Program-made: the position numbers and the translations under genes
Notes under the pieces: generated by a model
Databases searched by the model: none
What the model saw: only the letters and a program-made list of their open reading frames with translations
Told to the model about the DNA's origin: nothing
Origin: a virus
Taxonomy: Duplodnaviria > Caudoviricetes
Length of the DNA stretch: 64,000 bases
Virus record (IMG/VR): IMGVR_UViG_3300034061_001472
Coordinates: 1,127 to 65,126 of that record
Strand: one strand, 5' to 3'
In this document: piece after piece, positions 1 to 64,000 of the stretch
Layout of the letters: the number at the start of each line of letters is the position of its first letter
Position numbering within the stretch: the first letter of the stretch is position 1

Positions 1-2046
1 TTGTACGGCCCTGGTGACATTGCGCTTGGTCAACGCCTGTACATGTACGAGAATAACGAAGGCGCAATTCGTTATGAAGTAACAGGCATAACAAGTGTTG
101 CATCTAATCCTGTATCAATATTTGTTACTTGGGACTCTGCAGGCGACGCAATTGAAGTGCCTGGAAGTACCGGTGTTCTTGTAGCTGTTACAGACAGTCT
201 TACTCTGCCAGAGCACCCATCGTTCACTCAACAGAATTTTGATGAATCTTTAGCTGCCAGTATCATCGCAGGGACATACCGCGAACAATTAGACTCCTTA
301 ACAAGTGGAAATACAGGAGCCCTTGGCGACTATGTCCCGCTTACTCAAAAAGGAGCTGCCGACGGCGTAGCCGAGCTTGACGTAAACGCAAAAATCAAGA
401 TAGCTCAGCTTCCCGGTCTTGCAATAAACAATACATACACCGTAGTAAATGAAACTGCCATGCTTCAACTTGAAGTTGAGATTGGAGATCTTGCTCTTCG
501 CTCAGACGTAACAAAGACATTTGTTTTTGCAGTAGACGCACTAAGCGTAACAACTAAAGCACTTACAACTAACGTAGCAACAATTACTACCGGCAGCTCT
601 CACGGGCTGTCTATAAACGACACAGTTGTTATATCTGGAATTGACGCTGTATTTAACGGTACTTATACTGTTGCAAGCGTTCCTAGCTCTACAACCTTTA
701 CGTACGAAAAAACAAACGCTAACGTATCTTCGATAGCAGTTGATCCAAATGGCTCATTAGTAAGCATTCACAACTGGCTAGAGCTTCTTAGCCCAAGTAC
801 GCTGGGAGCAACCGGCGCTACAGGTGCGAATGGCGCTACAGGTGCGAATGGCGCTACTGGCGCAATTGGTCAAACTGGCGCAACTGGCGCTGATTCAACT
901 GTTGCAGGTAACACCGGTAACACCGGCGCACAAGGCGAAACTGGTGCAACTGGTGCAACTGGTGCAACTGGTGCAACTGGTGCAATAGGTTATACTGGAG
1001 CAACTGGCGCAGCTGGTGAAACTGGCGCAATTGGTAGCACTGGTGCAACTGGCGAAACTGGTGCAGTTGGCTACACAGGCTACACTGGAGCAACTGGCGC
1101 ACAAGGTAGCACAGGTGCACAAGGAAACACAGGTCTAACTGGTAACACAGGCGCAACTGGCGCAGTTCCTTTTACCTACCAAGGTCCATACAACTCTGCA
1201 AATGTGTACGTCCAAGATGACGCTGTAACTTATGGCGGCTCGTTATGGTTACGCATTGCAGCTTATGCGCAGACAGATCCAGGCACAGATTACTCTTGGC
1301 AAGTTCTAGCTTCTAAAGGCGCAACAGGAGCTACTGGCGCTGGTGCGACCGGCGCAACTGGAGCGACAGGCCCTACTGGGACTTCAATAACTGCTTCTGA
1401 TGTACAACCTACTGGAGCAATTGATGAAGGTGCAGGCTGGTTTGATCCAGCAAGCGGAACCTTATATGTTTACTATGACAGCTTTTGGATAGAAGCGCTA
1501 AGCAGTACTAGCGTAGAGAATGGAGCAACAGGTGCAACGGGAGCGACTGGACCTACAGGTGCTACAGGAAGCACAGGAGCTAATGGCTCAACTGGAGCTA
1601 ATGGCGATACCGGAGCTGTGGGAAACACTGGACCAACTGGTGCCAATGGATCTACAGGAGTAACTGGTGCTACAGGTTCAGCTGCTACTACAGGCTCGTG
1701 GACTGTTGCCACAGGCACTAACACCTACAATTTTGAAGTTCCAAGTGGCGGCACGTACACCATGTGGGTCAAGGGAAATATACCTAATGGTATTCTAATT
1801 TGGAATGCTACAGTCAGTGTGACAAATACAAATGTCCCAGCAATAGGATATCAATATGCTTGGAACTATACGGGTGGTGGAAGTCCTATTTCATTCACTG
1901 CCATACCTGATCAGATTAGAGGAGTAGCAGGTACTATTAGCACAGACGGTACATACGCGGGTACAAGTAGTAATAGATTTGACTTTACAATTGCTAATAC
2001 CAGCGGCGCATCGCAGACCATTTATTACGGGTATACTACTATTTAA
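1..2046 (+). CDS. Collagen-like tail/virion fibre protein (probably 5'-truncated by the window edge)
   Basis: Long G-X-T/G-A-Q triplet runs; GVAELD..KI..QLP fibre motif; ~75-aa beta module ([11 protein letters not shown]...FNGTYTV) at ~541-765; WFDP..G.LYVYYD.FW module. Confidence 0.8.
805..1690 (+). repeat. Collagen triplet repeats (Gly-X-Y, Y mostly Thr), interrupted by small globular inserts
   Basis: Recurring 9-bp units such as ggtgcaact/ggcgcaact/ggtaacaca. Confidence 0.9.
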
Positions 2047-2073
2047 TAGCCAAGGCTATGAAGCAGCATAATT

Positions 2074-2103
2074 TAAGACACTAATAACATAAGACACTAA
2101 TAA
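2074..2103 (+). repeat. 14-bp direct repeat TAAGACACTAATAA x2 (period 16) upstream of the second collagen gene
   Basis: Copies at 2074-2087 and 2090-2103. Confidence 0.7.
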
Positions 2104-2163
2104 GTAACAAGTATAAGATACAACCGGGTCCCAATCAAAAACTATAGTTAAGAGGAGCAAAAA

Positions 2164-5142
<2,979 letters not shown>

Positions 5143-5153
5143 GGCTAAATACT

Positions 5154-5202
5154 TAGCAAGAAAGCTGCCCGTCTTCCTATGAAGGCGGGCAGTTTTTTGC
5201 TA
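5154..5202 (+). terminator. Rho-independent terminator
   Basis: Stem CTGCCCGTCTTC-ctat-GAAGGCGGGCAG (5165-5192) followed by TTTTTT, just after the stop at 5142. Confidence 0.85.
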
Positions 5203-5273
5203 GATAAAAATAAGTAAAAAGCTACATTTTATAGTATAGTATGCCTATACATTAGTTGTAATGAGAGAGACTT

Positions 5274-5990
5274 ATGCCTATTGACTTTCCTAACAGCCCA
5301 TCGGTTAACGATGAGTTTACGTCTGGGTCTACGACCTGGCGCTGGGATGGCACTGTCTGGAAGGTCGTTCGCGACTTTGCTCCAGCAGGTGCAACTGGCG
5401 CAGTTGGTGAAACTGGCGCACAAGGTAACACAGGCTTAACTGGTGTAACTGGTGCAGTTGGTAACACCGGTGCAAACGGAAACACAGGTATGACTGGCGC
5501 AACAGGTGTAACTGGTGCTCAAGGCAATACTGGAGCAACTGGCGAAACTGGTGCAATTGGAAACACAGGTGCACAAGGTAACACAGGTCTAACTGGTAAC
5601 ACAGGTGCAATTGGAAACACAGGTGCACAAGGTAACACAGGTCTAACTGGTAACACAGGTGCAACTGGCGCTGCAGGCGCGATCCTTGCAATAAACAACA
5701 ACACAGGAACAAGCTACACCCTGCAACTAACAGATCTTAATGACCTTGTAACTTTGAACAACGCCAGTGCGATAACACTTACCGTGCCTCCTTCAGTTTT
5801 TAGTCCAAATGACGTTGTTAACATCACACAGATTGGGGCAGGACAGGTTACGTTTGCTCAGGGGGCAGGAGTTACGATAATCTCAACCGGGGCAACTGCC
5901 TCGGCTCCTAAGCTAAGAGCGCAGTACTCAGCAGCCTCAGTCATATGCACAGCAAGTAACACTTTTTTAATAGTAGGCGACGTTTCTTAG
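5274..5990 (+). CDS. Short collagen-like fibre protein, paralogue of 2164..5142
   Basis: Same N-terminal (IDFPN.PSV...[13 protein letters not shown]) and C-terminal (YTL.L.DLN.LV.LNNA...GAGQVT...LRAQ.S...GD) domains around a short collagen region. Confidence 0.88.
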
Positions 5991-6081
5991 CGCACTTATA
6001 CCGCTGTTTATAGAGTAAACGGCGCCGCGCCACTAACTGCTTACGGTCGTAGTGCTGCTGGCGCGTGTACGCATTGTTACG

Positions 6082-6090
6082 TGTTATAAT
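6082..6090 (+). promoter_or_regulatory. Extended -10 promoter TGTTATAAT
   Basis: Perfect TGnTATAAT, 46 nt upstream of the small ORF at 6137. Confidence 0.55.
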
Positions 6091-6136
6091 ACTACCATCG
6101 TAAAATCTTACGTGTAAAGATAAGAAGGTATAAGAC

Positions 6137-6247
6137 ATGCTTGCAGTATACATGGTAGTCGCGCTGGGCCTTAGCTCATTGGTGTATTTGATCATAGAGT
6201 CGAATATAGAAGATAGACGTAATAGACGCAATAGACAAAATCTCTGA
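6137..6247 (+). CDS. Small 36-aa single-pass membrane peptide (MLAVYMVVALGLSSLVYLIIESNIEDRRNRRNRQNL); not in the ORF track
   Basis: ATG 6137 to TGA 6247, AAGAAGGT RBS-like sequence, own -10 element, hydrophobic N-half and basic tail. Confidence 0.55.
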   Translation: MLAVYMVVALGLSSLVYLIIESNIEDRRNRRNRQNL

Positions 6248-6280
6248 TAGGTGCCATAAGGTTACTTTTTCAGCATGACG

Positions 6281-6289
6281 TGATAGAAT
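6281..6289 (+). promoter_or_regulatory. Extended -10 TGATAGAAT; probable leaderless transcript for the GT operon
   Basis: -10 hexamer ends 6 nt before ATG 6296; no SD sequence. Confidence 0.5.
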
Positions 6290-6295
6290 AATTAA

Positions 6296-7351
6296 ATGTT
6301 TAGAATGTCCTTATACGCACAGCCGCACGTTAGAGCGTCTGGGTCATACTATGGATATGCGTACACGTATCAAGAAATAGCAAAGCATTTAAGGCAGTAT
6401 ACACACGACGGTAAGCAAATAAATATTGATATAAACTCTCCTAAATCTAAATTGCAGCTTTACTACGGGTCTCCACATGGATTTTTTTATGATCATCAGT
6501 ACAAAATACAAATGACCCAGTGGGAATCAACGTTAGTGCCGCCTCACTGGGTTGATCATGCAAAAAGCTATGATGAGTGGTGGACTGCAAATAGATTTGG
6601 CGCAGACGCTTTTATAAACGCCGGTGTTCCAGCAGAAAAAGTACATATATTTGAGCACGGTGTCGATGCGTCGCTCTGGACGCCAAAAAAGCGAGGAACA
6701 AAAGACACTGTAAGATTCTTGCATATAGATTCTGGGTCTCCAAGAAAAAGAGGTTCTTTAGCTGTGGAGGCGTTTAAAGCTGCATTTGGAAATAACTTTG
6801 ACTATGAAATTACACTAAAGTATAGTCACCATGCTGCATCTAAGCAGGACTGGTTTGACGAAAAAATTTTAGAGAGTCATGGAGAGTGGGAAAGCATAAA
6901 TGTTCGTCATATAAAAGAAAATATGACAATAGAGCATTTAATTAGTTTATATCATTTTCATGACATTTTAATATATCCTTCAGAAGGAGAAGGATTTGGT
7001 TTAATACCTTTACAGGCGCTAGCTACAGGAATGCCAGTTATATCAACATCAAGATGGTGCAGCTACGATCAGTACTTTAATGATAACATCATAGAATCTC
7101 ATGAAGGAATTTCAGACGTTGTCGAAACATATACTAGGCACGGTAATGTTGTTATACCTCACTTAGACTCCATGATCGAGCTTATGAAAAAAGCCGCAAG
7201 CAACATTGAAAGTCAGTCCGAACAATTCTACAATCAGGTGCCAGATGTAACCAGTAAGTATGACTGGCAAAAACTAACTAATTCTGCCATGGATAGTTTA
7301 ATATCAAGAGTAGGTATTGGCATGTTTGAGAATTCTGGCTATTTTAAATGA
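6296..7351 (+). CDS. Glycosyltransferase, GT-B fold (GT4-like)
   Basis: HGVD, RK pair (PRKRG) and YPSEGEGFGLIPLQALATGMPVI signature. Confidence 0.9.
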   Translation: MFRMSLYAQPHVRASGSYYGYAYTYQEIAKHLRQYTHDGKQINIDINSPKSKLQLYYGSPHGFFYDHQYKIQMTQWESTLVPPHWVDHAKSYDEWWTANRFGADAFINAGVPAEKVHIFEHGVDASLWTPKKRGTKDTVRFLHIDSGSPRKRGSLAVEAFKAAFGNNFDYEITLKYSHHAASKQDWFDEKILESHGEWESINVRHIKENMTIEHLISLYHFHDILIYPSEGEGFGLIPLQALATGMPVISTSRWCSYDQYFNDNIIESHEGISDVVETYTRHGNVVIPHLDSMIELMKKAASNIESQSEQFYNQVPDVTSKYDWQKLTNSAMDSLISRVGIGMFENSGYFK

Positions 7352-8034
7352 AATACACGATAATGCATGTCAACGATCGTGCAAAGGACAACATGGAGTA
7401 TAACAAGCTAGTTTTAAAAGACTTTGACTACATAGATGATATAGAGTTTTTTAATGGAAACGTAGGCAATGCCTTTGACGTTCTCGATCGCATGGGGATT
7501 AGATTAAATGTTTGGAGTCCTTATGATGGAAGATCGTTTGCGCCTTTGCCAGGAGAGTACGGAGTCTGGGTTAGCACGATTAGAACCTGGCAGTATATTG
7601 TAGAAAATAAGATAGACTCGATGCTAGTGCTAGAAGATGACATTCTATTAGAAGAAAGTTTTGTAAATAATTTGAGTAGCTGTGTAGGCCAATTGCCAGA
7701 AGACTATGATTTTATTTCACTTTACTATTTTGAAGGGCAAAATGATGTAGATAATAATACAGATTTTGGTGCTAAAAATATACATAGATCATTAAATCAG
7801 TACTCGGCTGGTCAGGCAACATTGTATTCTTACTATGGCGCTAAAAAATTATTAAAATTAGTTTCTAGGCATGGAATTGAGTACACTACTGACTGTTTTA
7901 TATTTAATAAGTCGCAGAAAGGTTTAATAAGCGGATACTCGATAAAACCAAATGATTTAAGTTTTTTAAAGCATGACTATAAAAACATCAAATCTTTGAT
8001 TGATACAGAAAATATTAGAAATGTTGAAATGTAA
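7348..8034 (+). CDS. Glycosyltransferase family 25-like
   Basis: GEYGVWVS and LVLEDD motifs; YSYYGAKKLL. Confidence 0.8.
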   Translation: MKYTIMHVNDRAKDNMEYNKLVLKDFDYIDDIEFFNGNVGNAFDVLDRMGIRLNVWSPYDGRSFAPLPGEYGVWVSTIRTWQYIVENKIDSMLVLEDDILLEESFVNNLSSCVGQLPEDYDFISLYYFEGQNDVDNNTDFGAKNIHRSLNQYSAGQATLYSYYGAKKLLKLVSRHGIEYTTDCFIFNKSQKGLISGYSIKPNDLSFLKHDYKNIKSLIDTENIRNVEM

Positions 8035-8780
8035 TGAATATATTTTTTAATAATCTTCCAATATACTATATAAACCTAGACCGTAGAACAGACAGAAATA
8101 CTTTAATGTTGCAGCAATTTGAAGAGCTAGACATTACTAACTTTAAAAAAATAAGTGCGATAGACGCTACTAAGATAGTAAACAGTAACGCACCAACATT
8201 GTCTAAACAACAGTATGCTTGCACAAGTTCACATATCATGGCGCTTATTGAATTTTTGCACTCTGGCAATGAATATGCCATGATCTGCGAGGATGATGTT
8301 GACTTGCGTAACTCGCTAAAGCTGTCTTTTAACTTTAAGGAACTATTTGATATTCAAAATGCAGGATGCCTACAGACATGTATCGTGCTTAGAGAAGAAG
8401 ATACACTAACCTTTAACATAATAAAGCGCTCTCCATGGTATTTTAGCACTGCTTCATATATCATAGACAGACCCTACGCTAAAAAAATATTAGATTTATA
8501 CTATTATAGGCAAGACGCTATAGATTTCGATTTGTTTACGCGATATAGTGTCCCAGACCCTAGAGGAGGCACTTTTAATATAGAACCAACAGCTGATCAA
8601 CTAATGTATGATGTCGATGACACAAACTCTTTTCCTATTTTTACTGTAATGTTGACGGCATCTGATATACTAGGCTCAGACGAGTGCGCTAGACAGTTTA
8701 TAAAAAGTAGAAATGACTTCATAAATTATTGGAGTAAATACGAGATCGTAACCATCGATGATATAGAGGTAAATGTATGA
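8034..8780 (+). CDS. Glycosyltransferase family 25
   Basis: YYINLDRRTDR, ISAID, ACTSSH, ICEDD, STASYII...AKKIL motifs. Confidence 0.88.
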   Translation: MNIFFNNLPIYYINLDRRTDRNTLMLQQFEELDITNFKKISAIDATKIVNSNAPTLSKQQYACTSSHIMALIEFLHSGNEYAMICEDDVDLRNSLKLSFNFKELFDIQNAGCLQTCIVLREEDTLTFNIIKRSPWYFSTASYIIDRPYAKKILDLYYYRQDAIDFDLFTRYSVPDPRGGTFNIEPTADQLMYDVDDTNSFPIFTVMLTASDILGSDECARQFIKSRNDFINYWSKYEIVTIDDIEVNV

Positions 8781-10452
8781 AGGTAGTGCTGGAATTATGA
8801 AAGTTGCCGCTTACTCTATTGCCCTTAATGAAGAAAAACACGCCGCGCGCTGGGCGGAAACTACCAAAGGCGCTGATATACGCGTCGTGTGCGACACTGG
8901 ATCCACAGATCGCACCGTTGAGATCCTACGTGAACATGGCGTTATCGTTTATGAAGTTAGCATAAAGCCTTGGCGTTTTGACGTTGCGAGAAATGCAGCA
9001 CTTGCGCTTATACCGTCTGATATAGACGTATGCCTAAGCTTAGATCTTGACGAGACTTTAGAGGAAGATTTTTTTGATAAGGTAAAAGAACACTGGGTGC
9101 CTGGCGCAACTCGTGGTTGGTGCGATTTTGACACGGGGCACGTTTGGTCCATGTGCAGACTACATTCACGTAATGGAATGTATTGGAAGTGGCCTATTCA
9201 TGAAGTGTTTGTCCCTTCGTTAGACACTAAGCAAGTCGACTGCACTATACCTACAAAGATGTATCATAAGCCAGACAGCTCTAAACCTCGTAGTCAATAC
9301 TTGCCTATGCTTGTCGCGGCATGCGCCGAAGAAGGGAGCGCAAAAGATCACCGTCTTGTTACCTACTTATGTAGAGAATACACATACTATCGCGAGTGGG
9401 AACTTGTAATATCGACCGCAGAAAGACTTCTTGCATTTAGTGACGACTGGATTGTTGAACGCGCAGCTGTTTGCCGGTGGGCTTCGGACGCATGTCGAGA
9501 ATTAAATCGCTTAGACGAAGCTATGTCTTGGGCAGATCGCGCTATAGAGCTTGATCCGTGCGGAGAAAACTATTACACAAAGGTAAGTTGCTACTACTCA
9601 ATGAGAGACTGGGGCGGAATGTGGGAAACTTCTAAGCTCGTTGCCACGTGCGCGCCAACAAATCATTATCTTTCTTCCGGGTCTTTATGGACGTGGCAGC
9701 TTAACGACATGCGTGCGTTGGCAGCTCACAACCTTGGCGACAAGAAAAAAGCTGTGCTATACGGTCAAATGGCGCTAGACGCTAACCCTACAGATCAACG
9801 CCTTGCGAATAACATAAAGTTCTATGAGCAGGGGATTGAAAATATACAAGAAATTAGTGCAGCTTCAGGGCCAGCAACTTCGATATTTGAAAGTATATAT
9901 AAGAATAGCCACTGGGGAAATGGCAGTGGCCCTGGATCAACTGAGGAAGCAACAGTTGAATACAGAAAAGTAGTGCAAGAGTGGGTTAATAAGGAAGAGA
10001 TTAAAACAGTGCTAGATCTTGGGTGCGGAGATTGGCAGTTCTCAAAGCTTATTGACTTTTCAAGTGTGCATTACACAGGCGTTGACGTTGTGCCAGACGT
10101 TGTTGCTCAAAACGATACAGCGTATGGAAGCAACAATGTAGAATTTGTTCTATCAGACGCACTTAATTTTGATTTCCCCAAGGTAGATTTAGTCTTGTGC
10201 AAGGACGTTCTTCAGCATCTTCCGAACACTGACGTTGAAGTAATTATAAAAAGAATACAGAAAGCTGCAAAGTACGCCTTGATATGCAACACAACGTACA
10301 CGCACGACAGTGTCAACTACAATATTACTGCAGGTGGATACCGCGGACTAGACTTAAAACTTCCACCATTTTCAATGGAGGTAGACACTGTACTACAGTG
10401 GGAAACCGCAGGAGCGCCTAAAAGAATAGACCTAATAACAAGAAAAGACTAA
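8773..10452 (+). CDS. GT2 glycosyltransferase + TPR repeats + class I SAM-dependent methyltransferase fusion
   Basis: NEE...DTGSTDRT...FDVARN...LDLDE...IHE (GT2); helical TPR-like middle; GSGPGS...VLDLGCGD...GVDV...KDVLQHL (MTase). Confidence 0.88.
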   Translation: MYEGSAGIMKVAAYSIALNEEKHAARWAETTKGADIRVVCDTGSTDRTVEILREHGVIVYEVSIKPWRFDVARNAALALIPSDIDVCLSLDLDETLEEDFFDKVKEHWVPGATRGWCDFDTGHVWSMCRLHSRNGMYWKWPIHEVFVPSLDTKQVDCTIPTKMYHKPDSSKPRSQYLPMLVAACAEEGSAKDHRLVTYLCREYTYYREWELVISTAERLLAFSDDWIVERAAVCRWASDACRELNRLDEAMSWADRAIELDPCGENYYTKVSCYYSMRDWGGMWETSKLVATCAPTNHYLSSGSLWTWQLNDMRALAAHNLGDKKKAVLYGQMALDANPTDQRLANNIKFYEQGIENIQEISAASGPATSIFESIYKNSHWGNGSGPGSTEEATVEYRKVVQEWVNKEEIKTVLDLGCGDWQFSKLIDFSSVHYTGVDVVPDVVAQNDTAYGSNNVEFVLSDALNFDFPKVDLVLCKDVLQHLPNTDVEVIIKRIQKAAKYALICNTTYTHDSVNYNITAGGYRGLDLKLPPFSMEVDTVLQWETAGAPKRIDLITRKD

Positions 10453-11336
10453 AGAACGTCTGGGACGTTTATAGCGTTATACTTAGCTTCTCTAGTCTCC
10501 GGATCTGCCAATTCGTTGTACATCCATGTAGACGCGTCTGCATTTTCAGTTAACGTAAGCACTCCGTATATCTTTCTATTGTCTAGGTACTGATCTACAT
10601 TATTCTTTCTTGCTGACTCGGAGAAGACCATATACTCCCAGCGATCAGATTCTTCAAGATAGCTAAGAGTGCCAAGATGCTCTCGCTTGATTAAGTATGT
10701 GCAGTGAACGCAGTCTACTTTATGCGGCTTACGCTCATTCTGATAAAGAATTTGATAGTAAATTGGTTCAGGTACTACCGAGCCGTAGCTATCTACTATG
10801 TAGTGGTAATTAGAATAATAGCGTCCTTCATGCCCGGCAAGACGACCTTTTTGATCTTCGCTGTCTGGATGCTCTGGTGTAGCTACAGCGTATCTAAGTA
10901 GTGGCGCAACAATAGGGAGATCAAGTGCGACTAGTTCTTTAAGTGTTTCAGGGTATATAAAGTTATCGGCGTCAATAACAAAGTAGTAATCGCTACCGGC
11001 GCGTATAGCTTGACGTAAACTTTCTTGACGTATTTTGCCAAGAACTCTAAATCGTTCTCCGTTCCATTCGTGCACTCCGTAATTTTCAACCTTAGTAGAC
11101 ACGTTTGAGCAGTCGAACAAGTAGTCTTGATACTCGCTACCGTTAGCAGAAAGCCACTTGCGAAGAATTTTTTCAGAGTTATCTGTATTGTTATTTGTTC
11201 TTACGTACAGAAATATCTTATCCTTAGGGTAGTCAAGCTCTTCTAAGGTTCTTAAAAACAAAGAAAGAACAGCTTCTTTTTGTTTTACTAGTACTGCGAT
11301 AAATACGGTAGGAAGATCAGCATCATTCATAGACAT
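10449..11336 (-). CDS. GT-A fold glycosyltransferase resembling the N-terminal domain of procollagen galactosyltransferases (COLGALT/PLOD-type)
   Basis: PTVFIAVLV...LEELDYPKDKI..YVRTNNNTDNS..IL..WL, RQESL, YFVIDAD, IVAPLL, VHCTYLI. Confidence 0.75.
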   Translation of the reverse strand: MSMNDADLPTVFIAVLVKQKEAVLSLFLRTLEELDYPKDKIFLYVRTNNNTDNSEKILRKWLSANGSEYQDYLFDCSNVSTKVENYGVHEWNGERFRVLGKIRQESLRQAIRAGSDYYFVIDADNFIYPETLKELVALDLPIVAPLLRYAVATPEHPDSEDQKGRLAGHEGRYYSNYHYIVDSYGSVVPEPIYYQILYQNERKPHKVDCVHCTYLIKREHLGTLSYLEESDRWEYMVFSESARKNNVDQYLDNRKIYGVLTLTENADASTWMYNELADPETREAKYNAINVPDVL

Positions 11337-11356
11337 AACATATCATATCTATTTGG

Positions 11357-11869
11357 CTATTCTTTTGCCTTTTTACGAGTAGTTTTCTTAGTCTTATCTC
11401 GTTCCTTCTTAGCGATCTTTTCTTCTCGCTGAGCATGGTACGCGTCTACCGCATTAGCGCTTGTTCGTGAGCGCCAGGTAAAGTCACACGCCTCGCATTG
11501 AACAAGGCGCATCGTTGCCCAGCGTCCTCCCCCTGGCACATCTACAACTAATGTCTTAAGTTTGTTTGGTCGCGCGTTACACGCAGGGCACTGCGGGAAA
11601 CGTTGACGACGAGATTCTTGCCCGTTCCATGAAACTGAAAGAGTACGACGAATTTCACCTTCGTCTTTTCCTCCCCAGATTCCCCAGATCTGTCGATGTT
11701 CAAGTGCCCACTTTAAACAGTCACGACGAACAGGGCAAGAGAAACATAAGTTCTTTGCTTGATACTTTTCAGAAGGTTCAGATGAAAAGAAAAAATCTCT
11801 TATTCCTTCATTTTCTTTTAGCGCACATGCAGAATCTTTCTGCCAGCTTAAGTCTATAGAAGCGCTCAT
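11357..11869 (-). CDS. whiB: WhiB-family transcriptional regulator with an extra C-terminal zinc ribbon and basic tail
   Basis: WQ..SAC...AK.LCFSCPVRRDCL.WAL...GIWGG; then CPAC...CEAC. Confidence 0.92.
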   Translation of the reverse strand: MSASIDLSWQKDSACALKENEGIRDFFFSSEPSEKYQAKNLCFSCPVRRDCLKWALEHRQIWGIWGGKDEGEIRRTLSVSWNGQESRRQRFPQCPACNARPNKLKTLVVDVPGGGRWATMRLVQCEACDFTWRSRTSANAVDAYHAQREEKIAKKERDKTKKTTRKKAKE

Positions 11870-12210
11870 TCTGCGGTTACCTCTACCCAGGTGATGGAAA
11901 AGACTTGATCAACTACGTCGCCTTCGCGAGTTTCGCCTTCTTCATCGCAGGCAAGCAGATCTGTGTCGCCATCTACTTCTCCTGCGTAGCCATACGCAAC
12001 GTAGGCAGACTCTAAAAATTGAAAGCCTTTTCCTAACGAGACTGATATTCCATCTCGTTGTAGGGCAGAAGCAAGAGCGCGGCGGATAAGTTCGTTCTCT
12101 AGATCAATATGATCATCGGTAAAAAATACTATAGAGTCGTCGTTAAGCTGCTCGTAACCGTCTCCGGTCCATTCTTTCCACAGAAGTTCGCCTATACGCG
12201 AGTCTTTCAC
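11866..12210 (-). CDS. Hypothetical acidic protein, 114 aa
   Basis: GGGGAG RBS then GTG; stop overlaps the whiB start. Confidence 0.7.
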   Translation of the reverse strand: MKDSRIGELLWKEWTGDGYEQLNDDSIVFFTDDHIDLENELIRRALASALQRDGISVSLGKGFQFLESAYVAYGYAGEVDGDTDLLACDEEGETREGDVVDQVFSITWVEVTAE

Positions 12211-12347
12211 TGTCTCCCCTTACGCCGCCGTATGAGGAATATTACACTGGAAAGTCAGCCATTGCGCGGATAAACGCAGATTATTTTAGAGTAATAAATT
12301 ACCTAAGGCTAGGTGTGAAAGTGTCTCTAAGAGTCACTGAGCAATGC

Positions 12348-12875
12348 CTACATATTGTTGTAGGTGCCTAGCTGCAAGACCCCGTTGACATCAGGCCATA
12401 GGTACTGATAGTACTCAGGACGATAACCTTTATCCTCTGGCCAGTTAAACTGAGAGTACCAGTCGTACTCTTTGCGTAGTAAAGCAATGCGGTGGGTAGA
12501 GGCAATTTGCTCGTACGTGTCTTTGTCTTTAAACCAGTAAGGAAAGGTAAGCTCGTCGCTGATACGCCCTAGCTCAAGCGCGCGGACTAGTGTTCCTTGA
12601 ATCTTAGGAATCATTGTAGATTTGTAACCACGAGCTAGCCACTCGTCACACATCGTAGTTGCGTATATAGATAAAGCTTTTTCGTGACCTTCCCACATCT
12701 TTGCCGCAGGATGATTGCGCCAGCCTTTAGGGTCACGGTGTTCGCCCTGTGGATTTAGCGAGGTGAGTACTAGCATAAGTTGCCATGCCTCAAGGACCTG
12801 CTTATTAAGGCGCTTGTTGTCTAGTTCTTGAGCAATACGCTCAAAGGAATCAGTATGAGGTACAAATGTTTGCAT
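12348..12875 (-). CDS. Pyrimidine-dimer DNA glycosylase/endonuclease V-like protein (MSMEG_6728 family)
   Basis: MQTFVP...LDNKRLNKQ.LEA.Q...GWRNHPA.KMW.G...EW..RGY...HR..LLRK...Y...Y.WP. Confidence 0.85.
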   Translation of the reverse strand: MQTFVPHTDSFERIAQELDNKRLNKQVLEAWQLMLVLTSLNPQGEHRDPKGWRNHPAAKMWEGHEKALSIYATTMCDEWLARGYKSTMIPKIQGTLVRALELGRISDELTFPYWFKDKDTYEQIASTHRIALLRKEYDWYSQFNWPEDKGYRPEYYQYLWPDVNGVLQLGTYNNM

Positions 12876-12901
12876 GTATTCGTCCGTTCGTCATTGTGTA
12901 A

Positions 12902-12910
12902 ATTATATCA
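12902..12910 (-). promoter_or_regulatory. Extended -10 promoter TGATATAAT
   Basis: Perfect TGnTATAAT on the - strand, upstream of 12875. Confidence 0.55.
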
Positions 12911-13222
12911 GGCTGGATTGTCCTCGGGCGGTATTTCATCAAAAGGAAGAACGTTTTCTTCGTCCATGTCCATTTCCATATCCATGTCAGGTTCTTCAAT
13001 GTCATCAGCCGATACGTATATGCCTACTACTGTAACCTTGCTGCATATAAAGCATTCGCAGACCGTTCCTGGCGACAATTTTATAGGTACGTTTACGCTA
13101 ACTAACCGCGTCAGAATGTTCCCTTCCATATCTACACTTTCGGGTTCCCACACGCTATTTTCTTCGATCCAGCACCGTTCACAAAGCGGAACAAGATCAT
13201 CGTTGTAGTCGCGTATGCTCAT
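12908..13222 (-). CDS. Hypothetical Zn-finger protein with acidic tail
   Basis: CERC...CECFIC; D/E-rich C terminus; start overlaps the stop of the MTase-like gene. Confidence 0.7.
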   Translation of the reverse strand: MSIRDYNDDLVPLCERCWIEENSVWEPESVDMEGNILTRLVSVNVPIKLSPGTVCECFICSKVTVVGIYVSADDIEEPDMDMEMDMDEENVLPFDEIPPEDNPA

Positions 13223-14484
13223 TTAGCGGTAGTCTCCATAGGGCTACTGTACCACTTATTCTTAGCGTAGTGTCTGGAGAATCCTTTGTCAGCGTCAATA
13301 AGATATTCACGATCTCCGATTAACTCCGCGTCCGGGCCTTGTGGGTTACCGTCAAGTGAGTCCTTAATCGCCTTTCCAATCCAATTTGCAGCTTGCACTG
13401 GAACAGCCTTGCCCCATACAGCCGCAAGGTGTGAGTAGTCGCGTGAGTCTTCAATATTCCAGTCATCAGGAAGACCTTGCATACGAGCAGACTCACGGTG
13501 CGTGATAAGTCGTGGTTGGGTTGGGTGCACTACGTGATCTAATGCAGAGCCGGTAAGCACGTTGCACCAATGATCTTCTTTCCAGCGGTACGGTTGCGAG
13601 AAGCCCAGCTTAAATTCCTTGCGAATAACACGAGGAGAAATATCAATCCATTTCTGTGGAAAATTACCATCATTTAAGTCTACGGCTTTCTTTAGCGCAC
13701 TACCAGTATCGCCATTGCCTTCCCAGCCATCATTGCCGATGATGCTAAAGATCTCTTCTATACGCTGAGCATGTATGTTTGATTTGCCAATGTGGCCGTC
13801 AACTAATCCATTTTTTGTACGTAGATGCGTAACGTACTTTGATGGAGACGGCGTGGTGTACTTTTGCTTATTCCAAGTCTGAGGCATCTCTGCAAGATCA
13901 CCTATGATGTCCATTATACGTGGAAGTTCTTTAGGCTCGGTGATTGGAGTTGAAAACTTAAGGCCAGACTCAATAGCAACCCAGAAGTAACGTGGGCGAT
14001 ACGAAAATCCACCAACCTGCAGGTTGTTTTCCTTAACGTGGTATAGATCGTATTTTTTACCGGAGACCTGCTCGACCATGTCGCGATACTTAACCATTAC
14101 GTCGCGCCCCTGGGTGTATGCCTGCTGAACGCACTCGAAAACAATAGCGCGTGGTTTTACCCGTCCAGCATATTTCATAAAGGCTACGGTATGCTCGTGC
14201 GCCTTAGAGTCAGGTCCACGATTCGCAGGACCAGACCATACTGACCAGCCTGAGCAAGGAGGACAACCCATAACTACATCAGCTTTTTGTACGCGCCATT
14301 CGCTAGGGTCGTCGGAAAATTCTGCAGTCCAGTCGTTCCCAAGAAGATGACGGTTGTTTTCAGCTACAACATTTCCAAAGTTTAATGTACCAGTGCGTTG
14401 AATCATCTTCATATCGTTCTGCACAAAGCCAAGACTCATAAACGCTGCAAGGCCGTTACAGTCAATAAAGGTATGTTGCGACAT
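13219..14484 (-). CDS. Divergent C5-cytosine DNA methyltransferase homologue (atypical cofactor pocket)
   Basis: Motif IV GCPPCSGWS, motif VI FECV, motif VIII RPRYFWVA, motif IX RLITHRESARMQGLPDDW, motif X WGKAVP; motif I is IDCNGLAAFMSLGF rather than FxGxGG. Confidence 0.85.
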   Translation of the reverse strand: MSQHTFIDCNGLAAFMSLGFVQNDMKMIQRTGTLNFGNVVAENNRHLLGNDWTAEFSDDPSEWRVQKADVVMGCPPCSGWSVWSGPANRGPDSKAHEHTVAFMKYAGRVKPRAIVFECVQQAYTQGRDVMVKYRDMVEQVSGKKYDLYHVKENNLQVGGFSYRPRYFWVAIESGLKFSTPITEPKELPRIMDIIGDLAEMPQTWNKQKYTTPSPSKYVTHLRTKNGLVDGHIGKSNIHAQRIEEIFSIIGNDGWEGNGDTGSALKKAVDLNDGNFPQKWIDISPRVIRKEFKLGFSQPYRWKEDHWCNVLTGSALDHVVHPTQPRLITHRESARMQGLPDDWNIEDSRDYSHLAAVWGKAVPVQAANWIGKAIKDSLDGNPQGPDAELIGDREYLIDADKGFSRHYAKNKWYSSPMETTAK

Positions 14485-14547
14485 CGAGCTACCTTTCGTA
14501 GTTCCTAGGGTAGGACCTTATACCGACATCAAGTAGCTGGCGTGCTT

Positions 14548-14871
14548 TTACGCAGAAAGATTAGCTTTTTTCTCTAATTCAATCATCCCGACTTCGTACC
14601 CACATCCGGCATACCCTGCAATATCAATCCAAGTATCTGCTTGGAATCCAGATTTTGACGCGTAACGTGCAACTTTAAGGCCAACCATCATCATTCCAAC
14701 ATCTTCATTTGATATCGTAGTGCCAAGTATGACGGACCAGATCTTTGCAATTCGTTCAAAGTTTTCTTCTGGCCCCCCGTACTGCACGTCTCTATCGCCA
14801 GAGATAATTTTTGCAGCCTCGCGTAAAGCTTCTACGCGATATTGCAGAGGATCACCAGGTGACTCAGCCAT
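14548..14871 (-). CDS. DUF6378-like phage protein (nucleotide-metabolism associated)
   Basis: L.EA..II.GDR...YG.PEENF.RIA.IWS...MM..LKVAR...D.WIDIAGYA. Confidence 0.75.
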   Translation of the reverse strand: MAESPGDPLQYRVEALREAAKIISGDRDVQYGGPEENFERIAKIWSVILGTTISNEDVGMMMVGLKVARYASKSGFQADTWIDIAGYAGCGYEVGMIELEKKANLSA

Positions 14872-15082
14872 TCTTACCCTCTATCTTTGTGCGGATAGTT
14901 ACATACGCAATTAAGACTCCGTCGTTATTTGGATCTTCACTAAAGTCTCTAGCCTTAAGCTCAGAGTCAGGCGGTAGCTCCGCAGAATCGTTATTTACAA
15001 AGCCTTGCCAGCTTTTCTTTGCGTTAGCAAGAATTTCATCGATGTTTCTTCCTCGGACTATAAGTTCTACGGTAGATCGCAT
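14864..15082 (-). CDS. Hypothetical protein, 72 aa
   Basis: Translationally coupled to both neighbours. Confidence 0.65.
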   Translation of the reverse strand: MRSTVELIVRGRNIDEILANAKKSWQGFVNNDSAELPPDSELKARDFSEDPNNDGVLIAYVTIRTKIEGKNG

Positions 15083-15501
15083 TAACGGACTCTTTTCTCT
15101 AGTTGGTGCGGTGAGTAATGTGCGCCGTCTAAGATAGGTTCTTTATCATCTGTAGACTTAAATATAATGTCGCCATAACGGATTCCTACAACCTTACCGC
15201 GTCTCCCGTTATGAATAGCGCCAGTTGCGCCGTCATAAGCGCTAGCTTTAACACGCACTTCGTCGCCTAAAGTAATTGCGCCCGGTTGAGCGTCAGTCCA
15301 TAGTTCATCAGGATTATTTTTTACTGCAGCATGTCCGAGAGAAAGACGGCTAAATAGCGCTATAACTTCTTTCTGCTGGTTCACCGACAAGGTAAGATCT
15401 TTCCAAGTTGCAAGAAGTTTAAGTGTAGCGTTGCCTATGCCTACTTTAGTCTTTGCATCTTGCATCTCAGATCTAACCCACTCATCATTAACTTCAGGCA
15501 C
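15082..15501 (-). CDS. Hypothetical protein with C-terminal SH3/KOW-like domain
   Basis: AAGGAGGT RBS; LGDEVRV...NGRRGKVVGIRYGDIIF. Confidence 0.65.
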   Translation of the reverse strand: MPEVNDEWVRSEMQDAKTKVGIGNATLKLLATWKDLTLSVNQQKEVIALFSRLSLGHAAVKNNPDELWTDAQPGAITLGDEVRVKASAYDGATGAIHNGRRGKVVGIRYGDIIFKSTDDKEPILDGAHYSPHQLEKRVR

Positions 15502-15979
15502 TGTAGTCTACCTCCTTAGGTAAGCACTTCGAGCACATGTCCGGGCTAGCGCCTCTACCAACGTCGTCGATAGCTCTAGTGCACAGAGAACATTTTACGC
15601 CTTCTTCTTTAACTTTGTACCCTTTTAGCTGTCTTTCTTTATTGCGTTCCATTTTCTCAACGTAAAACTTATTGAGCATCTCGTCTGTTCCACCCGCCGC
15701 AACGATGATATTTGCGACAAAATGTAGAACATCAACAGCTTCCTTAATTACTTCTTCACGGTCCGCGTAAGGGGCATCGTGCTGCCAAGGCTTCCACGAG
15801 ATTGCCTGGCGCATCTCTGCAAGTTCATCGTCTACCGCTAGCATATTCCAACGTAGATACTCTACAAACCTGCGAATGTTCTGAGGCTTATCGCCTTCCA
15901 TTTCTTCGTAGTTAATAAAGTATACGTCTTTTTGCAATTCACGGGTACGTTTTAACCAAGAATCAAATAAAATAGACAT
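15494..15979 (-). CDS. Dimeric all-alpha dUTPase/dCTPase (MazG-like superfamily) with C-terminal Cys4
   Basis: DELAEM...WKPW...KEAVDVLHF...Y.EK..RN..RQ..GY; CSLC...CSKC. Confidence 0.82.
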   Translation of the reverse strand: MSILFDSWLKRTRELQKDVYFINYEEMEGDKPQNIRRFVEYLRWNMLAVDDELAEMRQAISWKPWQHDAPYADREEVIKEAVDVLHFVANIIVAAGGTDEMLNKFYVEKMERNKERQLKGYKVKEEGVKCSLCTRAIDDVGRGASPDMCSKCLPKEVDYSA

Positions 15980-15980
15980 G

Positions 15981-17000
15981 CTATCCTTTCTTAGAATATA
16001 GTTTAAGAGCGCTAGATAGCGCTATTGCCGCGTCAGTGCGTGTAGGTATTGCGTCTGTGTATTCCTTGCGTTGATCTTTAGCTAGTGTATTTCTTTCTTC
16101 CTGCGACATATCTTCTATCCTTGAAGCCAAGTGCGCCCATGAGCTGCCTATCGCGCTGCTTTCACGCCAGTCGGTTGCTACGGGAGTTAACGTGTTGATA
16201 CATTGTATAAGTCTGTACGACCACCATGTGCCGTTTAAGTGTGGACTAAATAGCGCGCCTACACCTGCGGCAATCTGGCTCTCTACCTGCGCGTCTGTCC
16301 AGCCCTTGTGCCACTTCATAGGAACGGTCGGCCTTTGTAATGTTGCGGTAGTTGACTTTACCCATGATGAAGAATAATTTTCTACTACCCACTTTTCACG
16401 GCGCTCTAGTTCTATAACGTCTTGATTATTTATAAGATAAGAATCTAAGCTTATAGGAACCAAAGAAGACGCAGCGCCTGCCGGTAGCTGAGCTGCTACT
16501 CTATCTTTATCCTGCCATGGAAGTGAAGGATACAGTGTAGTTGGCCACTCTTTAGTAAGTAGATGCTCTACTATGTCTAATAAGTTTTGAAGCATGTTTG
16601 GCTGCGAAGCCGTGTCGTAGCCTTTGCGATACGAGTAAAAAGGCTTAGTTAGGTTGTCTGGGGTCTTAATAATTGCACGAAGACTAGACGTAATACGGTT
16701 AGGCTCTGGTGCATCTAAGAAAAGTACAAGTTTATCAGTGTCAAGTAGCACGTCTATTACGCTAAGTGCACCGTAGACTCTATTAGCGCTTAAGCTTGTT
16801 AGAGGACTTAGCCCGACTAAGACAGAGTCGTATTGATCTAAATCTTTAGTGTTCCATGAGACTTCAGGATCCAACTGTACTACTTCATGTCCTTGAAGAA
16901 CTAGAACTGTCCGTATAACACTTGCAAATGACGCAGATCTAGCATTTGCAGATTCTGACGCATGAGAAGCAGACATGCCGGTTATAAGAATCTTGCTCAT
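15981..17000 (-). CDS. Putative DNA glycosyltransferase-like protein (GT-B), paralogue of 16997..18214
   Basis: N-terminal Rossmann-like KILITG; L.PL.SL...GAL; WW..R motif shared with its neighbour; sits in the nucleotide-modification cluster. Confidence 0.55.
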   Translation of the reverse strand: MSKILITGMSASHASESANARSASFASVIRTVLVLQGHEVVQLDPEVSWNTKDLDQYDSVLVGLSPLTSLSANRVYGALSVIDVLLDTDKLVLFLDAPEPNRITSSLRAIIKTPDNLTKPFYSYRKGYDTASQPNMLQNLLDIVEHLLTKEWPTTLYPSLPWQDKDRVAAQLPAGAASSLVPISLDSYLINNQDVIELERREKWVVENYSSSWVKSTTATLQRPTVPMKWHKGWTDAQVESQIAAGVGALFSPHLNGTWWSYRLIQCINTLTPVATDWRESSAIGSSWAHLASRIEDMSQEERNTLAKDQRKEYTDAIPTRTDAAIALSSALKLYSKKG

Positions 17001-18214
17001 GCCAAAGTCCCATCTGCGTTACGCTTAACACCTTTATCCTCGGCTACCGCGCGTTCAATGATGCGATTACAGTGCTCTACAAACGCAGAGTATTCTGGGA
17101 TATACGGAGCAAGTGCAGTGCGTTGTGCCATGGCTGCTTCGTGTAGCTCTGTATCAGACATCTTCTCAACGTCGGTAATCTTTAGCTTATACGCATCACC
17201 AAGTGAATCGCCTTCGCCTTTGTCGGTTACAAGAATAGAACCCACATGCGCTGCGTATAGGAAGCGACTACGCCACCAGCCGGACCCCGCGTGTGGATAC
17301 GGTGGAGAAAGAATTCCCCAGTGATGATTGTAAAACTCGAGGACGTCTTGTTCGGTGTCAAAACGTTGTCCACCAAGTTTTTTAATAAGCTTACGACTGC
17401 CTACAATTTCAACTGGCCAGTCTGGATCTTTCTTTTCTAACCAAGTATCATGCGGCATAAGAGCGCCAAGTACCCACGAGCGCTTCTTGCTTGCTGAAGA
17501 CAGAGGCACGACAGGTTGAAGTGTTGGAATAATCGTAGCGGTAGGGTCTAGAGCTTCAATAGGGCCAACTTCATCAGGCATACGCTTACGTACGCTAGAT
17601 CTATCTCCAAAAGCGTACATAGGGCACACTGGAACCATACCAGCAGCCCATCGATCAGCAAGTAAGTCACGCGCAGCTTCAACTAATCTTTTTTCATACG
17701 GCTTAATGTTTTCATCGTTGTCCATCATGTAGTAGCGCTCGATGTAGCACTTTTTTGCTGCCGCAGGATTTAATTCTTTGACTCGCTCGAGCGCTGCCTC
17801 GATATCTGCACGACTAAAGTACGTTGCGCCTTCTTCACCGCGATGTTCTGTGCCTACAAGCAGATGCTTATATAGCATCTCAGGTTTACGAATTAAAGCG
17901 CGTGCGCCGTTGAATACTGTGTTAAACTGCCAATCATCAAAGAATCCTACACAAGGAATACCAGATGACAAAGCGTACAGTGCGCCCATTGCCCCTTGGC
18001 GGCCGTTTAACGAGTTAAGTGGTGCAAGGTTTATCCACAGTACATCGTAGCTAGAAAGATCTTCGCCTGGAGTAACTTTACGCCAGTCAACATCATGCCC
18101 AGCTTCACGTAGCGCTTTAGCAATAGACGCAGGCACGTCAATCTTCTGTATTGTGCGTTTTTCTGTGTTGATTTGCAACGCAGTGAACCCACTCATTAGA
18201 ACCTTCATGTCCAC
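16997..18214 (-). CDS. Putative DNA glycosyltransferase-like protein (GT-B)
   Basis: KVLMSG...LREAGHDVDWR...APLNSL...GALYAL...FFDDW...EQDVLEFY...PPYPHAGSGWWRSRF. Confidence 0.6.
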   Translation of the reverse strand: MDMKVLMSGFTALQINTEKRTIQKIDVPASIAKALREAGHDVDWRKVTPGEDLSSYDVLWINLAPLNSLNGRQGAMGALYALSSGIPCVGFFDDWQFNTVFNGARALIRKPEMLYKHLLVGTEHRGEEGATYFSRADIEAALERVKELNPAAAKKCYIERYYMMDNDENIKPYEKRLVEAARDLLADRWAAGMVPVCPMYAFGDRSSVRKRMPDEVGPIEALDPTATIIPTLQPVVPLSSASKKRSWVLGALMPHDTWLEKKDPDWPVEIVGSRKLIKKLGGQRFDTEQDVLEFYNHHWGILSPPYPHAGSGWWRSRFLYAAHVGSILVTDKGEGDSLGDAYKLKITDVEKMSDTELHEAAMAQRTALAPYIPEYSAFVEHCNRIIERAVAEDKGVKRNADGTLA

Positions 18215-18221
18215 TACCTTT

Positions 18222-18287
18222 CTAAGTAGATTTGGAGTATCACCTATTCACTGTACCAGGAACAGGTGATAAACCAGACGTACTTAG
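18222..18287 (-). other. Long imperfect intergenic hairpin (~28-bp arms)
   Basis: CTAAGTAGATTTGGAGTATCACCTATTC / GAACAGGTGATAAACCAGACGTACTTAG inverted repeat. Confidence 0.6.
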
Positions 18288-18290
18288 TCT

Positions 18291-18857
18291 TTAGAATGGA
18301 GCTGACGGTGGAGCTGCGACTACTGGAGCTTCTGCTACTGCAGCAGCGGCAGGCGCCGGTGCTGGTGCAGGTGCCGGAGCAGCAGCAGGCGCTGGCGCAG
18401 GCGCAGGTGCCGGAGCAGGTGCCGCAGCGGTTGCTGCGCCAGGTGTTGTAGCAGACGGGTAGTACTGCTTAATTTCGTTTTTCTTCTGACCTTGCCAGGT
18501 ACGTGATGTTACCTGTGCACGGAAAGAACGTCCACGAATTGCTTGCTCGATTTGAGCGTTTGAAGGGTTGGTTGCAAAAAATTCACGACCAAGACCTAGA
18601 GCGTACATCTTACGAAAGAACATGCCTAGTGCAGCATTGTTGTCTGGAGTAACTACGAGGTTATCCCAAACAAGACGCTTAGCATGCGCTCCGTTTTGTA
18701 CCTGTGCCTTAACGGCAAACATAGTCTTGCCTGATTGCGAGACCTTTGCGGTAGCTTCTACAACTAGTAAGTCGTAATCGCCATCTGGTAGTGGATCATA
18801 GCCAGTTGAAACTTCGCCGGCATCTTTAACTAAATCGCCCCAGTTAAGAGTACTCAT
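18291..18857 (-). CDS. Single-stranded DNA-binding protein (DUF669-like)
   Basis: YDPLPDGDY...SGKTM...VWDNL; Pro/Ala linker and C-terminal PF; follows the Sak4-like ATPase. Confidence 0.8.
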   Translation of the reverse strand: MSTLNWGDLVKDAGEVSTGYDPLPDGDYDLLVVEATAKVSQSGKTMFAVKAQVQNGAHAKRLVWDNLVVTPDNNAALGMFFRKMYALGLGREFFATNPSNAQIEQAIRGRSFRAQVTSRTWQGQKKNEIKQYYPSATTPGAATAAAPAPAPAPAPAPAAAPAPAPAPAPAAAAVAEAPVVAAPPSAPF

Positions 18858-18859
18858 CT

Positions 18860-19633
18860 TTAGTCATTTCCTTTCGTTGTTGGAGTTGCTTGTGGTGTTG
18901 GCCCGAAGATCATGTCTAGCATGCGCTCGATTCCAAGGTTTTCTTGTTCAACGATCTTTCCAAGTCGACCTTGTACTCGCTCGCCTGCTTCATATTCGTC
19001 TGTGCGTTCTACGTACATACGACGTGCCTTAAACGGTGATTGCAGTGGGTCTGGATTTGGAAAAGTTTCCACTGTAATTGCGCCGAGGATGTCATAGAAG
19101 TAAGGTGCTTGAATTGCGAGCTGACCCTGTAGGTACGGACGTGAACGTCCGTCTGCTCCAGGACGCGCCATGGCAGTCAATACAACAGCTTCTAAGGGCT
19201 GTGTAGGGTGCATTGTTAAGTCACGCAGGTCACGCAGTAGCGCACCCATATGACGAAGCAACTCGCCCCATTGTTGCATTTTCATCTGTTCAGTACCCGC
19301 AATTGAATCCATGCACTTCACTTGAAGTTCAGAGATGGAGTCAATGATAAGTGACTTGAACTGATGCTTTCCAGTTTGTAACCACTGGAATGTTTTGAGA
19401 ACAACATCGTAGTCGCGAACGTTAACGACTACAGTATCCCAGGTGCCATCGGCAACTGGTGGTTCTTCTCGGATAGGGTCCCAATACTTAACGGTGATAG
19501 GTAGGAATCGATGCCCACCTTCAACGTCAAGCATGAGACGTGGATACGGCGCGGTTACGGCGAAGGTTGATTTACCAACCTTTGATTCTCCGTAAACCAT
19601 GATAGTCAGCGAACGTTGTACGTCAGACATCAT
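18860..19633 (-). CDS. AAA_24/Sak4-like ATPase (RecA-fold recombinase)
   Basis: Walker A VYGESKVGKST, LDVEGG, Walker B LIIDSISE. Confidence 0.85.
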   Translation of the reverse strand: MMSDVQRSLTIMVYGESKVGKSTFAVTAPYPRLMLDVEGGHRFLPITVKYWDPIREEPPVADGTWDTVVVNVRDYDVVLKTFQWLQTGKHQFKSLIIDSISELQVKCMDSIAGTEQMKMQQWGELLRHMGALLRDLRDLTMHPTQPLEAVVLTAMARPGADGRSRPYLQGQLAIQAPYFYDILGAITVETFPNPDPLQSPFKARRMYVERTDEYEAGERVQGRLGKIVEQENLGIERMLDMIFGPTPQATPTTKGND

Positions 19634-19663
19634 TGTTTCCTTTCATCTCTTGTTTGTGTAACA

Positions 19664-20590
19664 TTAGTCTGTTCTCTTTTCTTCTACGCCATAGTAAGCG
19701 TACGGATTAGAAACTTCAAATGCGTCTTCTAACGCAGCCTCAGCAGCACTTCCATCGTCAAACATAGGACATATAGAGAAGAATGAGCATTTCCATTTGC
19801 AATCGCGTGAAGGACTTGGGTACGCCGCAAAGCGATGATCTGTACCTTCGTCTAGCGCCTTACGTGTTGCAAGCATATCGGTAAGTGTTCCATGGATACG
19901 TTGCCAGAATGATCTTAAAGCAAAGACGTTATGTCGGACTTCCATCTGCTCATAGAACGGAGGACGCGCATTAGCAGAACGCTTAACTTTCTTAAGCATA
20001 GTAAACAGTCCGCCTTCAGAGCGTTCACCTTCTTTGTTCTGCGCTGTCTCAAGAAGCATATAGGTAAGAATCTGTTCGTTCATGTGCGCCATTGCTGTAA
20101 AGTCGGTAAATGACCCACCTACTGTCTTAAAGTCACGGAACATACGCACACCGTCAGCCTTACGACGAACACGCATATCAATCTTACCTTGCAGGATAAC
20201 CTTGCCGTCAAAGAGTGGCATTTCAATAATCTCTTCTGTAGAGATCATCTCAAGCTCGGCATCAATACCGTTTTCCTCAACCCACTGTAGGTATCCTTCA
20301 AGCATTATGCGCCCTAGCTCGGCTTCTGAATCTAAATCGAAAGTATCTCGGCCTTCGTTCTCTAGTAGAATTTTGTCCTGTTCGACTAGTTGCGCATGAG
20401 CTTCTTGTAGAGGTATCTGCTTAGAGTAGTACATGTCCAGCGCTTCATGGACGCGTGAACCTAAGGCAAGTGCGCCTGTGAATGACTTTTGTTTTGGCTG
20501 TAGGCGACGATAGTAACTTAACCACCAGCGTCTCTTACAATCTTTGTAAGTTTGAATCTCGGAGTTAGAGATTCTTATAGGTTGTGTCAT
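19664..20590 (-). CDS. Cas4/RecB-like PD-(D/E)XK exonuclease
   Basis: SNSEI..YKDCKRRW, GS.VH, GKID...DFKT, Q..TY, C-terminal CKWKC...C. Confidence 0.88.
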   Translation of the reverse strand: MTQPIRISNSEIQTYKDCKRRWWLSYYRRLQPKQKSFTGALALGSRVHEALDMYYSKQIPLQEAHAQLVEQDKILLENEGRDTFDLDSEAELGRIMLEGYLQWVEENGIDAELEMISTEEIIEMPLFDGKVILQGKIDMRVRRKADGVRMFRDFKTVGGSFTDFTAMAHMNEQILTYMLLETAQNKEGERSEGGLFTMLKKVKRSANARPPFYEQMEVRHNVFALRSFWQRIHGTLTDMLATRKALDEGTDHRFAAYPSPSRDCKWKCSFFSICPMFDDGSAAEAALEDAFEVSNPYAYYGVEEKRTD

Positions 20591-22389
20591 AGCTTTCCTG
20601 CCTTATCGTCTTTGAGTAGTGAGAGAAGCTTGTCTTTATCTTTTACGATTTGTTCAAAGTTATCAGCCTTAGTTGATAGAACCTGGATAACACGTTCCTC
20701 AATAGAGCCGTCTGTAACGTAATCTGTAACGATAATCGAGTCATGAATTTCAGATCCGATACGGTGCACGCGGTCAAGTGCTTGCTTGTGGTCAACAAGT
20801 GACCATGGACGTTGTAGCATTACAAGACGACGAGCTGCAGTCAAGGTAATTCCAACTCCGCCCGCCTGCGCAGTAAACAGAATCCACTTTAACTTGCCAG
20901 ACTGAAAATCATCAACAGCTTGCTGGCGTTCATCCTCGTTCTGTGCTCCAGTGATTAAACCATGCGGAATCTTAGCCTTTGTCATTTCCGCACTTAATAG
21001 CTCAATTAACTGACGCGATACCGCGCAGACTGCAACAGAATCATCGCCAAAGTCTCCGCTGTTTATGTCGCTCATTAAAGAGTCTACCTTGCAAGAAGGC
21101 TCAGCAAGTATTGCGCGCATCTCACCGGTGTCTTCGTTTACGTCCATTGTTGCATATGAACTTGCAAACTGAAGTAAACGAATAGTCTGCGTAAGCGCTG
21201 AAGGTGCGGTAATCGCCTCTCCCGATTCTAACTCTGCAATCATCGTGTCGCGCATCTGGTCATAAGCTTTCTTTTGCTTAGTAGACATCTCTATATCGCG
21301 ACGTTCAAACATCATTTCTGGTAACCATGGTAAAACTTTTGCCTTAAGCATACGGCGCATGCGTGGATTTACAGTTGCGTAAAACTCTTGTTCCATGTGC
21401 GGCTTTACGCCTAAAACCATCATGCCACCAAAGGCGTTTAACATTACGTTAACCATACGATCAACCCAACGGGTCTTGCTTGGCCACTCTTCAGGCGATA
21501 GCCAGTGAAGGATAGACCATAGATCTAAAACGTTGTTTGCGATAGGTGTTCCCGTTAACGCAAAGCGAATATCCGCGTCGCCTGTTGCAGCCCACAGAGC
21601 ACGAGATTGCTTTGACTTTGGCTCTTTAGAGCGGTGTATCTCATCAGCAATCACTGCCTTAAAGTCGATTTCGTTAAGTTCCCGCTTGTGAACCTCGCAA
21701 CGATTTATTGTTGTTTTATCATCGTGCCCGCCGCAGTCTGTACAACGAGCTAAGGCAACCGAGCCATAAGGTGCAAGACGCGAGTGAGAGCGCAAGGACT
21801 CCCAGTTAATAACGTATACGTCAGCCTCGCCCTCAAAGATCTTCCTACGCTGAGTTGCAGAGCCTTTGATAACTTCAACATCAACACCAGGCCACCACAT
21901 ATCAAACTCGCGCTTCCAGTTTTTCTTTAACGTGTTAGGGCAAACGATAAGCGCGGGGAATACGTCCTCGCCATTATCTTGAAGCTGCTTTAGCGCTCTA
22001 ATTGCCTGCGCTGTTTTACCTAGACCAGGTTCATCTGCCAGTAACGCTCTACGGGCTACCGATAGGAATTTGACGCCCGCACGCTGGTGTGGGAACAGGT
22101 CCTCGTTGCCCTCTTCAAGGGTTTCTAGGTCACGAAGTTCATTAGCCGGGGTAATACGTGTAGTCACTTCGTTGGTTGCCCAAGAGGCCAATCTAGGGCC
22201 AATTTCAAGGTCAGTTTTGAAGGTAGACCGTAGCGCTAAGCACGTTGCCCATGATGCAGGCACAGCCCAGACTTGCGTCTTTGCGTCCCACTTTGCGCCA
22301 GGGATACTTTTACAAAGTTCCTTGAGACGCCACTCAGTATTTATTATTACGTGCTTGCCCGATTCATCGAGCTCTACGTTTACTGGCAC
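20587..22389 (-). CDS. SNF2-family DEAD/DEAH helicase
   Basis: LADEPGLGKT, DEIH, LTGTP, GGVGITL, QALDRVHRIG. Confidence 0.93.
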   Translation of the reverse strand: MPVNVELDESGKHVIINTEWRLKELCKSIPGAKWDAKTQVWAVPASWATCLALRSTFKTDLEIGPRLASWATNEVTTRITPANELRDLETLEEGNEDLFPHQRAGVKFLSVARRALLADEPGLGKTAQAIRALKQLQDNGEDVFPALIVCPNTLKKNWKREFDMWWPGVDVEVIKGSATQRRKIFEGEADVYVINWESLRSHSRLAPYGSVALARCTDCGGHDDKTTINRCEVHKRELNEIDFKAVIADEIHRSKEPKSKQSRALWAATGDADIRFALTGTPIANNVLDLWSILHWLSPEEWPSKTRWVDRMVNVMLNAFGGMMVLGVKPHMEQEFYATVNPRMRRMLKAKVLPWLPEMMFERRDIEMSTKQKKAYDQMRDTMIAELESGEAITAPSALTQTIRLLQFASSYATMDVNEDTGEMRAILAEPSCKVDSLMSDINSGDFGDDSVAVCAVSRQLIELLSAEMTKAKIPHGLITGAQNEDERQQAVDDFQSGKLKWILFTAQAGGVGITLTAARRLVMLQRPWSLVDHKQALDRVHRIGSEIHDSIIVTDYVTDGSIEERVIQVLSTKADNFEQIVKDKDKLLSLLKDDKAGKL

Positions 22390-22420
22390 CTTTTGCGTAT
22401 CCTTTCGTCGTTAAGTCGCT

Positions 22421-22429
22421 ATACTAACA
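22421..22429 (-). promoter_or_regulatory. Extended -10-like TGTTAGTAT upstream of the helicase operon
   Basis: TGnTAnnnT in the short intergenic gap before the GAAAGGA RBS. Confidence 0.4.
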
Positions 22430-22475
22430 GGAAACTACTTAAATGTTATTACATTTCTACTTAGTATGTAGTTTT

Positions 22476-22928
22476 TTATTGCAGAAGTCTTCTAGGGACC
22501 CAACCGAGCTTTACGCACTGCAATAAAGCGTGTCGTATCGCATCAAGAGCATGACCTTCACCACCCTTATGCCAATATTCCAGCTTCTTAAGTTTAGGGT
22601 TATCAAACATTGCCTTGGCGTCGGAAGGTGACTGAAGTATGATGTCATCTGCCTTTCTTCCCGCGTCCATAAGACATTGCTTTAAGATACCGATTTGCTC
22701 GAGGCTGTATGGAGCCTGAGATTTTTTTGCCGTCTGAGCGTTAATGATAAAGCGCTCGCAGACAACAATTACGTCAGGGTACTGAACAAGAGTGTCACGA
22801 ATAGGCTTAGCATACTCTTCTTGTTGGTACTCTCCCGCCCAGAGCAAGACAGGCTCTTCACCGCGCTCAAACGAGAACAAAGTCATGCCTGTTGCCTTAC
22901 CTGGATCTACAGATAGGATCACTTTCAT
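22476..22928 (-). CDS. RuvC-like Holliday junction resolvase/RNase H-fold nuclease
   Basis: ILSVDPGKATG, VVCERF, H..DA..H. Confidence 0.75.
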   Translation of the reverse strand: MKVILSVDPGKATGMTLFSFERGEEPVLLWAGEYQQEEYAKPIRDTLVQYPDVIVVCERFIINAQTAKKSQAPYSLEQIGILKQCLMDAGRKADDIILQSPSDAKAMFDNPKLKKLEYWHKGGEGHALDAIRHALLQCVKLGWVPRRLLQ

Positions 22929-24760
22929 CGATACTTTTCTCCCCAGTTCTCCATAGGTCCGTCAATTCCAGAAGTTAAAGGCACAGCCCAACCTTCGGTA
23001 GTAGTCATACATTGTTTTACAATTTTCATGATTTCCTGCGCGTCCTTGCGCGGTGCGTTAAGCACAATTTCATCGTGCACCGGAACGATTAGTAATTCAG
23101 TTAATTCTGCCTGATCTAGCTTTATTAAGTTAGACTTAAATACCTCAGCAGCTCCACCTTGAATTAAATAGTTAACAAGCGTGTACACTCGGTCTTCGTC
23201 GCAAGGTAAACGTCTACCAGTCCATGTGTACACGTAACCTTGGCCTTCTGCCTTAAGTCTGCGCATACCGGCGTCTTCAATTTGTTTTTGAAAGAGCGAC
23301 ATACCAGGGAAGCGCATGTCAAACGCATCTGAAACAGTTCTCATCTGGCCTTCTGCTACACCAGCTGTAAGCGCTTGTTTTGCGACGCCTGCGCCGTAGA
23401 GACGACCGTAGACAGTTCCTTTGATGAGATTACGACGCTTGTCCGACCGTTGCATCGTAGGGTCGTTGTAGATTTCACGACCAATTTCAGTGAACGGATC
23501 TGACCCTGTCGCATCTGCACGGTTAAAGAGTGTGATGAGGTTTGGGTCTTGTGAGAGGGATGCGAACATTCTAAATTCGACCTGGTCAAGGTCACTTGTG
23601 ATGATGACATGATCTTCGTCCTTTGGGATAAAAGCAGTACGGACTGTATCGTCACCCTTAGGCAAAGTCTGCAGCGCTGGATTTTGTATTGACATACGAC
23701 TTGTTCGTGCGCCAAGTGTCTTTACAGACGGGTGCACGAAACCATTTACGTTGTCATTGATAAAGTTTGCAAAGTACGTGTTAGCAAGCTTGTCTGCCTT
23801 GCGTTGTTTAAGTACTATCTCAGCAAGTTCTTTTACCTCGGAGTTACCTGAAATCGCTAAGAATTGTAGCTGATCTTTAGACGCGGACTTTTGACCCGAA
23901 GGTGTAAACTCGTTAATCTCTGCACCAAGAGATTCTAGCAAGCGCACTAGTTGAATGTTACTAGTTATAGAAACGCCAGCATACTTTTGCTGCGCCCACG
24001 ACTTAACTTGCTCCGTGTAGGAAGTAAGCTCATCAAACTTCTTTCTAGAGTAGTCTAGGTCAATGCGCGCGCCATTGAGCTCCATACGCGTAACAATGCG
24101 GCGAGTCTGCATTTCAAGCTCGTACGCTTTGTGGTAGGGCTGTCCTGGACCGCACTTCTCGTAAAACTGTTCCCATAAGCGCATAGTTAAGATGCAGTCT
24201 AACGCACCGTATGACCAGTAAGGTTGAAAATTAGTAGGAACAGTTCCCCATGTCCAACCGTTCTTGACAAGCTCTTCATCAAGTGTACCTTGCAACGCAA
24301 CCGCGCGGCCGTCAACGTGCAGAGCAGCAAGACGCTTAAGTGCGCCTGTGCCAAGTGGATCTATGATGTGCGCCATAATCATTGTGTCGTGCACTCTGTG
24401 CCAAGGTATTTTCCAACGCGACTGTATATCAAACCAGCGAGCTTCAAAAGCTACGTTATGGCAAACGATAGGTCCATCAAACTTATCCATAGCCTCATAG
24501 AAAACTCCGGCCCATTCGTCCCACGGCATAGCCCAGGACTGTTTACCATCGCCAACTTGAACTAAACGCAGTCTGCCGTGCCACGGTGATAGCGCATGGT
24601 CACGTGGGTTACCTGGAAGTTCTCCAGTTTCAGTGTCAATTGCAACCGCGTTATGAGGTCGTCGTTCACCTAGCCAAGTTATAAACTCGCCTGCCTTTTC
24701 TACGCTGTCAATTAAGTGAAGCTGAACTCCTTCTAAGTTATCAACCATTAGCTTCCTCAA
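22925..24760 (-). CDS. polA: DNA polymerase family A with 3'-5' exonuclease (likely start ATG 24748)
   Basis: Exo IDTETG, HN..FE, Y.ALD; TSRMS..NP.LQ; motif A DLDQVEFR; motif B RNLIKGTVYGRLYG; motif C VHDE. Confidence 0.95.
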   Translation of the reverse strand: MRKLMVDNLEGVQLHLIDSVEKAGEFITWLGERRPHNAVAIDTETGELPGNPRDHALSPWHGRLRLVQVGDGKQSWAMPWDEWAGVFYEAMDKFDGPIVCHNVAFEARWFDIQSRWKIPWHRVHDTMIMAHIIDPLGTGALKRLAALHVDGRAVALQGTLDEELVKNGWTWGTVPTNFQPYWSYGALDCILTMRLWEQFYEKCGPGQPYHKAYELEMQTRRIVTRMELNGARIDLDYSRKKFDELTSYTEQVKSWAQQKYAGVSITSNIQLVRLLESLGAEINEFTPSGQKSASKDQLQFLAISGNSEVKELAEIVLKQRKADKLANTYFANFINDNVNGFVHPSVKTLGARTSRMSIQNPALQTLPKGDDTVRTAFIPKDEDHVIITSDLDQVEFRMFASLSQDPNLITLFNRADATGSDPFTEIGREIYNDPTMQRSDKRRNLIKGTVYGRLYGAGVAKQALTAGVAEGQMRTVSDAFDMRFPGMSLFQKQIEDAGMRRLKAEGQGYVYTWTGRRLPCDEDRVYTLVNYLIQGGAAEVFKSNLIKLDQAELTELLIVPVHDEIVLNAPRKDAQEIMKIVKQCMTTTEGWAVPLTSGIDGPMENWGEKYR

Positions 24761-25220
24761 ATATCGTCATTTCAATGTTGCACTTAATAAAGTACTCCAT
24801 AACTTTTTCTGGCTGTCTATGCTCGGCCTTTGATTGTATACGCATAACAACTCTAGACACACCAGAGTTAGAAACTAACTTCGCGCATTGCATACACGCA
24901 GCGTCTGTTATGTATATTGTTCCGCCTTCAGTACGAGATCTATCAACGTACAGTAACGCGTTTGCCTCCGCGTGTATAGATGGGCACGCATCATACATGT
25001 TGTCTAGTGGCGCAGTGCCTTGCGCACGTGGGCACCAGTTAATACATTCGCCTTCGTTTGGAAAAGATGCAGCTGGACCGTTGTAACCAGTAGAGCTTAC
25101 GCGTTGGTCTTTAGAGACTACAACCGCGCCAATTTGAGCGCGGCTACAGCGAGAACGCAGAGCTATAGTATCCGCAACCTGCATCCAGACTTCATCCCAC
25201 GATGGGCGAGTGTTCGTCAT
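24741..25220 (-). CDS. dCMP deaminase (ComEB-like)
   Basis: RS.C.R..GAVVV...TGYNG...HAEANAL...ACMQCAK. Confidence 0.92.
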   Translation of the reverse strand: MTNTRPSWDEVWMQVADTIALRSRCSRAQIGAVVVSKDQRVSSTGYNGPAASFPNEGECINWCPRAQGTAPLDNMYDACPSIHAEANALLYVDRSRTEGGTIYITDAACMQCAKLVSNSGVSRVVMRIQSKAEHRQPEKVMEYFIKCNIEMTIFEEANG

Positions 25221-25402
25221 TCTGATAAGTCTCCCATACCTTCTGTTACCGATGCGGCAAGTACTTTTGCAACTAACGAAAGAGCTTCCTTACGAGAAAA
25301 CCCTGCGCTTTTTAGCTCTTCAAACAGCTCATGAAGTTGGACTACCGCACTTCTCAGAGGGCTTTCATCTTCTTCGTACTTATCTATACTGTCGTTACCC
25401 AT
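25217..25402 (-). CDS. Hypothetical protein, 61 aa
   Basis: Overlaps both neighbours; ELF.EL..AGFS..EAL.LV helix motif common in phages. Confidence 0.7.
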   Translation of the reverse strand: MGNDSIDKYEEDESPLRSAVVQLHELFEELKSAGFSRKEALSLVAKVLAASVTEGMGDLSE

Positions 25403-26264
25403 TTGTCTTTGCCTCGTTCTTTTTAATAGCGGTAATCATCGCACGAGCGTACCAGCCTTCAAACGGGTGAAGGCTATTCACTAACATAGGCTCTTCAATA
25501 TGCATTGCGGCGCTTAATGAAGACAGTGCGCGATCTTGAACTTGTCGCCAATTAAAACCTGTTATTGCAGGGATATCTTCGTAAGGCTCAGTCGTATACT
25601 TTAAGCTTTCAGCTGCATCGTAGTGCTGTTCATAGATATGAAGAGATCCGACATGGTGCGTATATGAACCAGGGGCAATTCCTAAAACAGACGCTACTGC
25701 AATTTGCACTCGTGTAAATTGGAAGAAGTCGTACGCTGCTCCTAGCCATACGTCATTTGAGCGCATGTAAACACTCATATTAAGCTTGTTGTCACGAATT
25801 CTAAACTGATGAAGAATCGTGCAAGGGTAATCGCGCTTCTCCGGCAAAAGATCTAGGACTGGGTCCCATATAGTGACAACAGCCTGTCGTGAGTCTGGGT
25901 CGTTCTTTAAACGCTCGATGATCGGTCCGTATTGATCTTGCGTGCGTGCGCCGTATGCTCCATGAAACATTCCGTTGTCTTCAGCGTAGTTCTTAAACAT
26001 TGGACCTACTGCGACAACAAGTTTAGGAGTTGCAGCACCCGCAAGCAGCTGACAGGCTTCAACCGCACCGATACCTGGGACAGTCCCACGCCCTACGCCT
26101 AAAGGCAGTGTGTGCTTAATATCTTCAATGCGAATAACTGCATCTTCAATTTCACGCGTCTTCATTCCACGAGGAGCTGCCTCCCTGCCGTGCTTTAGAA
26201 CGTGCTGAACAAGGTCAACGTATCCGTTAACAGCGTCAGGTATGTTGATTATCGCAGTATCCAT
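25395..26264 (-). CDS. Thymidylate-synthase-family enzyme with dCMP-type specificity residue (probable dCMP hydroxymethylase)
   Basis: GAYG.R, DSRQAV..IW, PCT..HQF, MRSNDVWLGAAYD (Asp where ThyA has Asn), GSLHIY. Confidence 0.85.
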   Translation of the reverse strand: MDTAIINIPDAVNGYVDLVQHVLKHGREAAPRGMKTREIEDAVIRIEDIKHTLPLGVGRGTVPGIGAVEACQLLAGAATPKLVVAVGPMFKNYAEDNGMFHGAYGARTQDQYGPIIERLKNDPDSRQAVVTIWDPVLDLLPEKRDYPCTILHQFRIRDNKLNMSVYMRSNDVWLGAAYDFFQFTRVQIAVASVLGIAPGSYTHHVGSLHIYEQHYDAAESLKYTTEPYEDIPAITGFNWRQVQDRALSSLSAAMHIEEPMLVNSLHPFEGWYARAMITAIKKNEAKTNG

Positions 26265-27265
26265 GGATCATCCTTATCTTTTTTCGTAGATAGACGTGTA
26301 ATAGCTTGGCCATACTCTTCTTTTTTAGAGTTAAAAAATCGACGTACGTGTTGCGGGTGTGAAGTTACGGTGTATAGGTAGTCAGGGATATTTGCATGGC
26401 GTATTCCACGTTCTGCAAGCCGTCCTAGAGCTACAACTGGTGGACGGCGTAACGTACACCATAGATCCTCAAAACGTTCTGAAGACATATCGTTTACATT
26501 AACTATACCCATAGTCTTCCACTTATCAGATTCGAGAGCTGTAAGCAAATACTCGCCGGAGTTGCCGTCAACAGGCATGAAAGGAAGAATAGTTTCCTCG
26601 CCATATTTTTTAGTGATATTTCTTGTGTCACCTACAAGTAACACCCTTGGAAAACGTGGTCCGATGTACTCCGGAAACCTAGCAAGTTCCTGCGCGTCAT
26701 CTTGTATGGCATCAGCTCTGTTAATAATATGTGAAGCAAGATGTCCGATAGAATCTAGTGAGTCAGGTGCAGGAGTTAGACGTCCCGCCAGTCCCGCTGA
26801 CATCGCCGCAGCAACTTCGTATAGACCTAAGATTTGTTCTAGCTCGTTTGCCTGTACGTAATCGTCACCGCGAGCGTTTAGACGACGAGTAATAACATCA
26901 AGAGGTTGATACAACCAAAATTGAGCAACACCGCGTGATTGAAGGAAGAGCTCTGTCCAACGCCAACCAGCTTTACCAAGGAGACCATATCCATCGCCAG
27001 AACCCGTCTCAGGGCGTTTTACCGCGGCGTAAGTTACCTCGCCCCAGTGCCAACGGTCTGCAACAGCTATGCGTTTTGACCAGTCAATATTTTCAATAGA
27101 CGTGACGTAATCCTGTAGGACCCAACGGCGAGTCATCTCATCAGGCTTAGACTTATGGTAAAACTCGATTTCTTTTTTAGGAAACTTTTCAGCAAGTTGT
27201 TTTTGGACTTCAGACACGAGTGTAGACTTGCCTGAGGCGTCTGTACCTTCGATTACTATAAACAT
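26249..27265 (-). CDS. P-loop dNMP (thymidylate-like) kinase fused to a uracil-DNA-glycosylase-like domain
   Basis: IEGTDASGKST, DRW...E..Y, RL..RGDD; C-terminal LLVGD...PF...SG.YL...VVALG..A...HP. Confidence 0.8.
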   Translation of the reverse strand: MFIVIEGTDASGKSTLVSEVQKQLAEKFPKKEIEFYHKSKPDEMTRRWVLQDYVTSIENIDWSKRIAVADRWHWGEVTYAAVKRPETGSGDGYGLLGKAGWRWTELFLQSRGVAQFWLYQPLDVITRRLNARGDDYVQANELEQILGLYEVAAAMSAGLAGRLTPAPDSLDSIGHLASHIINRADAIQDDAQELARFPEYIGPRFPRVLLVGDTRNITKKYGEETILPFMPVDGNSGEYLLTALESDKWKTMGIVNVNDMSSERFEDLWCTLRRPPVVALGRLAERGIRHANIPDYLYTVTSHPQHVRRFFNSKKEEYGQAITRLSTKKDKDDPWILR

Positions 27266-27291
27266 TCGCTGCGTCCTTTGTCTCTAAGAAA

Positions 27292-27300
27292 ATTATAACA
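27292..27300 (-). promoter_or_regulatory. Extended -10 promoter TGTTATAAT for the kinase-TS-deaminase-PolA operon
   Basis: Perfect TGnTATAAT upstream of the AAAGGA RBS and ATG 27265. Confidence 0.6.
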
Positions 27301-27312
27301 CTAAAGCTTGAT

Positions 27313-27783
27313 TTATGGAATAAGCTCTATCCTGTAGATTGACTCGATTCCTTTATCTATCTCGGCTGCAACCTGGAGTAGACGCTCGGCTACCTTGGTT
27401 AAATACCTTGCGCCACCTTGGTCATACTTATAAAGCGCCTCGAGGACCGCATTAGGGTCATCGCTAACCTGTGCCCAGTAACGATGCTTCTCGGGGAAAA
27501 TCATCACCGCAGAGCGAGATGGTAAGCACTCTTCGCATGGAAGGGCTCTATCATCTAGCTCATCTGCACTTACCTCATTGAGGCCATAACGCTTTACAAG
27601 AGGGCAGGCTGCTCCATGAAAGACGATAGACACGCCAATGCGAGAAAGAATGTAGGAGCCGTTGTCTGTTTTGTAGAGCGCGAATTCAATCCAGCGCGTT
27701 GATCCGCGACGCCAGGAAGATGATTCACTTAGGAGACGTCCATTGAACTGTAAAGTTCTAGCGTTATCCTTAACTTCAAACAC
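27313..27783 (-). CDS. Hypothetical phage protein, 156 aa (H..C...C..C possible Zn site)
   Basis: GGGAGAG RBS then GTG; RWIEF.LYKT..G.Y. Confidence 0.75.
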   Translation of the reverse strand: MFEVKDNARTLQFNGRLLSESSSWRRGSTRWIEFALYKTDNGSYILSRIGVSIVFHGAACPLVKRYGLNEVSADELDDRALPCEECLPSRSAVMIFPEKHRYWAQVSDDPNAVLEALYKYDQGGARYLTKVAERLLQVAAEIDKGIESIYRIELIP

Positions 27784-27866
27784 TATATCTCTCCCTGTGT
27801 CGGTATGTCGCTAGGCAACATATTATCAAACTTATATGAAAAAATCATGACATTTGCACTTTATTA

Positions 27867-28073
27867 CTAAATATCTTCTGCTCTAGCAATTTTTATTTTT
27901 CGTGGTACGTCTTGCTCTGGTTCTAGTTCTCCCTCAGGCGCGTTTAGCTCCGCGGTAAGAGCAATAATCGTTGCCTTTTGAACAGCTATCTCCTGCGCCA
28001 ACTCGCCGATATGAGTGCGTAGCGCCGCAAGTACATGCTCGATCTTTATGTCTTGTTCTTGGTTATTTGTCAT
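27867..28073 (-). CDS. Small coiled-coil protein downstream of the tail fibre gene
   Basis: GGAGG RBS; TAATG overlap with the fibre stop codon. Confidence 0.7.
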   Translation of the reverse strand: MTNNQEQDIKIEHVLAALRTHIGELAQEIAVQKATIIALTAELNAPEGELEPEQDVPRKIKIARAEDI

Positions 28074-31000
28074 TATGCCTCCAGTGTAGTTATTCGATTT
28101 TCTAGCTCTTCTACCTTAAGAATTGTTTCCTTTAGAGCTCCTACTACGTAAGGTAGTATATTAGTAGTAAGGATAGACTGGTACTCCGGATTTCCGTCTT
28201 TATCAACGGCATCCTTTTCTCCCATAGTAAGCTCAGGGGTGCCATCAGCGCCAAATTCATGAGCGATAAAACCAACAACCTCTGTCTTATCTGGGTCATC
28301 TTTTAGATTGAAAACTCGAATTCTTTTTGATTTTATTACTTCAATAGATCCTGAATAGTCTCGTATATTTTCTTTAAGTCTGTAGTCAGAAGGAGCTCTA
28401 AAAGAAGGGCTTGCCGACGTACTTGCGTTAATTCCACCACGGTCTGCGCCATTTACAATGAGACGAATCATTTCAGTAGTGCCTGTTCCGGCTTCGTATT
28501 TGTGTAAAAACAAAGGTATAGAGTTAAAACGTCTAGCAATAATTCCGCCAGTTGCTGTCAAGAACGTTCCCGCAGATTGCTCGTCGGAAGCGGAAGAATA
28601 CACGCCCGTGTAGATGCTGTTTAACGGGTTACCAGCAACTCCGGTAAAAACGATATGTCGCTGTGTGTTTGAGGTTGCGGTGCCACCGTTAGCTACAAGA
28701 TTTAAAGCGTAGCCGGATGCGGCGACAACTTCTAGCCCGCGACTGCGACCTGCATCTTCGTTGTTCATATAAACTGTTCCGGTAGCAGCGCCGCGGTTAA
28801 GAGTAATACCACCTGCACCCATCTGTACAGAAACCGATTCACCATATATGTTTAACGCTGAAACAGAGAACGCACCGAAGCCGCCAAAGCCAGTACTGGT
28901 ATCAGTCATAGTTACAGAGCCTGTTGAAGAGCTAATCGTAGTCGAGACGGTGCCGGTACCAATAGCAAGAGAGCCTCTAAAGGTAGCAGCGCCTGTAGAA
29001 GTAACTATAGAAAGAACGTTAACGCTGCTAGAGTTTGTAAAGTATAGTCCCGTGGTGTCCATCTGCACCTTAGGGTTTGATGCAGCAGTTCTTACTATAG
29101 CGCCTGTGATAGTCTTACCATCAATTGCATCGGCTGAGATTTTTGTTCCTGTAATTGCTCCTGCGTTAATTTTGTCTGACTCAATAGCGTTAGCTTGAAT
29201 CTTACCGGCGCTAATAGCATTGGCTTCAATAGCTGCAGCGGTTATAGCATTAGCGCCAATCTTACCGGCAATAATTGCGCCAGCTGCAATTTGGTTAGCA
29301 CCAATTGCGTTGGCTGCAATCTTGTCACTGCTAATAGCGTTAGCAGCAATTTCTGTAGCGCTAATAGTTCCTGCAACTATCTTAGCCGCGGTAATAGCAT
29401 TGGCTGCAACTGCGTTTGCAGTTACCGCGCCTGCGGCGATACTTCCAGCAACAACTGCATTGGCTGCAATCTTTCCAGCCTCGATAGCATTGGCTGCAAT
29501 CGTTGCAGCGGTTACCGCTCCTGCGTCGATCTTGCCTGCCGTAATTGCGTTAGCGCCAATGGTTGCAGCGGTTACTGCGCCTGCGTCAATTTTGCCAGTT
29601 GTAATTGCATTTGCTTGAATTGTTGCAGCAGTTACCGCATTAGCTGCAATCTTTCCAGCCTCAATAGCACCTGCTTGGATAGTAGCAGCAGTAACAGCGT
29701 TAGCCGCGATTTTTCCAGCTTCAATAGCACCTGCAGAGATCGTCGCGGCGGTTACCGCATTTGCGTCAATTTTACCTGCAGTAATAGCATTAGCTGCAAT
29801 CTTTACTGCCGTAATTGCGTTAGCTGCAATTGTTGTTGCTGTTACAGCGTTAGCGTCTATCTTACTCGCGGTAATCGCGTTAGCTTGAATACTTGCTGCT
29901 ACAACCGCATTAGCGGCAATCTTAGTTTCTGTAATTGCAGCCGCGGCAATTGCAGTTGCATCTACCGCGTTAGCAGCAATAGAGCCAAGAGTTACCGCGT
30001 TGGCTGCGATTGCGCCAGCAGCAACTGCGTTAGGTCCAATTTTTCCAAGAATAACTGCGTTTGCAGCAAGTGCGTTAGCGTTTACAGCATTTGCAGCAAT
30101 CTTGCCAGCTTCAACTGCGTTAGCTCCAATTTTTGCAGCGGTAATAGCAGCGTCTGCAATTTTTGCCTGTGTAACTGCGTTAGGCCCCAGTTGAGACGAG
30201 GTAACCGCGTTAACCTGGATCATTGCCGAGGATACTGCGTTAGCTGCAATTGCTAGCTCTGTCACCGCATTGGCAAGAATTTTTTCTGCATTTACCGCGC
30301 CGTTAGCTATCTTAAACACGTCAATTGACCCATCGGCGATTGCGGATGCAGATACTATCTGTCCAGCAAAAGGCCAGGTACTAAGAGTATTAGCAATTAG
30401 ATCGGTGTCTACTAGTCTGTTTACCGAGGTAGATGACTGAGTAGAGGCTGTTGTAGCACCGCCGGCTAAGTTTATCGCGATGAACTTGTAGTAATACGTA
30501 GTAGCGTACGTTAGATCTGTGTCTACGTATAGCTCTGGAGCAGCAAAAAGTTTTCCAATAGCTGTTGAAGTGCTAGGTGTAAATCCACTTGTCAGAGATC
30601 TATGAATCTCAATGTACGCGAAGGTGTCACCCATAGCGTTGCCAAGATAGTCAAGACCGTTCCAACGAACAGTAACGGTTCCTAGGCGAGTAGTTAGCTG
30701 AGGAGCGCTAGGACGCTCTACAACTACAACAGAGATAGGAGTTGTTAAAAATATCTCGGCAGAGTAATCAGATCTATTGTCCGATTTATCATACGCCTTA
30801 ACCGCATAGCGAAGCGCTACACCTTGCTTTAAGCCTTCGTGGGTGTATGTAAGATCTGTCACAGAGATTAAGAACTTCCAGTCATCTGTTACCAACGTTC
30901 GATAAAAGATATCATAGCCAACAAGATCTGTTATGGCGGTGTCGTCAACATTTTGCGTAGGGGCAAGCCATGTAAGCACAACTCGCGCACGCGGATCTCG

Positions 31001-31936
31001 CACGTCGTAGTACGCGGTGCCTGCACCAGCTAAACTTGTTGGAATTTTTGGCGCTATGTCATCTGGAATAAACACGCCTGTAGTGTCTATGCTGGCGTTA
31101 ACCTGCTCCCACTTAAGACCGGTCCAAGAGTACAGAGCGCCATCTGTAGGGTCAGACCAGGTATCGCCAACCTGCACGTACTTAATTAACGTAGGGTATA
31201 CGCCGCCGTCTCCTGCGGTAGCTGCAATGTTTTCTTGGTCATTTGCAGTCTTATACGAGACGGTTGTAGAAGTTTTTGCGGTAATCGTGTAGTTACCGTC
31301 AAACTCTTCACCTACGCCGTCGACATTTACTCTGTCGCCTACGATAAACGTGTGCCCGCTGCCTATAGTAAGAGTTACAACGTTACTTGTTATAGCCTTA
31401 GTAGTTACAGCTTTCCACGCTACAGTGTTCGCATTTACATTTAATACAGAGCTGTTACTTCCTTCCCAACGGCGCGTAAAAACAATAGTGTAGTCACTTA
31501 TAACTTCTGTAACTGTCCAAAAGAGGTACTCTAGTCTTGAATAAAAGTTTGGACGGTCTCCACCAGGAGCCGTAAGGTCAAACTGTGAGTTTAGTCCACT
31601 TACTAGTATTCTATCTCCAACAATTAACTCGTGCGCGATGTCTGTTGTAAGAGTTGCCTTATCAGGCTTTATAAAACTTTTAAACGTCTTATACTCTTTA
31701 GCAATAATTCTTTTGTAGACGGCTGGAGGAATAGTTTTAATCGTGCCGGTTGTTGCCTGAATCGCCGCTGCGGTAGTTGGAACGTCCTCCGCCAACTGCT
31801 CTACTGTAATACTCGCTGCCGCAGGAACTACTCTCTTAGGGGCACGGCGACGCTCTACTTCACGTAGACGTCTGTCAACGTTTGTAAGGGTAGTAGTGAG
31901 CTTACGCCGTCTTCTTCTAAGAGCCACGTTTATCAA
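28073..31936 (-). CDS. Tail fibre/central fibre protein: two beta modules, FN3 domains, decapeptide repeats, C-terminal peptidase-S74 intramolecular chaperone
   Basis: LTW.AP...GY.I.YR...Y.V.AYD...S (FN3); (A.AITA.KI.)n; PSDYRLKENI...GFIAHE and terminal coiled coil. Confidence 0.85.
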   Translation of the reverse strand: MINVALRRRRRKLTTTLTNVDRRLREVERRRAPKRVVPAAASITVEQLAEDVPTTAAAIQATTGTIKTIPPAVYKRIIAKEYKTFKSFIKPDKATLTTDIAHELIVGDRILVSGLNSQFDLTAPGGDRPNFYSRLEYLFWTVTEVISDYTIVFTRRWEGSNSSVLNVNANTVAWKAVTTKAITSNVVTLTIGSGHTFIVGDRVNVDGVGEEFDGNYTITAKTSTTVSYKTANDQENIAATAGDGGVYPTLIKYVQVGDTWSDPTDGALYSWTGLKWEQVNASIDTTGVFIPDDIAPKIPTSLAGAGTAYYDVRDPRARVVLTWLAPTQNVDDTAITDLVGYDIFYRTLVTDDWKFLISVTDLTYTHEGLKQGVALRYAVKAYDKSDNRSDYSAEIFLTTPISVVVVERPSAPQLTTRLGTVTVRWNGLDYLGNAMGDTFAYIEIHRSLTSGFTPSTSTAIGKLFAAPELYVDTDLTYATTYYYKFIAINLAGGATTASTQSSTSVNRLVDTDLIANTLSTWPFAGQIVSASAIADGSIDVFKIANGAVNAEKILANAVTELAIAANAVSSAMIQVNAVTSSQLGPNAVTQAKIADAAITAAKIGANAVEAGKIAANAVNANALAANAVILGKIGPNAVAAGAIAANAVTLGSIAANAVDATAIAAAAITETKIAANAVVAASIQANAITASKIDANAVTATTIAANAITAVKIAANAITAGKIDANAVTAATISAGAIEAGKIAANAVTAATIQAGAIEAGKIAANAVTAATIQANAITTGKIDAGAVTAATIGANAITAGKIDAGAVTAATIAANAIEAGKIAANAVVAGSIAAGAVTANAVAANAITAAKIVAGTISATEIAANAISSDKIAANAIGANQIAAGAIIAGKIGANAITAAAIEANAISAGKIQANAIESDKINAGAITGTKISADAIDGKTITGAIVRTAASNPKVQMDTTGLYFTNSSSVNVLSIVTSTGAATFRGSLAIGTGTVSTTISSSTGSVTMTDTSTGFGGFGAFSVSALNIYGESVSVQMGAGGITLNRGAATGTVYMNNEDAGRSRGLEVVAASGYALNLVANGGTATSNTQRHIVFTGVAGNPLNSIYTGVYSSASDEQSAGTFLTATGGIIARRFNSIPLFLHKYEAGTGTTEMIRLIVNGADRGGINASTSASPSFRAPSDYRLKENIRDYSGSIEVIKSKRIRVFNLKDDPDKTEVVGFIAHEFGADGTPELTMGEKDAVDKDGNPEYQSILTTNILPYVVGALKETILKVEELENRITTLEA
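29090..30370 (-). repeat. About 40 tandem 10-aa repeats (A-N/G-A-V/I-T-A-x-K/T-I-A/D)
   Basis: 30-bp periodicity in the DNA and in the translation. Confidence 0.88.
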
Positions 31937-33941
31937 CTCCTGGTTCTGTTACTAAGACTAATGAAACAGTCTCTGGGAATGACGGACTGTCTGGGACGGA
32001 CACAGAAAAACCGTCAATTTTTCTAACTAAAACAGTGTCTCTAGGCTCAAGGTCACTCGCTAGACGTAAGTTAATAAACTCATCATTAAGCACGATTACA
32101 CACCAGTCACCCGGGCTGTAGCTTCCAATCTTAGGCTCCATTGAGCCGTTAACCTGTATTTCAATATTAGACTGCGGAGGACGTGATTCGTTTAAGTACG
32201 TTTCTGCAAATAATGTCAGAGTCTCTTCGTCTCCTACATCTTTCTGAGACTCTACTTCTTCTAATATAGGCCAACCAGCGTCTAACAGATCATACGCACT
32301 TGCAGCAGCGTACGGCTGACTTGACTCTGGACCTATATCTCCAATATCGCCAATCACCCAGAAGCGTGTTGCAGAAGACTCGGCAGACTCCTCCATAGTT
32401 GCACTAGAAATACTTCCAGGATACTCAAATACAAGCACATCTGCACCAAAGTCTGATGGGTCTGCCACCGCGCCTGGCGCCAAAGTAGGAAAGCCCGCAG
32501 GAGTAATCGGCATAAGAACAAACGTGCGAGAAAAAGAAGATGTCGCGCCATCATACGAGCAGTCTATACGATACTCGAAGCCATCAACAGTGTTAGAGTA
32601 AGTGTCTAATGCTTCTCCAATATTCTGCAATTCGTAGCCTCGGTACGTTTTATTAGGCACATTCTTTCCGCTGTACTCTTCGCCTGAAACAGAAATGTCT
32701 ACGTCAGAGTTATATGTAAATCCACCCCAAGAAGCATACGTGACAGATGGACTAACAGTGGCAGTTGCAGTTCCGACTACGCCGCCTTCTAGTATATTTC
32801 CGGTGTATAAGCCATAAGTAAATTGTGTAACGCTAGGCACTGCAGTTATTACAAAGTTGCCATCTACCGCTGTGTCCACTCCGGTAACAACAACAACGTC
32901 ATTTACCTCGAACCCATGCGCAGAGGCAGTAGTGATTGTTACAACGTTGGCTGTTAGACTTCTGAGAATAATAGTCTGTGAATTAGCAGAAAGTGCAGTT
33001 GTGCTTTGAGTAGTTCCAACAGATGCGTACCTAAACGTAGTTGCAGTAGGCGTCGCAGTAACTACGTGCTTGCCATCAAACGATGCTCCTACGTTTGCGA
33101 TAGTTACAATTTGACCGGGGATAAGCGAGTGCGCAGCGTCAGTTGTCATCGTCGCAACGTTGGACGCGCGAGACGAGCTGACCAGATTAAGGAAGTACGC
33201 CTCACCAGGCGCAGTCTCGTCATTAGGAAAGTCAACGTTTGAAAAGTCAACGTTTAAAGATTGAAGCAGCTGACGAGTGTAGTCGTACGTGTCAGGGCGC
33301 ACTGTAACAGTAGCAATTCCATCATCGCTTGGGAAAGTACCGTTAAGAGTTGTGACTGGAATAGTAATTGAAAACGTGGAGCTGGTTGACCCGCTTAACA
33401 GCGTGTAATATCCGCCAAACTTATATCTAATATCTTTCGACGCGCCAGATAAAAATGAAATGTAAACATCTTGCCCTGTAGTAAATTCGCTGTAGGTTTG
33501 ACTGTTCTGTAGTGTAAAGGTTAAGGTCTTGTCTGTTGTGCCAGTCACGGTGTAGTCCGCGCCAAAGTCGTGTGACCATGTCTTCCACGCGACGCGATGG
33601 TGAAGATAACTCTGAAATTCAGATGCATTTACCGTAAGGTTTCTTGTGATAACGTCGTACGTCCGCGTCCAGATAATTCCGCCCCAGACGCACTCGTCAC
33701 CGCGCATTACGTACAGCGCAGTCTTACCAGGCATAGTGCTGTCATACAGGTTCATTGACTCTGTGCCAGCCGCTCCGCCGGTAGTTGGAATAACCGGGAT
33801 ACTCCCCGAGAACGCTCCTGCGGTCTTAATAGAGCGCTCGTAGGAAACACCCTTGAAAGGTATTTCTGCAAGAATGTTATTGGTTAAAATGTCCGTTGTG
33901 AAGTAACGGTAGTTGACTGCGGTTAGGTCTGAAACAGCCAT
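31917..33941 (-). CDS. Minor tail/baseplate hub protein (ReqiPepy6 Gp37-like) with inserted beta modules
   Basis: YRY...DILT..ILAEIP...G.FSG...PGKTALYV.R...VWGGIIW.R; DGFEYRID; FEYPG.I; G.Y.PGD; follows the Dit-like gene. Confidence 0.8.
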   Translation of the reverse strand: MAVSDLTAVNYRYFTTDILTNNILAEIPFKGVSYERSIKTAGAFSGSIPVIPTTGGAAGTESMNLYDSTMPGKTALYVMRGDECVWGGIIWTRTYDVITRNLTVNASEFQSYLHHRVAWKTWSHDFGADYTVTGTTDKTLTFTLQNSQTYSEFTTGQDVYISFLSGASKDIRYKFGGYYTLLSGSTSSTFSITIPVTTLNGTFPSDDGIATVTVRPDTYDYTRQLLQSLNVDFSNVDFPNDETAPGEAYFLNLVSSSRASNVATMTTDAAHSLIPGQIVTIANVGASFDGKHVVTATPTATTFRYASVGTTQSTTALSANSQTIILRSLTANVVTITTASAHGFEVNDVVVVTGVDTAVDGNFVITAVPSVTQFTYGLYTGNILEGGVVGTATATVSPSVTYASWGGFTYNSDVDISVSGEEYSGKNVPNKTYRGYELQNIGEALDTYSNTVDGFEYRIDCSYDGATSSFSRTFVLMPITPAGFPTLAPGAVADPSDFGADVLVFEYPGSISSATMEESAESSATRFWVIGDIGDIGPESSQPYAAASAYDLLDAGWPILEEVESQKDVGDEETLTLFAETYLNESRPPQSNIEIQVNGSMEPKIGSYSPGDWCVIVLNDEFINLRLASDLEPRDTVLVRKIDGFSVSVPDSPSFPETVSLVLVTEPGVDKRGS

Positions 33942-33976
33942 GTTATCCTCCGTTTTTTGTATAAGTCGTTGTTATC

Positions 33977-33985
33977 ATTGTATCA
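33977..33985 (-). promoter_or_regulatory. Extended -10 TGATACAAT
   Basis: TGnTAnnnT upstream of the GGAGG RBS of 33941. Confidence 0.45.
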
Positions 33986-35395
33986 TTAACCTAGCCAGGC
34001 TGACCTGTAATACACATTTATATAAGCGCTAGAGTTGTTTGGATTTCCATCATCTGCAAAACTTATTACGTTATTTCCAGGCGCAAGATAGAACCACTCC
34101 GCAAGAACATCAACGTAGTTACGCTTTCCTACGGCGTCGCCGTCAACTGCTACTTCGTGCTCCTTTGTGTCGATCTCGACGACAACTCCGCTGCCAATCG
34201 GCTGCACGGTTGAGATTAACTCGTTTGTAGTTATATTTTGGATATCGCCATTCCCGTTGACAGTTCCATGAATCTCTAAAATTACCGGAGTGTAGGCGTT
34301 GCCGGTATTGTTAATAGTCACGGTGCCTGTACCTGGGCTTAGTGCGTTAGTGCAGGTGAGTAAGGCAGAGCGGTAGCCGAGCTCGTTGTCTTCGTACCAC
34401 TCGTACTTAAGTGGGTCAGGTGCGCGCAGGCCAATAGAGAACTCAGTGCGTCCACGAGCGTTAACAGTTTCTATTGATGGTGCACCATTAAGTCTTACCC
34501 AGGAAGCCTTGAGAGGGTTCTCGTTGGTCTTTAACCAGCCGCCAAAGTGAACTAAGTCCGCGGCCTTGATTAACTTATCTCTAGCTGCTTGCACATATGA
34601 AGAATCGGGTGTAAGGAACACTCCGTTAAGCGTGATCTGACGTGATTGGTAGCGGCCACGTATATCATACGAGCCATCTCCGTATCCACGTGGGATATCT
34701 GCAATGTCTGGCTCGGGATGATTCCACCAGCCGTCAATACCGGTGCACACCCAGACGACCCCGTCTTCATCAATTGTATTAAGAATAAGCCCGTTCAAGT
34801 TAATGTCAGCGTTGAGCTGCATGCCTGTGATTTTTGGCACAGGCACAGGTATAAGCGACTTATCAACTGTCTTGTTTTCGTACGCTTGAGTTACATCGTC
34901 GTAGTACTCGTTAACGTAACTTGCGGCCTCGAAGAGAACTGCGTCTACATAGAATACCTTACCGGCAGTCCCGGCTGAAGGCTGAACAACATATATTAAG
35001 GCTGCTGCCGCATTAGACGGAGAGGTGATTACATCGGTAAGTCGTACCCATGGATCACCTACCGTAATTTCAATAGCGTTCGATGAAGACGTAGAGATAA
35101 GTGATCCGCCAGAAACAGCGGTATACCACACAACTTTAATTTGGAAGGTGCCAGTTTGAGAGCCAAGAGGGACCTTTACGTAAGCGGATACTCCGTAGGA
35201 AGTACTGCTTAAAACTGCTATACGTGAAGAGGTAACAACACCAGAGTTAGATGAAGCCTGCTTTGTTACCTCTAAGCACGATGTACCAAAGAACCCGTCG
35301 GTTGTTATTCTAGCGATAGAGCTAGAAGATGAAGTTGACCACCCTGTAGTGTTAGTTTTGAACGAAGGGTTAATGACTAAATTATTTTTTGCCAT
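33986..35395 (-). CDS. Distal tail (Dit-like) protein with N-terminal carbohydrate-binding-like domain
   Basis: NLVINPSF...GW (CBM-like); GW...P...R..GDG...R.ITL.G; APDPLKY; N.GN..TP; L.PG.N; YRSAW; directly after the TMP gene. Confidence 0.82.
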   Translation of the reverse strand: MAKNNLVINPSFKTNTTGWSTSSSSSIARITTDGFFGTSCLEVTKQASSNSGVVTSSRIAVLSSTSYGVSAYVKVPLGSQTGTFQIKVVWYTAVSGGSLISTSSSNAIEITVGDPWVRLTDVITSPSNAAAALIYVVQPSAGTAGKVFYVDAVLFEAASYVNEYYDDVTQAYENKTVDKSLIPVPVPKITGMQLNADINLNGLILNTIDEDGVVWVCTGIDGWWNHPEPDIADIPRGYGDGSYDIRGRYQSRQITLNGVFLTPDSSYVQAARDKLIKAADLVHFGGWLKTNENPLKASWVRLNGAPSIETVNARGRTEFSIGLRAPDPLKYEWYEDNELGYRSALLTCTNALSPGTGTVTINNTGNAYTPVILEIHGTVNGNGDIQNITTNELISTVQPIGSGVVVEIDTKEHEVAVDGDAVGKRNYVDVLAEWFYLAPGNNVISFADDGNPNNSSAYINVYYRSAWLG

Positions 35396-35398
35396 GCG

Positions 35399-38300
35399 CT
35401 ATACGCCACCCTTACGAATCATGAAGCCAACCTGACGAGATATCGCCGCCGCAAGATCAGCTTCGCTCATCTTCTCAGAAGGATAGACCTTAAACGTTAA
35501 ATTAGTGCCTGCGCCTTGTTTTCCTGCAAGGAACTTTATGATCGCGCGATCTCGTACAGATAGTCCTTGCGCGTCCAGAGGCTCTACGCGCTCAGGGCGA
35601 CCAGCCTCGCCGATCGTCGCAAGAGTTCCACCAGGTGTAGGACGTACTATTCCACCCATTGCAAGTTTTATAGTAGGAATATTAGGAGTCTCTAAAGTAA
35701 AACCTCTACCAGCTAATGGACCTAAACTCATTCCAAAAATTTTATCTGGGAGCCTTAAGTCAAGTGAAAAACTGTTCCACCGCGTAATAATATAATTTAA
35801 TGTAGTTATAAATGCAGATCTAAGTCCGTCCCACATGTTTGCTGCGGCGTTTCTTACACGAGCAGGGAGACCGCGAACAAACTCAATAAAAGCAGTTACA
35901 CGAGCAGCAAGGTTATCGCGCATGGCACCAAAACGATCGCCAATCCATGACCATATAGCCGCGTTTGCAGCTCTTAGACGGCCAGGAATTGCGCGAACGT
36001 AGGCAAGAACGTCATCCCAGCGTTTCTGAAGACCTTGCCACATACTAGAGAAGAAACTAGTAACTGCCGTCCACATCGTGCTAGCAATTGCAGCAATTCT
36101 TCCAGGTATTCCTCTTACAAATTCAACTATCGTATCCCAGTTTCTGACAATAGCAAGTACAGCTAAGCCTATAGGTCCAGTTAATATAGCTAGGATAAGA
36201 GGCCAGTTTTCACTTATCCAATTCCATACCATCTGCGCGCCTTCTTTAATTCTTTCCCACATTCTTACAACAAAGTCGCGGAATGTCTTATTTCTGTTGT
36301 ACAACGTGACAAATATCGCGATTAGCGCCACGATAGCGAGTATGACAAGACCAATAGGGTTTGTTGCCCACATCATCTTCATCAAAAACATAATAATTCT
36401 GCCATAGAACATTACAGCTTTAAAAACAAAGATAACTTTTTTTGCAACAAACACCATATATAGCATTGCCTTACCTGCGATCATTCCGGCAAAACCAAGT
36501 GCTAGCAAAACTCCGTGTAATGGCCCCAAGACCTTCATAAGCATCTGTACTGGCCTGGTTTCAAAAACAGTAGCCAGCGCCTTACCAATCATATTCAGCG
36601 TCTTGAAGAACATAGTCATTCCGCCGTCTTCAGTAAAAATCTTTGTTAGCCTTGTCATAGTGACAAGAAGCTCTGCAAATGCAGGGCCACCTTCATTTAA
36701 GTTCTTAAATATTTCTCCTATATCTGGGACTGCCTTTGCAAGAGTATCCCAGAACTCCTTAGTGTTAGGATCTCCAGCTAGTTTTATAAACTCTTTTGTT
36801 AGTGGACCTAAAAACCCAAGAATTGCCTTTACGTTTATTGCCGCGTCTCTAAAGAACTCGCGCAGGGAGCCAGGGCCGTCTCCCGTATAATCAGTGTTTG
36901 CCTTCCACTGCGCTGTTACATCTTTTAGATAGTCAAGAAGTATTTGACCACCGCTACCTGGCCCGGTGTTTGCCTTTACTAAATTTCCAATAAAACCAAA
37001 GGTGTTGCCAAATATGTCCCCCAGCTGAGCCGCAACATCACCAGCTGTCTTAAAGAACGCTTGAAGACTTCCGTCTGCTTCCTTCGTACTGAGCATCTTG
37101 TCCCAGCCGGCGGTAGTCTTTTCTATCCAACCAAAGAAGCGCTTAGTAAGAGGCTCAGCGGCTGTAAGAATAGAGAGTAAAGATCCCCATAAACTACCGA
37201 CGCTTTTTCCAAGACTTTCAATAACTCCGCCAGATGTTTCAAATACCTTAGCAAGTTTTGCAAGATTTTCTGAATTTACAATAGCGTCTGAAACAGACTT
37301 GGACGCCGTGCCCATGGCTTTTCCAACAAGGTTAAGACCAGTCTTAAACGTCGGGAATGCCTTGTCAACGATCTGCTGAATTGAAGTCTGTAGTAGTGGT
37401 AAGAAGCCAGACGCCGCAGCTTCCTTTAAAGAATCTAGCTGAGGTTTTAGACTTGCTAAGAACTTAGCGAATACCTTCTGAGAAGCGGTAAGTCCCGCTA
37501 GTGGGTCTTGTCCTTTAGCAGCTTTAGCAGCATTTTCTTTTGCGTCAATAATAGCTTGTAGTGCGTCGCGCTCAGCCTTAGCCTTGCCGTCAACTGCATC
37601 CATGTAGTTTTCTTCAGCACTTGTAAGATTGTCTGTTGCAGATATAACAGCGTTAGTTCCAGCAACACCTTCTCTAGCAAGACGATCTTGCTCTACCTGC
37701 AGATCTTTATTTCTATCCATTGCCATACGAAGATTTAGATCAGCTTCTTCGTACGCAAGCTCTGCTTCTCTTCGAGCACGAGAGTTAGGCGGTAAATCTT
37801 GAACCCGCGCTAAAGTTTCACGCGCAGCCTCGAGTTCTAACGCTGCCTTCTTCTCGGCAATTGCCGCGTCCTCGGCGTCAAAACCAAGCTGCTGAATTTC
37901 TTCAGCGCCTTCTTTAAGCGCCTTGTTAAAAGCAATCTGAGCCTTAGTTAGCTCTAGCTTAGATTTAATTAACTTTTTATCCGCGGCGGCTAGATTTTCT
38001 GTGTTCCTCTGCGCTATCTTAGCAAGTTCTTTTGCTAGGTTTTGCCCACCCGCACCGCCACCTGCTGTTTTTTGCTTATTTAACGCGCTAACTGCAGCGC
38101 CAATTCCAGACAACGCTAGCTTAGCAGCTACACTTCCGGCTATAATTGCAGCTAAGCCTCCGCCAAGCGCGACTAAGGCCGGAGTAGCAGAAAGAACCGC
38201 ACCACCTAAGGAGACAACACCAACAACAAGAGAGCTCAAGCTAGAGACAAGAACTCCAATAGCAGTTCCTACATTGTACCCTACTCTTTGAAGAGAGTTA

Positions 38301-38533
38301 AAAGCCTTACCAACTCTGTCTGCTTCACGTCCTAGTTGCTTAAAAGATCTAGTGTCTTTAGAAAAAAGATCACCAATGCTGCCTCTGCTCGCGCTTCTTC
38401 TAAATGCGTTGGAAAGTTTCTTACCTGCGTCGCTTCCAATCTTATCAACTCCTTTTACAGAATCTCTAAGTTGCTTGTCAAAACCTGTGCTGACCGTGCG
38501 GACAATTATAATTGCCTCGCCTACTACTGCCAT
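35399..38533 (-). CDS. Tape measure protein
   Basis: 1044 aa helical Ala-rich; VGEA.I N terminus; NPIGLVI..I; Trp-spaced repeats; LAMGGIV...GEAG.PE.V.PL. Confidence 0.92.
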   Translation of the reverse strand: MAVVGEAIIIVRTVSTGFDKQLRDSVKGVDKIGSDAGKKLSNAFRRSASRGSIGDLFSKDTRSFKQLGREADRVGKAFNSLQRVGYNVGTAIGVLVSSLSSLVVGVVSLGGAVLSATPALVALGGGLAAIIAGSVAAKLALSGIGAAVSALNKQKTAGGGAGGQNLAKELAKIAQRNTENLAAADKKLIKSKLELTKAQIAFNKALKEGAEEIQQLGFDAEDAAIAEKKAALELEAARETLARVQDLPPNSRARREAELAYEEADLNLRMAMDRNKDLQVEQDRLAREGVAGTNAVISATDNLTSAEENYMDAVDGKAKAERDALQAIIDAKENAAKAAKGQDPLAGLTASQKVFAKFLASLKPQLDSLKEAAASGFLPLLQTSIQQIVDKAFPTFKTGLNLVGKAMGTASKSVSDAIVNSENLAKLAKVFETSGGVIESLGKSVGSLWGSLLSILTAAEPLTKRFFGWIEKTTAGWDKMLSTKEADGSLQAFFKTAGDVAAQLGDIFGNTFGFIGNLVKANTGPGSGGQILLDYLKDVTAQWKANTDYTGDGPGSLREFFRDAAINVKAILGFLGPLTKEFIKLAGDPNTKEFWDTLAKAVPDIGEIFKNLNEGGPAFAELLVTMTRLTKIFTEDGGMTMFFKTLNMIGKALATVFETRPVQMLMKVLGPLHGVLLALGFAGMIAGKAMLYMVFVAKKVIFVFKAVMFYGRIIMFLMKMMWATNPIGLVILAIVALIAIFVTLYNRNKTFRDFVVRMWERIKEGAQMVWNWISENWPLILAILTGPIGLAVLAIVRNWDTIVEFVRGIPGRIAAIASTMWTAVTSFFSSMWQGLQKRWDDVLAYVRAIPGRLRAANAAIWSWIGDRFGAMRDNLAARVTAFIEFVRGLPARVRNAAANMWDGLRSAFITTLNYIITRWNSFSLDLRLPDKIFGMSLGPLAGRGFTLETPNIPTIKLAMGGIVRPTPGGTLATIGEAGRPERVEPLDAQGLSVRDRAIIKFLAGKQGAGTNLTFKVYPSEKMSEADLAAAISRQVGFMIRKGGV

Positions 38534-38568
38534 GATGTCACCTCCTTCCCTGCGTTAATGTTTATTTA

Positions 38569-38931
38569 CTAGTGACCCATTGGTTCGTCAAGTACTTTTC
38601 CAAATGGTTTTGAAGAAGCAGCGTTGACAGGCGTTGCACTTATAAATGGTTTTACCGGCTGTCTTACCGGGTTGAAAGGCACTATAGCTTCTTCTTGTGA
38701 TTCTTCAGGAGCGCCGTACTCCGCGCTGTTGTAGTCCGGATGGGACGCGCCTGAAGTGTCTACAGCGTACTTGTACTCGCGACCGTAAAGATCTCTATAG
38801 ATAGAAACTCTAGCCTTAGAGCGAGCCTCTGCTTGCTCTGCGGTGCTAGCACTGAGGTCATCTTCAAAAAGGTAGTGAAGAACATCAACCATGTCATTAG
38901 CTGGCATGGTCCTAAGATCTAAACCGTTCAT
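38569..38931 (-). CDS. Tail assembly chaperone extension (gpT-like), reached by -1 frameshift from 38976..39314
   Basis: -1 frame is open from the slippery site at 39003 into this ORF (…RPFSAARNLLDWGVDLWPYVNGRTLMNGLDLR…). Confidence 0.8.
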   Translation of the reverse strand: MNGLDLRTMPANDMVDVLHYLFEDDLSASTAEQAEARSKARVSIYRDLYGREYKYAVDTSGASHPDYNSAEYGAPEESQEEAIVPFNPVRQPVKPFISATPVNAASSKPFGKVLDEPMGH

Positions 38932-38975
38932 CAGTGTCCTTCCGTTAACATATGGCCAGAGATCAACTCCCCAGT

Positions 38976-39314
38976 CTAGGAGATTTCTGGCTGCACTAAA
39001 GGGCGATCGGTGTACTCCTCGATTAGCCAGCCTATAATTTCAGCTAAGGCGTCTACAGTTACGATTTTTTCCTTGTGAACAAGAAGAGCCTGAAAGCGTT
39101 CGTAGCTCTCATCAACTAAAGCCTGTGAAAAGAACTTCTCGATCATTTCGGCGTTTTTTGCTGGATCTTCTGAGCCTGAGTCTTTAACCATGTCAAGCAT
39201 GATCTTTCCTTGAACGGCTTTTACACAGTGAAATTCTTCGTCGTGAAGTTTGAATGATAAAGGGGCAGCGTCAGCAGCTCCGCCTGAACCAAAGTCCTTG
39301 TATCTAGTACTCAT
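38976..39314 (-). CDS. Tail assembly chaperone (gpG-like)
   Basis: GGAGG RBS; ends WLIEEYTDRP; lies upstream of the TMP gene. Confidence 0.85.
   Translation of the reverse strand: MSTRYKDFGSGGAADAAPLSFKLHDEEFHCVKAVQGKIMLDMVKDSGSEDPAKNAEMIEKFFSQALVDESYERFQALLVHKEKIVTVDALAEIIGWLIEEYTDRPLVQPEIS
38997..39003 (-). other. Programmed -1 ribosomal frameshift site C CCT TTA
   Basis: X XXY YYZ heptamer in the correct frame; -1 frame joins the downstream ORF. Confidence 0.8.
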
Positions 39315-39393
39315 CTTTCTTTCCTCCGTATTATGTTATTGTCTTTAATAAGACTTTTGTCTTATTTTTGATTATTTTACACTAAATACCAAG

Positions 39394-39783
39394 CTATGAT
39401 CTGAATATATGCAGGTTATCAGCAAGGTACTTATTTGGTTTTGTTCCAGGATGTCTCACAGATCGTGCGTATATGATTCGAGTCCCAGACGTAAATCTAA
39501 GCGCTCCGGCATTTTTAGCCATGATTACGTGAGGCTTAGTCCCTTCGTGATGCGCAAGTGCATAGCTCAACGTTGAGCCAATACGCAATTCTTGCCAGCG
39601 TGCGCCCCGCGAGTGACGCATGTGAATAGATCCAGCAAGGAACCCAGTTCTTTTTCCCACTTGAGCTCTTGCGGCCGCAACGAACTTCGCCCCCTGCGCA
39701 GAAAGCCAGCGGCCAACTTCTCCAGTTGGGCTATTGAGCATATTGTCAATCGCAGGCTTGTTCCAAATTACCTTTACGACCAT
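39394..39783 (-). CDS. Tail completion/HK97 gp10-like protein
   Basis: RTG.L..SI...YA..HHEGT.PH.I...V.HPGTKPN.YL. Confidence 0.8.
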   Translation of the reverse strand: MVVKVIWNKPAIDNMLNSPTGEVGRWLSAQGAKFVAAARAQVGKRTGFLAGSIHMRHSRGARWQELRIGSTLSYALAHHEGTKPHVIMAKNAGALRFTSGTRIIYARSVRHPGTKPNKYLADNLHIFRS

Positions 39784-39784
39784 C

Positions 39785-40288
39785 TTAAGGTATCGCCATC
39801 GTTACTTGCATGGTTGTAGTTTGGAATCCGCCTTCAGCGCCGCTAACGTCAGCTGTAGCTATAACACCAAGACCAAATTCGCCTGGTTCCCACTGATCAA
39901 GTCTATTTAGAAGTCGCATGAACACCCACGCATCGACCGCGGCGATCTCAGAGCCTTCTTGTATTTTTTCTCCTGTTGGAGGGCGGCCATTTACGCCAAC
40001 AACAGGCACCTCGCGAGAGATCCCAATAGACAGCACCGCGCTGCGTGGGCTAGTTGTGCGCAAAGGCTGCCCTGCCTGGTCGCCTGGAGTTCCTAGATAT
40101 ATTTGAATAAAAGAAACAACAACTTGCTCGCAGTCAATAGGCGCAGTTCCTACCGTCCAGTAGCGACGCGCAGGCATAGGCACGTTGTACTCTTCAAAAA
40201 CTTCAATTGTCTTTGAAAGAACTCCGTCAAGCAAATATTTTAAGCTAAGCGCGTCTTCATCAACGCCGGATATACTAGTGATAGGCAT
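39785..40288 (-). CDS. Head-tail connector/tail terminator-like structural protein
   Basis: Position between adaptor and gp10-like gene; P.DC.Q..V, GAEGG motifs. Confidence 0.6.
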   Translation of the reverse strand: MPITSISGVDEDALSLKYLLDGVLSKTIEVFEEYNVPMPARRYWTVGTAPIDCEQVVVSFIQIYLGTPGDQAGQPLRTTSPRSAVLSIGISREVPVVGVNGRPPTGEKIQEGSEIAAVDAWVFMRLLNRLDQWEPGEFGLGVIATADVSGAEGGFQTTTMQVTMAIP

Positions 40289-40291
40289 ACG

Positions 40292-41659
40292 CTACTCACC
40301 TAGCGAGTACGTGCGTGTAGGCGCTGTCCCAAGACGTAGAACTAAGTTACCTGAGGCAATATAGACTGTTTCTGTTCCGCGTGTAGCGTATAGGTCCCAG
40401 GTACCAGGATCTAAGAAACCTGCGTAGGCATATGCGTCCTTATAGGAAACTGTAAGCGTTAAGGTATCGCGCGACTCGTTGGTTACAACAGCCGTTCCGG
40501 TGTCAGCTCCGTATGGGACGTTGGCTGCAACCTGAGCGTATCTAAACTGTGTGCTAGTTGGCACGTCTGAGATGTAGTGAGCGCCGTTAAACGTGGCGTT
40601 TATACCAGAGATAGTGACTAAGTCTCCTTCAGAGAAACCGTGCGCGGTAGAAGTAGTTATAGTTGCAACATCATCTACAAGCTGCTTGTGCGAGACGCTT
40701 TTAGTGATATCTGTAAGTATAGAGTTAACAGATACCGCGCCTGACCCAATTTCTTTGCTCTTGCTGCCAGAATAGTTAGATATTTTAAGTGAAGGTATCC
40801 ATGTTGGGTCAAGGACTAAGAAACTGGCATTGATATACTCGATGTTTACATCGACTGTTCCGCCACTGCTGTCTGTTATAAACATATCAAGAACAGTTGC
40901 AGGTAGCGCGTATGGTTTTGCTACATGGCGTCGAGCACGTGGAAGGTCTGGTGAAAATACCTTTGCCTTGGTGCGAGCCTTATCTGGGTTAGAGGACTTT
41001 AAGAATAGGTCTACGATGTACAGGCCTGTTCGCATATCGTCAATAAAATCTTGATTATCAAGTATTGTGTAAGAAACTCCTTGACGAGCTACCGAGGTAA
41101 TACGTGAAGGTAGCGCGCAATCGTCGGAGCCACTCCACAGCTTAATAAACTCTGTAGCAAGAATTCGAGCGGCCGCCACTCCTGTTGCAGGCGGCATAGA
41201 ACCGTAGCTATATGTTACTTCAATATTGCAAGGTGCCCACGCAACTCCGGCGCGTGCTTGGACCGTAGAGTGGTCAACTAGGTAGTAATTAGACGGATCA
41301 ATTATGTTGCCAGCTCTATCACGAATCGCGTCAATCTTAACTACAGGGCCTCCGCGTAGGCGTAAACGTGTAGAAGGTGACATACCGTCTGTAGTCAACT
41401 CCGCGTAGTCATCAAATTCATCAAGAGGAATGTTGTATAAGTCTCCACCAACAAGTTCTGGAGAGTAGTTGCGTGAAGACGCACCAAGCCGGTATGCGCG
41501 AGACGCACAGACGTACTTTTCTGTTACAGTGGTGATCCCACCATACTTGCGGCCTGACATAGACCAAAGCAGTTGTGAGGCAACCTTAACTGCCTCGTAC
41601 GCGTATTCACTATCTGCGTAGTTGTCAAGCTCTTCTACAGAAATCCAAAGATTTGACAC
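40292..41659 (-). CDS. Head-to-tail adaptor with C-terminal extension containing a beta module
   Basis: AS..LW.MSGRKYG, VTY.YG..PP, C.LP.R.TSV.RQGVS, TGL..VD.F....NP. Confidence 0.75.
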   Translation of the reverse strand: MSNLWISVEELDNYADSEYAYEAVKVASQLLWSMSGRKYGGITTVTEKYVCASRAYRLGASSRNYSPELVGGDLYNIPLDEFDDYAELTTDGMSPSTRLRLRGGPVVKIDAIRDRAGNIIDPSNYYLVDHSTVQARAGVAWAPCNIEVTYSYGSMPPATGVAAARILATEFIKLWSGSDDCALPSRITSVARQGVSYTILDNQDFIDDMRTGLYIVDLFLKSSNPDKARTKAKVFSPDLPRARRHVAKPYALPATVLDMFITDSSGGTVDVNIEYINASFLVLDPTWIPSLKISNYSGSKSKEIGSGAVSVNSILTDITKSVSHKQLVDDVATITTSTAHGFSEGDLVTISGINATFNGAHYISDVPTSTQFRYAQVAANVPYGADTGTAVVTNESRDTLTLTVSYKDAYAYAGFLDPGTWDLYATRGTETVYIASGNLVLRLGTAPTRTYSLGE

Positions 41660-41703
41660 TTAACCGTCCTGTCTAGTCGTCGTTGGTACCTGGTGTAATA
41701 AAG

Positions 41704-41747
41704 GAGCGGCATGCCTGTGTTTATTTTTACACATTGGCATGCCGCTC
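41704..41747 (-). terminator. Stem-loop after the major tail gene (terminator or mRNA-stabilising)
   Basis: GAGCGGCATGCC...GGCATGCCGCTC 12-bp perfect arms plus an inner TGTGT/ACACA stem; only a short U-tract. Confidence 0.65.
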
Positions 41748-41758
41748 ACTTCTTTATA

Positions 41759-42805
41759 TTAAGAGGTTGGATCCTCTGTAGATGCAATAATGAAGTCAAT
41801 ATCATTGTCTTCGTTAAAGTCTTGAGATCCAGGAACGTTGTACGTTGTAGTTGAGCCTTCAGACAAGAAGTCTGTAACCGTACGTGAGTTTGCACCAACT
41901 ACCGCTGTACCTGCGTCTGCAGTAGACGCGATAGAACCAGTAGTAGAAGTGGTGTAAGTGAATGTTGTTGATGTTGGCACCGCTGTAATGGTATATGTAC
42001 CATTAAGAGCAGAGTTAGTTAGACCTGCAACTACAACTGAATCACCGGCAGCAAATGTATGAGCTACTGATGTAGTAACTGTGGCAGTCGTGCTCGTGCG
42101 AGCAACGTTTGAAACAGTCTTAGCGATCTCACCGTGCCATGTGTAGAAGCCTTTGCGGCCTGTAGGAGCCCAAGAAGAACGCGCGTATGTGTACGGGCGC
42201 TCTGTTGCAATTGGGAACTCCCAGCGCTCATCTTGACCTGTACCGAAGTTTACGTTACCAAGACCGTAGCCTTGGAAGGTGTTTGCAAGCAAACCGTTTT
42301 CAATAACGCGATCACCTGAAAGACGAAGCTTGCAGTATGGGAATACCCAGTGGAAGTAAGGAAGCGTTGAAGCCTTCTTGCCGTCGATGATAGCGTGAGA
42401 CCATGTCTCGATTGCAACACCATAGCCGGCAGGGTCATCGCCAGTTGAAGGAGAAGACCAACCGATTGACTTGCGATCTGGTGCTGCGAATGTTCCAAGG
42501 TTCTTACGAAGCAAAAGACCACCAGACATCATCTGTGTTAGCTCTGGGTCTGGCTCTGCAATCGCAAGCTCCATAGAAATACGCTTTAAAGTATCTGGTG
42601 CTTTGTATGTGACGTGGACAGTACCGTCCGCGCCTTTTTCTGTAATTTCGTCGCCTTCTTCGTACTCAGGCGTAAACGACAAGCGCATGAAGCCTGAAGT
42701 TGTGTAGCTGTCGCCTTCTGTATTCAGGAGATTACCAGATGCGTCAAGACGAGTTACTCGAATTGACACACCTTGAATACTCGCGGCGTATTCTTGAGTT
42801 GCCAT
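41759..42805 (-). CDS. Major tail tube protein with C-terminal beta module
   Basis: AAGGAG RBS; IRVTRLD..G, EYEEG.EI..K.A.G, DPE...M.SG, A.E.W, Y..WV.P. Confidence 0.85.
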   Translation of the reverse strand: MATQEYAASIQGVSIRVTRLDASGNLLNTEGDSYTTSGFMRLSFTPEYEEGDEITEKGADGTVHVTYKAPDTLKRISMELAIAEPDPELTQMMSGGLLLRKNLGTFAAPDRKSIGWSSPSTGDDPAGYGVAIETWSHAIIDGKKASTLPYFHWVFPYCKLRLSGDRVIENGLLANTFQGYGLGNVNFGTGQDERWEFPIATERPYTYARSSWAPTGRKGFYTWHGEIAKTVSNVARTSTTATVTTSVAHTFAAGDSVVVAGLTNSALNGTYTITAVPTSTTFTYTTSTTGSIASTADAGTAVVGANSRTVTDFLSEGSTTTYNVPGSQDFNEDNDIDFIIASTEDPTS

Positions 42806-42854
42806 TGTTTATGTTTCTCCTTATTATTTAGAAGCGGCTGCTAATACGTATATT

Positions 42855-43733
42855 TTACGCGGTTAAGTCAACTCTGACTGCTGCGTGTACAGATGAGTCA
42901 AAGTACACTGCCGCTGGGCGAATTGCCTTAAGAAGCATGTTGTTCGCGTTGCCTGATACGTCGTAGCCCTGTGCTAGACTGTCATTAACAACGTCAATAT
43001 CGCCAAGAATGACTCTGACGTCACCTGTAGCGTACATCCATTTATTTGTTGCTGTGGGTGTCTCTGTATCTCCAGCAGCGTCGGTTGGGCCTGCTCCAGA
43101 GTAGCCAGAACCGATTACTACAGGAGTTCCACCAACAGTTCTAAGGAAGGTATCGCCGCTGTCGGCTGAAGGATAAATTAAGTTCGAGCTTGCAACCAGT
43201 GCGGCAACATCGCGGGTCATGTGAATGACTCCCTGGATACCGCATGCTGAGGCTTCTCCAATTGACTGCTCAAGTAGCGCGAGCGCGCGACGAGCGGATA
43301 ATGCTGTGCCTGAATTAAGTATAGTAGCGGCAGGGTCTACTAGTGCTCGATTTGCATGTGTAGATGCAATGCGAACTGCACCGTCCCACAGCTCTGTTTC
43401 AAGAGCTTTCTGAGTAATACACTCTATCTGACGCTTAAGTCTTGCAATATGGTCTACACCAAGTAGACCTAGTGTTGAGCGATAGTCTTCAACCTCGACA
43501 AAAAATGGTTTAACTTCTAGATAACGAACAGGTGTTGCATTACTTGCTAGTGTATACGAGTTTGTGTCTGTGTCATCCCAGTTCTTAGCAGAGTATACTC
43601 CGCTGTCCCAGTACTGAGAGAAGCCACGTACCCACTGGTCTTCGTCTAGATTAGTGACAGGTTTAACACAGCCAAGTAGACCAAAGCCAGCGCTCACAAC
43701 TTCAGGTGCTTCAAAAACTCCTGTAAAGGCCAT
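42855..43733 (-). CDS. Second capsid protein (major capsid pentamer-like, cluster-B-type actinophages)
   Basis: 292 aa directly after the large capsid gene; FGLL, PF.V, LE..LW.G, A...LE, LRT..GTPV..G.GY, W.YATG.V. Confidence 0.65.
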   Translation of the reverse strand: MAFTGVFEAPEVVSAGFGLLGCVKPVTNLDEDQWVRGFSQYWDSGVYSAKNWDDTDTNSYTLASNATPVRYLEVKPFFVEVEDYRSTLGLLGVDHIARLKRQIECITQKALETELWDGAVRIASTHANRALVDPAATILNSGTALSARRALALLEQSIGEASACGIQGVIHMTRDVAALVASSNLIYPSADSGDTFLRTVGGTPVVIGSGYSGAGPTDAAGDTETPTATNKWMYATGDVRVILGDIDVVNDSLAQGYDVSGNANNMLLKAIRPAAVYFDSSVHAAVRVDLTA

Positions 43734-43787
43734 ATTTAATCTACTTCCTAACTTAAAGTTTGTTTTTACGTTTACTTACTTCGTATC

Positions 43788-43813
43788 GGGAGCGCCCATT
43801 GCTGAGCGCTCCC
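43788..43813 (-). other. GCAA-tetraloop hairpin directly after the major capsid gene
   Basis: - strand GGGAGCGCTCA-GCAA-TGGGCGCTCCC; no U-tract. Confidence 0.65.
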
Positions 43814-43831
43814 TCCACGACTTATCGAATT

Positions 43832-45850
43832 TTAGTATTCGACTGTTGCTGCTGTTGCGCCACCAAGTAGGTCGCGTAGAGCAGATGCTGTACCGTTTAC
43901 ATTGATTGTTGATGTCACCTTAAGTGATTCAATACCAACCTTGGCAACATTTTCGAAGGTTTCAACGAACATCTTGTAGTCGTTTGTACCAACGAGAGTA
44001 GAGTCACGGATAATTCCGAGATCCATTGTGCCACCGTCTAGGAACAAGAATGTTCCTTCAGCGAACATGTACCAGATGAATGTATCTGGGAACTCGTTCA
44101 TTGCACCTGCGTCTTGTGCAGCAAATGCTGCTGTTCCGCCAGCGATATCAAGAGCGTAAGTTACGTTGATACCGCGTGATGCGATGTAGCCTTCGATCTC
44201 TGCATATGCATTGAGAGTTGAATCTCCAGGCATTGATAGAGTTAGGTCGGCAGCCATTGCGTCCTTGATCCACGCTGGCATGATAACGCGAAGTGGCGCA
44301 TCTGCTTCTAGGCGGTGACGTGAACGGTAAGCTGTTGCAGCGCGGCCAAGCTGGACTAGGAAGTCACGAGCAAGACCAACAACAGATGTCGATGTAACAG
44401 CTGTTGATGCTGTGCCGATCTTTGTTAGAAGGTTGCCTTCAGCTTCACGTGCGTGCTGGATTAGACCAAGCTCGTTGTGACGAGCGATCAATTCAGGATA
44501 TGCACGAGTTAGAAGGTTACCAAACTGTAGCTGTAGTGTTACAGCGTCAGTTGAGACTGTTGTCTCAGATGCTGCTGCTACAGTCAAGCTTAGCTTAGCT
44601 GATGGTGATGGTGTTTCTGCTGAATCGTTTGCAGCAGTCCAGATGCCTACAGCGCTTGCGTAGTCAGATAGGATTGGTGGAACGATGTAACGAATACCGC
44701 CACGATCTGCTTGGAAGCGAGGTAGTGAATCGCGGACTGGGCGTACTCCTGTGCCAAGACCGAAGATGTCATACTTAACTTCGAATGGAGCCTGGTGTCC
44801 GCCAGATGCAACAAGTGCTTCTGGACCGGTTACAGCCTGGATCTTGTTCCAGTTAGATTCTGCATCTGTTGTCAGAGTGCGCTCTTCTGGGAACTTAGTG
44901 GTGACAGAAGCAACGATGTGTTGTTCTCCATCTCCACCATTTACACGACGAAGTGTATGAATGCGCTTTGCCATTGCTTCTGCAACGCCATTCATGTCGT
45001 CGATTGTGCTACCGGCTGTGTAACCAGGGATGTCAGCGCCAGCAGTGATTGCCACTGTAGCATCTGCAGCCTGAGTTACTGGGCGACGGTCAGCTGGAGC
45101 TTCAAAAGCTCCGTCTTGAGTTGCGGCGGCGGTCACTGGTGCCTCCTGATCTTTCTGCGCTTCTGGCGCATCTGTTGGGGTTGGTTCTGTTGCAATTTCT
45201 TCTTCTGCAACTTCAGCGGATGCGACGACTGTCTCAACTGCTTCTGTTACAGGTACTTCTTCAACTACTTCTTCAACAGAAAGTTCAGCTGCAGGTTCTG
45301 CAACTACTTCTGCTGTCACTTCTGTTACTGCTTCTGCAGTATCGTTTGAAAGCTCAGATGCTTCTTCAACTGTGTTTGACGCTTCTGTCATAGGGTTTGC
45401 CTTTTCCTTTTTCTTGTCTTCGTCTTCTTCAGCAGGAGTTTCCTCTGCTTCAGGAGCCATTGGTTCTTCTTCAACTGGTGCCATATCGGCAGCAGCTTCG
45501 GTTTCTTTCTTAGGATCAGCTTCTTCAGCAATAGGCTCTTCAACGATCTCTATTACTTCCTCAGCTGGGGCTTCACCTTCTTCAGGCATTGCAACATCCT
45601 CGCCTTTAACGCGCATAGTGGCTTCTGCAGCACGAGCGGTTAGCTCCTGTGCGTTTGCCTCGCGTTGCTTGATTTCACCGCGAACGGTGTCAAGCATATC
45701 GGCTAGGGATGTCATGGCGTCTACTGTTTGTGGAGTAGGATCTTCCTTTTCAACCGTCTCGAACTCGCTTACGATGACGCTTTGTAACTCGACGACTTGT
45801 TCGTCGCTAAGCTCGCTAAGCGTATCTAGCATTCCTTTAATACGGTCCAC
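43832..45850 (-). CDS. Major capsid (hexamer-like) protein with long acidic N-terminal scaffold region
   Basis: AAGGAGG RBS; coiled-coil and acidic N-third; ALVASGG..AP....YD, RP..D.LP.F.A.RGG, GN....AYPE, LDLG..RDS.L...NDY..F.E. Confidence 0.85.
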   Translation of the reverse strand: MDRIKGMLDTLSELSDEQVVELQSVIVSEFETVEKEDPTPQTVDAMTSLADMLDTVRGEIKQREANAQELTARAAEATMRVKGEDVAMPEEGEAPAEEVIEIVEEPIAEEADPKKETEAAADMAPVEEEPMAPEAEETPAEEDEDKKKEKANPMTEASNTVEEASELSNDTAEAVTEVTAEVVAEPAAELSVEEVVEEVPVTEAVETVVASAEVAEEEIATEPTPTDAPEAQKDQEAPVTAAATQDGAFEAPADRRPVTQAADATVAITAGADIPGYTAGSTIDDMNGVAEAMAKRIHTLRRVNGGDGEQHIVASVTTKFPEERTLTTDAESNWNKIQAVTGPEALVASGGHQAPFEVKYDIFGLGTGVRPVRDSLPRFQADRGGIRYIVPPILSDYASAVGIWTAANDSAETPSPSAKLSLTVAAASETTVSTDAVTLQLQFGNLLTRAYPELIARHNELGLIQHAREAEGNLLTKIGTASTAVTSTSVVGLARDFLVQLGRAATAYRSRHRLEADAPLRVIMPAWIKDAMAADLTLSMPGDSTLNAYAEIEGYIASRGINVTYALDIAGGTAAFAAQDAGAMNEFPDTFIWYMFAEGTFLFLDGGTMDLGIIRDSTLVGTNDYKMFVETFENVAKVGIESLKVTSTINVNGTASALRDLLGGATAATVEY

Positions 45851-45853
45851 TCT

Positions 45854-45950
45854 GTCCCTCCTTCGGGCCAGTCATGATGAACAAGATTAGTTAGTTCATC
45901 TCGCTTATCAGTCCAAGGCCGAGGGACTCTTGACGCTATTTGCGTAGAGG
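45854..45950 (-). promoter_or_regulatory. Structured 5' leader of the major capsid gene with potential RBS sequestration
   Basis: GTCCCTC(45854-60)/GAGGGAC(45921-27), GGCC/GGCC, GATGAAC/GTTCATC and CTCT-ACGC/GCGT-AGAG stems. Confidence 0.45.
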
Positions 45951-45993
45951 CACTCCACCTGAATTGAATAATACATTATTTTTACTATTATTA

Positions 45994-48900
45994 TTAAGTT
46001 AATAGTCGAAGAAGTTTACTTAACTCAGAAGAAATCTCTTGTTGAGTATAGTAGTCTCCCCCGGACATAAACGACCTTAAACCGCTGGTCGCTTCTTGAG
46101 CGTCCTTCTTACCTATCTTATCTTCTACCCTAGAAAGCATATCATCTAGAAGTGACTTTAAAGCTGGAGGTAGATCACTGTAGCGTACCTTCTCCGTATC
46201 GCTCCCAAAATCAAAAGGAAGGTTGGCAATTACCTTGCCAAGCTCTCTTGATGAAGAGCGAATATTCTCTAGCGCGTCTTTGTTGAGAGATCCCGCATCA
46301 AGTCTATCAATAATCGAAATAAGTTCCGTTCCCGCCTTAGCAGCTCCCACATAGTCTCCAGTGTTGTCAAAGCCTTCTGCTTCCTGTAGTTTATCCATTA
46401 CTCCTTGAGAACCAGACGTGCCTAAATTAGTCTTGATGCGCGCTAAAACATCGCGGAATTTGCCTTTTTCATCGCGCGGTTGATTCCCAGGGGTATAAAT
46501 ACCCTTGTTTTCTGAATCAACCGCTAATGCTTTTCCCAAGTCACCGTCAACTTTGGTTGAAAATTCAGTAAGTCGTACACGAAGATCATTTAAGTCTTCC
46601 TCGGCAATGTCGCTAGACATACTCTTCCAGTTTTCTGGGATTAAGTCTGAGCTATCTAGTCGGCGTGCCATCTTCATAATGTGGCGACGAACAGCAGCTC
46701 GCTTGCCTGGCTTTGAGCGGCCGTACGCTTGGATTGAATCCTTTAGGGAGTCAAGGTTTGTGATTGGGTAAGAACCGTCTGGAAGAGCCTTACCTTCCTT
46801 GGCTAGCTTCTGGCGTTTCTCACGAGAGATGTATCCGAACTGGTCGTCGTAGCGAGGTTCGCCATGAATGCGCTCGTACGCGGCGTCAGCCTGCGCTGAA
46901 AGTTGTGCAGCCTTTTCCTCGCGTACTTCTTCAAAGCGAGACTTTGCTGCATTAGCTTTTACTGAAAGTTGGTCGTATTCTAACTGCTCAAGTTTGTCAA
47001 TACGAGCGTTCAATTCTGCAACAGGATCTGACTTCATGCGTGCAAGTACCTGGGCACCTGCCGCAACTAATGCCATAACCGCGCCTGAGGCTACACGAGC
47101 CCGTGCGATAGGGAACCCTGGAACGTTTACCTGACATACAGCTACTAGCTCAAGATTTCCCTTGATTGGACGCCAGTCGCCAGACGGCGCAGATGCGCGA
47201 AGGGCACGAACTTGCTCTGGTGACGCGCCTGGGCGTAGCGCACCAGATACCCAGATACCAAATGCATCTTCACCTGCGTGTACGTCTGCGATAGCAGACG
47301 CTGTATCATCGTAGTGACGAGCTGCTGCAAAGGCGTCTGCATCTAGTGATGCGTGGCCTCCAGCTAATGTTAATTGACCGACAGGGACGTCTGTTCCGTC
47401 GTCAGAACGGATAACACCCGTGTGGAAGTACGCGTACTTGCTCTTAGAGCGAGGTGGGCGTGTTCCAAAGGACATTCCGATGTGATCTACATGCCATGCT
47501 GCGATATGGCCAAACACTCGACCTTCATCATCCACAGTTAAAGGCGTTGCCTTTCGTAACTCTGGATTATTGAACCATTCGCGAGGAGGCGTGACTGGTA
47601 TAGAACCAGCAACAAGTCCGCACGCAACTAGCGCAGAAGCTTCTACGGGATCCATATCGTCCGCGTATACTCCGTCTTCAACCACTACATCCTCCTTATT
47701 ATTACTCTCGTCTGTGACGAGGTAGATCTGGCACTCTTGGAAAGCCGGTTTAGGGACAAGCGTGACTGCCATCACTCGCGCATGAGTAATCATGAGCTTT
47801 TCTTTTCCTATTTTACCAGCATCTTCTTCTGGGTCATTCCCTGCAAGTTCAGGTTCAACCTGGTTTGCTTCAAACTGATCTAGGTCCGCAGAAATTCCAC
47901 GGATAAAACCTTCACGCACTAAGCGCTCGGCTTCTCTGCCGTAGGCGCCTGAGTCAAATACTCCGCGGGCATTACCGATACCACCAGGGATACGCTCCAT
48001 ATGGTCAATACGTCCTACTACAACTGAGCCGTTATGACCTTCGTCAGACTTAATCTGCCACATTAAGGGCAGAGGCAAATCTCTAATTTCTATTGCGTCT
48101 TTCTTAAAGCTACGGCCATCGCCGGATTCTGCAGTCTCGGGTAGAACAAGAGGGATACGGAACAGTGCTCCAGCAGGCTCGGTCTCTACCGAGGCAGTTA
48201 ACACTCTATTGCGAGCGTCGTTTGCCTTGGCTGAAAGTACTGAAGCCTCCATAACTTTTTCGTATGGAAGTAGTTCATCCACTGAGAATTCTCCTTTTTT
48301 CATTCCTGGATTTCTTTTATCTCCAGGCCACATGCCGGTCATTTCCTTATGACGCAACGAGCAATAGCCCTTCGCGCGTGGACCCATGTACTTCTTTAGG
48401 TTGCGGTAGCAACGTGTCCAGTCACCAGGAGAGTTCCAGCGAATTTTTAGTCCGCCTTTGCCAACCGTCCAATAACGGCGTAGACCTTCAGCGTTTCCAC
48501 GATTGCGATCTGCGCCACCTGCTGCGGTCATGACCATAACGTTTCCGTTAGGTCCCCAAAGAACTGTAAGAAGCTCTGCGTCAATAGTTAGTGATGCAAT
48601 AACCGGGATTGTTCCATCAACCTGTTGAATTACTGATTTTAATGATTCTCCGTCTAGAGGAACTACAGGAGGAGGAGTTGGTGAGTTTAGATCGTTTAGT
48701 ATCGCCTCGTTGCGTGTCCACTTGCCGTCTACGCGCGAGTACGTCATCGGTGCGTTTGAAGTAGAACTTGCAGGGACTAACGCAACTAAGTCAAGAACTG
48801 CCGCGACGTCATCTGAAGAGACAATAGCAAAGAACAAAGGCTGAACGTCGCTTGTGCCAGGGGTAACCTCTTTAGACTCACCAGGTTTAACGTTAGGCTT

Positions 48901-50757
48901 TGTCTTTTTAATTTCCTTAACTTCAGAAGCTAATTCTGCTTCAGCACTTCCGCGAATAATTGGTTGGTAATACCGCTTGTTTGGGTAGTAGTACTTACCA
49001 TCTGAGCCTTTAACTTTTTTATTTAAGAAATCTTTAAGAAGAGGATTTTTGTAAGGGTCTACAATAAGTTTAGCGCCTACAATTTTTTCAAGCTCTAGTA
49101 GGTAACTAGACTTCTTATACTCCGGCGTTTGACCAGGACCTGTTACAGGCTTAGGGCCAGAGTAGTTTGGCAGCTTGCCAACTTCTACCGGAGCAGGTGT
49201 AGCTCCTTTAGGGTTAAAAGCGTTGCGCTGGCTGTCAACGTAGCCAGGGAAGTTAAAAAGTATGCTCCCTACGTCGGCAGGTGAGAATGCTGGAAGAGTT
49301 CCAGGAATCTTCGCGCCTGGTCTGTCACGAGGAACACGAGGCTCACCTAGTATACCTGAGGTATCTAACGGAGTTACGTTAATAGTTGAAGTAGGAGCCG
49401 TGTATGGGCCTTCTGGCTCTGTTTGATCTGCAGGCACATCAATTTCGTTTCCGCTGTCTAGCTTAACGCGCACGGTAGAATCTGTTGTGTTGACAGAAAC
49501 AACTTGCCCTGAGCCTCTTGCTGCATCTCCGCCAACTACTACTCTTGACCCTGCTTTAGGCTTTTTTCCAAATTTTCCGCCTTTTTGACGAGGCTGCTCT
49601 GCGACGATGTCGCTGCGGTTTTCAGACGTGTAGATTCCGTCGCCTGGTACACCACCTGGTCCACTGGCAATAGGAGCTTCTCCGGCCGCAGTTAGGGTTC
49701 TATCAATAAACTCTAGGTCTAATTCAGAAGCTGCATCTAAAAACATGCTAGCTTCTTCTTCGTTAATCTCGAACAACGAGACAGGAGTGTTTGGAGATTC
49801 CTGGAAACAAGCAGAAAGGAACAGCGCTGATTCTGGGTCTATCTCAACATGGTTAAAGTTGTCAATAGAAAATTCATCATCAAGTTCTTTGTCGTAGCTT
49901 GCAAAGTCGCTGTCAACGCCGTCTAGCACATGCCAGTTCCCCGCGTCCCACACTGAAAGAGATCGCTCGCTGTCGACCTTATAAAGTCTGTCAATACCTG
50001 AGCCGTCCATACGAACTCTAGCTACAAACTCTGTCTCTGTTAAATCGTTTGATATTGCCTCTTCAAAAGAAGAAAGATCCGCGCTGTATTCTTTACCAGT
50101 TGCATAGTCGTACTCATCTTCTTTATAGCTTGAATCAACGTATCCGTCAGCTCTTACTGCTTTCTTATTTTCTCGAGTGACGATTGCTTGCGCCCAGCGC
50201 CACGCGGTGTCGCCACCCCAGAGAGCCCACGCAATACGGCCATTTGACGGAAAACCTTTCTCGCCCGGTTGGTATCCCTCTGCTTTTTTATCGACCTCAT
50301 GACGAGGAAAATACTTAGCAATATGACGAACTTTTTCAATTCCAATTTGGCCGCCTTTCGCCAACGTGCGTGCGCTGTTTACACCGACAGATGTTCCGCC
50401 ACGGTCGTGTTCTTTGCGCCACTCTAAACCGCGCTTAGCTTCCTCTTGAGCGCCTTTAGGGATAGTGTACATGCGACCTGCCGCGGCAACTATGCTTACG
50501 TCTAAGGTAGTAAGTGCACCGTGCGCTAGGTCCGTAATTGACTCTGTTATTTCAATATCGTCGTCTACCCAAGACGCGGACGCAACTAATGAAGAAAGTA
50601 ATCCAGAAGCTACGATAACGTTTTCTTCTGCCTCGATAATAACAGCGTTAACGCCGTCGGCAAAAAGAACATTAGTACCGTTCTTTCCAATAATCTCCAC
50701 GTTACTCTTTCCCTGTCTCTTTGTTGGTAGGTTGCAGATCAAAAACAAGATCTCCAA
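45994..50757 (-). CDS. Multidomain capsid maturation (prohead) protease polyprotein (likely start GTG 50700)
   Basis: Protease region GDGRSF...LPLPLMWQ..EGH.GSVVVGRID...GISADLD...TLV..PAF; GR..GHIA.W; plus RIAWALWGGD, LRRYW...CYR and ALPDGSYPI modules; directly upstream of capsid. Confidence 0.82.
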   Translation of the reverse strand: MEILFLICNLPTKRQGKSNVEIIGKNGTNVLFADGVNAVIIEAEENVIVASGLLSSLVASASWVDDDIEITESITDLAHGALTTLDVSIVAAAGRMYTIPKGAQEEAKRGLEWRKEHDRGGTSVGVNSARTLAKGGQIGIEKVRHIAKYFPRHEVDKKAEGYQPGEKGFPSNGRIAWALWGGDTAWRWAQAIVTRENKKAVRADGYVDSSYKEDEYDYATGKEYSADLSSFEEAISNDLTETEFVARVRMDGSGIDRLYKVDSERSLSVWDAGNWHVLDGVDSDFASYDKELDDEFSIDNFNHVEIDPESALFLSACFQESPNTPVSLFEINEEEASMFLDAASELDLEFIDRTLTAAGEAPIASGPGGVPGDGIYTSENRSDIVAEQPRQKGGKFGKKPKAGSRVVVGGDAARGSGQVVSVNTTDSTVRVKLDSGNEIDVPADQTEPEGPYTAPTSTINVTPLDTSGILGEPRVPRDRPGAKIPGTLPAFSPADVGSILFNFPGYVDSQRNAFNPKGATPAPVEVGKLPNYSGPKPVTGPGQTPEYKKSSYLLELEKIVGAKLIVDPYKNPLLKDFLNKKVKGSDGKYYYPNKRYYQPIIRGSAEAELASEVKEIKKTKPNVKPGESKEVTPGTSDVQPLFFAIVSSDDVAAVLDLVALVPASSTSNAPMTYSRVDGKWTRNEAILNDLNSPTPPPVVPLDGESLKSVIQQVDGTIPVIASLTIDAELLTVLWGPNGNVMVMTAAGGADRNRGNAEGLRRYWTVGKGGLKIRWNSPGDWTRCYRNLKKYMGPRAKGYCSLRHKEMTGMWPGDKRNPGMKKGEFSVDELLPYEKVMEASVLSAKANDARNRVLTASVETEPAGALFRIPLVLPETAESGDGRSFKKDAIEIRDLPLPLMWQIKSDEGHNGSVVVGRIDHMERIPGGIGNARGVFDSGAYGREAERLVREGFIRGISADLDQFEANQVEPELAGNDPEEDAGKIGKEKLMITHARVMAVTLVPKPAFQECQIYLVTDESNNKEDVVVEDGVYADDMDPVEASALVACGLVAGSIPVTPPREWFNNPELRKATPLTVDDEGRVFGHIAAWHVDHIGMSFGTRPPRSKSKYAYFHTGVIRSDDGTDVPVGQLTLAGGHASLDADAFAAARHYDDTASAIADVHAGEDAFGIWVSGALRPGASPEQVRALRASAPSGDWRPIKGNLELVAVCQVNVPGFPIARARVASGAVMALVAAGAQVLARMKSDPVAELNARIDKLEQLEYDQLSVKANAAKSRFEEVREEKAAQLSAQADAAYERIHGEPRYDDQFGYISREKRQKLAKEGKALPDGSYPITNLDSLKDSIQAYGRSKPGKRAAVRRHIMKMARRLDSSDLIPENWKSMSSDIAEEDLNDLRVRLTEFSTKVDGDLGKALAVDSENKGIYTPGNQPRDEKGKFRDVLARIKTNLGTSGSQGVMDKLQEAEGFDNTGDYVGAAKAGTELISIIDRLDAGSLNKDALENIRSSSRELGKVIANLPFDFGSDTEKVRYSDLPPALKSLLDDMLSRVEDKIGKKDAQEATSGLRSFMSGGDYYTQQEISSELSKLLRLLT

Positions 50758-51295
50758 CGTACCCGTCGGCGGTTTGACCGTCCATGTAATCTAAGAGCCA
50801 GGCATTGGGACCGTTAGGATCTACTCCGCCTAGCGCCGCGAAGACAAGTTCAATCATACCACTAGCTGTAATCTCTTGATCAGGATCCTCGCTAGATAAC
50901 TGATCATGCAACTCGGGAAAATCATGAAATACCTGGTCCGTATCGTCGGATGCAACGGCCATGGCAATCCCTTTAGCTTTGCCATTAGCTGCCGATGCTG
51001 CGTGGGCAAGCGCAATCTTTTCTGTCTTAACAGCAATCTTTTCATTAGGCTCGTCGAAAACGTTAGAAAAGTAGAAGTTTGACAAGCCAAGAGTAGATAT
51101 TCCCAGGTAGTCATCTACCTTAAGTTTCTTAGTGTCTGTGCCTATTCTTTCCATAATCATTGCTTGACGCTTCTTTGCATCAAACATCGGGTTCTTATCG
51201 TCACTAAAGACGTACGTGTACCCTTTGTCTGTAGCTACCACGGAGAAGGTATGCTTGTTACTAACTATGTCGTACGCGCGGATTACTTTTATCAT
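50702..51295 (-). CDS. Hypothetical protein, 197 aa (candidate partner/immunity of the upstream kinase protein)
   Basis: Starts 11 nt after the stop of the 2409-aa ORF. Confidence 0.7.
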   Translation of the reverse strand: MIKVIRAYDIVSNKHTFSVVATDKGYTYVFSDDKNPMFDAKKRQAMIMERIGTDTKKLKVDDYLGISTLGLSNFYFSNVFDEPNEKIAVKTEKIALAHAASAANGKAKGIAMAVASDDTDQVFHDFPELHDQLSSEDPDQEITASGMIELVFAALGGVDPNGPNAWLLDYMDGQTADGYVGDLVFDLQPTNKETGKE

Positions 51296-51306
51296 TGTGT
51301 ATTACC

Positions 51307-54300
51307 CTATCTCCAGTAGCTAGCTGTTAGAATATCTTTAAACTGTTCAAAGTTTCTCGTGCCGGGAGTGAGAAGCTCTGCTGTACGCGCCTCAATAGCG
51401 TCTCGATATGCGTTCAAGCTTCCGTAGCGGTCGATGATAATTCTAAGCTCATTTCCGCTAGGAGAAAACGCATCAGATCTCAAGGAGGCAACTAACTTGT
51501 CTGCCTCGTTTCTAAACGCCTGAATAAGTTCATCTTGACCCATTCTTTGTAGAAGCACTGGGATAGTGTTTGAGTACACGTTATCGTAAGTTGATAGAAC
51601 TTGTTCAAAGTTAAATGTATCTGAAGGAGCCATTTGCGCGAGAGAATGATCTATCGGAAGCATACGTAGGCGGGAAGGGTCCGTGCCATCAATAGCAAGA
51701 AGGACGTTCCCGTTATGGCGATCTTGATTGTTTATAATAAGATCAAGAAGGGCAATGCGAACAGCGTCTTCAGGAGTACGAAGAGAATCTAACAAGGTTG
51801 AGCGAGTAACAGGGACTATTCCATCAGGTCCTTGAATTCCTCCGTTTTCAAAGACGTTTGACAGAGTCTGAGGCTCGCTAGCAAGAGGCAATGAAGAACC
51901 TGCCTGTTGCATTACAAGAACTTCTCCAGATGCGTCTTTAATATTTGCTCGTGTCTCGTACATACCTTGGAACCCGAGCGCACGAGTAAGCATTCCTGCT
52001 TCTATTTCAGCACGAAGAGGGTCGATCCTGTACTGCTTTGCAAGTTCATCTTTCTTGACGTAGAAAATTTGCCCGGAGTCAGTGTGCTTTACTAGGTACG
52101 TATCGTTATATCCCGATTCTTCTGTTCCCAATCTGCGAACTGTAAAGCCAGGAAGTCTATTTTTTGAGATATCTTCAAAGTCAGCTGAGGCAAGAAGATT
52201 CCCAACGCCAAAGTCTGTTTGCCCAGCGCGAGGATTATCTGCTGCCGCCTCTGCGTCTAAGGCGGTACGTAGTCTAAACGCATCTGTAAGAGGAAGAGTT
52301 CTGTTGTCTCCTGCCATAATCTGATCTCCTACCCAGCGGGAGAGAGCTGTCTTAGCCGCGGGTGAGAGAGTAGCTAAAGATGTGTTGTTTTGGAACGCGC
52401 TTCTAATCTCTTCTATATAAGGAGTAAGGGTTTGATTATTCGCTAAGAACTCGTCGCTATTAGCCTTAAGCACAAACTCACGCGAGACTCCAGGACGGTT
52501 AAGCTTGTCCTTTATGCGTGAACGAGCTCTACGAATCTGATCATAGTTTATCGCTTGAATTTGTTCTTTTCTAGTAGGATCTAGGCGTTTTACTCCCATC
52601 CAACCTGTGTTCTCAGACATGAACTTCTTGCCTAGCCAATTTGTTGCGCCAGGATACCAGCCAACTAGCGCTAGCTCCATCGGAGTTGGGGCCTTGTCTA
52701 AATCTACACCACCTCCAGGGATCTTTGCCTGGTCTGCTCTTTGTTTTAGTCTGTCAATAGCAGCTCGCTCTTGATCTGTGTTCGCTTCGCGACGCATGCG
52801 CTGAAGTCTCCAGCCTAGATCATTTTCTGCAGAACCTGGTGTTTCCCAGTTAAAACCGTTTAGAGCCCAGACAAACGCGCCTTGATATGATCCTCCACCT
52901 GCAGCCTGCACGTGAATCTCTTTAACGCCGTTTGCTATGTACCAGTCTTCCATGTAGCGGTTATACGCTGTTGCAAAACCAGATTTCTTATCTCTAGCGC
53001 TATCAATAGACAGATAGTCATTTTTAACCTTCCAGTATCCTGGAGTACCGTCACCACGACTTACGTATGAAAGTGTTCGGTTAACTGTTCCAATTGTACG
53101 ACCGTCTGAGTCTTTAATACTCATTGAAGTTGTAAAACTCATTGGGACGTTATCTCTAGTTATGCTAGCTTCATCTGTCCCGACTAAGTTAATACTTACG
53201 CCTCTGCTTGTAAGAGTGTAACCGTTATTTCCAAAAGTTACGCCGTCTCTAATTCCAAAGGTGTCAAAAACTGCTTTATCTAAACGCTCTTTTATAGCTT
53301 CAGCTTCAGCTCGTTTTTGCGTGCGTTCATCACCATCGAGTGTACTTGCAGCAAGTGTTGCAAGAGAGTACTCTACGTTTAGCTTTCTTAAGTTATCAAG
53401 AGAGACTCTGTTACGACCGGCAAATGCTATTTCACCAGCTCTATCACCCCACGCTGCAAAATCTGTCTGCACCGCGTCTGGATTTCCAAGACCTTGTAGT
53501 TCTTCTGGAAGTTCTCCAAGATTAGCCACACCAGCAATACTTCCATCTGTAGCAACTGCACCTGGGTTTACTACAGGCGCATCAAGTCTGTCTCCAATGT
53601 TAGTTGGGACCGGCGGGATTGCTGGGACTTCGCGATTTGGGACAGCTTGAACTGCATCGCCTGTCGCACGAACCTTGAGTGCAGAGCGAACAGCAACAGT
53701 TCCGTCATCAAATCGTACACGAACATAAGGAATTCTTTCGCCAGTGCGGTTATCAATGTTTTGCACAGCGATAACTGTTCCAGTACGGCCGTCACGTGAT
53801 GCACGAATACGTGTGCCTTTACCCATAACCTTTCCAGTTCTATCAAGAACTGTGTTGTCTGGGTGATATCCACGATTTTCTGGTCCTGGGTAAGCTAGAG
53901 CTGGCTCTGCCACTTCTGCGGCTGGCTCTTCGACGACTGGCACAGATTCATTAGTAGGTATCTCTTCTGCAGAGTCTCCGCCAATATCGTCAACAAGTTC
54001 ATTCCATGAATCAGAGTCGTTGTACGCTTTAGCAAATCGATCTTTAACTTCTGTAGTGTTATTGATGAACTCAAAAGAAACCTCAGAGTTAACACCATTT
54101 GGACGTATACTTCTAAATCTTATATCGTTCTGAAGTCCATTTTCCTCTAGCCAGTCTGTAAATTGCTGCTGACTATTTATTTCTGAAAAGTCAATGGTAT
54201 GCGCGTAGCGTGGCGGAGTGTTAGCAGCTTCAGGGACGAAATCATCATTGCTAACGAAACCCCTTAGTCCAGCTTGCTCTTCATCAGTAGGCGCGCGCCA

Positions 54301-57300
54301 ACCGAGTGCTTGAGCGTTTTCACTAGCGAACCACTCTTCAGTATTTTGAGGAGTAAAAGAAAACAGTCCTGCTTGCTCTTGCCATCTAAACAGAATCGGC
54401 TCTGTGCCCTCTCCACGAGAAAGAACAAGCATGGATTCGGTGTTTGATGAATTTTCGTAGATACCTACGATCTTGTTGTCATTAGTAAACCCTCTAGGGA
54501 ACGTAGTTCTAATTAAACTACTAATATTGTTAAGTCCTTGCGTGTCAAAAGGACCAATTGGAGCGGGAGGGTTTACTGGGCGCTCGATAGCTTGACGTTC
54601 TCCTGTTGTAGGAGGAAATCTACGCGGCTCCGGTTCTTGAGCGGGTTGACGAAGTATGTCAGGACCCGCAACTTCAGTAATCGCCTCTATGATCTCAGCA
54701 TCGTCTGCCTCAGACCAATCAAGAAGTCCTTCTTGGTTTATAGCATCACGGATCTTATCAGCCGTTTCATCGTCAACAGTGTTTCCGGTCTGCTCTATAA
54801 GATCTCTAATCATTTGAGAGTGCGCTTGAAGTCTCGACTCAGATGTATCAGATTCTGGATCACTTAAGTTGTCAATCATATCTTCAAGATCGCCAGGATC
54901 ATCACTCATGTCGTTTGATTCTCTTTTAAGCTCTAAAAGAATATCATTGGTGTTGATGTCTTGAAGTTGGATAGCATCACGAAGAGCTTCAACTGGAACT
55001 TCAACTGTAATATCATCGAAAGATAGAAGCGCCGCGCCTGAGCCATCGGTGATACCGGCAATCATCTGGTCAATAAGATCTGCAGTCTCGTAGTCGCGAG
55101 AAAGAATCTCCGGGTTATCTGTAAATCCATTTTCATCAACTTCCGGTTGAGAAGGAATGTACGCATTTGAGTCTGGGATGTAATAGTCAGGGTTCTCAAA
55201 GTCAATAGGTACGTTTTCAATAAGCTGTCCAGGAAGTGGATCTTCTTCTGGCAAAGGCTTATCTTTTTTGTTAGCTGATGAGACGCTGTCTGGAGAAGCG
55301 CTCTTAATCTGACGAATCTCGGCTGTAATGTCATCAACAAGTTGCGCTTCCTCTGGAGAGCGAACTCCTCCTTGCGCCTCGATAAGACGATTAAGGTTAT
55401 TGTTGTTTCCATTTACAGAGTCGTAGATGTTTGCAACTACACGGTTAGGGTCTAGTCCAGCTTCCCACACCGCGTTATAAAGAGCTTCCATTGGAACGTA
55501 CTCTTCACCTGCGTTAAACTCTAGACGACCAGCGCCTGATGGACGACCCATGTCAGCGCGAGGAATGTCTACTCCGCCCATGTCTTCAGCTCCAGGAATG
55601 TCTCCTGCGTCATCTACGTTTGCGTTTAGAATCTCGGCGATTGCTGCATCATCTGATGTACCAACAAGGGCTTCGCTTAACGCAGAAACTAAATCTTGTG
55701 GAGTAAACTGCGTAGCTAGCTTCTTAGGGTCATCTGTAAAGTTCGTGCTTGCCTCGTCTACACGACCTTCTGGCTCATAGTCTACAGTACGAAGTTGGAA
55801 CGCACCGTTAGGCACATCAAAGTTGTTAAATAAACCTGGTGTTGAAGGCTGTGAAGGTGTAGGAGTCTTTGGTGGAGTCCCATCTGTTGGAGGAGTTGGT
55901 GGCTCGTCTGGGCCGTCGCTGTCTTCTTGTAAACGAGTAATTAGCTTATTTACAACGTCTACCGCTTCAGCGGAGTTCTCACCGTTAGGGAAAATGCCTT
56001 CGCTTGGATTTTCTAATCCGTCCATTAAGTTAAACGCATCTTCAAGAGATGAAATAGCAGACTCTACATCTCCACTTTCAAGATCCTTCTTTGCTTCCTT
56101 AAGATGATCCTGTGCTTGAGAGATTCCCATGGCTCGATCTTCAGTACTACCTTCTTCATCCATGTGCTTATCTAAGAAGTCTAGTGCTTTGTCTACGTCT
56201 TTAATATCTTGAGAATCAGTCTCGTCTTGCGTGGCAGTGCCTGGTTTACGTTCTGAAACTTGAGGAGCAGAGGCTGCATCATTGTTTTTATTTGCTTCAT
56301 TTAATCTGGCTACAAGTTTTTTAGCGTCTAGTACAGGATCTCCTGCCATTGGATGTGGAGCAGAAGGGCGTTCTATGACTACGCTTCTATCACCATTGTC
56401 TGGACCTCTCCAGTTACCATTACGTTCAGGTTTTGGAAGTGTTAAATTAGAAGTATCACCAATTAAATAAAGAGTAGCTATCTGCCCTTCTACCGCAGCG
56501 CGTTCTCTATTGCGGACTCGTCCGTCGCGCATGCGCCCACCAAGTTGGCCAGCACCAGTTCTTATTTCATAGCGAATATCAGTGCCTTCGATAACACCTT
56601 CTGTTGGCAGATCTTCTGGGCTTGAAAAGTCACCGACTTCACCTTGGATCCTAGCGTAGTTTTTCTTACCCTCGTCCCACTCTTCTCTTGTTTTCTTGAG
56701 AAGCTTTTCAATTCTTTTGTCCATCTCTGTAGGAGCTGGAGGATTCTCAATAAGATTTCTGATCTCAGCATCAATTTTTTTATTTTGCTCGTCTGTTAAA
56801 GCTGGCAGTGGGTCATCACTTGCTGGAGGTCCTGGAAGTCTATTTCCGTCCTTGTCAAAGAAACCTGCTCTGTAGTCTGCGTCGTCTGGCTCTGGGCCAA
56901 AACGCACGTAGTCAGACGGACCATCTTCAAATCTAGGCAGCAGGATCTCTTGTATCTTGATCTCTTCTGGCTTAACAGGTTCTAGCTTGCGACCGCGCTT
57001 GTCTTCCTCGGCAGTAATCCAGTTTGGAATGTCAGCCTCGGCTGCATCCCATGAATCGTACTCTTTATCATTAGCGTAGAACTTGCCGTCACGCATGAAT
57101 ATAGCTTTGGCAACAACAGGGTTTCCATTGTCATCTGCATATGTCTTGCTGTACTCGATGTAAGGGAGTCCTTCTTCACCAAGTACTCTATCTGCACCGA
57201 TTCGTCTAGGTTCAATGTCTGCTCTTGCACCTGGCCTAACGGCGCCTTCCCAGCCAGCAGGGACCTTGTTGCCATTTTGGTCGACTCCGCTATCAATAAG

Positions 57301-58536
57301 ATTTTCTAGTCTATCGAACTCGGCGTTCTGTGCTGTTCTAGCATCGAGGCGAGCCTTAACTACTTGCTGTTCTCCTGAAGTATCTTGACCCTTAACTACA
57401 TCGTACGCTTCTTGGTCATTAGTTGCAAGATCATTAATGTCTGCCCAGTTAGCACCTTGGCCAACCTTACCGGCAAGTGAGCCGTCTTCGTTTTGGCGAT
57501 AAAGAGTGTATTCGCCGTCGGTAGCTTTTATAGTGTAGTTATCGTCAGATGTAAATGTATTGTCGTCTACCTTTGTCCAACCTATAGGAGCGTCAAGACG
57601 CTCTGCAATAAGTTCATCTTTTGTAGGAATGTTAACTGTATTTTGATCAGCGCCTCGTGTTCGAGTAATACCAGCTTTTCTAAGTTGCCCTGTAGTCAGA
57701 CGAGCAGAGTATGTCTGTGCGTTGCCAGCTCTAATTGCGTAGATGCCGTCTGGAAGATTAGCATCTCCTGAAACTTGCATAAGACCTGCAGTGTAATTTT
57801 CTCCAGCTCGCTGTGGTCTAACACCAACATAAGTACCAGAAGCTCTAGCAACAGAGCCGTCAGGCATACGGAAGTTAAAGTTAACACCACGTCCCATTTC
57901 AACCCAGCGGCCTTTACGGTCACGCCACTGTAGAGCTACGCGAGCTCTACGAGCTGCAGAAGAGTTGCCGCTACCAAATGCCGCGGTAATCGCCTCAAGA
58001 ACATCAATCTTAAAGTAGCCAGGCACGAACTTCTTCGTTACCAGTAGACGTGAAAACGCATGTTCACGCTCAATCGAACCAGGCTCAGCCGCGTGGGCAC
58101 TTGCAACAAGTGCGCGAACATTGTCGTTAACTGCAGAATCTGCAGCTAGCCACGTTGCGTATTTTTCACGATACTCAGCTGGAGTAAGTGAAGCGTTCAA
58201 CGCTGAAAGAGGGTGACCCTGCATAAGAAGATCTGTATGCTTTGTACTGTTAGTGCTAAAGGTATTTGTTGCAGTAGAGATAAAGACGGCAACCTCGCGT
58301 AATGCTCCAGCCTCGCGAGACTCTAGACTTAAAGAGCTTAGTGATTCAAGGGCGCGATCCATAACTGTAAGCGCTGAGCGTGGAGTTACACGGCGTTCTT
58401 CACGGACACTAGCGTTAGACGCCTGTACGAGAGATAAAACCTTCTCGTGTAGAGTCTTATACTCCTTTACCTTTTTAGAAGGAGCTGCCTTGCGATTTTC
58501 ACCGCGCTGGATCTTCTTATTTAACGGAGATTCCAC
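51307..58536 (-). CDS. Giant (2409 aa) head-associated polyvalent protein with SH3/KOW-like, GNAT-like and C-terminal PI3/4-kinase/HipA-like domains
   Basis: Kinase: G.N.TYLV...FYVKK...E...DLIINNQDRHNGNVL...PIDHSL; GNAT-like: KKSGFATAY...GVKEIHVQA...GAFVWALNGF; located between portal and protease genes. Confidence 0.8.
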   Translation of the reverse strand: MESPLNKKIQRGENRKAAPSKKVKEYKTLHEKVLSLVQASNASVREERRVTPRSALTVMDRALESLSSLSLESREAGALREVAVFISTATNTFSTNSTKHTDLLMQGHPLSALNASLTPAEYREKYATWLAADSAVNDNVRALVASAHAAEPGSIEREHAFSRLLVTKKFVPGYFKIDVLEAITAAFGSGNSSAARRARVALQWRDRKGRWVEMGRGVNFNFRMPDGSVARASGTYVGVRPQRAGENYTAGLMQVSGDANLPDGIYAIRAGNAQTYSARLTTGQLRKAGITRTRGADQNTVNIPTKDELIAERLDAPIGWTKVDDNTFTSDDNYTIKATDGEYTLYRQNEDGSLAGKVGQGANWADINDLATNDQEAYDVVKGQDTSGEQQVVKARLDARTAQNAEFDRLENLIDSGVDQNGNKVPAGWEGAVRPGARADIEPRRIGADRVLGEEGLPYIEYSKTYADDNGNPVVAKAIFMRDGKFYANDKEYDSWDAAEADIPNWITAEEDKRGRKLEPVKPEEIKIQEILLPRFEDGPSDYVRFGPEPDDADYRAGFFDKDGNRLPGPPASDDPLPALTDEQNKKIDAEIRNLIENPPAPTEMDKRIEKLLKKTREEWDEGKKNYARIQGEVGDFSSPEDLPTEGVIEGTDIRYEIRTGAGQLGGRMRDGRVRNRERAAVEGQIATLYLIGDTSNLTLPKPERNGNWRGPDNGDRSVVIERPSAPHPMAGDPVLDAKKLVARLNEANKNNDAASAPQVSERKPGTATQDETDSQDIKDVDKALDFLDKHMDEEGSTEDRAMGISQAQDHLKEAKKDLESGDVESAISSLEDAFNLMDGLENPSEGIFPNGENSAEAVDVVNKLITRLQEDSDGPDEPPTPPTDGTPPKTPTPSQPSTPGLFNNFDVPNGAFQLRTVDYEPEGRVDEASTNFTDDPKKLATQFTPQDLVSALSEALVGTSDDAAIAEILNANVDDAGDIPGAEDMGGVDIPRADMGRPSGAGRLEFNAGEEYVPMEALYNAVWEAGLDPNRVVANIYDSVNGNNNNLNRLIEAQGGVRSPEEAQLVDDITAEIRQIKSASPDSVSSANKKDKPLPEEDPLPGQLIENVPIDFENPDYYIPDSNAYIPSQPEVDENGFTDNPEILSRDYETADLIDQMIAGITDGSGAALLSFDDITVEVPVEALRDAIQLQDINTNDILLELKRESNDMSDDPGDLEDMIDNLSDPESDTSESRLQAHSQMIRDLIEQTGNTVDDETADKIRDAINQEGLLDWSEADDAEIIEAITEVAGPDILRQPAQEPEPRRFPPTTGERQAIERPVNPPAPIGPFDTQGLNNISSLIRTTFPRGFTNDNKIVGIYENSSNTESMLVLSRGEGTEPILFRWQEQAGLFSFTPQNTEEWFASENAQALGWRAPTDEEQAGLRGFVSNDDFVPEAANTPPRYAHTIDFSEINSQQQFTDWLEENGLQNDIRFRSIRPNGVNSEVSFEFINNTTEVKDRFAKAYNDSDSWNELVDDIGGDSAEEIPTNESVPVVEEPAAEVAEPALAYPGPENRGYHPDNTVLDRTGKVMGKGTRIRASRDGRTGTVIAVQNIDNRTGERIPYVRVRFDDGTVAVRSALKVRATGDAVQAVPNREVPAIPPVPTNIGDRLDAPVVNPGAVATDGSIAGVANLGELPEELQGLGNPDAVQTDFAAWGDRAGEIAFAGRNRVSLDNLRKLNVEYSLATLAASTLDGDERTQKRAEAEAIKERLDKAVFDTFGIRDGVTFGNNGYTLTSRGVSINLVGTDEASITRDNVPMSFTTSMSIKDSDGRTIGTVNRTLSYVSRGDGTPGYWKVKNDYLSIDSARDKKSGFATAYNRYMEDWYIANGVKEIHVQAAGGGSYQGAFVWALNGFNWETPGSAENDLGWRLQRMRREANTDQERAAIDRLKQRADQAKIPGGGVDLDKAPTPMELALVGWYPGATNWLGKKFMSENTGWMGVKRLDPTRKEQIQAINYDQIRRARSRIKDKLNRPGVSREFVLKANSDEFLANNQTLTPYIEEIRSAFQNNTSLATLSPAAKTALSRWVGDQIMAGDNRTLPLTDAFRLRTALDAEAAADNPRAGQTDFGVGNLLASADFEDISKNRLPGFTVRRLGTEESGYNDTYLVKHTDSGQIFYVKKDELAKQYRIDPLRAEIEAGMLTRALGFQGMYETRANIKDASGEVLVMQQAGSSLPLASEPQTLSNVFENGGIQGPDGIVPVTRSTLLDSLRTPEDAVRIALLDLIINNQDRHNGNVLLAIDGTDPSRLRMLPIDHSLAQMAPSDTFNFEQVLSTYDNVYSNTIPVLLQRMGQDELIQAFRNEADKLVASLRSDAFSPSGNELRIIIDRYGSLNAYRDAIEARTAELLTPGTRNFEQFKDILTASYWR

Positions 58537-60353
58537 TATGCTTTTTCCGATCTACGCTTTTTTGGCAAAAGGTCTGAGTCCTTACTATCGTACAGCTTTG
58601 TTGCAAGTGTGTATGCTCGCTCGAACGGCACCTCGCCGTCGCGAACACCGCGTAACCATGCACCGCGAAGTGCTGGAATGATGTCATAGCTAAGACCGGA
58701 GTACTCTGCCATAGAGTAGATAGCATGTTCAGGTGAGCCATACTCCTGCGCACTCTTAAGTGCAACCTGCAATAGCTCGTGTTGGATTACCGCTGCTTCG
58801 CCGCGAGAGGACTTAGGGTGAGCCTTAGGCAATAGATCATTGTCCTGCTTGTAATTAGGGTTGGCAGGAGAGCCAGACTTTAGAAGCTTAAGGAACGCGT
58901 TAACGCGAGCCATTGCCCACTGGTCACGAGTCTTACCTGGTCGATGACTAGACGAGAACGCACCTGAACCTCTACGGTAGACTGCCTTTAGCATTGGAAG
59001 AGTTGCTTTACGTCCAGCCTTTGCACTTTTATTGTGCTCCGCTACCTTGTTAGAAAGTGCTTGTTCTGTCTTCGCAGAGAAAACAATCTTCTTAGATCCA
59101 GCTGCAGATCCTGGCTTATTTTTCTTTGAGCCGTAGATGCGATCTTTCTTTGGAGCTTTGCGTGAGCTTGCCGCGGTAATAGGTCCGCCTGTTGCCCAGG
59201 CGTTGCACGTGCGAGACGCGGCGCACTTGAAATCTAATGCTTCGCAATATCCAAGCTCTGCTTGGTCAATTGCTGCGTCAGCATCAATTGCGCTAGAGTC
59301 GCCTTGCTCTAATCCTGTTGAGATGCAGTCAAGCATCTTTGGAGTACGAATAAAGAATACACAATTTCCGCAGACTGCTGTCTTTGCTTCATCGGCAGTT
59401 GTTTTCCACTTGTCAGCTTTTTCTTGCCAAAATTCTTCATTAGGCTCGTCTGGATTTAACGGGCCGTAACCAACGTTGTCAATCGCGTTTTGACGATTCT
59501 TTAAGTTAAGTTCAATATCCTGTGTAGCCTCTGGACACTCGTCTGTCTCTTCATCAACTGCAAATTCTGAGTCGTTCGACGCATCGACAGGTACGCAGTT
59601 GGGCACCATCTTTCCGCTCTTGCCCTTTTTCATTCCTACTTGCTTATATCCGTCCCAGCAAGGGCTCTTGTTTGCAAGCGTGGAAGTATCAACGGAGTCT
59701 AAAAGATCAATTGAAGCTGTAATCTGATCGTCTTCAACCTTAACTACTCCGTCAGGTATAACTGCAAAACGGCACTTGCCATCGTCTTCAATTGGTTGCT
59801 TAATAATCTTGCAAACGCCAGGACCTTCATAGAGCACACAGTTGATGCACTTAACACCAATTTCTTTATACTCATTTTCAGCCGCAGGAGTGTACCCTGC
59901 CCAGATGCCTGTCTCGTCTTCATTAAACTTTCCGTGCTTCTCTGCGATCTCTAACAGAGCTGCAGCAAGGTCTTGCTCTTCAGCAACGATAATTCCTGCC
60001 GCGGCAATAGCTTCGGCTTGCTCCTCTTGCAAAGAGAAAAGCATGTCAAACTCTTGAGAATCAAATTGTCCGTACTCTTCTGCAGATATGCACTGGGTGC
60101 ACGCACAATCTGAGTCGCATAGGCAGTAACCTTTGTCTGATCCAGGGCATACACAACCGGCTTCTCCGCATAGCGGGCAACCGTCACGGTCATCCATAAT
60201 CTGTTCAACGATAGGAGCATCTTCGTAAGGTGAGTCTGCTTCCTTATCTTCTATAACTACGCCATGCGCCTCGATATACATAACGACAGCGTCACCTAAG
60301 GCGTTGGCAATAGCATTAACAAGATCTGTCTTGTCAATCTTTGGTTGTTCCAT
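58536..60353 (-). CDS. Multidomain Cys-rich head-module protein, 605 aa
   Basis: CPLC..CVC..CLC..CAC..C cluster; CINC...C...C; PCWDGY...VPNCVP; CPEATQD...CGNC...GYC...C...C..W; LKAVYRRG...WAMARVNAFL modules. Confidence 0.75.
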   Translation of the reverse strand: MEQPKIDKTDLVNAIANALGDAVVMYIEAHGVVIEDKEADSPYEDAPIVEQIMDDRDGCPLCGEAGCVCPGSDKGYCLCDSDCACTQCISAEEYGQFDSQEFDMLFSLQEEQAEAIAAAGIIVAEEQDLAAALLEIAEKHGKFNEDETGIWAGYTPAAENEYKEIGVKCINCVLYEGPGVCKIIKQPIEDDGKCRFAVIPDGVVKVEDDQITASIDLLDSVDTSTLANKSPCWDGYKQVGMKKGKSGKMVPNCVPVDASNDSEFAVDEETDECPEATQDIELNLKNRQNAIDNVGYGPLNPDEPNEEFWQEKADKWKTTADEAKTAVCGNCVFFIRTPKMLDCISTGLEQGDSSAIDADAAIDQAELGYCEALDFKCAASRTCNAWATGGPITAASSRKAPKKDRIYGSKKNKPGSAAGSKKIVFSAKTEQALSNKVAEHNKSAKAGRKATLPMLKAVYRRGSGAFSSSHRPGKTRDQWAMARVNAFLKLLKSGSPANPNYKQDNDLLPKAHPKSSRGEAAVIQHELLQVALKSAQEYGSPEHAIYSMAEYSGLSYDIIPALRGAWLRGVRDGEVPFERAYTLATKLYDSKDSDLLPKKRRSEKA

Positions 60354-60358
60354 TTTAG

Positions 60359-62059
60359 CTAGATGCCTTCCTGTAAAGCTGGTGGTAATTCTTCAGTGGC
60401 AGGCTCGGCAGGAGGGTTAGCCTGTGAAAGTAATTGGTCAATCTCTGGTGGAACTGGAGCAACGGAGTCTGCCTGTTGAGCTTGGCGAACACTCTCCATA
60501 ACCTCAGGTGCGATAGCGCCAAGCATTGCCTGCGTAAGCTCTGGAGATATAGATCCCTTTTCAACAAGTAAACGAATTGCGATTTCCTTAGCGTCAGGAG
60601 CATCAGCCGCGGAGAAACCGTGGGCGCGACGCCATGTATCGTAGGAAACAGCCATGTTTGCAAAGCCGTCGTCAGCATCCTTAGCACGGTCATTACGTGT
60701 TGCAACCTGTGAAGGGTCATACCAAACAACGATGCGCTTAGCATCCTCTGCGGAGTAACCTGAAGCGATGAGCGCTGGTCGTAGGTAGACAACAGTTAAC
60801 GCGTCAGCAATCAAAAGCATCAATGGTTCAATGTGCGCCTTATATAAGGCTTCGTCAATTTGAAGCGCGTTAGAGTACTTAACGTTTGCTAGGCCGGTAA
60901 CAATATCCTTAGGAACGTCAAGTCCCTGGAGGATACGCTCGAGGACTCGATCTGACCGCTCTGCAAGTGCAGGGTCAAACGAACGTTCAAACTTAAACTG
61001 CTTAATTTTGTCGCCAAGCTCTGCTGGTCCACGAATAATAAGTGGTACAACAGCGCTGGCTGAATCTTCGTCACGAATCGGAGTTGTCATCGCATCCATG
61101 AGTTGATCTTCAAACTCGTCTGCTGCCTCCTCGGCAGTCATACCTGGATTAAGATTGTTCTCGTCATCATATGGATAGTCTGGGTCTGGAGACGCGGCAA
61201 CAGATAGACCGTCTGGTAAGTATAAGGCTCCTGCGTTTAAGCGCGAGCGCGCAGTTGCGCGGAACGTGCGGTTGAGCAAAAGTAGCTCTGCGCAAAGATC
61301 TAGTAGACCGCGGATACTTGAGTCTGCTTCTTCAGAGTAGCGTGGGTGCGCTCTCCAGATGCGACCAACGAACGCGGAGTTAGGAAGCTTAAGCTCTCCT
61401 ACGTTTCCGGAGTTGTTTCCGCGCGCCATATCACGGCGGGGCACGATTAAATAGTTATTGCGTGCGTCAACCTGTAGCTCGTCTGTAGAGCGAATATCCC
61501 AAGACTCTGGTATTCCGCTTCCCACTCGCGCTGGAGATTGGATAAGGTAGCACTCTCCCGTAACGGATAGGTTCAATGCCGCGTCCTTTAATAGACCAGC
61601 TTGCCCGCCGTACGCGGAGTCTAGGCGTCCTAGAACACGCTCTGCTGCAGACGCAAGTCGTTCGTCGATGACGTCGGAGTTGCGAACAGGGACAGGGCTT
61701 TCAGCAGGGTTGTCAACAACCGCTGCGTAAAGACGAATACGTGAAACAACAGATGCAACTAAATTAAAGGCGTACTTGATTTCACCGATGGCGTCGTAGT
61801 ACTCCCACGCTTCACTCTGCCAGTCACTTGACTTGCCGTGACGGCGTTGCTTAAAGCGCTCAACCTCGCCCTTATCGTTAATTGGAATCTGAACCGCCGC
61901 GGCTGTGAGAGCGCGAGGGGCAGAGTAAGGAGCCGACTGGGCGTAGTTAGGGTTAGAGGTAATGTTGATAGAGCTTGGCGGAACGACACGAGAAGATTTA
62001 GGTTGCGCGCGGCGTTGAGCGCGAGATGGCTTTTCATTCTTGCTACTAAAGACTGCCAC
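60359..62059 (-). CDS. Portal protein
   Basis: WQ.EAW.YYD.IGE..Y, SR.RLY, L.V.GE.YL, RIWR.HP...ADS, SAVVP, R...GLD.P; first gene of the head module. Confidence 0.88.
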   Translation of the reverse strand: MAVFSSKNEKPSRAQRRAQPKSSRVVPPSSINITSNPNYAQSAPYSAPRALTAAAVQIPINDKGEVERFKQRRHGKSSDWQSEAWEYYDAIGEIKYAFNLVASVVSRIRLYAAVVDNPAESPVPVRNSDVIDERLASAAERVLGRLDSAYGGQAGLLKDAALNLSVTGECYLIQSPARVGSGIPESWDIRSTDELQVDARNNYLIVPRRDMARGNNSGNVGELKLPNSAFVGRIWRAHPRYSEEADSSIRGLLDLCAELLLLNRTFRATARSRLNAGALYLPDGLSVAASPDPDYPYDDENNLNPGMTAEEAADEFEDQLMDAMTTPIRDEDSASAVVPLIIRGPAELGDKIKQFKFERSFDPALAERSDRVLERILQGLDVPKDIVTGLANVKYSNALQIDEALYKAHIEPLMLLIADALTVVYLRPALIASGYSAEDAKRIVVWYDPSQVATRNDRAKDADDGFANMAVSYDTWRRAHGFSAADAPDAKEIAIRLLVEKGSISPELTQAMLGAIAPEVMESVRQAQQADSVAPVPPEIDQLLSQANPPAEPATEELPPALQEGI

Positions 62060-62099
62060 TACTTATTACTCCTCGTCATTGCCGTAACGGAACGCCAGA

Positions 62100-62438
62100 T
62101 CATTCTTGATCTATACGCGCGGTTATTAGTCCAACTAAACCGGACAGGGCAAATATACACCCTACTAAGAAAGTGATACTTGGAAAAGCGGCGTAAAAAA
62201 CCACAACCGGGAGCGCAACCCATAACGAGACGCACCAGTGACATGTAAAGAAGAAGCCCAGGTAGCTATCCTCGGGAGACTTCTTAGACCAGATGAGTTC
62301 TCTAACCGGAGAGAATATCTCGTCATAAACAAGTGCTCGGGTGACGCGGAAGACAAAGAATACTAGGACAATGAAGTGTAGTGCTGAGATGTTACTGAGG
62401 GCTGCTATACTTGTTGGCAAGTTGCTTATTGTTGTCAT
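62100..62438 (-). CDS. DUF1360-like membrane protein
   Basis: FRVTRALVYD.IF.P.R...TC.WC.S.W; two hydrophobic segments; ATGA overlap with the upstream gene at 62435-62438. Confidence 0.78.
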   Translation of the reverse strand: MTTISNLPTSIAALSNISALHFIVLVFFVFRVTRALVYDEIFSPVRELIWSKKSPEDSYLGFFFTCHWCVSLWVALPVVVFYAAFPSITFLVGCIFALSGLVGLITARIDQE

Positions 62439-62827
62439 GTTATCTCTTCTTTCATTATTTGGTAAGGGCTCCAGGAGCGGAGCCGTGAACCGCAGTCGCA
62501 ACCGCGGACGTACTTAAAGGCGATAACCTTTCCGGACTTGGTGATAAGCTGAGAATCTTGTCTTTTGTTTCCAGACCAGTTGAGCGTACGTATAACTTCC
62601 CTAAAGACCAGGCGCGGTCCGTCAGGATGATCCGCGGCAACAAGAACTATCTGGGTGGGAGGGGTAATGGAATCTTCCATAACTACAAGGCGTACTCGTG
62701 TGAAACTACGAGCGCCAGTTGGATTAGTAAGAGAAGAAGAAGAAGTAGAAGCTAAGGTAAAATCCTGAAATACATCAGGGGATGCAACTAGGATGGAAGC
62801 AGGGAAGATGTCATGACGGATCTTCAT
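62435..62827 (-). CDS. Hypothetical protein ending in CxCGSRLRSW.P
   Basis: Translationally coupled to both neighbours. Confidence 0.72.
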   Translation of the reverse strand: MKIRHDIFPASILVASPDVFQDFTLASTSSSSLTNPTGARSFTRVRLVVMEDSITPPTQIVLVAADHPDGPRLVFREVIRTLNWSGNKRQDSQLITKSGKVIAFKYVRGCDCGSRLRSWSPYQIMKEEIT

Positions 62828-63321
62828 TGGGTTGCCTTATCCACGCGGCGTTTCATCGCGCGGTAGGTTACGCCGGACGCACGGGCAAGCTCTGACACGG
62901 TAACACCTTTATTGTAGAGAAGTCCTGCGATACTTGTAAGCTCGACATTCGCGGTGAAAGAAGAGGACGAAGGAGCGGTGCGGGCGCGATAGCGTCGCGC
63001 TAGCGGTGACAGTCTCGCGATACGCAACTGCTCGTCTAACGGTATCCCAGGTGAGGGCACACGCTTGCGTCGTGACTTTACTTTTTTAACGGGAGGCTTC
63101 GGGATAGGGAAACCTGCGGTGATAACTTCGCGCTCGGGCAATTCCTTAACAACCCACGAACGAATGGTGCTACGCCGCTTCTCGGGGATGAATCCATTAG
63201 CGATGGATTGTAACGACCAGCCTGCTTCGTTTAACTCCTGAACACGACGCCAGAGTTGCTCCTTGTGCAGTGTGGCGAGAAGTTCTTTCTCTGCCTGCGG
63301 AAGTTCTTGCGCCTTAGCCAT
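62824..63321 (-). CDS. Helix-turn-helix DNA-binding protein (two HTH-like motifs)
   Basis: GWSLQSIA...RSTIRSWV and GVTVSELARASGVTYRAMKRRV. Confidence 0.78.
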   Translation of the reverse strand: MAKAQELPQAEKELLATLHKEQLWRRVQELNEAGWSLQSIANGFIPEKRRSTIRSWVVKELPEREVITAGFPIPKPPVKKVKSRRKRVPSPGIPLDEQLRIARLSPLARRYRARTAPSSSSFTANVELTSIAGLLYNKGVTVSELARASGVTYRAMKRRVDKATQ

Positions 63322-63327
63322 GTGAAT

Positions 63328-63379
63328 ACAGTATCATCTTTCTGCGAAGACGTGTACACTTTTGCGGTCATAAGATGAT
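63328..63379 (-). promoter_or_regulatory. Leaderless promoter (TGATACTGT) overlapped by an imperfect palindrome (candidate operator)
   Basis: -10 ends 6 nt before ATG 63321; ATCATCTT(63333-40)...GTGTACAC(63352-59)...AAGATGAT(63372-79). Confidence 0.45.
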
Positions 63380-63640
63380 GTACAAAACTAGCAGAAGCAG
63401 TACCTTTTGGTTAAATGGCTTGGACGTGAGAAATGGATATGCCATGAGTTTGGTGCTTCCAAAAACGTCTCCAACCGTTAAGCGCACTTACGAGTATTTG
63501 TTATGAAAAATAAAAAGTAAAAGTAATAGTAGCAATAATTATTATAAAAATAATAGTTCTTTGTCAGGTAGATAAAATGTTATGTAGTGTAGTAGTTGTA
63601 GTGACTATAGATCTTAGATGAGCTATACATATAGTAGATA

Positions 63641-63680
63641 TAAAAAATAAACCCTGTGCAAGTAAATGCACAGGGCTTAT
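63641..63680 (-). terminator. Rho-independent terminator
   Basis: CCCTGTGCA-tttact-TGCACAGGG followed by TTTATTTTTT on the - strand. Confidence 0.85.
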
Positions 63681-63695
63681 TAGTTTAGTTAAAGA

Positions 63696-64000
63696 TTAAA
63701 CTATTGGAACTACATTCATGTCACCTTTAAAGATAGCAATGAACGTTGCTTCATCAATCATGCCATTAGGCTCAAAGCCTTTATCCTTTTGAAACTTCTC
63801 AATGGCTGTCTTAGTCTCATCGCCTAGCCAACCATCCTTGTCTGTCATAGCCTCGTTGTAGCCAAGCTCCGCGAGACGACGTTGTAGATGATGGACAGTT
63901 AAAGACTTGCGTGCTGCTGTATTCTTATACACACAGTTAGCTAAGTAAACCTCATCGGCGTCAGCGCCACTTACCGCAGCCTTAGGAGCTGAAGGAACTG
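63696..64000 (-). CDS. Peptidoglycan-binding domain protein (5' end beyond the window)
   Basis: V..LQRRL.ELGY....DG.LG.ET..AI..FQ...G....G.ID..T; frame is open to the window edge. Confidence 0.8.
   Translation of the reverse strand, partial: VPSAPKAAVSGADADEVYLANCVYKNTAARKSLTVHHLQRRLAELGYNEAMTDKDGWLGDETKTAIEKFQKDKGFEPNGMIDEATFIAIFKGDMNVVPIV

Follow-up and report, generated by a model that had tools for sequence, protein, structure and literature searches.

A T4-style cytosine replacement operon predicted in an actinophage, with a conserved homologue of C5-cytosine methyltransferases

Introduction

The pathway by which phage T4 makes glucosyl-5-hydroxymethylcytosine (glucosyl-5hmC) DNA has one counterpart per step, namely gp56, gp42, the kinase, Cd and two GT-B glycosyltransferases, in the window analysed here, a stretch of 64,000 nucleotides from IMG/VR record IMGVR_UViG_3300034061_001472. 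The likeness extends to structure, as the modelled 405-aa GT-B copy is nearest to BGT and AGT of T4. On other aspects, the two systems differ. The window has an actinobacterial host and a family A replicase. In place of a gp1-like kinase it has a YorR/thymidylate-kinase-like one with a UDG-fold domain fused to it, and its thymidylate synthase (TS) homologue falls into another subfamily than gp42 and bears a C-terminal extension. By sequence, the glycosyltransferases are not significantly similar to T4 BGT (E 0.094), and the module constantly includes one further member, a C5-methylase homologue.

The pathways to glycosylated 5-hydroxycytosine of RB69, DLP3 and RL38J1 (Lee et al., NAR 2026, PMC13326640) offer a second comparison. 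As described there, they share with the window the N177D substitution and an acidic residue 143, a YorR- or thymidylate-kinase-like kinase in the TS-homologue clusters of all three phages (its Table 1), a dCTPase and several GT-B transferases; the UDP-galactopyranose mutase of the RL38J1 group is common to DSL-LC01, a relative of our phage. They are set apart by the diagnostic D169N, whereas the window, DSL-LC01, GodonK and Kurnik keep Asp, and the sections of that paper on these clusters describe no methylase homologue.

Phage MT/5mYOX (TET)/GT clusters are described as making glycosyl-5hmC after replication (PMC8256090; bioRxiv 10.1101/2023.12.21.572611). They also combine a C5-methyltransferase-type gene and a T4 BGT-like GT-B in one cluster, but in the window the hydroxymethyl group would come from the TS homologue at the nucleotide level. 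No TET/JBP protein was found, the lone sub-threshold match being a 2OG-FeII_Oxy_3 domain far from the module in the complete relative G001.

SpCmoX of Synechococcus phage S-B43 (8YF3, PMC12783734) is described as a C5-MTase fold re-purposed for non-methyl transfer. It shares with the window protein this phage-borne fold, the Cys/Glu/Arg residues and a basic residue in place of the motif X Asn. This residue is Arg in SpCmoX and Lys in the window, where motifs I-III are unrecognisable and the gene is accompanied by pre-replicative hmC genes, not by CmoA.

The operon and its relatives

The replication and nucleotide-metabolism genes at 12348-27265 all lie on one strand of the ORF list (Table 1), and every gene named in the preliminary description was recovered in its place. 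As had been described, stops and starts mostly overlap: neighbouring genes abut or overlap by 1-20 nt at 27265/26264, 25402/25395, 25220/25217, 24760/24741 and 22928/22925, and further such junctions are found at 18214/17000, 15501/15494, 15082, 14871/14864 and 13222/13219. The polymerase assignment was borne out by Pfam, which also gave a weak match to a 3'-5' exonuclease domain (DNA_pol_A_exo1, 22.5 bits, slightly under the cut-off). The recombination and helicase genes between the pathway's two halves were missing from the earlier list; their 150-aa ORF is RuvC-like according to the annotation of DSL-LC01.

Table 1. Features of the operon, in window coordinates
Position	Strand	Feature	Basis
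12348..12875	-	pyrimidine-dimer DNA glycosylase, T4 endonuclease V family	Pfam Pyr_excise, 72 bits
12908..13222	-	104-aa Cys-rich ORF, acidic tail, start overlaps methylase stop	sequence
13219..14484	-	C5-cytosine methyltransferase homologue	Pfam DNA_methylase, 75 bits (threshold 22), residues 65-374 only
14548..15501	-	three small conserved ORFs (139 aa, 72 aa, 107 aa)	
15494..15979	-	all-alpha NTP pyrophosphohydrolase (dimeric dUTPase/MazG type)	Pfam dUTPase_2, 42.5 bits; PHROG dUTPase
15981..17000	-	339-aa paralogue, candidate second DNA glycosyltransferase	BLASTP to 405-aa copy
16997..18214	-	GT-B fold glycosyltransferase-like, 405 aa, candidate DNA 5hmC glycosyltransferase	AF2 + Foldseek + VIA-align
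18291..22928	-	recombination/helicase genes: 150-aa ORF, SNF2 helicase, PD-(D/E)XK nuclease, AAA_24 ATPase, DUF669	Pfam + DSL-LC01 syntenic annotation
22925..24760	-	family A DNA polymerase	Pfam DNA_pol_A, 183 bits
24741..25220	-	dCMP deaminase, counterpart of T4 Cd	Pfam dCMP_cyt_deam_1, 65 bits
25217..25402	-	61-aa ORF between TS homologue and deaminase, no family	no Pfam match
25395..26264	-	TS homologue, predicted dCMP hydroxymethylase (5hm-dCMP synthase)	Pfam Thymidylat_synt, 101 bits
26249..27265	-	dNMP kinase (YorR/thymidylate-kinase-like, residues 1-~200) fused to UDG-superfamily domain (~193-331)	

The source phage comes from lake water and its IMG/VR record is only about 50% complete. 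A WhiB gene (11357-11869) and the nearest named relatives speak for its designation as an actinophage. Among its relatives in culture are Gordonia phages GodonK and GMA2 and Micrococcus phage Kurnik. The survey of homologous neighbourhoods that had been proposed was run, and the block order proved constant across 31 IMG/VR loci of at least 12 kb. In literature searches, no account of modified DNA turned up for these phage lineages.

Taking together the genes present, their folds and diagnostic residues, their synteny and their co-occurrence, we read the window, with reasonable though not high confidence, as a replication and nucleotide operon with T4-style cytosine replacement, in which the methylase homologue is a conserved and probably non-methylating member of the module. 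The gp56-like pyrophosphohydrolase would take dCTP (and dUTP) down to the monophosphate, and the Asp-type TS homologue would convert dCMP to 5hm-dCMP, to be phosphorylated by the YorR-like kinase and finished to the triphosphate by a host kinase. The phage family A polymerase would make 5hmC DNA, and the two T4-BGT-like GT-B paralogues would put one or more sugars on the 5hmC of the polymer. The dCMP deaminase, like T4 Cd, would supply dUMP for dTMP.

Enzymes of nucleotide metabolism

Aligned with E. coli ThyA and T4 gp42, the TS homologue keeps the catalytic Cys146 and D169 and carries L143->D and N177->D, which bears out its earlier description as Asp-type; the residues at 143, 169 and 177 are identical in DSL-LC01, GodonK, Kurnik and T4 gp42. 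Published work links N177D to dCMP use, an acidic residue 143 to hydroxymethyl products and D169N to 5-hydroxy-dCMP synthases (PMC13326640). Since D169 is kept, the predicted product is 5hm-dCMP and not 5ho-dCMP. Judged from sequence by these published criteria, which rest on a limited set of tested enzymes, the residues are the signature of a 5hm-dCMP synthase and not of the 5-hydroxy-dCMP or dTMP type. The NCBIfam thymidylate synthase equivalogs all scored far under their cut-offs. The best PDB match is the CMP hydroxymethylase MilA (E 3.7e-23); as this is a CMP enzyme, we infer the sugar specificity of the TS homologue. The syntenic module of Micrococcus phage Kurnik has in the TS slot a protein with 51% identity to T4 gp42 (E 7e-76); the window homologue is 38% identical over 119 aa to this Kurnik protein.

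The same genes could be read without any hmC DNA. The TS homologue would then methylate dCMP, the deaminase would convert the product to dTMP as a bypass (or hm-dCMP to hm-dUMP), and the GT-B proteins would act on proteins or cell-wall precursors. ThyX was found in none of five records searched and DSL-LC01 has a single TS-like place, which suggests a phage without a separate thymidylate synthase and would suit such a bypass, as would the position of the deaminase two genes from the TS homologue. Other targets are glycosylated by the phage too, and the UDP-galactopyranose mutase of DSL-LC01 was read by its authors as a cell-wall gene (PMC10611076). However, L143D fits hydroxymethylases, not methyl-forming enzymes, in the published comparison (PMC13326640), the Kurnik enzyme closely resembles the proven T4 hydroxymethylase, and T4 itself has both gp42 and Cd. 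With the glycosyltransferase evidence below, these points make a phage without hmC DNA quite unlikely.

The kinase–UDG fusion reported earlier was confirmed on an AF2 model with a pLDDT of 91.1, Pfam giving a weak P-loop match only. Residues 1-204 match YorR (2axp) with a VIA-align Z of 17.8, ahead of thymidylate kinases (Z 13-14.4), and the PDB sequence match to 2axp has an E-value of 1.4e-4. Residues of about 191-331 have a UDG fold (UdgX 6ail, Z 11.8; 2d3y, Z 11.5; 1l9g, Z 11.4). The motifs LLVGDxRN, PFMPVDGNSG and HPQxVRRF are conserved among 27 aligned homologues. At the kinase position, GodonK has a 260-aa thymidylate kinase and Kurnik a 413-aa AAA ATPase.

The deaminase and the dimeric dUTPase/dCTPase also proved to be as described. 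A deoxycytidylate deaminase is annotated at the same position in DSL-LC01, GodonK and Kurnik. The pyrophosphohydrolase is homologous to the T4 gp56 dCTPase/dUTPase (BLASTP E 7e-10, 28% over 115 aa) and matches dimeric dUTPases of the PDB (E 3e-4).

Candidate DNA glycosyltransferases

The two GT-B-like proteins, for which Pfam, NCBIfam and PHROG gave no useful name, are paralogues as previously suggested (BLASTP E 6e-9, 21% identity over about 380 columns). The 405-aa copy, which has 619 clusters of relatives at E <= 0.001, was modelled with a GT-B fold at a pLDDT of 94.9. Its best Foldseek match is T4 beta-glucosyltransferase (1qkj, E 2.2e-7), and VIA-align gave Z 18.2-19.6 over 291-306 residues for T4 BGT and 16.4-17.0 for T4 AGT, the best other family being SenB (Z 17.5). 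Elsewhere, the family occurs in fusions to dUTPase_2 (P0280) or to a C5 DNA_methylase domain (P0350), and T4-like phages of Aeromonas and Vibrio have partial relatives. The 339-aa paralogue has an orthologue in DSL-LC01 (37% identity, E 3e-77); no member of the family was detected in Kurnik.

GT-B enzymes use acceptors of many kinds. The family's fusions and the two DNA glucosyltransferases as nearest solved structures of the 405-aa model argue nevertheless against acceptors limited to proteins or cell-wall precursors. Glycosyl-hmC DNA in this phage is well supported by inference: the earlier proposal of hmC DNA gained support along several independent lines, from the TS residues, the gp42-like slot of Kurnik, the gp56 homology and the T4-GT-like fold, all through comparison of sequences and structures. 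The phage also carries other glycosyltransferases, for non-DNA targets.

The C5-methylase homologue

The cytosine-activating centre of the methylase homologue is intact (Cys77, Glu117, Arg163, Arg165). The motif X GN reads GK, with Lys359 placed on the Asn of M.HaeIII GNAVP in PDB alignments, ENV reads ECV and PCQ reads PCS. Its NCBIfam dcm score is 39.6 bits against a cut-off of 100.65. The hhalign alignment to E. coli Dcm begins at residue 65, residues 1-64 finding no alignment to canonical methylases in Pfam, PDB alignments or hhalign, and no acidic motif II residue could be aligned. All 12 homologues with 60-80% identity share these motifs unchanged, and the motif X Lys, still present in GodonK and Kurnik (33-37% identity), is invariant over the 33-94% range. 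The first 64 residues are strongly conserved within the family, with nine invariant positions. The divergent C5-MTase with an altered cofactor pocket noted earlier is real, and conserved down to 33-37% identity.

Of 50,697 phage records, 15 contain a member of the family; they correspond to 10 named phages, each with a TS homologue; the dCMP-type Asp of the latter was checked in three of these, DSL-LC01, GodonK and Kurnik. No member turned up when 185,579 species genomes were scanned by pattern. The methylase homologue belongs to the module as a conserved component and is not a stray restriction-modification gene. It retains what is needed to attack a flipped cytosine covalently, with a cofactor side rebuilt around the invariant lysine. 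Given this rebuilt side, we think a reaction other than plain methylation likelier, and the extra chemistry proposed earlier, beyond plain SAM-dependent methylation, is plausible from the sequence.

It is possible, if doubtful, that the protein is a conventional SAM-dependent 5mC methyltransferase whose motifs have diverged, one which protects unreplaced cytosines or acts while replacement is still incomplete and has no chemical link to the hmC pathway. It passes the Pfam threshold and retains the Cys, the Glu and both Arg, and a glycine-rich motif I persists in GodonK and Kurnik (the Kurnik alignment extends to position 10 of the Pfam profile), so SAM may still be bound. T4 offers a parallel, as dam adjoins gene 56 there, Dam being carried beside gp56. 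Six-base palindromes are also under-represented (mean O/E 0.83 vs 1.00; GGCC 0.63; GGCGCC 0.18), a deficit which would be unexpected if all cytosines were shielded from restriction. It counts against full replacement, and the avoidance of GGCC and GGCGCC suggests that some cytosines are open to restriction. Against an ordinary enzyme stand the invariant Lys for Asn, the lack of an alignable motif II acid, residues 1-64 without a canonical match, the unreached dcm cut-off and a family confined to TS-homologue phages. Of the claim of a re-purposed C5-MTase, the altered and conserved pocket and the TS-linked distribution stand, but ordinary methylation of residual cytosines is possible; the argument that a C5-MTase would be redundant on C5-substituted DNA is logical but not decisive.

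A Lys-type carboxymethyltransferase using carboxy-SAM, by comparison with CmoX and the engineered M.MpeI N374K, would produce 5-carboxymethylcytosine at unreplaced cytosines. Lys359 aligns with the motif X Asn position, which is Arg350 in SpCmoX, and the family profile matches 8yf3 weakly (E 8.6e-4). We consider this unlikely, as CmoA (TIGR00740) was found in none of five records, including the complete G001, DSL-LC01, GodonK and Kurnik (the actinobacterial control genome, Corynebacterium glutamicum, gave no CmoA match either), and an Asn-synthase-type amide ligase in none of the five. Moreover, the SPPC of CmoX (PMC12783734) is CPPC in the window and CPPC or NPPC across the family, and the ribose-binding Glu of CmoX has no visible counterpart.

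Companion genes

The pyrimidine-dimer glycosylase-like gene was confirmed by its Pyr_excise match. It enters a purely speculative and very improbable reading, in which the methylase homologue is a cofactor-free C-to-U deaminase acting on unmodified (host) cytosine, and the UDG-fold domain and the endonuclease V-like glycosylase/AP lyase then break the cytosine-containing DNA. Phage hmC DNA would be spared, and the system would do the work that cytosine-specific nucleases do in T4. The SAM motifs, as far as they can be recognised, have eroded with the catalytic Cys intact, UDG-fold and Pyr_excise genes share the operon, and SAM-free deamination is reported for M.SssI (PMC3804486). On the other hand, the GodonK and Kurnik annotations place no Pyr_excise gene beside the methylase homologue and their kinase-position genes are shorter or different, so the three parts do not travel together; the conserved N-terminal residues further suggest that a ligand is still bound.

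The three small ORFs described as conserved are all present, and like-sized ORFs fill the same slots in DSL-LC01 and are seen at most of the 31 IMG/VR loci. A family could be given to one only, the 107-aa ORF (DUF6378, 101 bits, 14548-14871); Pfam, PHROG and NCBIfam named none for the 139-aa and 72-aa ORFs, nor for the 104-aa ORF. The latter is absent from the annotation of DSL-LC01, where the Pyr_excise gene keeps the same position; it is labelled in 29 of 31 close relatives, and its visible Cys pattern makes it a putative Zn finger.

Gene order and overall reading

The module described here is most economically explained as a glycosyl-hydroxymethylcytosine pathway of the T4 type, carried by an actinophage, and on the sequences and structural models we consider this on balance probable. 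The module genes form a single run on the minus strand, from 27265 down to 12348, with overlapping or abutting stop and start codons. Together with the Pfam names this bears out the gene list of the preliminary description, which had proposed hydroxymethyl-dCMP synthesis, paired DNA glycosyltransferases and a re-purposed C5 methyltransferase. The virus record comprises 65,126 bases at about 50% completeness, and the window has a G+C content of 46%. For DUF6378 and the small ORFs, searches of the PDB, NCBIfam and PHROG returned nothing usable; a PHROG label of "phosphofructokinase" among them had no checkable basis and was discarded.

Features of the window with position (nt), strand and basis of the assignment
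Feature	Position	Strand	Basis
Collagen-repeat and glycosyltransferase cassette	1-11336	+	
WhiB gene, after the module	11357-11869		
Pyrimidine-dimer glycosylase	12348-12875	-	Pfam
C5 DNA methylase homologue	13219-14484	-	Pfam
DUF6378 protein	14548-14871	-	Pfam
dUTPase, dimeric type (MazG-like protein)	15494-15979	-	Pfam dUTPase_2
Glycosyltransferase-like protein, 339 aa	15981-17000	-	
Glycosyltransferase-like protein, 405 aa	16997-18214	-	
DUF669, AAA_24, PD-(D/E)XK and SNF2 proteins	18291-22389	-	Pfam
Family A polymerase	22925-24760	-	Pfam
dCMP deaminase	24741-25220	-	Pfam
Thymidylate synthase homologue	25395-26264	-	Pfam
Kinase-UDG fusion, 338 aa	26249-27265	-	
Large ORF, 1287 aa	28073-31936	-	
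Large ORF, 2409 aa	51307-58536	-	

A predicted hydroxymethyl-dCMP synthase

The thymidylate synthase (TS) homologue was aligned with E. coli ThyA and T4 gp42. Its catalytic Cys lies in a PC motif that coincides with ThyA C146 and with gp42. Asn177 is replaced by Asp (AAYDFF, against PFNIAS in ThyA), Leu143 is also replaced by Asp (KRDYPC, against MALAPC in ThyA; Asp in gp42 too), and Asp169 is kept (MRSNDVW), as it is in the phages DSL-LC01, GodonK and Kurnik, which carry the same residues at all three positions. According to Lee et al., N177D brings a preference for dCMP and serves as the criterion of cytosine specificity, an acidic residue at 143 admits water and goes with a hydroxymethyl rather than a methyl product (PMC13326640, section 24), and D169N marked all tested 5-hydroxy-dCMP synthases (section 28), few tested enzymes standing behind these rules. 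Because N177D, the acidic residue at 143 and the kept Asp169 fit them, the TS homologue is predicted to be a 5hm-dCMP synthase.

A 5-hydroxy-dCMP synthase of the RB69 gp48 type was rejected, as D169N is absent and Asp is kept in the window and in the three relatives. The canonical ThyA reading was likewise rejected on the Asp, not Asn, at 177 and on NCBIfam thymidylate synthase equivalog scores far below the cut-offs (at best 90.4 against 174.55 and 84 against 327). Among solved structures the CMP hydroxymethylase MilA is closest (E 3.7e-23), with true thymidylate synthases just behind; that MilA acts on CMP is a point against the main reading.

Micrococcus phage Kurnik offers a comparison with a proven enzyme, T4 gp42 being an established dCMP hydroxymethylase. 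In the slot syntenic to the TS homologue (L004:254-1003), Kurnik has a gene annotated "thymidylate synthase" whose product matches gp42 with an E value of 7e-76 and the window TS homologue with 38% identity over 119 residues only. One slot of a conserved module is thus filled by two different TS subfamilies, that of Kurnik being gp42-like, which argues that the job of the module is hydroxymethyl-dC synthesis. Since its enzyme is 51% identical to gp42, Kurnik, a 56-kb phage in culture on a Gram-positive host, very probably makes 5hm-dCMP.

Other precursor enzymes

The MazG-like protein is a homologue of the T4 dCTPase/dUTPase gp56 (BLASTP E 7e-10) and belongs to the Pfam family dUTPase_2 (42.5 bits). 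The kinase-UDG fusion named in the preliminary description also stands. The model of this 338-aa protein (pLDDT 91.1) has two domains, an N-terminal one nearest SPbeta YorR (Z 17.8) and thymidylate kinases (Z 13-14.4), and a C-terminal one (about residues 193-331) nearest UDG-family chains, with Z 11.8 to UdgX (6ail), 11.5 to the Thermus UDG 2d3y and 11.4 to the Thermotoga UDG 1l9g over about 130 residues. Kinases resembling YorR and thymidylate kinases are also listed in the TS-homologue clusters of DLP3, RB69 and RL38J1 (PMC13326640, Table 1, section 25).

The UDG-fold domain has unusual motifs, LLVGDxRN and HPQ, which are conserved among its homologues; the catalytic motifs of UDG families 4 and 5 are GE(A/G)PG and HPS. 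It matches no Pfam UDG family, and in the ESM Atlas the kinase C-terminus leads to PF03167 clusters with a score of only 0.86, which we take as a lead. A further match of residues 198-333 (Z 9.8) is to a segment of 9qhs, the solved structure of a phage family A DNA polymerase ("phiLo ... with modified template"). Domains of the UDG-like kind may be a repeated feature of replication proteins in phages whose DNA is modified.

T4 makes dTMP from deaminase-derived dUMP with its own Td. ThyX was found in none of five records, namely the window's record, its complete close relative in IMG/VR (G001, 129.5 kb with terminal repeats), DSL-LC01, GodonK and Kurnik, and DSL-LC01 has a single TS-like place. 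By analogy, the deaminase would supply dUMP and the host enzyme would presumably convert it to dTMP.

Glycosyltransferase-like proteins

The 405-aa and 339-aa proteins belong to no Pfam or NCBIfam family and are distant paralogues of each other (E 6e-9). A full HMMER search gathered 619 clusters of this family at E <= 0.001, mostly of 330-360 residues. The structural comparison covers the 405-aa copy, whose model (pLDDT 94.9, from 77 aligned sequences) is certainly of GT-B fold. Foldseek ranks T4 beta-glucosyltransferase (BGT) first (1qkj, E 2.2e-7). With VIA-align, T4 BGT entries reach Z 18.2-19.6 over 291-306 residues (best 1nzd, 305 aligned, rmsd 3.9) and T4 alpha-glucosyltransferase (AGT) reaches 16.4-17.0 (1y8z 17.0), compared with at most 17.5 for the other GT-B enzymes SenB, PimA, BshA and MshA, so that the margin of BGT over SenB is about 2 units. 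The nearest solved neighbours of the model are thus the DNA enzymes BGT and AGT. By sequence, BLASTP similarity of the GT-like proteins to T4 BGT was not significant (E 0.094).

Fusions within the family and the position in the operon give indirect support to the two proteins as candidate 5hmC DNA glycosyltransferases. One related protein (P0280, 566 aa) joins the GT-like part to a C-terminal dUTPase_2 domain, and another (P0350, 914 aa) begins with a C5 DNA_methylase domain, in which motif X has ARGV instead of GN; two more (P0279 and P0293) contain domains of class I methyltransferases. Part of the N-domain of the window's GT-like protein also matches proteins of T4-like phages of Aeromonas, Vibrio and Stenotrophomonas. 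Aeromonas phage 50AhydR13PP, of T4-like type, has a row of three hypothetical genes, each of about 350 codons (L002:2895-6164), directly downstream of its middle-promoter regulator gene. The middle one is 30% identical to this N-domain, and all three are candidate DNA glycosyltransferases of that phage group.

The sugar seems to vary between relatives, as suggested by a UDP-galactopyranose mutase gene that lies between the two BGT-like copies of DSL-LC01 (L001:16324-17421; Pfam GLF, 105 bits) and is reminiscent of the RL38J1 group, in which such a mutase is also described (PMC13326640, section 28). In the part of its text available to us, the DSL-LC01 paper reads the mutase as a cell-wall gene and the methylase as an ordinary one (PMC10611076). 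The cell-wall auxiliary reading of the mutase may be wrong, the alternative being a galactofuranosyl decoration of DNA. GodonK and Kurnik have additional, different glycosyltransferases, and in Kurnik no member of the GT-like family was detectable, its 442-aa protein matching the family profile with a probability of 6.5%.

The C5 methylase homologue

The methylase homologue is most economically seen as a conserved extra member of the pathway module. It scores 75 bits against Pfam PF00145 (gathering score 22), with a match confined to residues 65-374, and it falls short of the NCBIfam TIGR00675 (dcm) cut-off (39.6 against 100.65 bits). Compared with M.HaeIII, motif IV reads GCPPCS (GGPPCQ in M.HaeIII), motif VI FECV (AENV), motif VIII SYRPRYF (QDRKRVF) and motif X WGKAVP (IGNAVP). 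Motifs IV, VI and VIII are invariant in 12 homologues, and the protein retains the nucleophile, the Glu and both Arg residues that hold the flipped cytosine. In motif X the Asn is replaced by Lys359, leaving Gly-Lys in place of Gly-Asn, and this Lys is invariant in every sequence examined, including seven sequences down to 33% identity.

Canonical C5 methyltransferases bind SAM through motif I (FxGxGG), motif II with its acidic residue, and motif III. Residues 1-64, where motifs I-III would lie, gave no alignment by phmmer or the family profile against the PDB, by Pfam, or by hhalign to the Dcm of E. coli. On visual inspection motif I has the form CNGLA(A/G)F, with the more glycine-rich NGLGGG in GodonK and HGFGGG in Kurnik, and the second-strand segment, the usual acidic site for the cofactor ribose, reads RTG(T/S)L, with no acidic residue. 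The N-terminal part is not decaying: 9 of its 64 positions do not vary, even between sequences only 33% identical. A complex prediction of the homologue with the 405-aa protein scored 0.00 in two runs with the controls not folded, and it speaks neither for nor against binding.

We lean somewhat towards a function other than plain methylation. One proposal, which we regard as tentative, is a new base-modifying enzyme acting on the hmC pathway by covalent Cys-C6 chemistry without a methyl donor. C5 methyltransferases are reportedly able, without SAM, to add or remove formaldehyde and to couple thiols to 5hmC. Here, for example, the substituent at the 5-methylene of 5hmC or glycosyl-5hmC would be exchanged or extended; alternatively, a non-methyl group would be installed from an unnamed donor. 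If the homologue acts in this way, these actinophages would carry an undescribed cytosine derivative.

The main rival, to which we assign a similarly low probability, is ordinary methylation of residual cytosines. Over the whole window, GGCC (O/E 0.63, z -4.4) and GGCGCC (O/E 0.18, z -4.3) are under-represented, and six-base palindromes have a mean O/E of 0.83 against 1.00 for other hexamers. Because of this under-representation the sequence hints that some cytosines may be unshielded, a weak and non-decisive argument against full protection. CpG is not depleted (rho 1.02) and GpC is enriched (rho 1.27). Plain methylation would have little obvious use in the pathway of this homologue.

Known chemistry at the motif X position suggested a further possibility. 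In the Synechococcus phage carboxymethyltransferase SpCmoX, Arg350 occupies the position of HhaI Asn304, makes contact with the carboxyl group of carboxy-SAM (PMC12783734, section 10 and Discussion) and is likened by the authors to the engineered M.MpeI N374K. The criteria for CmoX enzymes are an SPPC motif and this Arg (section 13 of the same paper). The window protein differs in having CPPC, not SPPC, and Lys, not Arg. A Lys-type carboxymethyltransferase, obvious from the position, was rejected: with the SPPC motif absent, neither a phage-encoded CmoA (the Cx-SAM synthase, TIGR00740) nor an Asn-synthase-type amide ligase was found in any of five records, four of them complete genomes. A TET-type route was set aside as well, its single, sub-threshold match being a 2OG-FeII_Oxy_3 protein.

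Distribution of the module

By megablast, the whole region matched none of 50,697 phage records. At the protein level, the metagenome-assembled Actinomycetia phage DSL-LC01 is the closest named relative, followed by eight Gordonia phages (GodonK, Phendrix, GMA2, Sixama, Forza, Boopy, BlueNGold and Mareelih) and Kurnik. According to annotations, DSL-LC01, GodonK and Kurnik share the TS homologue, dCMP deaminase, polymerase I and recombination genes, and past the latter they have GT-like genes, the MazG-like gene, at least one small ORF and the methylase homologue. A thymidylate kinase is annotated directly upstream of the TS homologue in DSL-LC01 and GodonK.

The methylase family occurs in 15 of the 50,697 phage records, which correspond to these ten phages. 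Nine of them hold the closest named relatives of the window TS homologue and the tenth, Kurnik, has the gp42-like enzyme, the diagnostic Asp residues having been checked in three of the ten (DSL-LC01, GodonK and Kurnik). The association has held while the sequences diverged to about one third identity, one hydroxymethylase subfamily replaced another and the glycosyltransferases changed; as the replication module is homologous across these lineages, it is not a count of independent events.

A search of IMG/VR with the methylase alignment found 227 loci with the homologue and retained 80 of them, all close relatives of at least 70% identity and hence no independent contexts. In the 31 loci of at least 12 kb, and as far as each reaches, the order recurs as GT-like 405, GT-like 339, MazG, 139-aa ORF, 72-aa ORF, DUF6378, methylase homologue, 104-aa ORF, glycosylase, 114-aa ORF and WhiB. 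The exceptions, L044 and L076, have no MazG or DUF6378 labelled, ORF picking having been crude. In cells, 36 pattern hits among 185,579 species genomes yielded no confirmed relative of the methylase, a result that speaks against close cellular relatives and not for absence. Of the words sampled from a 9.9-kb stretch, at least 59% are present in each of 20 metagenome runs, all but one of them labelled lake water; six of the twenty may be the source sample. The 22 runs of this survey are all stored as contigs, none as raw or long reads.

Novelty and significance

Our literature search, which covered few subscription journals and no supplements, found no paper on cytosine replacement or DNA glycosylation in the DSL-LC01, GodonK, GMA2 and Kurnik lineages. 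The supplements of PMC13326640, PMC12783734 and a 2023 bioRxiv preprint may list actinophage TS, GT or CmoX homologues. The GMA2 paper, in the portion available to us, mentions methylase and glycosyltransferase genes in general terms only.

Should the pathway be confirmed, actinobacterial phages would become the third host group with pre-replicative cytosine replacement, and the sugar-decorated form would be common there too. To our knowledge, this form has so far been found only in T-even-like phages and a handful of others that infect Gram-negative hosts. Sugar-decorated DNA resists restriction enzymes and can impede CRISPR cutting, which bears on the engineering of actinophages. The BGT-like family, with its 619 clusters lacking a Pfam model and its relatives with extra domains, is a reservoir of potential DNA-glycosylating enzymes. 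Most valuable of all is the methylase homologue, as a natural and conserved variant at a position where one change switches the transferred group, as in the engineered M.MpeI N374K and with the natural Arg of CmoX. Cultured phages, GodonK, GMA2 and their relatives on Gordonia and Kurnik on Micrococcus, carry the module, which makes it testable at the bench.

Other features of the window

Upstream of the module, the structural region contains two large minus-strand ORFs. On the other side, the plus-strand cassette begins with genes for three collagen-repeat proteins (a partial one of 681 aa, then 992 aa and 238 aa). Next come a GT4 gene, a pair of GT25 genes and a GT2-TPR-methyltransferase fusion, and after these a convergent GT2-like gene; between 6001 and 10000 the G+C content drops to 37-42%. 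This cassette is separate from the cytosine module and probably glycosylates collagen-like fibres, not DNA. The complete relative G001 encodes, at about 100.7 kb and far from the module, a 209-aa 2OG-Fe(II) oxygenase (L088:1222-1851; 2OG-FeII_Oxy_3, 47.7 bits), which by its score is not of the TET/JBP type and may serve as prolyl hydroxylase of the collagen-like proteins.

Follow-up and report, generated by a model that had tools for sequence, protein, structure and literature searches.

A lysine-type C5-cytosine methyltransferase homologue in actinophages predicted to contain glycosylated 5-hydroxymethylcytosine

C5-cytosine DNA methyltransferases carry an invariant Asn in motif X, and a phage gene product of this type with Lys at that position raises the question of which reaction, if any, it catalyzes on DNA. 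The gene lies in a 64,000-nucleotide stretch of a virus of the Caudoviricetes (IMG/VR record IMGVR_UViG_3300034061_001472, positions 1,127 to 65,126), referred to here in its whole length as the window. A first-pass annotation had proposed that the enzyme uses an anionic or otherwise non-SAM co-substrate, with carboxy-SAM (Cx-SAM) as the lead, or that it acts on 5-hydroxymethylcytosine (5hmC). Wang and Kohli reportedly obtained carboxymethyltransferases in 2021 by engineering M.MpeI (N374K) and E. coli Dcm (N436K). The gene, its motifs and the reading frame that overlaps its stop codon are as follows.

13219..14484, minus strand: Lys-type C5-cytosine-methyltransferase-fold enzyme ("MT-K"), 421 aa; intact ORF from ATG to TGA; PF00145
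14440..14463, minus strand: motif I equivalent, IDCNGLAAF at residues 7-15 (DCNGLAAF at 8-15), by profile alignment to M.HaeIII
14374..14397, minus strand: loop after strand 2, RTGTLNFG at residues 30-37, with Gly32 for the motif-II Glu and a basic position 30, by alignment to ANEY of M.HaeIII
14242..14268, minus strand: motif IV, GCPPCSGWS at residues 73-81, with Cys77 as the catalytic nucleophile by alignment and Ser78 for the usual Gln
14128..14139, minus strand: motif VI, FECV at residues 116-119, with Glu117 retained and Cys118 for the Asn of ENV
13990..13998, minus strand: motif VIII, R-P-R (YRPRY), Arg163 and Arg165
13396..13416, minus strand: motif X, WGKAVPV at residues 357-363, with Lys359 (AAG, 13408-13410) for the invariant Asn
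13294..13320, minus strand: C-terminal family motif past motif X, IGDREYLID at residues 389-397, modelled as a beta hairpin
12908..13222, minus strand: 104-aa ORF rich in Cys, with its ATG overlapping the MT-K stop (ATGA), conserved only in the window's own clade

A megablast search of positions 12000-16000 against named phages returned no match. MT-K was recognized by the Pfam DNA_methylase profile (PF00145) at an E-value of 9.5e-21 (75 bits against a cut-off of 22), and its AF2 model (pLDDT 94.5) was matched by VIA to DNMT1 with a Z of 30.5 (rmsd 2.9 A over 352 residues), to M.HaeIII with 28.8 and to M.HhaI with 26.6. By this modelled fold, a Rossmann-type catalytic domain with a target-recognition domain, and with a match far above chance, MT-K is a member of the C5-cytosine DNA methyltransferase superfamily. 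Its target-recognition domain resembles that of DNMT1 and MET1, both by profile (domain score of 59 bits) and by structure matches.

HMMER alignment placed Cys77, Glu117, Arg163 and Arg165 opposite the catalytic residues of M.HaeIII, in agreement with the earlier observation that the catalytic PC, the motif VI Glu and the RxR are intact. WGKAVPV was paired with IGNAVPV of M.HaeIII, with Lys359 opposite the motif-X Asn, and the family profile paired its GKGVPV with both GNAVPV of M.HaeIII and iGNAVP of MET1; the equivalence of the Lys to the motif-X Asn was thereby confirmed. In the same alignments, Ser78 stands opposite the Gln of PPCQ and Cys118 opposite the Asn of ENV. The pairing of D-C-N-G-L-A-A with S-L-F-S-G-A-G in motif I identifies Asn10 as the counterpart of the motif-I Phe and Leu12 as that of the first Gly of GxGG, and the canonical SAM-binding F-x-G-x-G-G is absent from MT-K. 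Gly32 lies opposite the Glu of the M.HaeIII ANEY, the acidic residue of motif II being lost.

Conservation of these features was followed in a close set of 121 sequences (at least 62% identity; all 120 listed close homologues used) and in a distant set of 127 full-length rows from clusters at 50% identity, for which 126 of 153 candidates (P0121-P0272 and P0089) were kept and the 27 shorter than 340 aa were left out. Each of Cys77, Glu117, Arg163, Arg165, Lys359 and Ser78 was found in 121/121 close sequences. Among the distant rows, Cys77 was present in 122/127, Glu117 in 126/127, Arg163 in 124/127 and Arg165 in all 127; Lys359 was present in 121/127, with Arg in another four, Ser78 in 108/127, and position 118 was Ser in 118 and Cys in six (124/127 together). 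Position 30 was Lys or Arg in 111/127, the residue before PPC was Asn in 78, Thr in 18, Cys in 14, Val in 10 and Ser in two, and the C-terminal motif kept Gly390 in 96/127 and Glu393 in 100/127. Within the close clade, Arg30, Gly32, Leu34, Phe36 and Gly37 were each found in 121/121, and the motif I sequence DCNGLA(G/A)F was nearly invariant. The random decay of motifs that would mark a pseudo-enzyme was looked for in these homologues and did not appear; because the changes are themselves conserved, MT-K is no decaying pseudo-enzyme. As judged by conservation, it is under selection and functions as an enzyme, one of a large subfamily with the C5-methyltransferase fold.

Three properties of the active site are indicated by these alignments. 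The residues required to attack C6 of a flipped-out cytosine covalently are retained (Cys77, Glu117, Arg163, Arg165), the three side chains found around C5 and the transferred methyl in canonical enzymes are swapped family-wide (Gln to Ser, Asn to Ser or Cys, Asn to Lys), and the donor pocket is rebuilt, with the motif-I Phe lost and position 30 basic; the ribose-binding Glu is also lost in this clade. The rewritten SAM loop described earlier was upheld as far as motif I of this protein is concerned, but its exact form proved to be partly clade-specific, the wider family mostly having D-[CV]-[QHN]-G-[FL]-[AG]-G-[GA]. The motif-II Glu is present in 79/127 family members, and 67/127 have an acidic motif-II residue (Glu32) together with an aromatic position 12 and the G-G pair; some members may therefore still bind an adenosyl cofactor.

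The MT-K family has been found so far almost only in viruses. Of 90 pattern matches in a scan of genome_contigs, one was a relative, located on a contig of a MAG, and at E<=1e-30 the family profile detected one of 301 genomes of that MAG's phylum (Actinomycetota), namely the Coriobacteriia MAG itself. Relatives occur in the cultured Gordonia phages GMA2, Sixama and GodonK and in Micrococcus phage Kurnik. Matches in the ESM Atlas comprised only virus clusters labelled "C-5 cytosine-specific DNA methylase." One member, P0250, also contains the helical domain of 5-hmdU DNA kinase (HMUDK; E 5e-40) as a fusion; this fusion is a single cluster representative and is without the P-loop, and the HMUDK helical domain was found in none of five relatives checked. 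The helical domain originates from enzymes that act on hydroxymethylpyrimidine in DNA. Fusions to class-I SAM methyltransferase domains were seen in seven members, an arrangement compatible with several readings, and an intein interrupts P0246. Comparison of 26 long members with the context genes by BLAST showed no fusion to a T4-BGT-like glycosyltransferase. Single-protein scans of viral contigs with P0250, P0225 and P0161 recovered no relative, and a profile search of proteins of 789-2250 aa gave nothing at E<=1e-20, yet the representative search had given five of that length. A literature search, with most subscription journals outside its coverage, returned no paper on a natural Lys-type family or on hmC in actinophages.

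The window also encodes the following genes of nucleotide metabolism.

25395..26264, minus strand: thymidylate-synthase (TS) homologue with a 5-hydroxymethyl-dCMP-synthase signature (Pfam TS, 8.5e-29)
24741..25220, minus strand: dCMP deaminase (Pfam dCMP_cyt_deam_1, 4.6e-18)
26249..27265, minus strand: nucleotide (dNMP) kinase with a YorR-like N-terminal half (phmmer to YorR, 2axp/3kb2, E 1.4e-4, residues 3-158)

The best PDB match of the TS homologue was the CMP hydroxymethylase MilA (E 3.7e-23, residue-aligned). Asp occupies the positions of ThyA N177 and L143 and Asp169 is retained, which together make up the T4/MilA hydroxymethylase signature (PMC13326640). An assignment as a 5-hydroxycytosine synthase was considered and rejected, the published marker being Asn at ThyA D169, where Asp is found here. 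The TS homologue was present in 22/25 records carrying MT-K (10/10 and 12/15), including 8/8 IMG/VR records that are at least 90% complete and 3/3 named phages with MT-K; in the Coriobacteriia MAG (G022), the TS match and MT-K are on different contigs. Asp was found at the N177 position in all 22, and the window and the 12 records tested for L143 and D169 have Asp at both of these as well. Since the compared phages share a replication module, these co-occurrence counts do not represent independent events. A deaminase is encoded by 9/11 complete relatives, in most cases no more than about 2 kb from the TS homologue, and ThyX by only 2/11, so the route may instead lead to hm-dUMP and spare C. 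The kinase additionally gave a weak match to Pfam AAA_18, and its C-terminal half is without a recognized fold; it had been described as a dNMP kinase-UDG fusion, a description that was not sustained, as only the kinase half was matched and no UDG match was obtained. No UDG was confirmed elsewhere in the window. A route to the hydroxymethyl group through a methyltransferase and TET was likewise set aside: no Tet_JBP (PF12851) match exceeded the cut-off in five records, the one weak match (16.9 bits, in G005) lying about 70 kb from the MT-K locus of that record (contig range 11461-32720).

Upstream of MT-K, the following genes were identified.

14548..14871, minus strand: DUF6378 protein, between MazG and MT-K (Pfam DUF6378, 3.8e-29)
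15494..15979, minus strand: MazG/dimeric-dUTPase-type NTP pyrophosphatase, candidate dCTPase (Pfam dUTPase_2, 1.1e-10)
15981..17000, minus strand: GT-B glycosyltransferase paralogue 2, 339 aa (jackhmmer link to the 405-aa paralogue)
16997..18214, minus strand: GT-B glycosyltransferase paralogue 1, 405 aa (AF2 pLDDT 77.7)

The order SNF2-PDDEXK-AAA24-DUF669-[sugar/GT cassette]-MazG-MT-K is conserved. In a survey in which genes were chosen greedily by length, the upstream neighbor of MT-K could be judged in 16 of 24 loci and not in the other eight, and a MazG-type gene was the commonest, in at least 16/24. Paralogue 1 gave no Pfam match; its top Foldseek match was T4 BGT (1qkj; E 3.4e-7, TM 0.47/0.53), with other GT-B enzymes close behind. 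Paralogue 2 was also tied by jackhmmer to DSL-LC01 and GMA2 proteins, with 22% identity in the alignment. Cassettes near MT-K relatives encode an RGP-type mutase, epimerases, nucleotidyltransferases, and HAD and SIS proteins, and the glycosyltransferase cassettes adjoin MT-K, not the TS homologue. In this clade, a homologue of pyrimidine-dimer glycosylase/AP-lyase is encoded two genes downstream of MT-K. None of the genes adjoining MT-K in the window was identified as a source of a nucleophile.

The phage bears the sequence signatures of a T4-like pathway in which glycosylated 5-hydroxymethylcytosine takes the place of C, and hmC is predicted in its DNA. On contigs experimentally enriched for modified cytosine, co-occurrence of TS, dCMP deaminase and pyrophosphohydrolase has been described (PMC8670742). 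MT-K belongs to the glycosyl-5hmC gene set across distant actinophages, and the part of the first-pass annotation that had it acting on hmC fits this context, given the Asp/Asp TS homologue and the sugar and glycosyltransferase cassettes.

With its catalytic residues kept, its pocket rebuilt around a Lys and its virus-only family accompanied by hmC genes, MT-K probably catalyzes a reaction other than methyl transfer. As C5 of the phage cytosines is predicted to be already occupied and no source of Cx-SAM is in sight, the leading candidate would be a SAM-independent enzyme whose target is the side chain at C5 of 5hmC in the phage genome, a proposal made tentatively and at somewhat less than even confidence. 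The substrate would be 5hmC, or an activated or glycosylated form of it, within the phage DNA. Cys77 would add to C6; Lys359, positioned beside C5-CH2-O, would serve as the acid or charge partner as the leaving group is lost; and a nucleophile held in the rebuilt pocket would then capture the exocyclic methylene. Precedent exists in that C5-methyltransferases without SAM reportedly destabilize C5 substituents, including the loss of hydroxymethyl from 5hmC (PMC11347137). That MT-K might be the first natural enzyme of the C5-methyltransferase type to rewrite 5hmC in DNA without SAM, coupling a new nucleophile in an undescribed class of cytosine hypermodification present in a widespread group of actinobacterial phages, is a bolder and rather doubtful extension.

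Other readings of the same residues have to be weighed. Retention of the whole cytosine-activation set would also suit SAM-free action on cytosine that bears no modification, whether in the DNA of the host or where some C is left in that of the phage, and both aldehyde addition to C and deamination are known chemistry of SAM-free C5-methyltransferases. MT-K might then add one carbon, from formaldehyde or methylene-tetrahydrofolate, to form 5hmC after replication, or it might deaminate C to U and so mark C-containing DNA for destruction; the frequent adjacency of a MazG-type enzyme that would exclude dCTP and the glycosylase/AP-lyase homologue downstream in this clade accord with such roles. 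However, plain cytosine needs no larger space around C5 of the kind created by Gln to Ser and Asn to Ser, post-replicative hydroxymethylation would duplicate the nucleotide-level pathway, a folate-binding signature is absent and a confirmed UDG is lacking in the window, which leaves this reading unlikely. An ordinary SAM-dependent 5mC methyltransferase with odd motifs, directed at host DNA or a few unmodified phage cytosines, would agree with the canonical fold and catalytic residues, with the 67/127 members that combine Glu32, an aromatic position 12 and the G-G pair, and with the name "methyltransferase" given to homologues in public records. Against this, Lys is present at motif X in 121/127 members, and M.MpeI N374K accepts Cx-SAM (PMC12783734); the motif-I Phe, the first loop Gly and the motif-II Glu are all altered here and then held invariant, the cellular genomes searched yielded the one MAG contig only, unlike restriction-modification methylases, and in the DNA of the phages that carry the gene C5 is predicted not to be free. 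We consider an ordinary methyltransferase quite improbable.

Transfer of a carboxymethyl group, with MT-K as a Lys-type analogue of CmoX drawing on host Cx-SAM, has in its favor that Lys359 stands at the site of the engineered N-to-K variants and of CmoX Arg350, and that position 30 contributes another basic residue, which would match an anionic ligand. CmoX (PDB 8YF3, Synechococcus phage S-B43), reported in December 2025, is a natural Cx-SAM-dependent DNA cytosine C5-carboxymethyltransferase in which Arg350 at the motif-X position contacts the carboxylate; the search for its relatives was filtered on Arg350 and an SPPC motif, and 4257 CmoA sequences were located on contigs of 5615 CmoX (PMC12783734). 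By comparison, CmoA (TIGR00740) was found in 0/25 MT-K records, eight of them complete, and the first-pass annotation had likewise seen no such synthase in the window; in 201 sampled genomes of the Actinomycetota no CmoA match passed the cut-off of 193.3 bits, the highest scoring 151.8. A CmoY-type or Asn-synthetase-type ligase (PF00733) was also found in 0/25. Upstream of the DSL-LC01 homologue lies a 170-aa protein annotated as a "class I SAM-dependent methyltransferase"; it was examined as a candidate CmoA and discarded, no Pfam or NCBIfam match having been obtained, and the window lacks an equivalent there. MT-K has Lys359 and GCPPC where the CmoX filter takes Arg and SPPC, and in the distant set Arg occurs in only 4/127 and Ser before PPC in only 2/127. 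Among fold matches of MT-K, 8YF3 ranked 41 (Z 23.8), below many canonical methyltransferases, and the family profile matched it with an E-value of 2.9e-13 versus 1.5e-23 for M.HaeIII. Mapping through the M.HaeIII alignment puts Asn10 and Gly32 of MT-K at the sites of the CmoX cofactor contacts Phe25 and Glu47, and C5 is predicted to be occupied in the phage DNA. Cx-SAM as the co-substrate of MT-K is accordingly disfavored and carboxymethyl transfer very unlikely, so the Cx-SAM lead of the first-pass annotation was not borne out. Lastly, MT-K might be a non-catalytic or single-turnover DNA binder, either a base-flipping reader of modified C or a partner of the glycosyltransferases that adjoin it in preference to the TS homologue; the rebuilt donor pocket and a target-recognition domain similar to the one with which DNMT1/MET1 read the modified strand are consistent with this. 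Invariance of Cys77, Glu117, Arg163 and Arg165 and strict conservation of Lys359 would not be needed in a reader, and the intein in P0246 is of a kind usual, if only as a tendency, in catalytically important proteins; this is the least probable of the readings.

If the preferred reading, SAM-free action on the side chain of 5hmC, is true, a common group of actinophages from freshwater and soil would possess a DNA-modifying activity without a described natural counterpart, and a methyltransferase fold would have been turned into an editor of an already modified base. It would add to the known hypermodification routes (TS homologue with glycosyl- or carbamoyl-transferase; methyltransferase, TET and glycosyltransferase; CmoA/CmoX/CmoY), provide a natural precedent for SAM-free C5-methyltransferase reactions, so far confined to in vitro work, and possibly yield a new enzyme with which 5hmC could be labelled or sequenced. 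Were MT-K instead a Lys-type carboxymethyl- or alkyl-transferase, nature would have arrived at non-methyl transfer a second time, independently. As cultured relatives exist (GMA2, Sixama, GodonK and Kurnik), the question is directly testable.

Compared with the canonical C5-methyltransferases of PF00145 (M.HaeIII 1DCT, M.HhaI, CP-933R 3G7U, DNMT1/MET1), MT-K has the same fold (Z 26-30) and shares the PPC Cys, the motif VI Glu, the motif VIII RxR and motif IX. It differs in the replacement of the motif X Asn by Lys, of the motif IV Gln by Ser and of the motif VI Asn by Cys or Ser, in the loss of the motif-I Phe, the change of the first loop Gly to Leu and, in this clade, of the motif-II Glu to Gly, and in an extra conserved C-terminal IG(D/E)RE motif; among cellular genomes searched it occurs on one MAG contig only, and its phages are predicted to lack free cytosine C5. 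The engineered M.MpeI N374K and Dcm N436K carry the same motif-X change, but reportedly as a single substitution in an otherwise canonical SAM pocket, whereas MT-K has at least four further conserved pocket changes. CmoX is likewise a phage protein of the C5-methyltransferase fold with a basic residue for the motif-X Asn and a non-methyl product, which serves as a hypermodification handle (PMC12783734). According to that report, CmoX has Arg350, SPPC and intact adenosine contacts (Phe25/Glu47/Phe48/Asp69), where MT-K has Lys, GCPPC and changed Phe and Glu contacts, and it usually lies beside a phage CmoA and an amide ligase, each 0/25 for MT-K. Given these differences in residues and gene context, together with the fold rank of 41, the basic residue at motif X looks convergent.

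The T-even system for glucosyl-5hmC comprises the gp42 dCMP hydroxymethylase, gp1 kinase, gp56 dCTPase, cd deaminase and alpha/beta-glucosyltransferases, and its counterparts in the window, by signature or fold, are the Asp/Asp TS homologue, the YorR-like kinase, MazG, the dCMP deaminase and two BGT-like GT-B proteins. T4 is not known to have a component of the C5-methyltransferase fold; in actinophages, MT-K is present as an additional, conserved component of the system. The phage clusters of C5-methyltransferase, TET/5mYOX and glycosyltransferase genes (PMC8256090; bioRxiv 10.1101/2023.12.21.572611) resemble the MT-K loci in that a gene of the C5-methyltransferase fold lies beside variable glycosyltransferase and sugar cassettes. 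The MT-K loci differ from them in that no Tet_JBP exceeded the cut-off in the five records and the hydroxymethyl group is predicted to come from the nucleotide-level TS homologue.

The open reading frame described first encodes a protein with the fold of the cytosine-C5 methyltransferases (C5-MTases), referred to here as MT-K for the lysine of its motif X; residue numbers are those of this protein.

13219-14484, minus strand: MT-K, 421 aa

By both fold and catalytic residues, MT-K is a member of the C5-MTase superfamily. It matches the Pfam DNA_methylase family (PF00145; E 9.5e-21, 75 bits vs a cut-off of 22) and PHROG 116, 'DNA methyltransferase' (1.8e-31), and fold comparisons of an AlphaFold2 model built from 40 family sequences (mean pLDDT 94.5), also run with Foldseek, identified DNMT1 (Z 30.5, rmsd 2.9 Å over 352 residues), the prophage CP-933R methylase 3G7U (Z 29.5), M.HaeIII (Z 28.8) and M.HhaI (Z 26.6) as structural relatives. 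Each motif listed in the first-pass annotation was found in its place, with the Lys codon, AAG, at 13408-13410, and the claim that this Lys aligns with the motif-X Asn was upheld: HMMER pairs WGKAVPV of MT-K with IGNAVPV of M.HaeIII, and GKGVPV of the family profile with GNAVP in both HaeIII and Arabidopsis MET1, so that Lys359 occupies the position of the Asn. According to PMC12783734, the equivalent residue of M.HhaI is Asn304, and that of CmoX, the natural carboxy-SAM (Cx-SAM)-dependent carboxymethyltransferase of phage S-B43, is Arg350. The same HMMER alignments place Ser78 at the Gln of PPCQ, Cys118 at the Asn of ENV, Asn10 at the motif-I Phe, Leu12 at the first Gly of the G-x-G-G loop, and Gly32 at the motif-II Glu. 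Two defining sequence features of the C5-MTases, motif I/II and the motif-X Asn, are thereby lost from MT-K.

A word-indexed search recovered 296 homologous proteins at E≤1e-5 from 3606 candidates, the 120 listed sharing 62-94% identity with MT-K, while exhaustive searching of cluster representatives recovered 865 at E≤1e-3, of which 136 also passed E≤1e-30. Within its own clade (the query and 120 sequences), Cys77, Glu117, Arg163, Arg165 and Lys359 are each present in 121/121, and the stretches DCNGLA(G/A)F and R-T-G-T-L-N-F-G-N hardly vary. A wider alignment was built from 127 rows: besides the query, it took in three proteins of named phages and 123 representatives no shorter than 340 aa, with 27 shorter sequences excluded. 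Position 359 is Lys in 121 of these rows, Arg in four, and Ser and Gln in one each; Cys77 is retained in 122, Glu117 in 126 and Arg165 in all 127. Ser78 is found in 108 rows, position 118 has Ser in 118 rows and Cys in six, a basic residue (Lys or Arg) occupies position 30 in 111, and a conserved I-G-(D/E)-R-E motif lies C-terminal to motif X. The cytosine-activating centre of MT-K is intact; residues that surround C5 and the donor have been replaced, and the replacement is conserved in the family. Random decay of the motifs, an outcome raised in the first-pass annotation, is excluded by this conservation in the clade and in most of the 127 rows.

Two pocket subtypes were recognized among the 127 rows, one with an aromatic residue at position 12 and an acidic residue at 32 (67 rows) and another, to which the window's MT-K belongs, with Leu12 and a non-acidic residue at 32 (34 rows); Lys359 is present in every row of both. 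Fusion to an FkbM-type methyltransferase domain at the C-terminus is seen in four members and to a Methyltransf_23 domain in three (P0197, P0206 and P0223), all seven being of the acidic-32 subtype, and one member has a winged-helix domain. A stand-alone homologue (38-40% identity) of this Methyltransf_23 domain is encoded at 19385-20179 of a distant relative, L086, about 8 kb downstream of its MT-K. An intein with Hint_2, LAGLIDADG_3 and Intein_splicing domains splits the metagenome protein P0246 (752 aa) at residues of about 79-400, beginning shortly past the PPC motif. Another metagenome protein, P0250 (919 aa), combines MT-K with the 5-hmdU DNA kinase (HMUDK) helical domain (PF18723, E 5e-40), with no P-loop/Walker A motif visible in the sequence; this single case ties the fold to enzymes acting on hydroxymethylpyrimidine in DNA. 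The HMUDK helical domain was not found in five relatives.

The source IMG/VR virus record is 65 kb in length with an estimated completeness of 50%. Among named phages, 16 records gave a match, which covered 80% or more of the query in 15; identities were 66% for Actinomycetia phage DSL-LC01, 34-36% for 13 Gordonia phage records and 32% for Micrococcus phage Kurnik. Relatives in culture are the Gordonia phages GMA2, Sixama and GodonK, and Kurnik. A pattern scan of prokaryotes (one genome per species, 185,579 species) returned 90 matches, of which only one encoded a relative; its contig, 17.6 kb long, belongs to a Coriobacteriia metagenome-assembled genome (MAG), and at E≤1e-30 the family profile matched one of 301 genomes sampled from the phylum of this MAG, namely the MAG itself. 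As far as searched, the family is therefore virus-restricted, unlike the restriction-modification methylases.

Across distant actinophage contigs, the gene order is PolA, SNF2 helicase, PD-(D/E)XK nuclease, AAA_24, DUF669, a variable cassette, a MazG/dUTPase_2-type pyrophosphatase and MT-K; the MazG gene is among the four genes preceding MT-K at 16 or more of 24 loci, the other eight being undecidable by gene picking. The cassette, which may be placed before or after MT-K, contains sugar-nucleotide genes (RGP-type mutase, NAD epimerases, nucleotidyltransferases, HAD and SIS proteins) together with large proteins lacking a Pfam family. That of the window encodes two paralogues, 405 and 339 aa long; the model of the longer one (pLDDT 77.7) has T4 beta-glucosyltransferase as its top Foldseek match (E 3.4e-7, TM 0.47/0.53), with other GT-B glycosyltransferases close behind. 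Three smaller genes lie close to MT-K.

12348-12875, minus strand: pyrimidine-dimer DNA glycosylase homologue (T4 endonuclease V family), two genes downstream of MT-K
12908-13222, minus strand: 104-aa Cys-rich ORF with two CxxC-like pairs, its ATG overlapping the MT-K stop codon (ATGA)
14548-14871, minus strand: DUF6378 protein between MazG and MT-K, labelled 'phosphofructokinase' in PHROGs

The ATGA overlap suggests translational coupling of MT-K to the Cys-rich ORF, which is kept only in the window's own clade (six related contigs, 39-68% identity). The glycosylase homologue occurs again near MT-K in four related contigs (L131, L132, L086 and L089), and DUF6378 homologues are found elsewhere in the replication module of the distant relatives L088, L111 and L116. 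In two further contigs (L109, 11126-15412; L124, about 5000-7926), the cassette adjoining MT-K seems by eye to combine a P-loop protein, a HAD protein and a small phosphatase-like ORF with an N-terminus resembling inositol-phosphate synthase; from their gene content, the donors for DNA modification may be polyols or other non-sugar compounds.

MT-K is linked to a predicted 5-hydroxymethylcytosine (hmC)/glycosylation gene set, of which the pyrimidine genes lie farther along the window.

24741-25220, minus strand: dCMP deaminase
25395-26264, minus strand: thymidylate-synthase (TS) homologue (Pfam TS 8.5e-29; best solved-structure match, the MilA CMP hydroxymethylase)
26249-27265, minus strand: nucleotide kinase, 338 aa, with a YorR-like N-terminal half (residues 3-158)

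The printed alignments place Asp179 of the TS homologue at ThyA Asn177, Asp145 at Leu143 and Asp171 at Asp169. According to PMC13326640, N177D makes dCMP the preferred substrate, T4-like 5hm-dCMP synthases and MilA typically have an acidic residue at L143, and the 5-hydroxy-dCMP synthases are recognized by D169N; by these rules, the homologue carries the sequence signature of a putative 5hm-dCMP synthase and not that of a 5-hydroxy-dCMP synthase. TS-family genes were found in 10/10 and 12/15 MT-K-carrying records of two sets, the three lacking one being fragments of 24-40% estimated completeness and one of the 12 being the MAG, where the match lies on a contig other than that of MT-K. All eight IMG/VR records at least 90% complete and all three named phages have the gene, and the Asp-type homologue is the sole TS-family gene found in each of 11 complete relatives. 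Asp occupies the N177 position in 22/22 homologues and, in the second set (n=12), the L143 and D169 positions also, the L143 column being doubtful in L184, which is truncated where its contig stops. Of 11 complete relatives, nine have a dCMP deaminase close to the TS gene and only two have ThyX; the deaminase may supply dTMP synthesis in the host or may turn hm-dCMP into hm-dUMP. The C-terminal half of the kinase (about 180 aa) has no sequence match, and the earlier label of this gene as 'UDG' was not confirmed; YorR is also the PDB match (3kb2) given for the DLP3 nucleotide kinase (PMC13326640). Since contigs that had been selected by experiment for modified cytosine carried TS, dCMP-deaminase and pyrophosphohydrolase domains together (PMC8670742), hmC DNA appears, by analogy, more likely than hmU DNA in these phages. 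A methyltransferase/TET/glycosyltransferase route was rejected because no Tet_JBP domain scored over the cut-off in the five records searched. A weak Tet_JBP-like match (16.9 bits vs a cut-off of 34.9) is present in a complete close relative (G005:C1:100746-100940), about 70 kb from its MT-K locus (contig range 11461-32720).

With C5 of the phage's own cytosines expected to be substituted already, and the pocket beside it apparently enlarged by the Gln-to-Ser and Asn-to-Ser/Cys replacements and provided with a cation (Lys359), the substrate of MT-K is probably 5hmC or a derivative thereof. Cys77 would add to C6, the oxygen would depart with the assistance of Lys359, and a nucleophile bound in the rebuilt pocket, which Arg30, the RTGTLNFG loop and Lys359 would line, would then be added. 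Background to this includes studies of thiol coupling and aldehyde addition by the Klimasauskas laboratory, and engineering of Q82/N304 in M.HhaI. SAM-free C5-methyltransferases are reported to labilise C5 substituents, the hydroxymethyl group included (PMC11347137). This mechanism is advanced tentatively, as the leading candidate; the broader proposal, of a function that is neither methylation nor Cx-SAM transfer and is tied to the hmC pathway, we regard as reasonably probable. The intact activating centre would also serve an enzyme acting on unmodified C, a reading given as a minor possibility. Ordinary methylation would be in keeping with the fold and is unlikely given the altered motifs I, II and X, and a non-catalytic role, set against the near-universal Cys77 and Glu117, is the least probable reading of all. 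No description of a natural Lys-type C5-MTase family was found in the main texts of the literature searched, and the activity of MT-K could prove categorically new.

The first-pass annotation had pointed to Cx-SAM as a donor, a lead encouraged by the basic residue in motif X and not sustained by the genes: the Cx-SAM synthase CmoA (TIGR00740) and an Asn-synthetase-type ligase were each found in 0/25 MT-K records, CmoA exceeded its cut-off in none of 201 genomes sampled from the MAG's phylum, four of them unpublished (best 151.8 bits vs 193.3), and the CmoX structure (PDB 8YF3) ranked only 41 among the fold matches of the MT-K model (Z 23.8). We therefore conclude that the basic residue found at this position in both MT-K and CmoX looks convergent and that Cx-SAM is unlikely as the MT-K donor, its transfer being given a slightly lower chance than ordinary methylation. 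As described in PMC12783734, CmoX has an SPPC motif, places Arg350 on the Cx-SAM carboxylate and keeps the adenosine contacts Phe25, Glu47, Phe48 and Asp69; its donor comes from a phage CmoA, glycine is added by the amide ligase CmoY, and 5615 CmoX sequences are accompanied by 4257 of CmoA. MT-K falls outside the published CmoX filter, and whereas the natural carboxymethyltransferase now published carries Arg in motif X, MT-K carries Lys.
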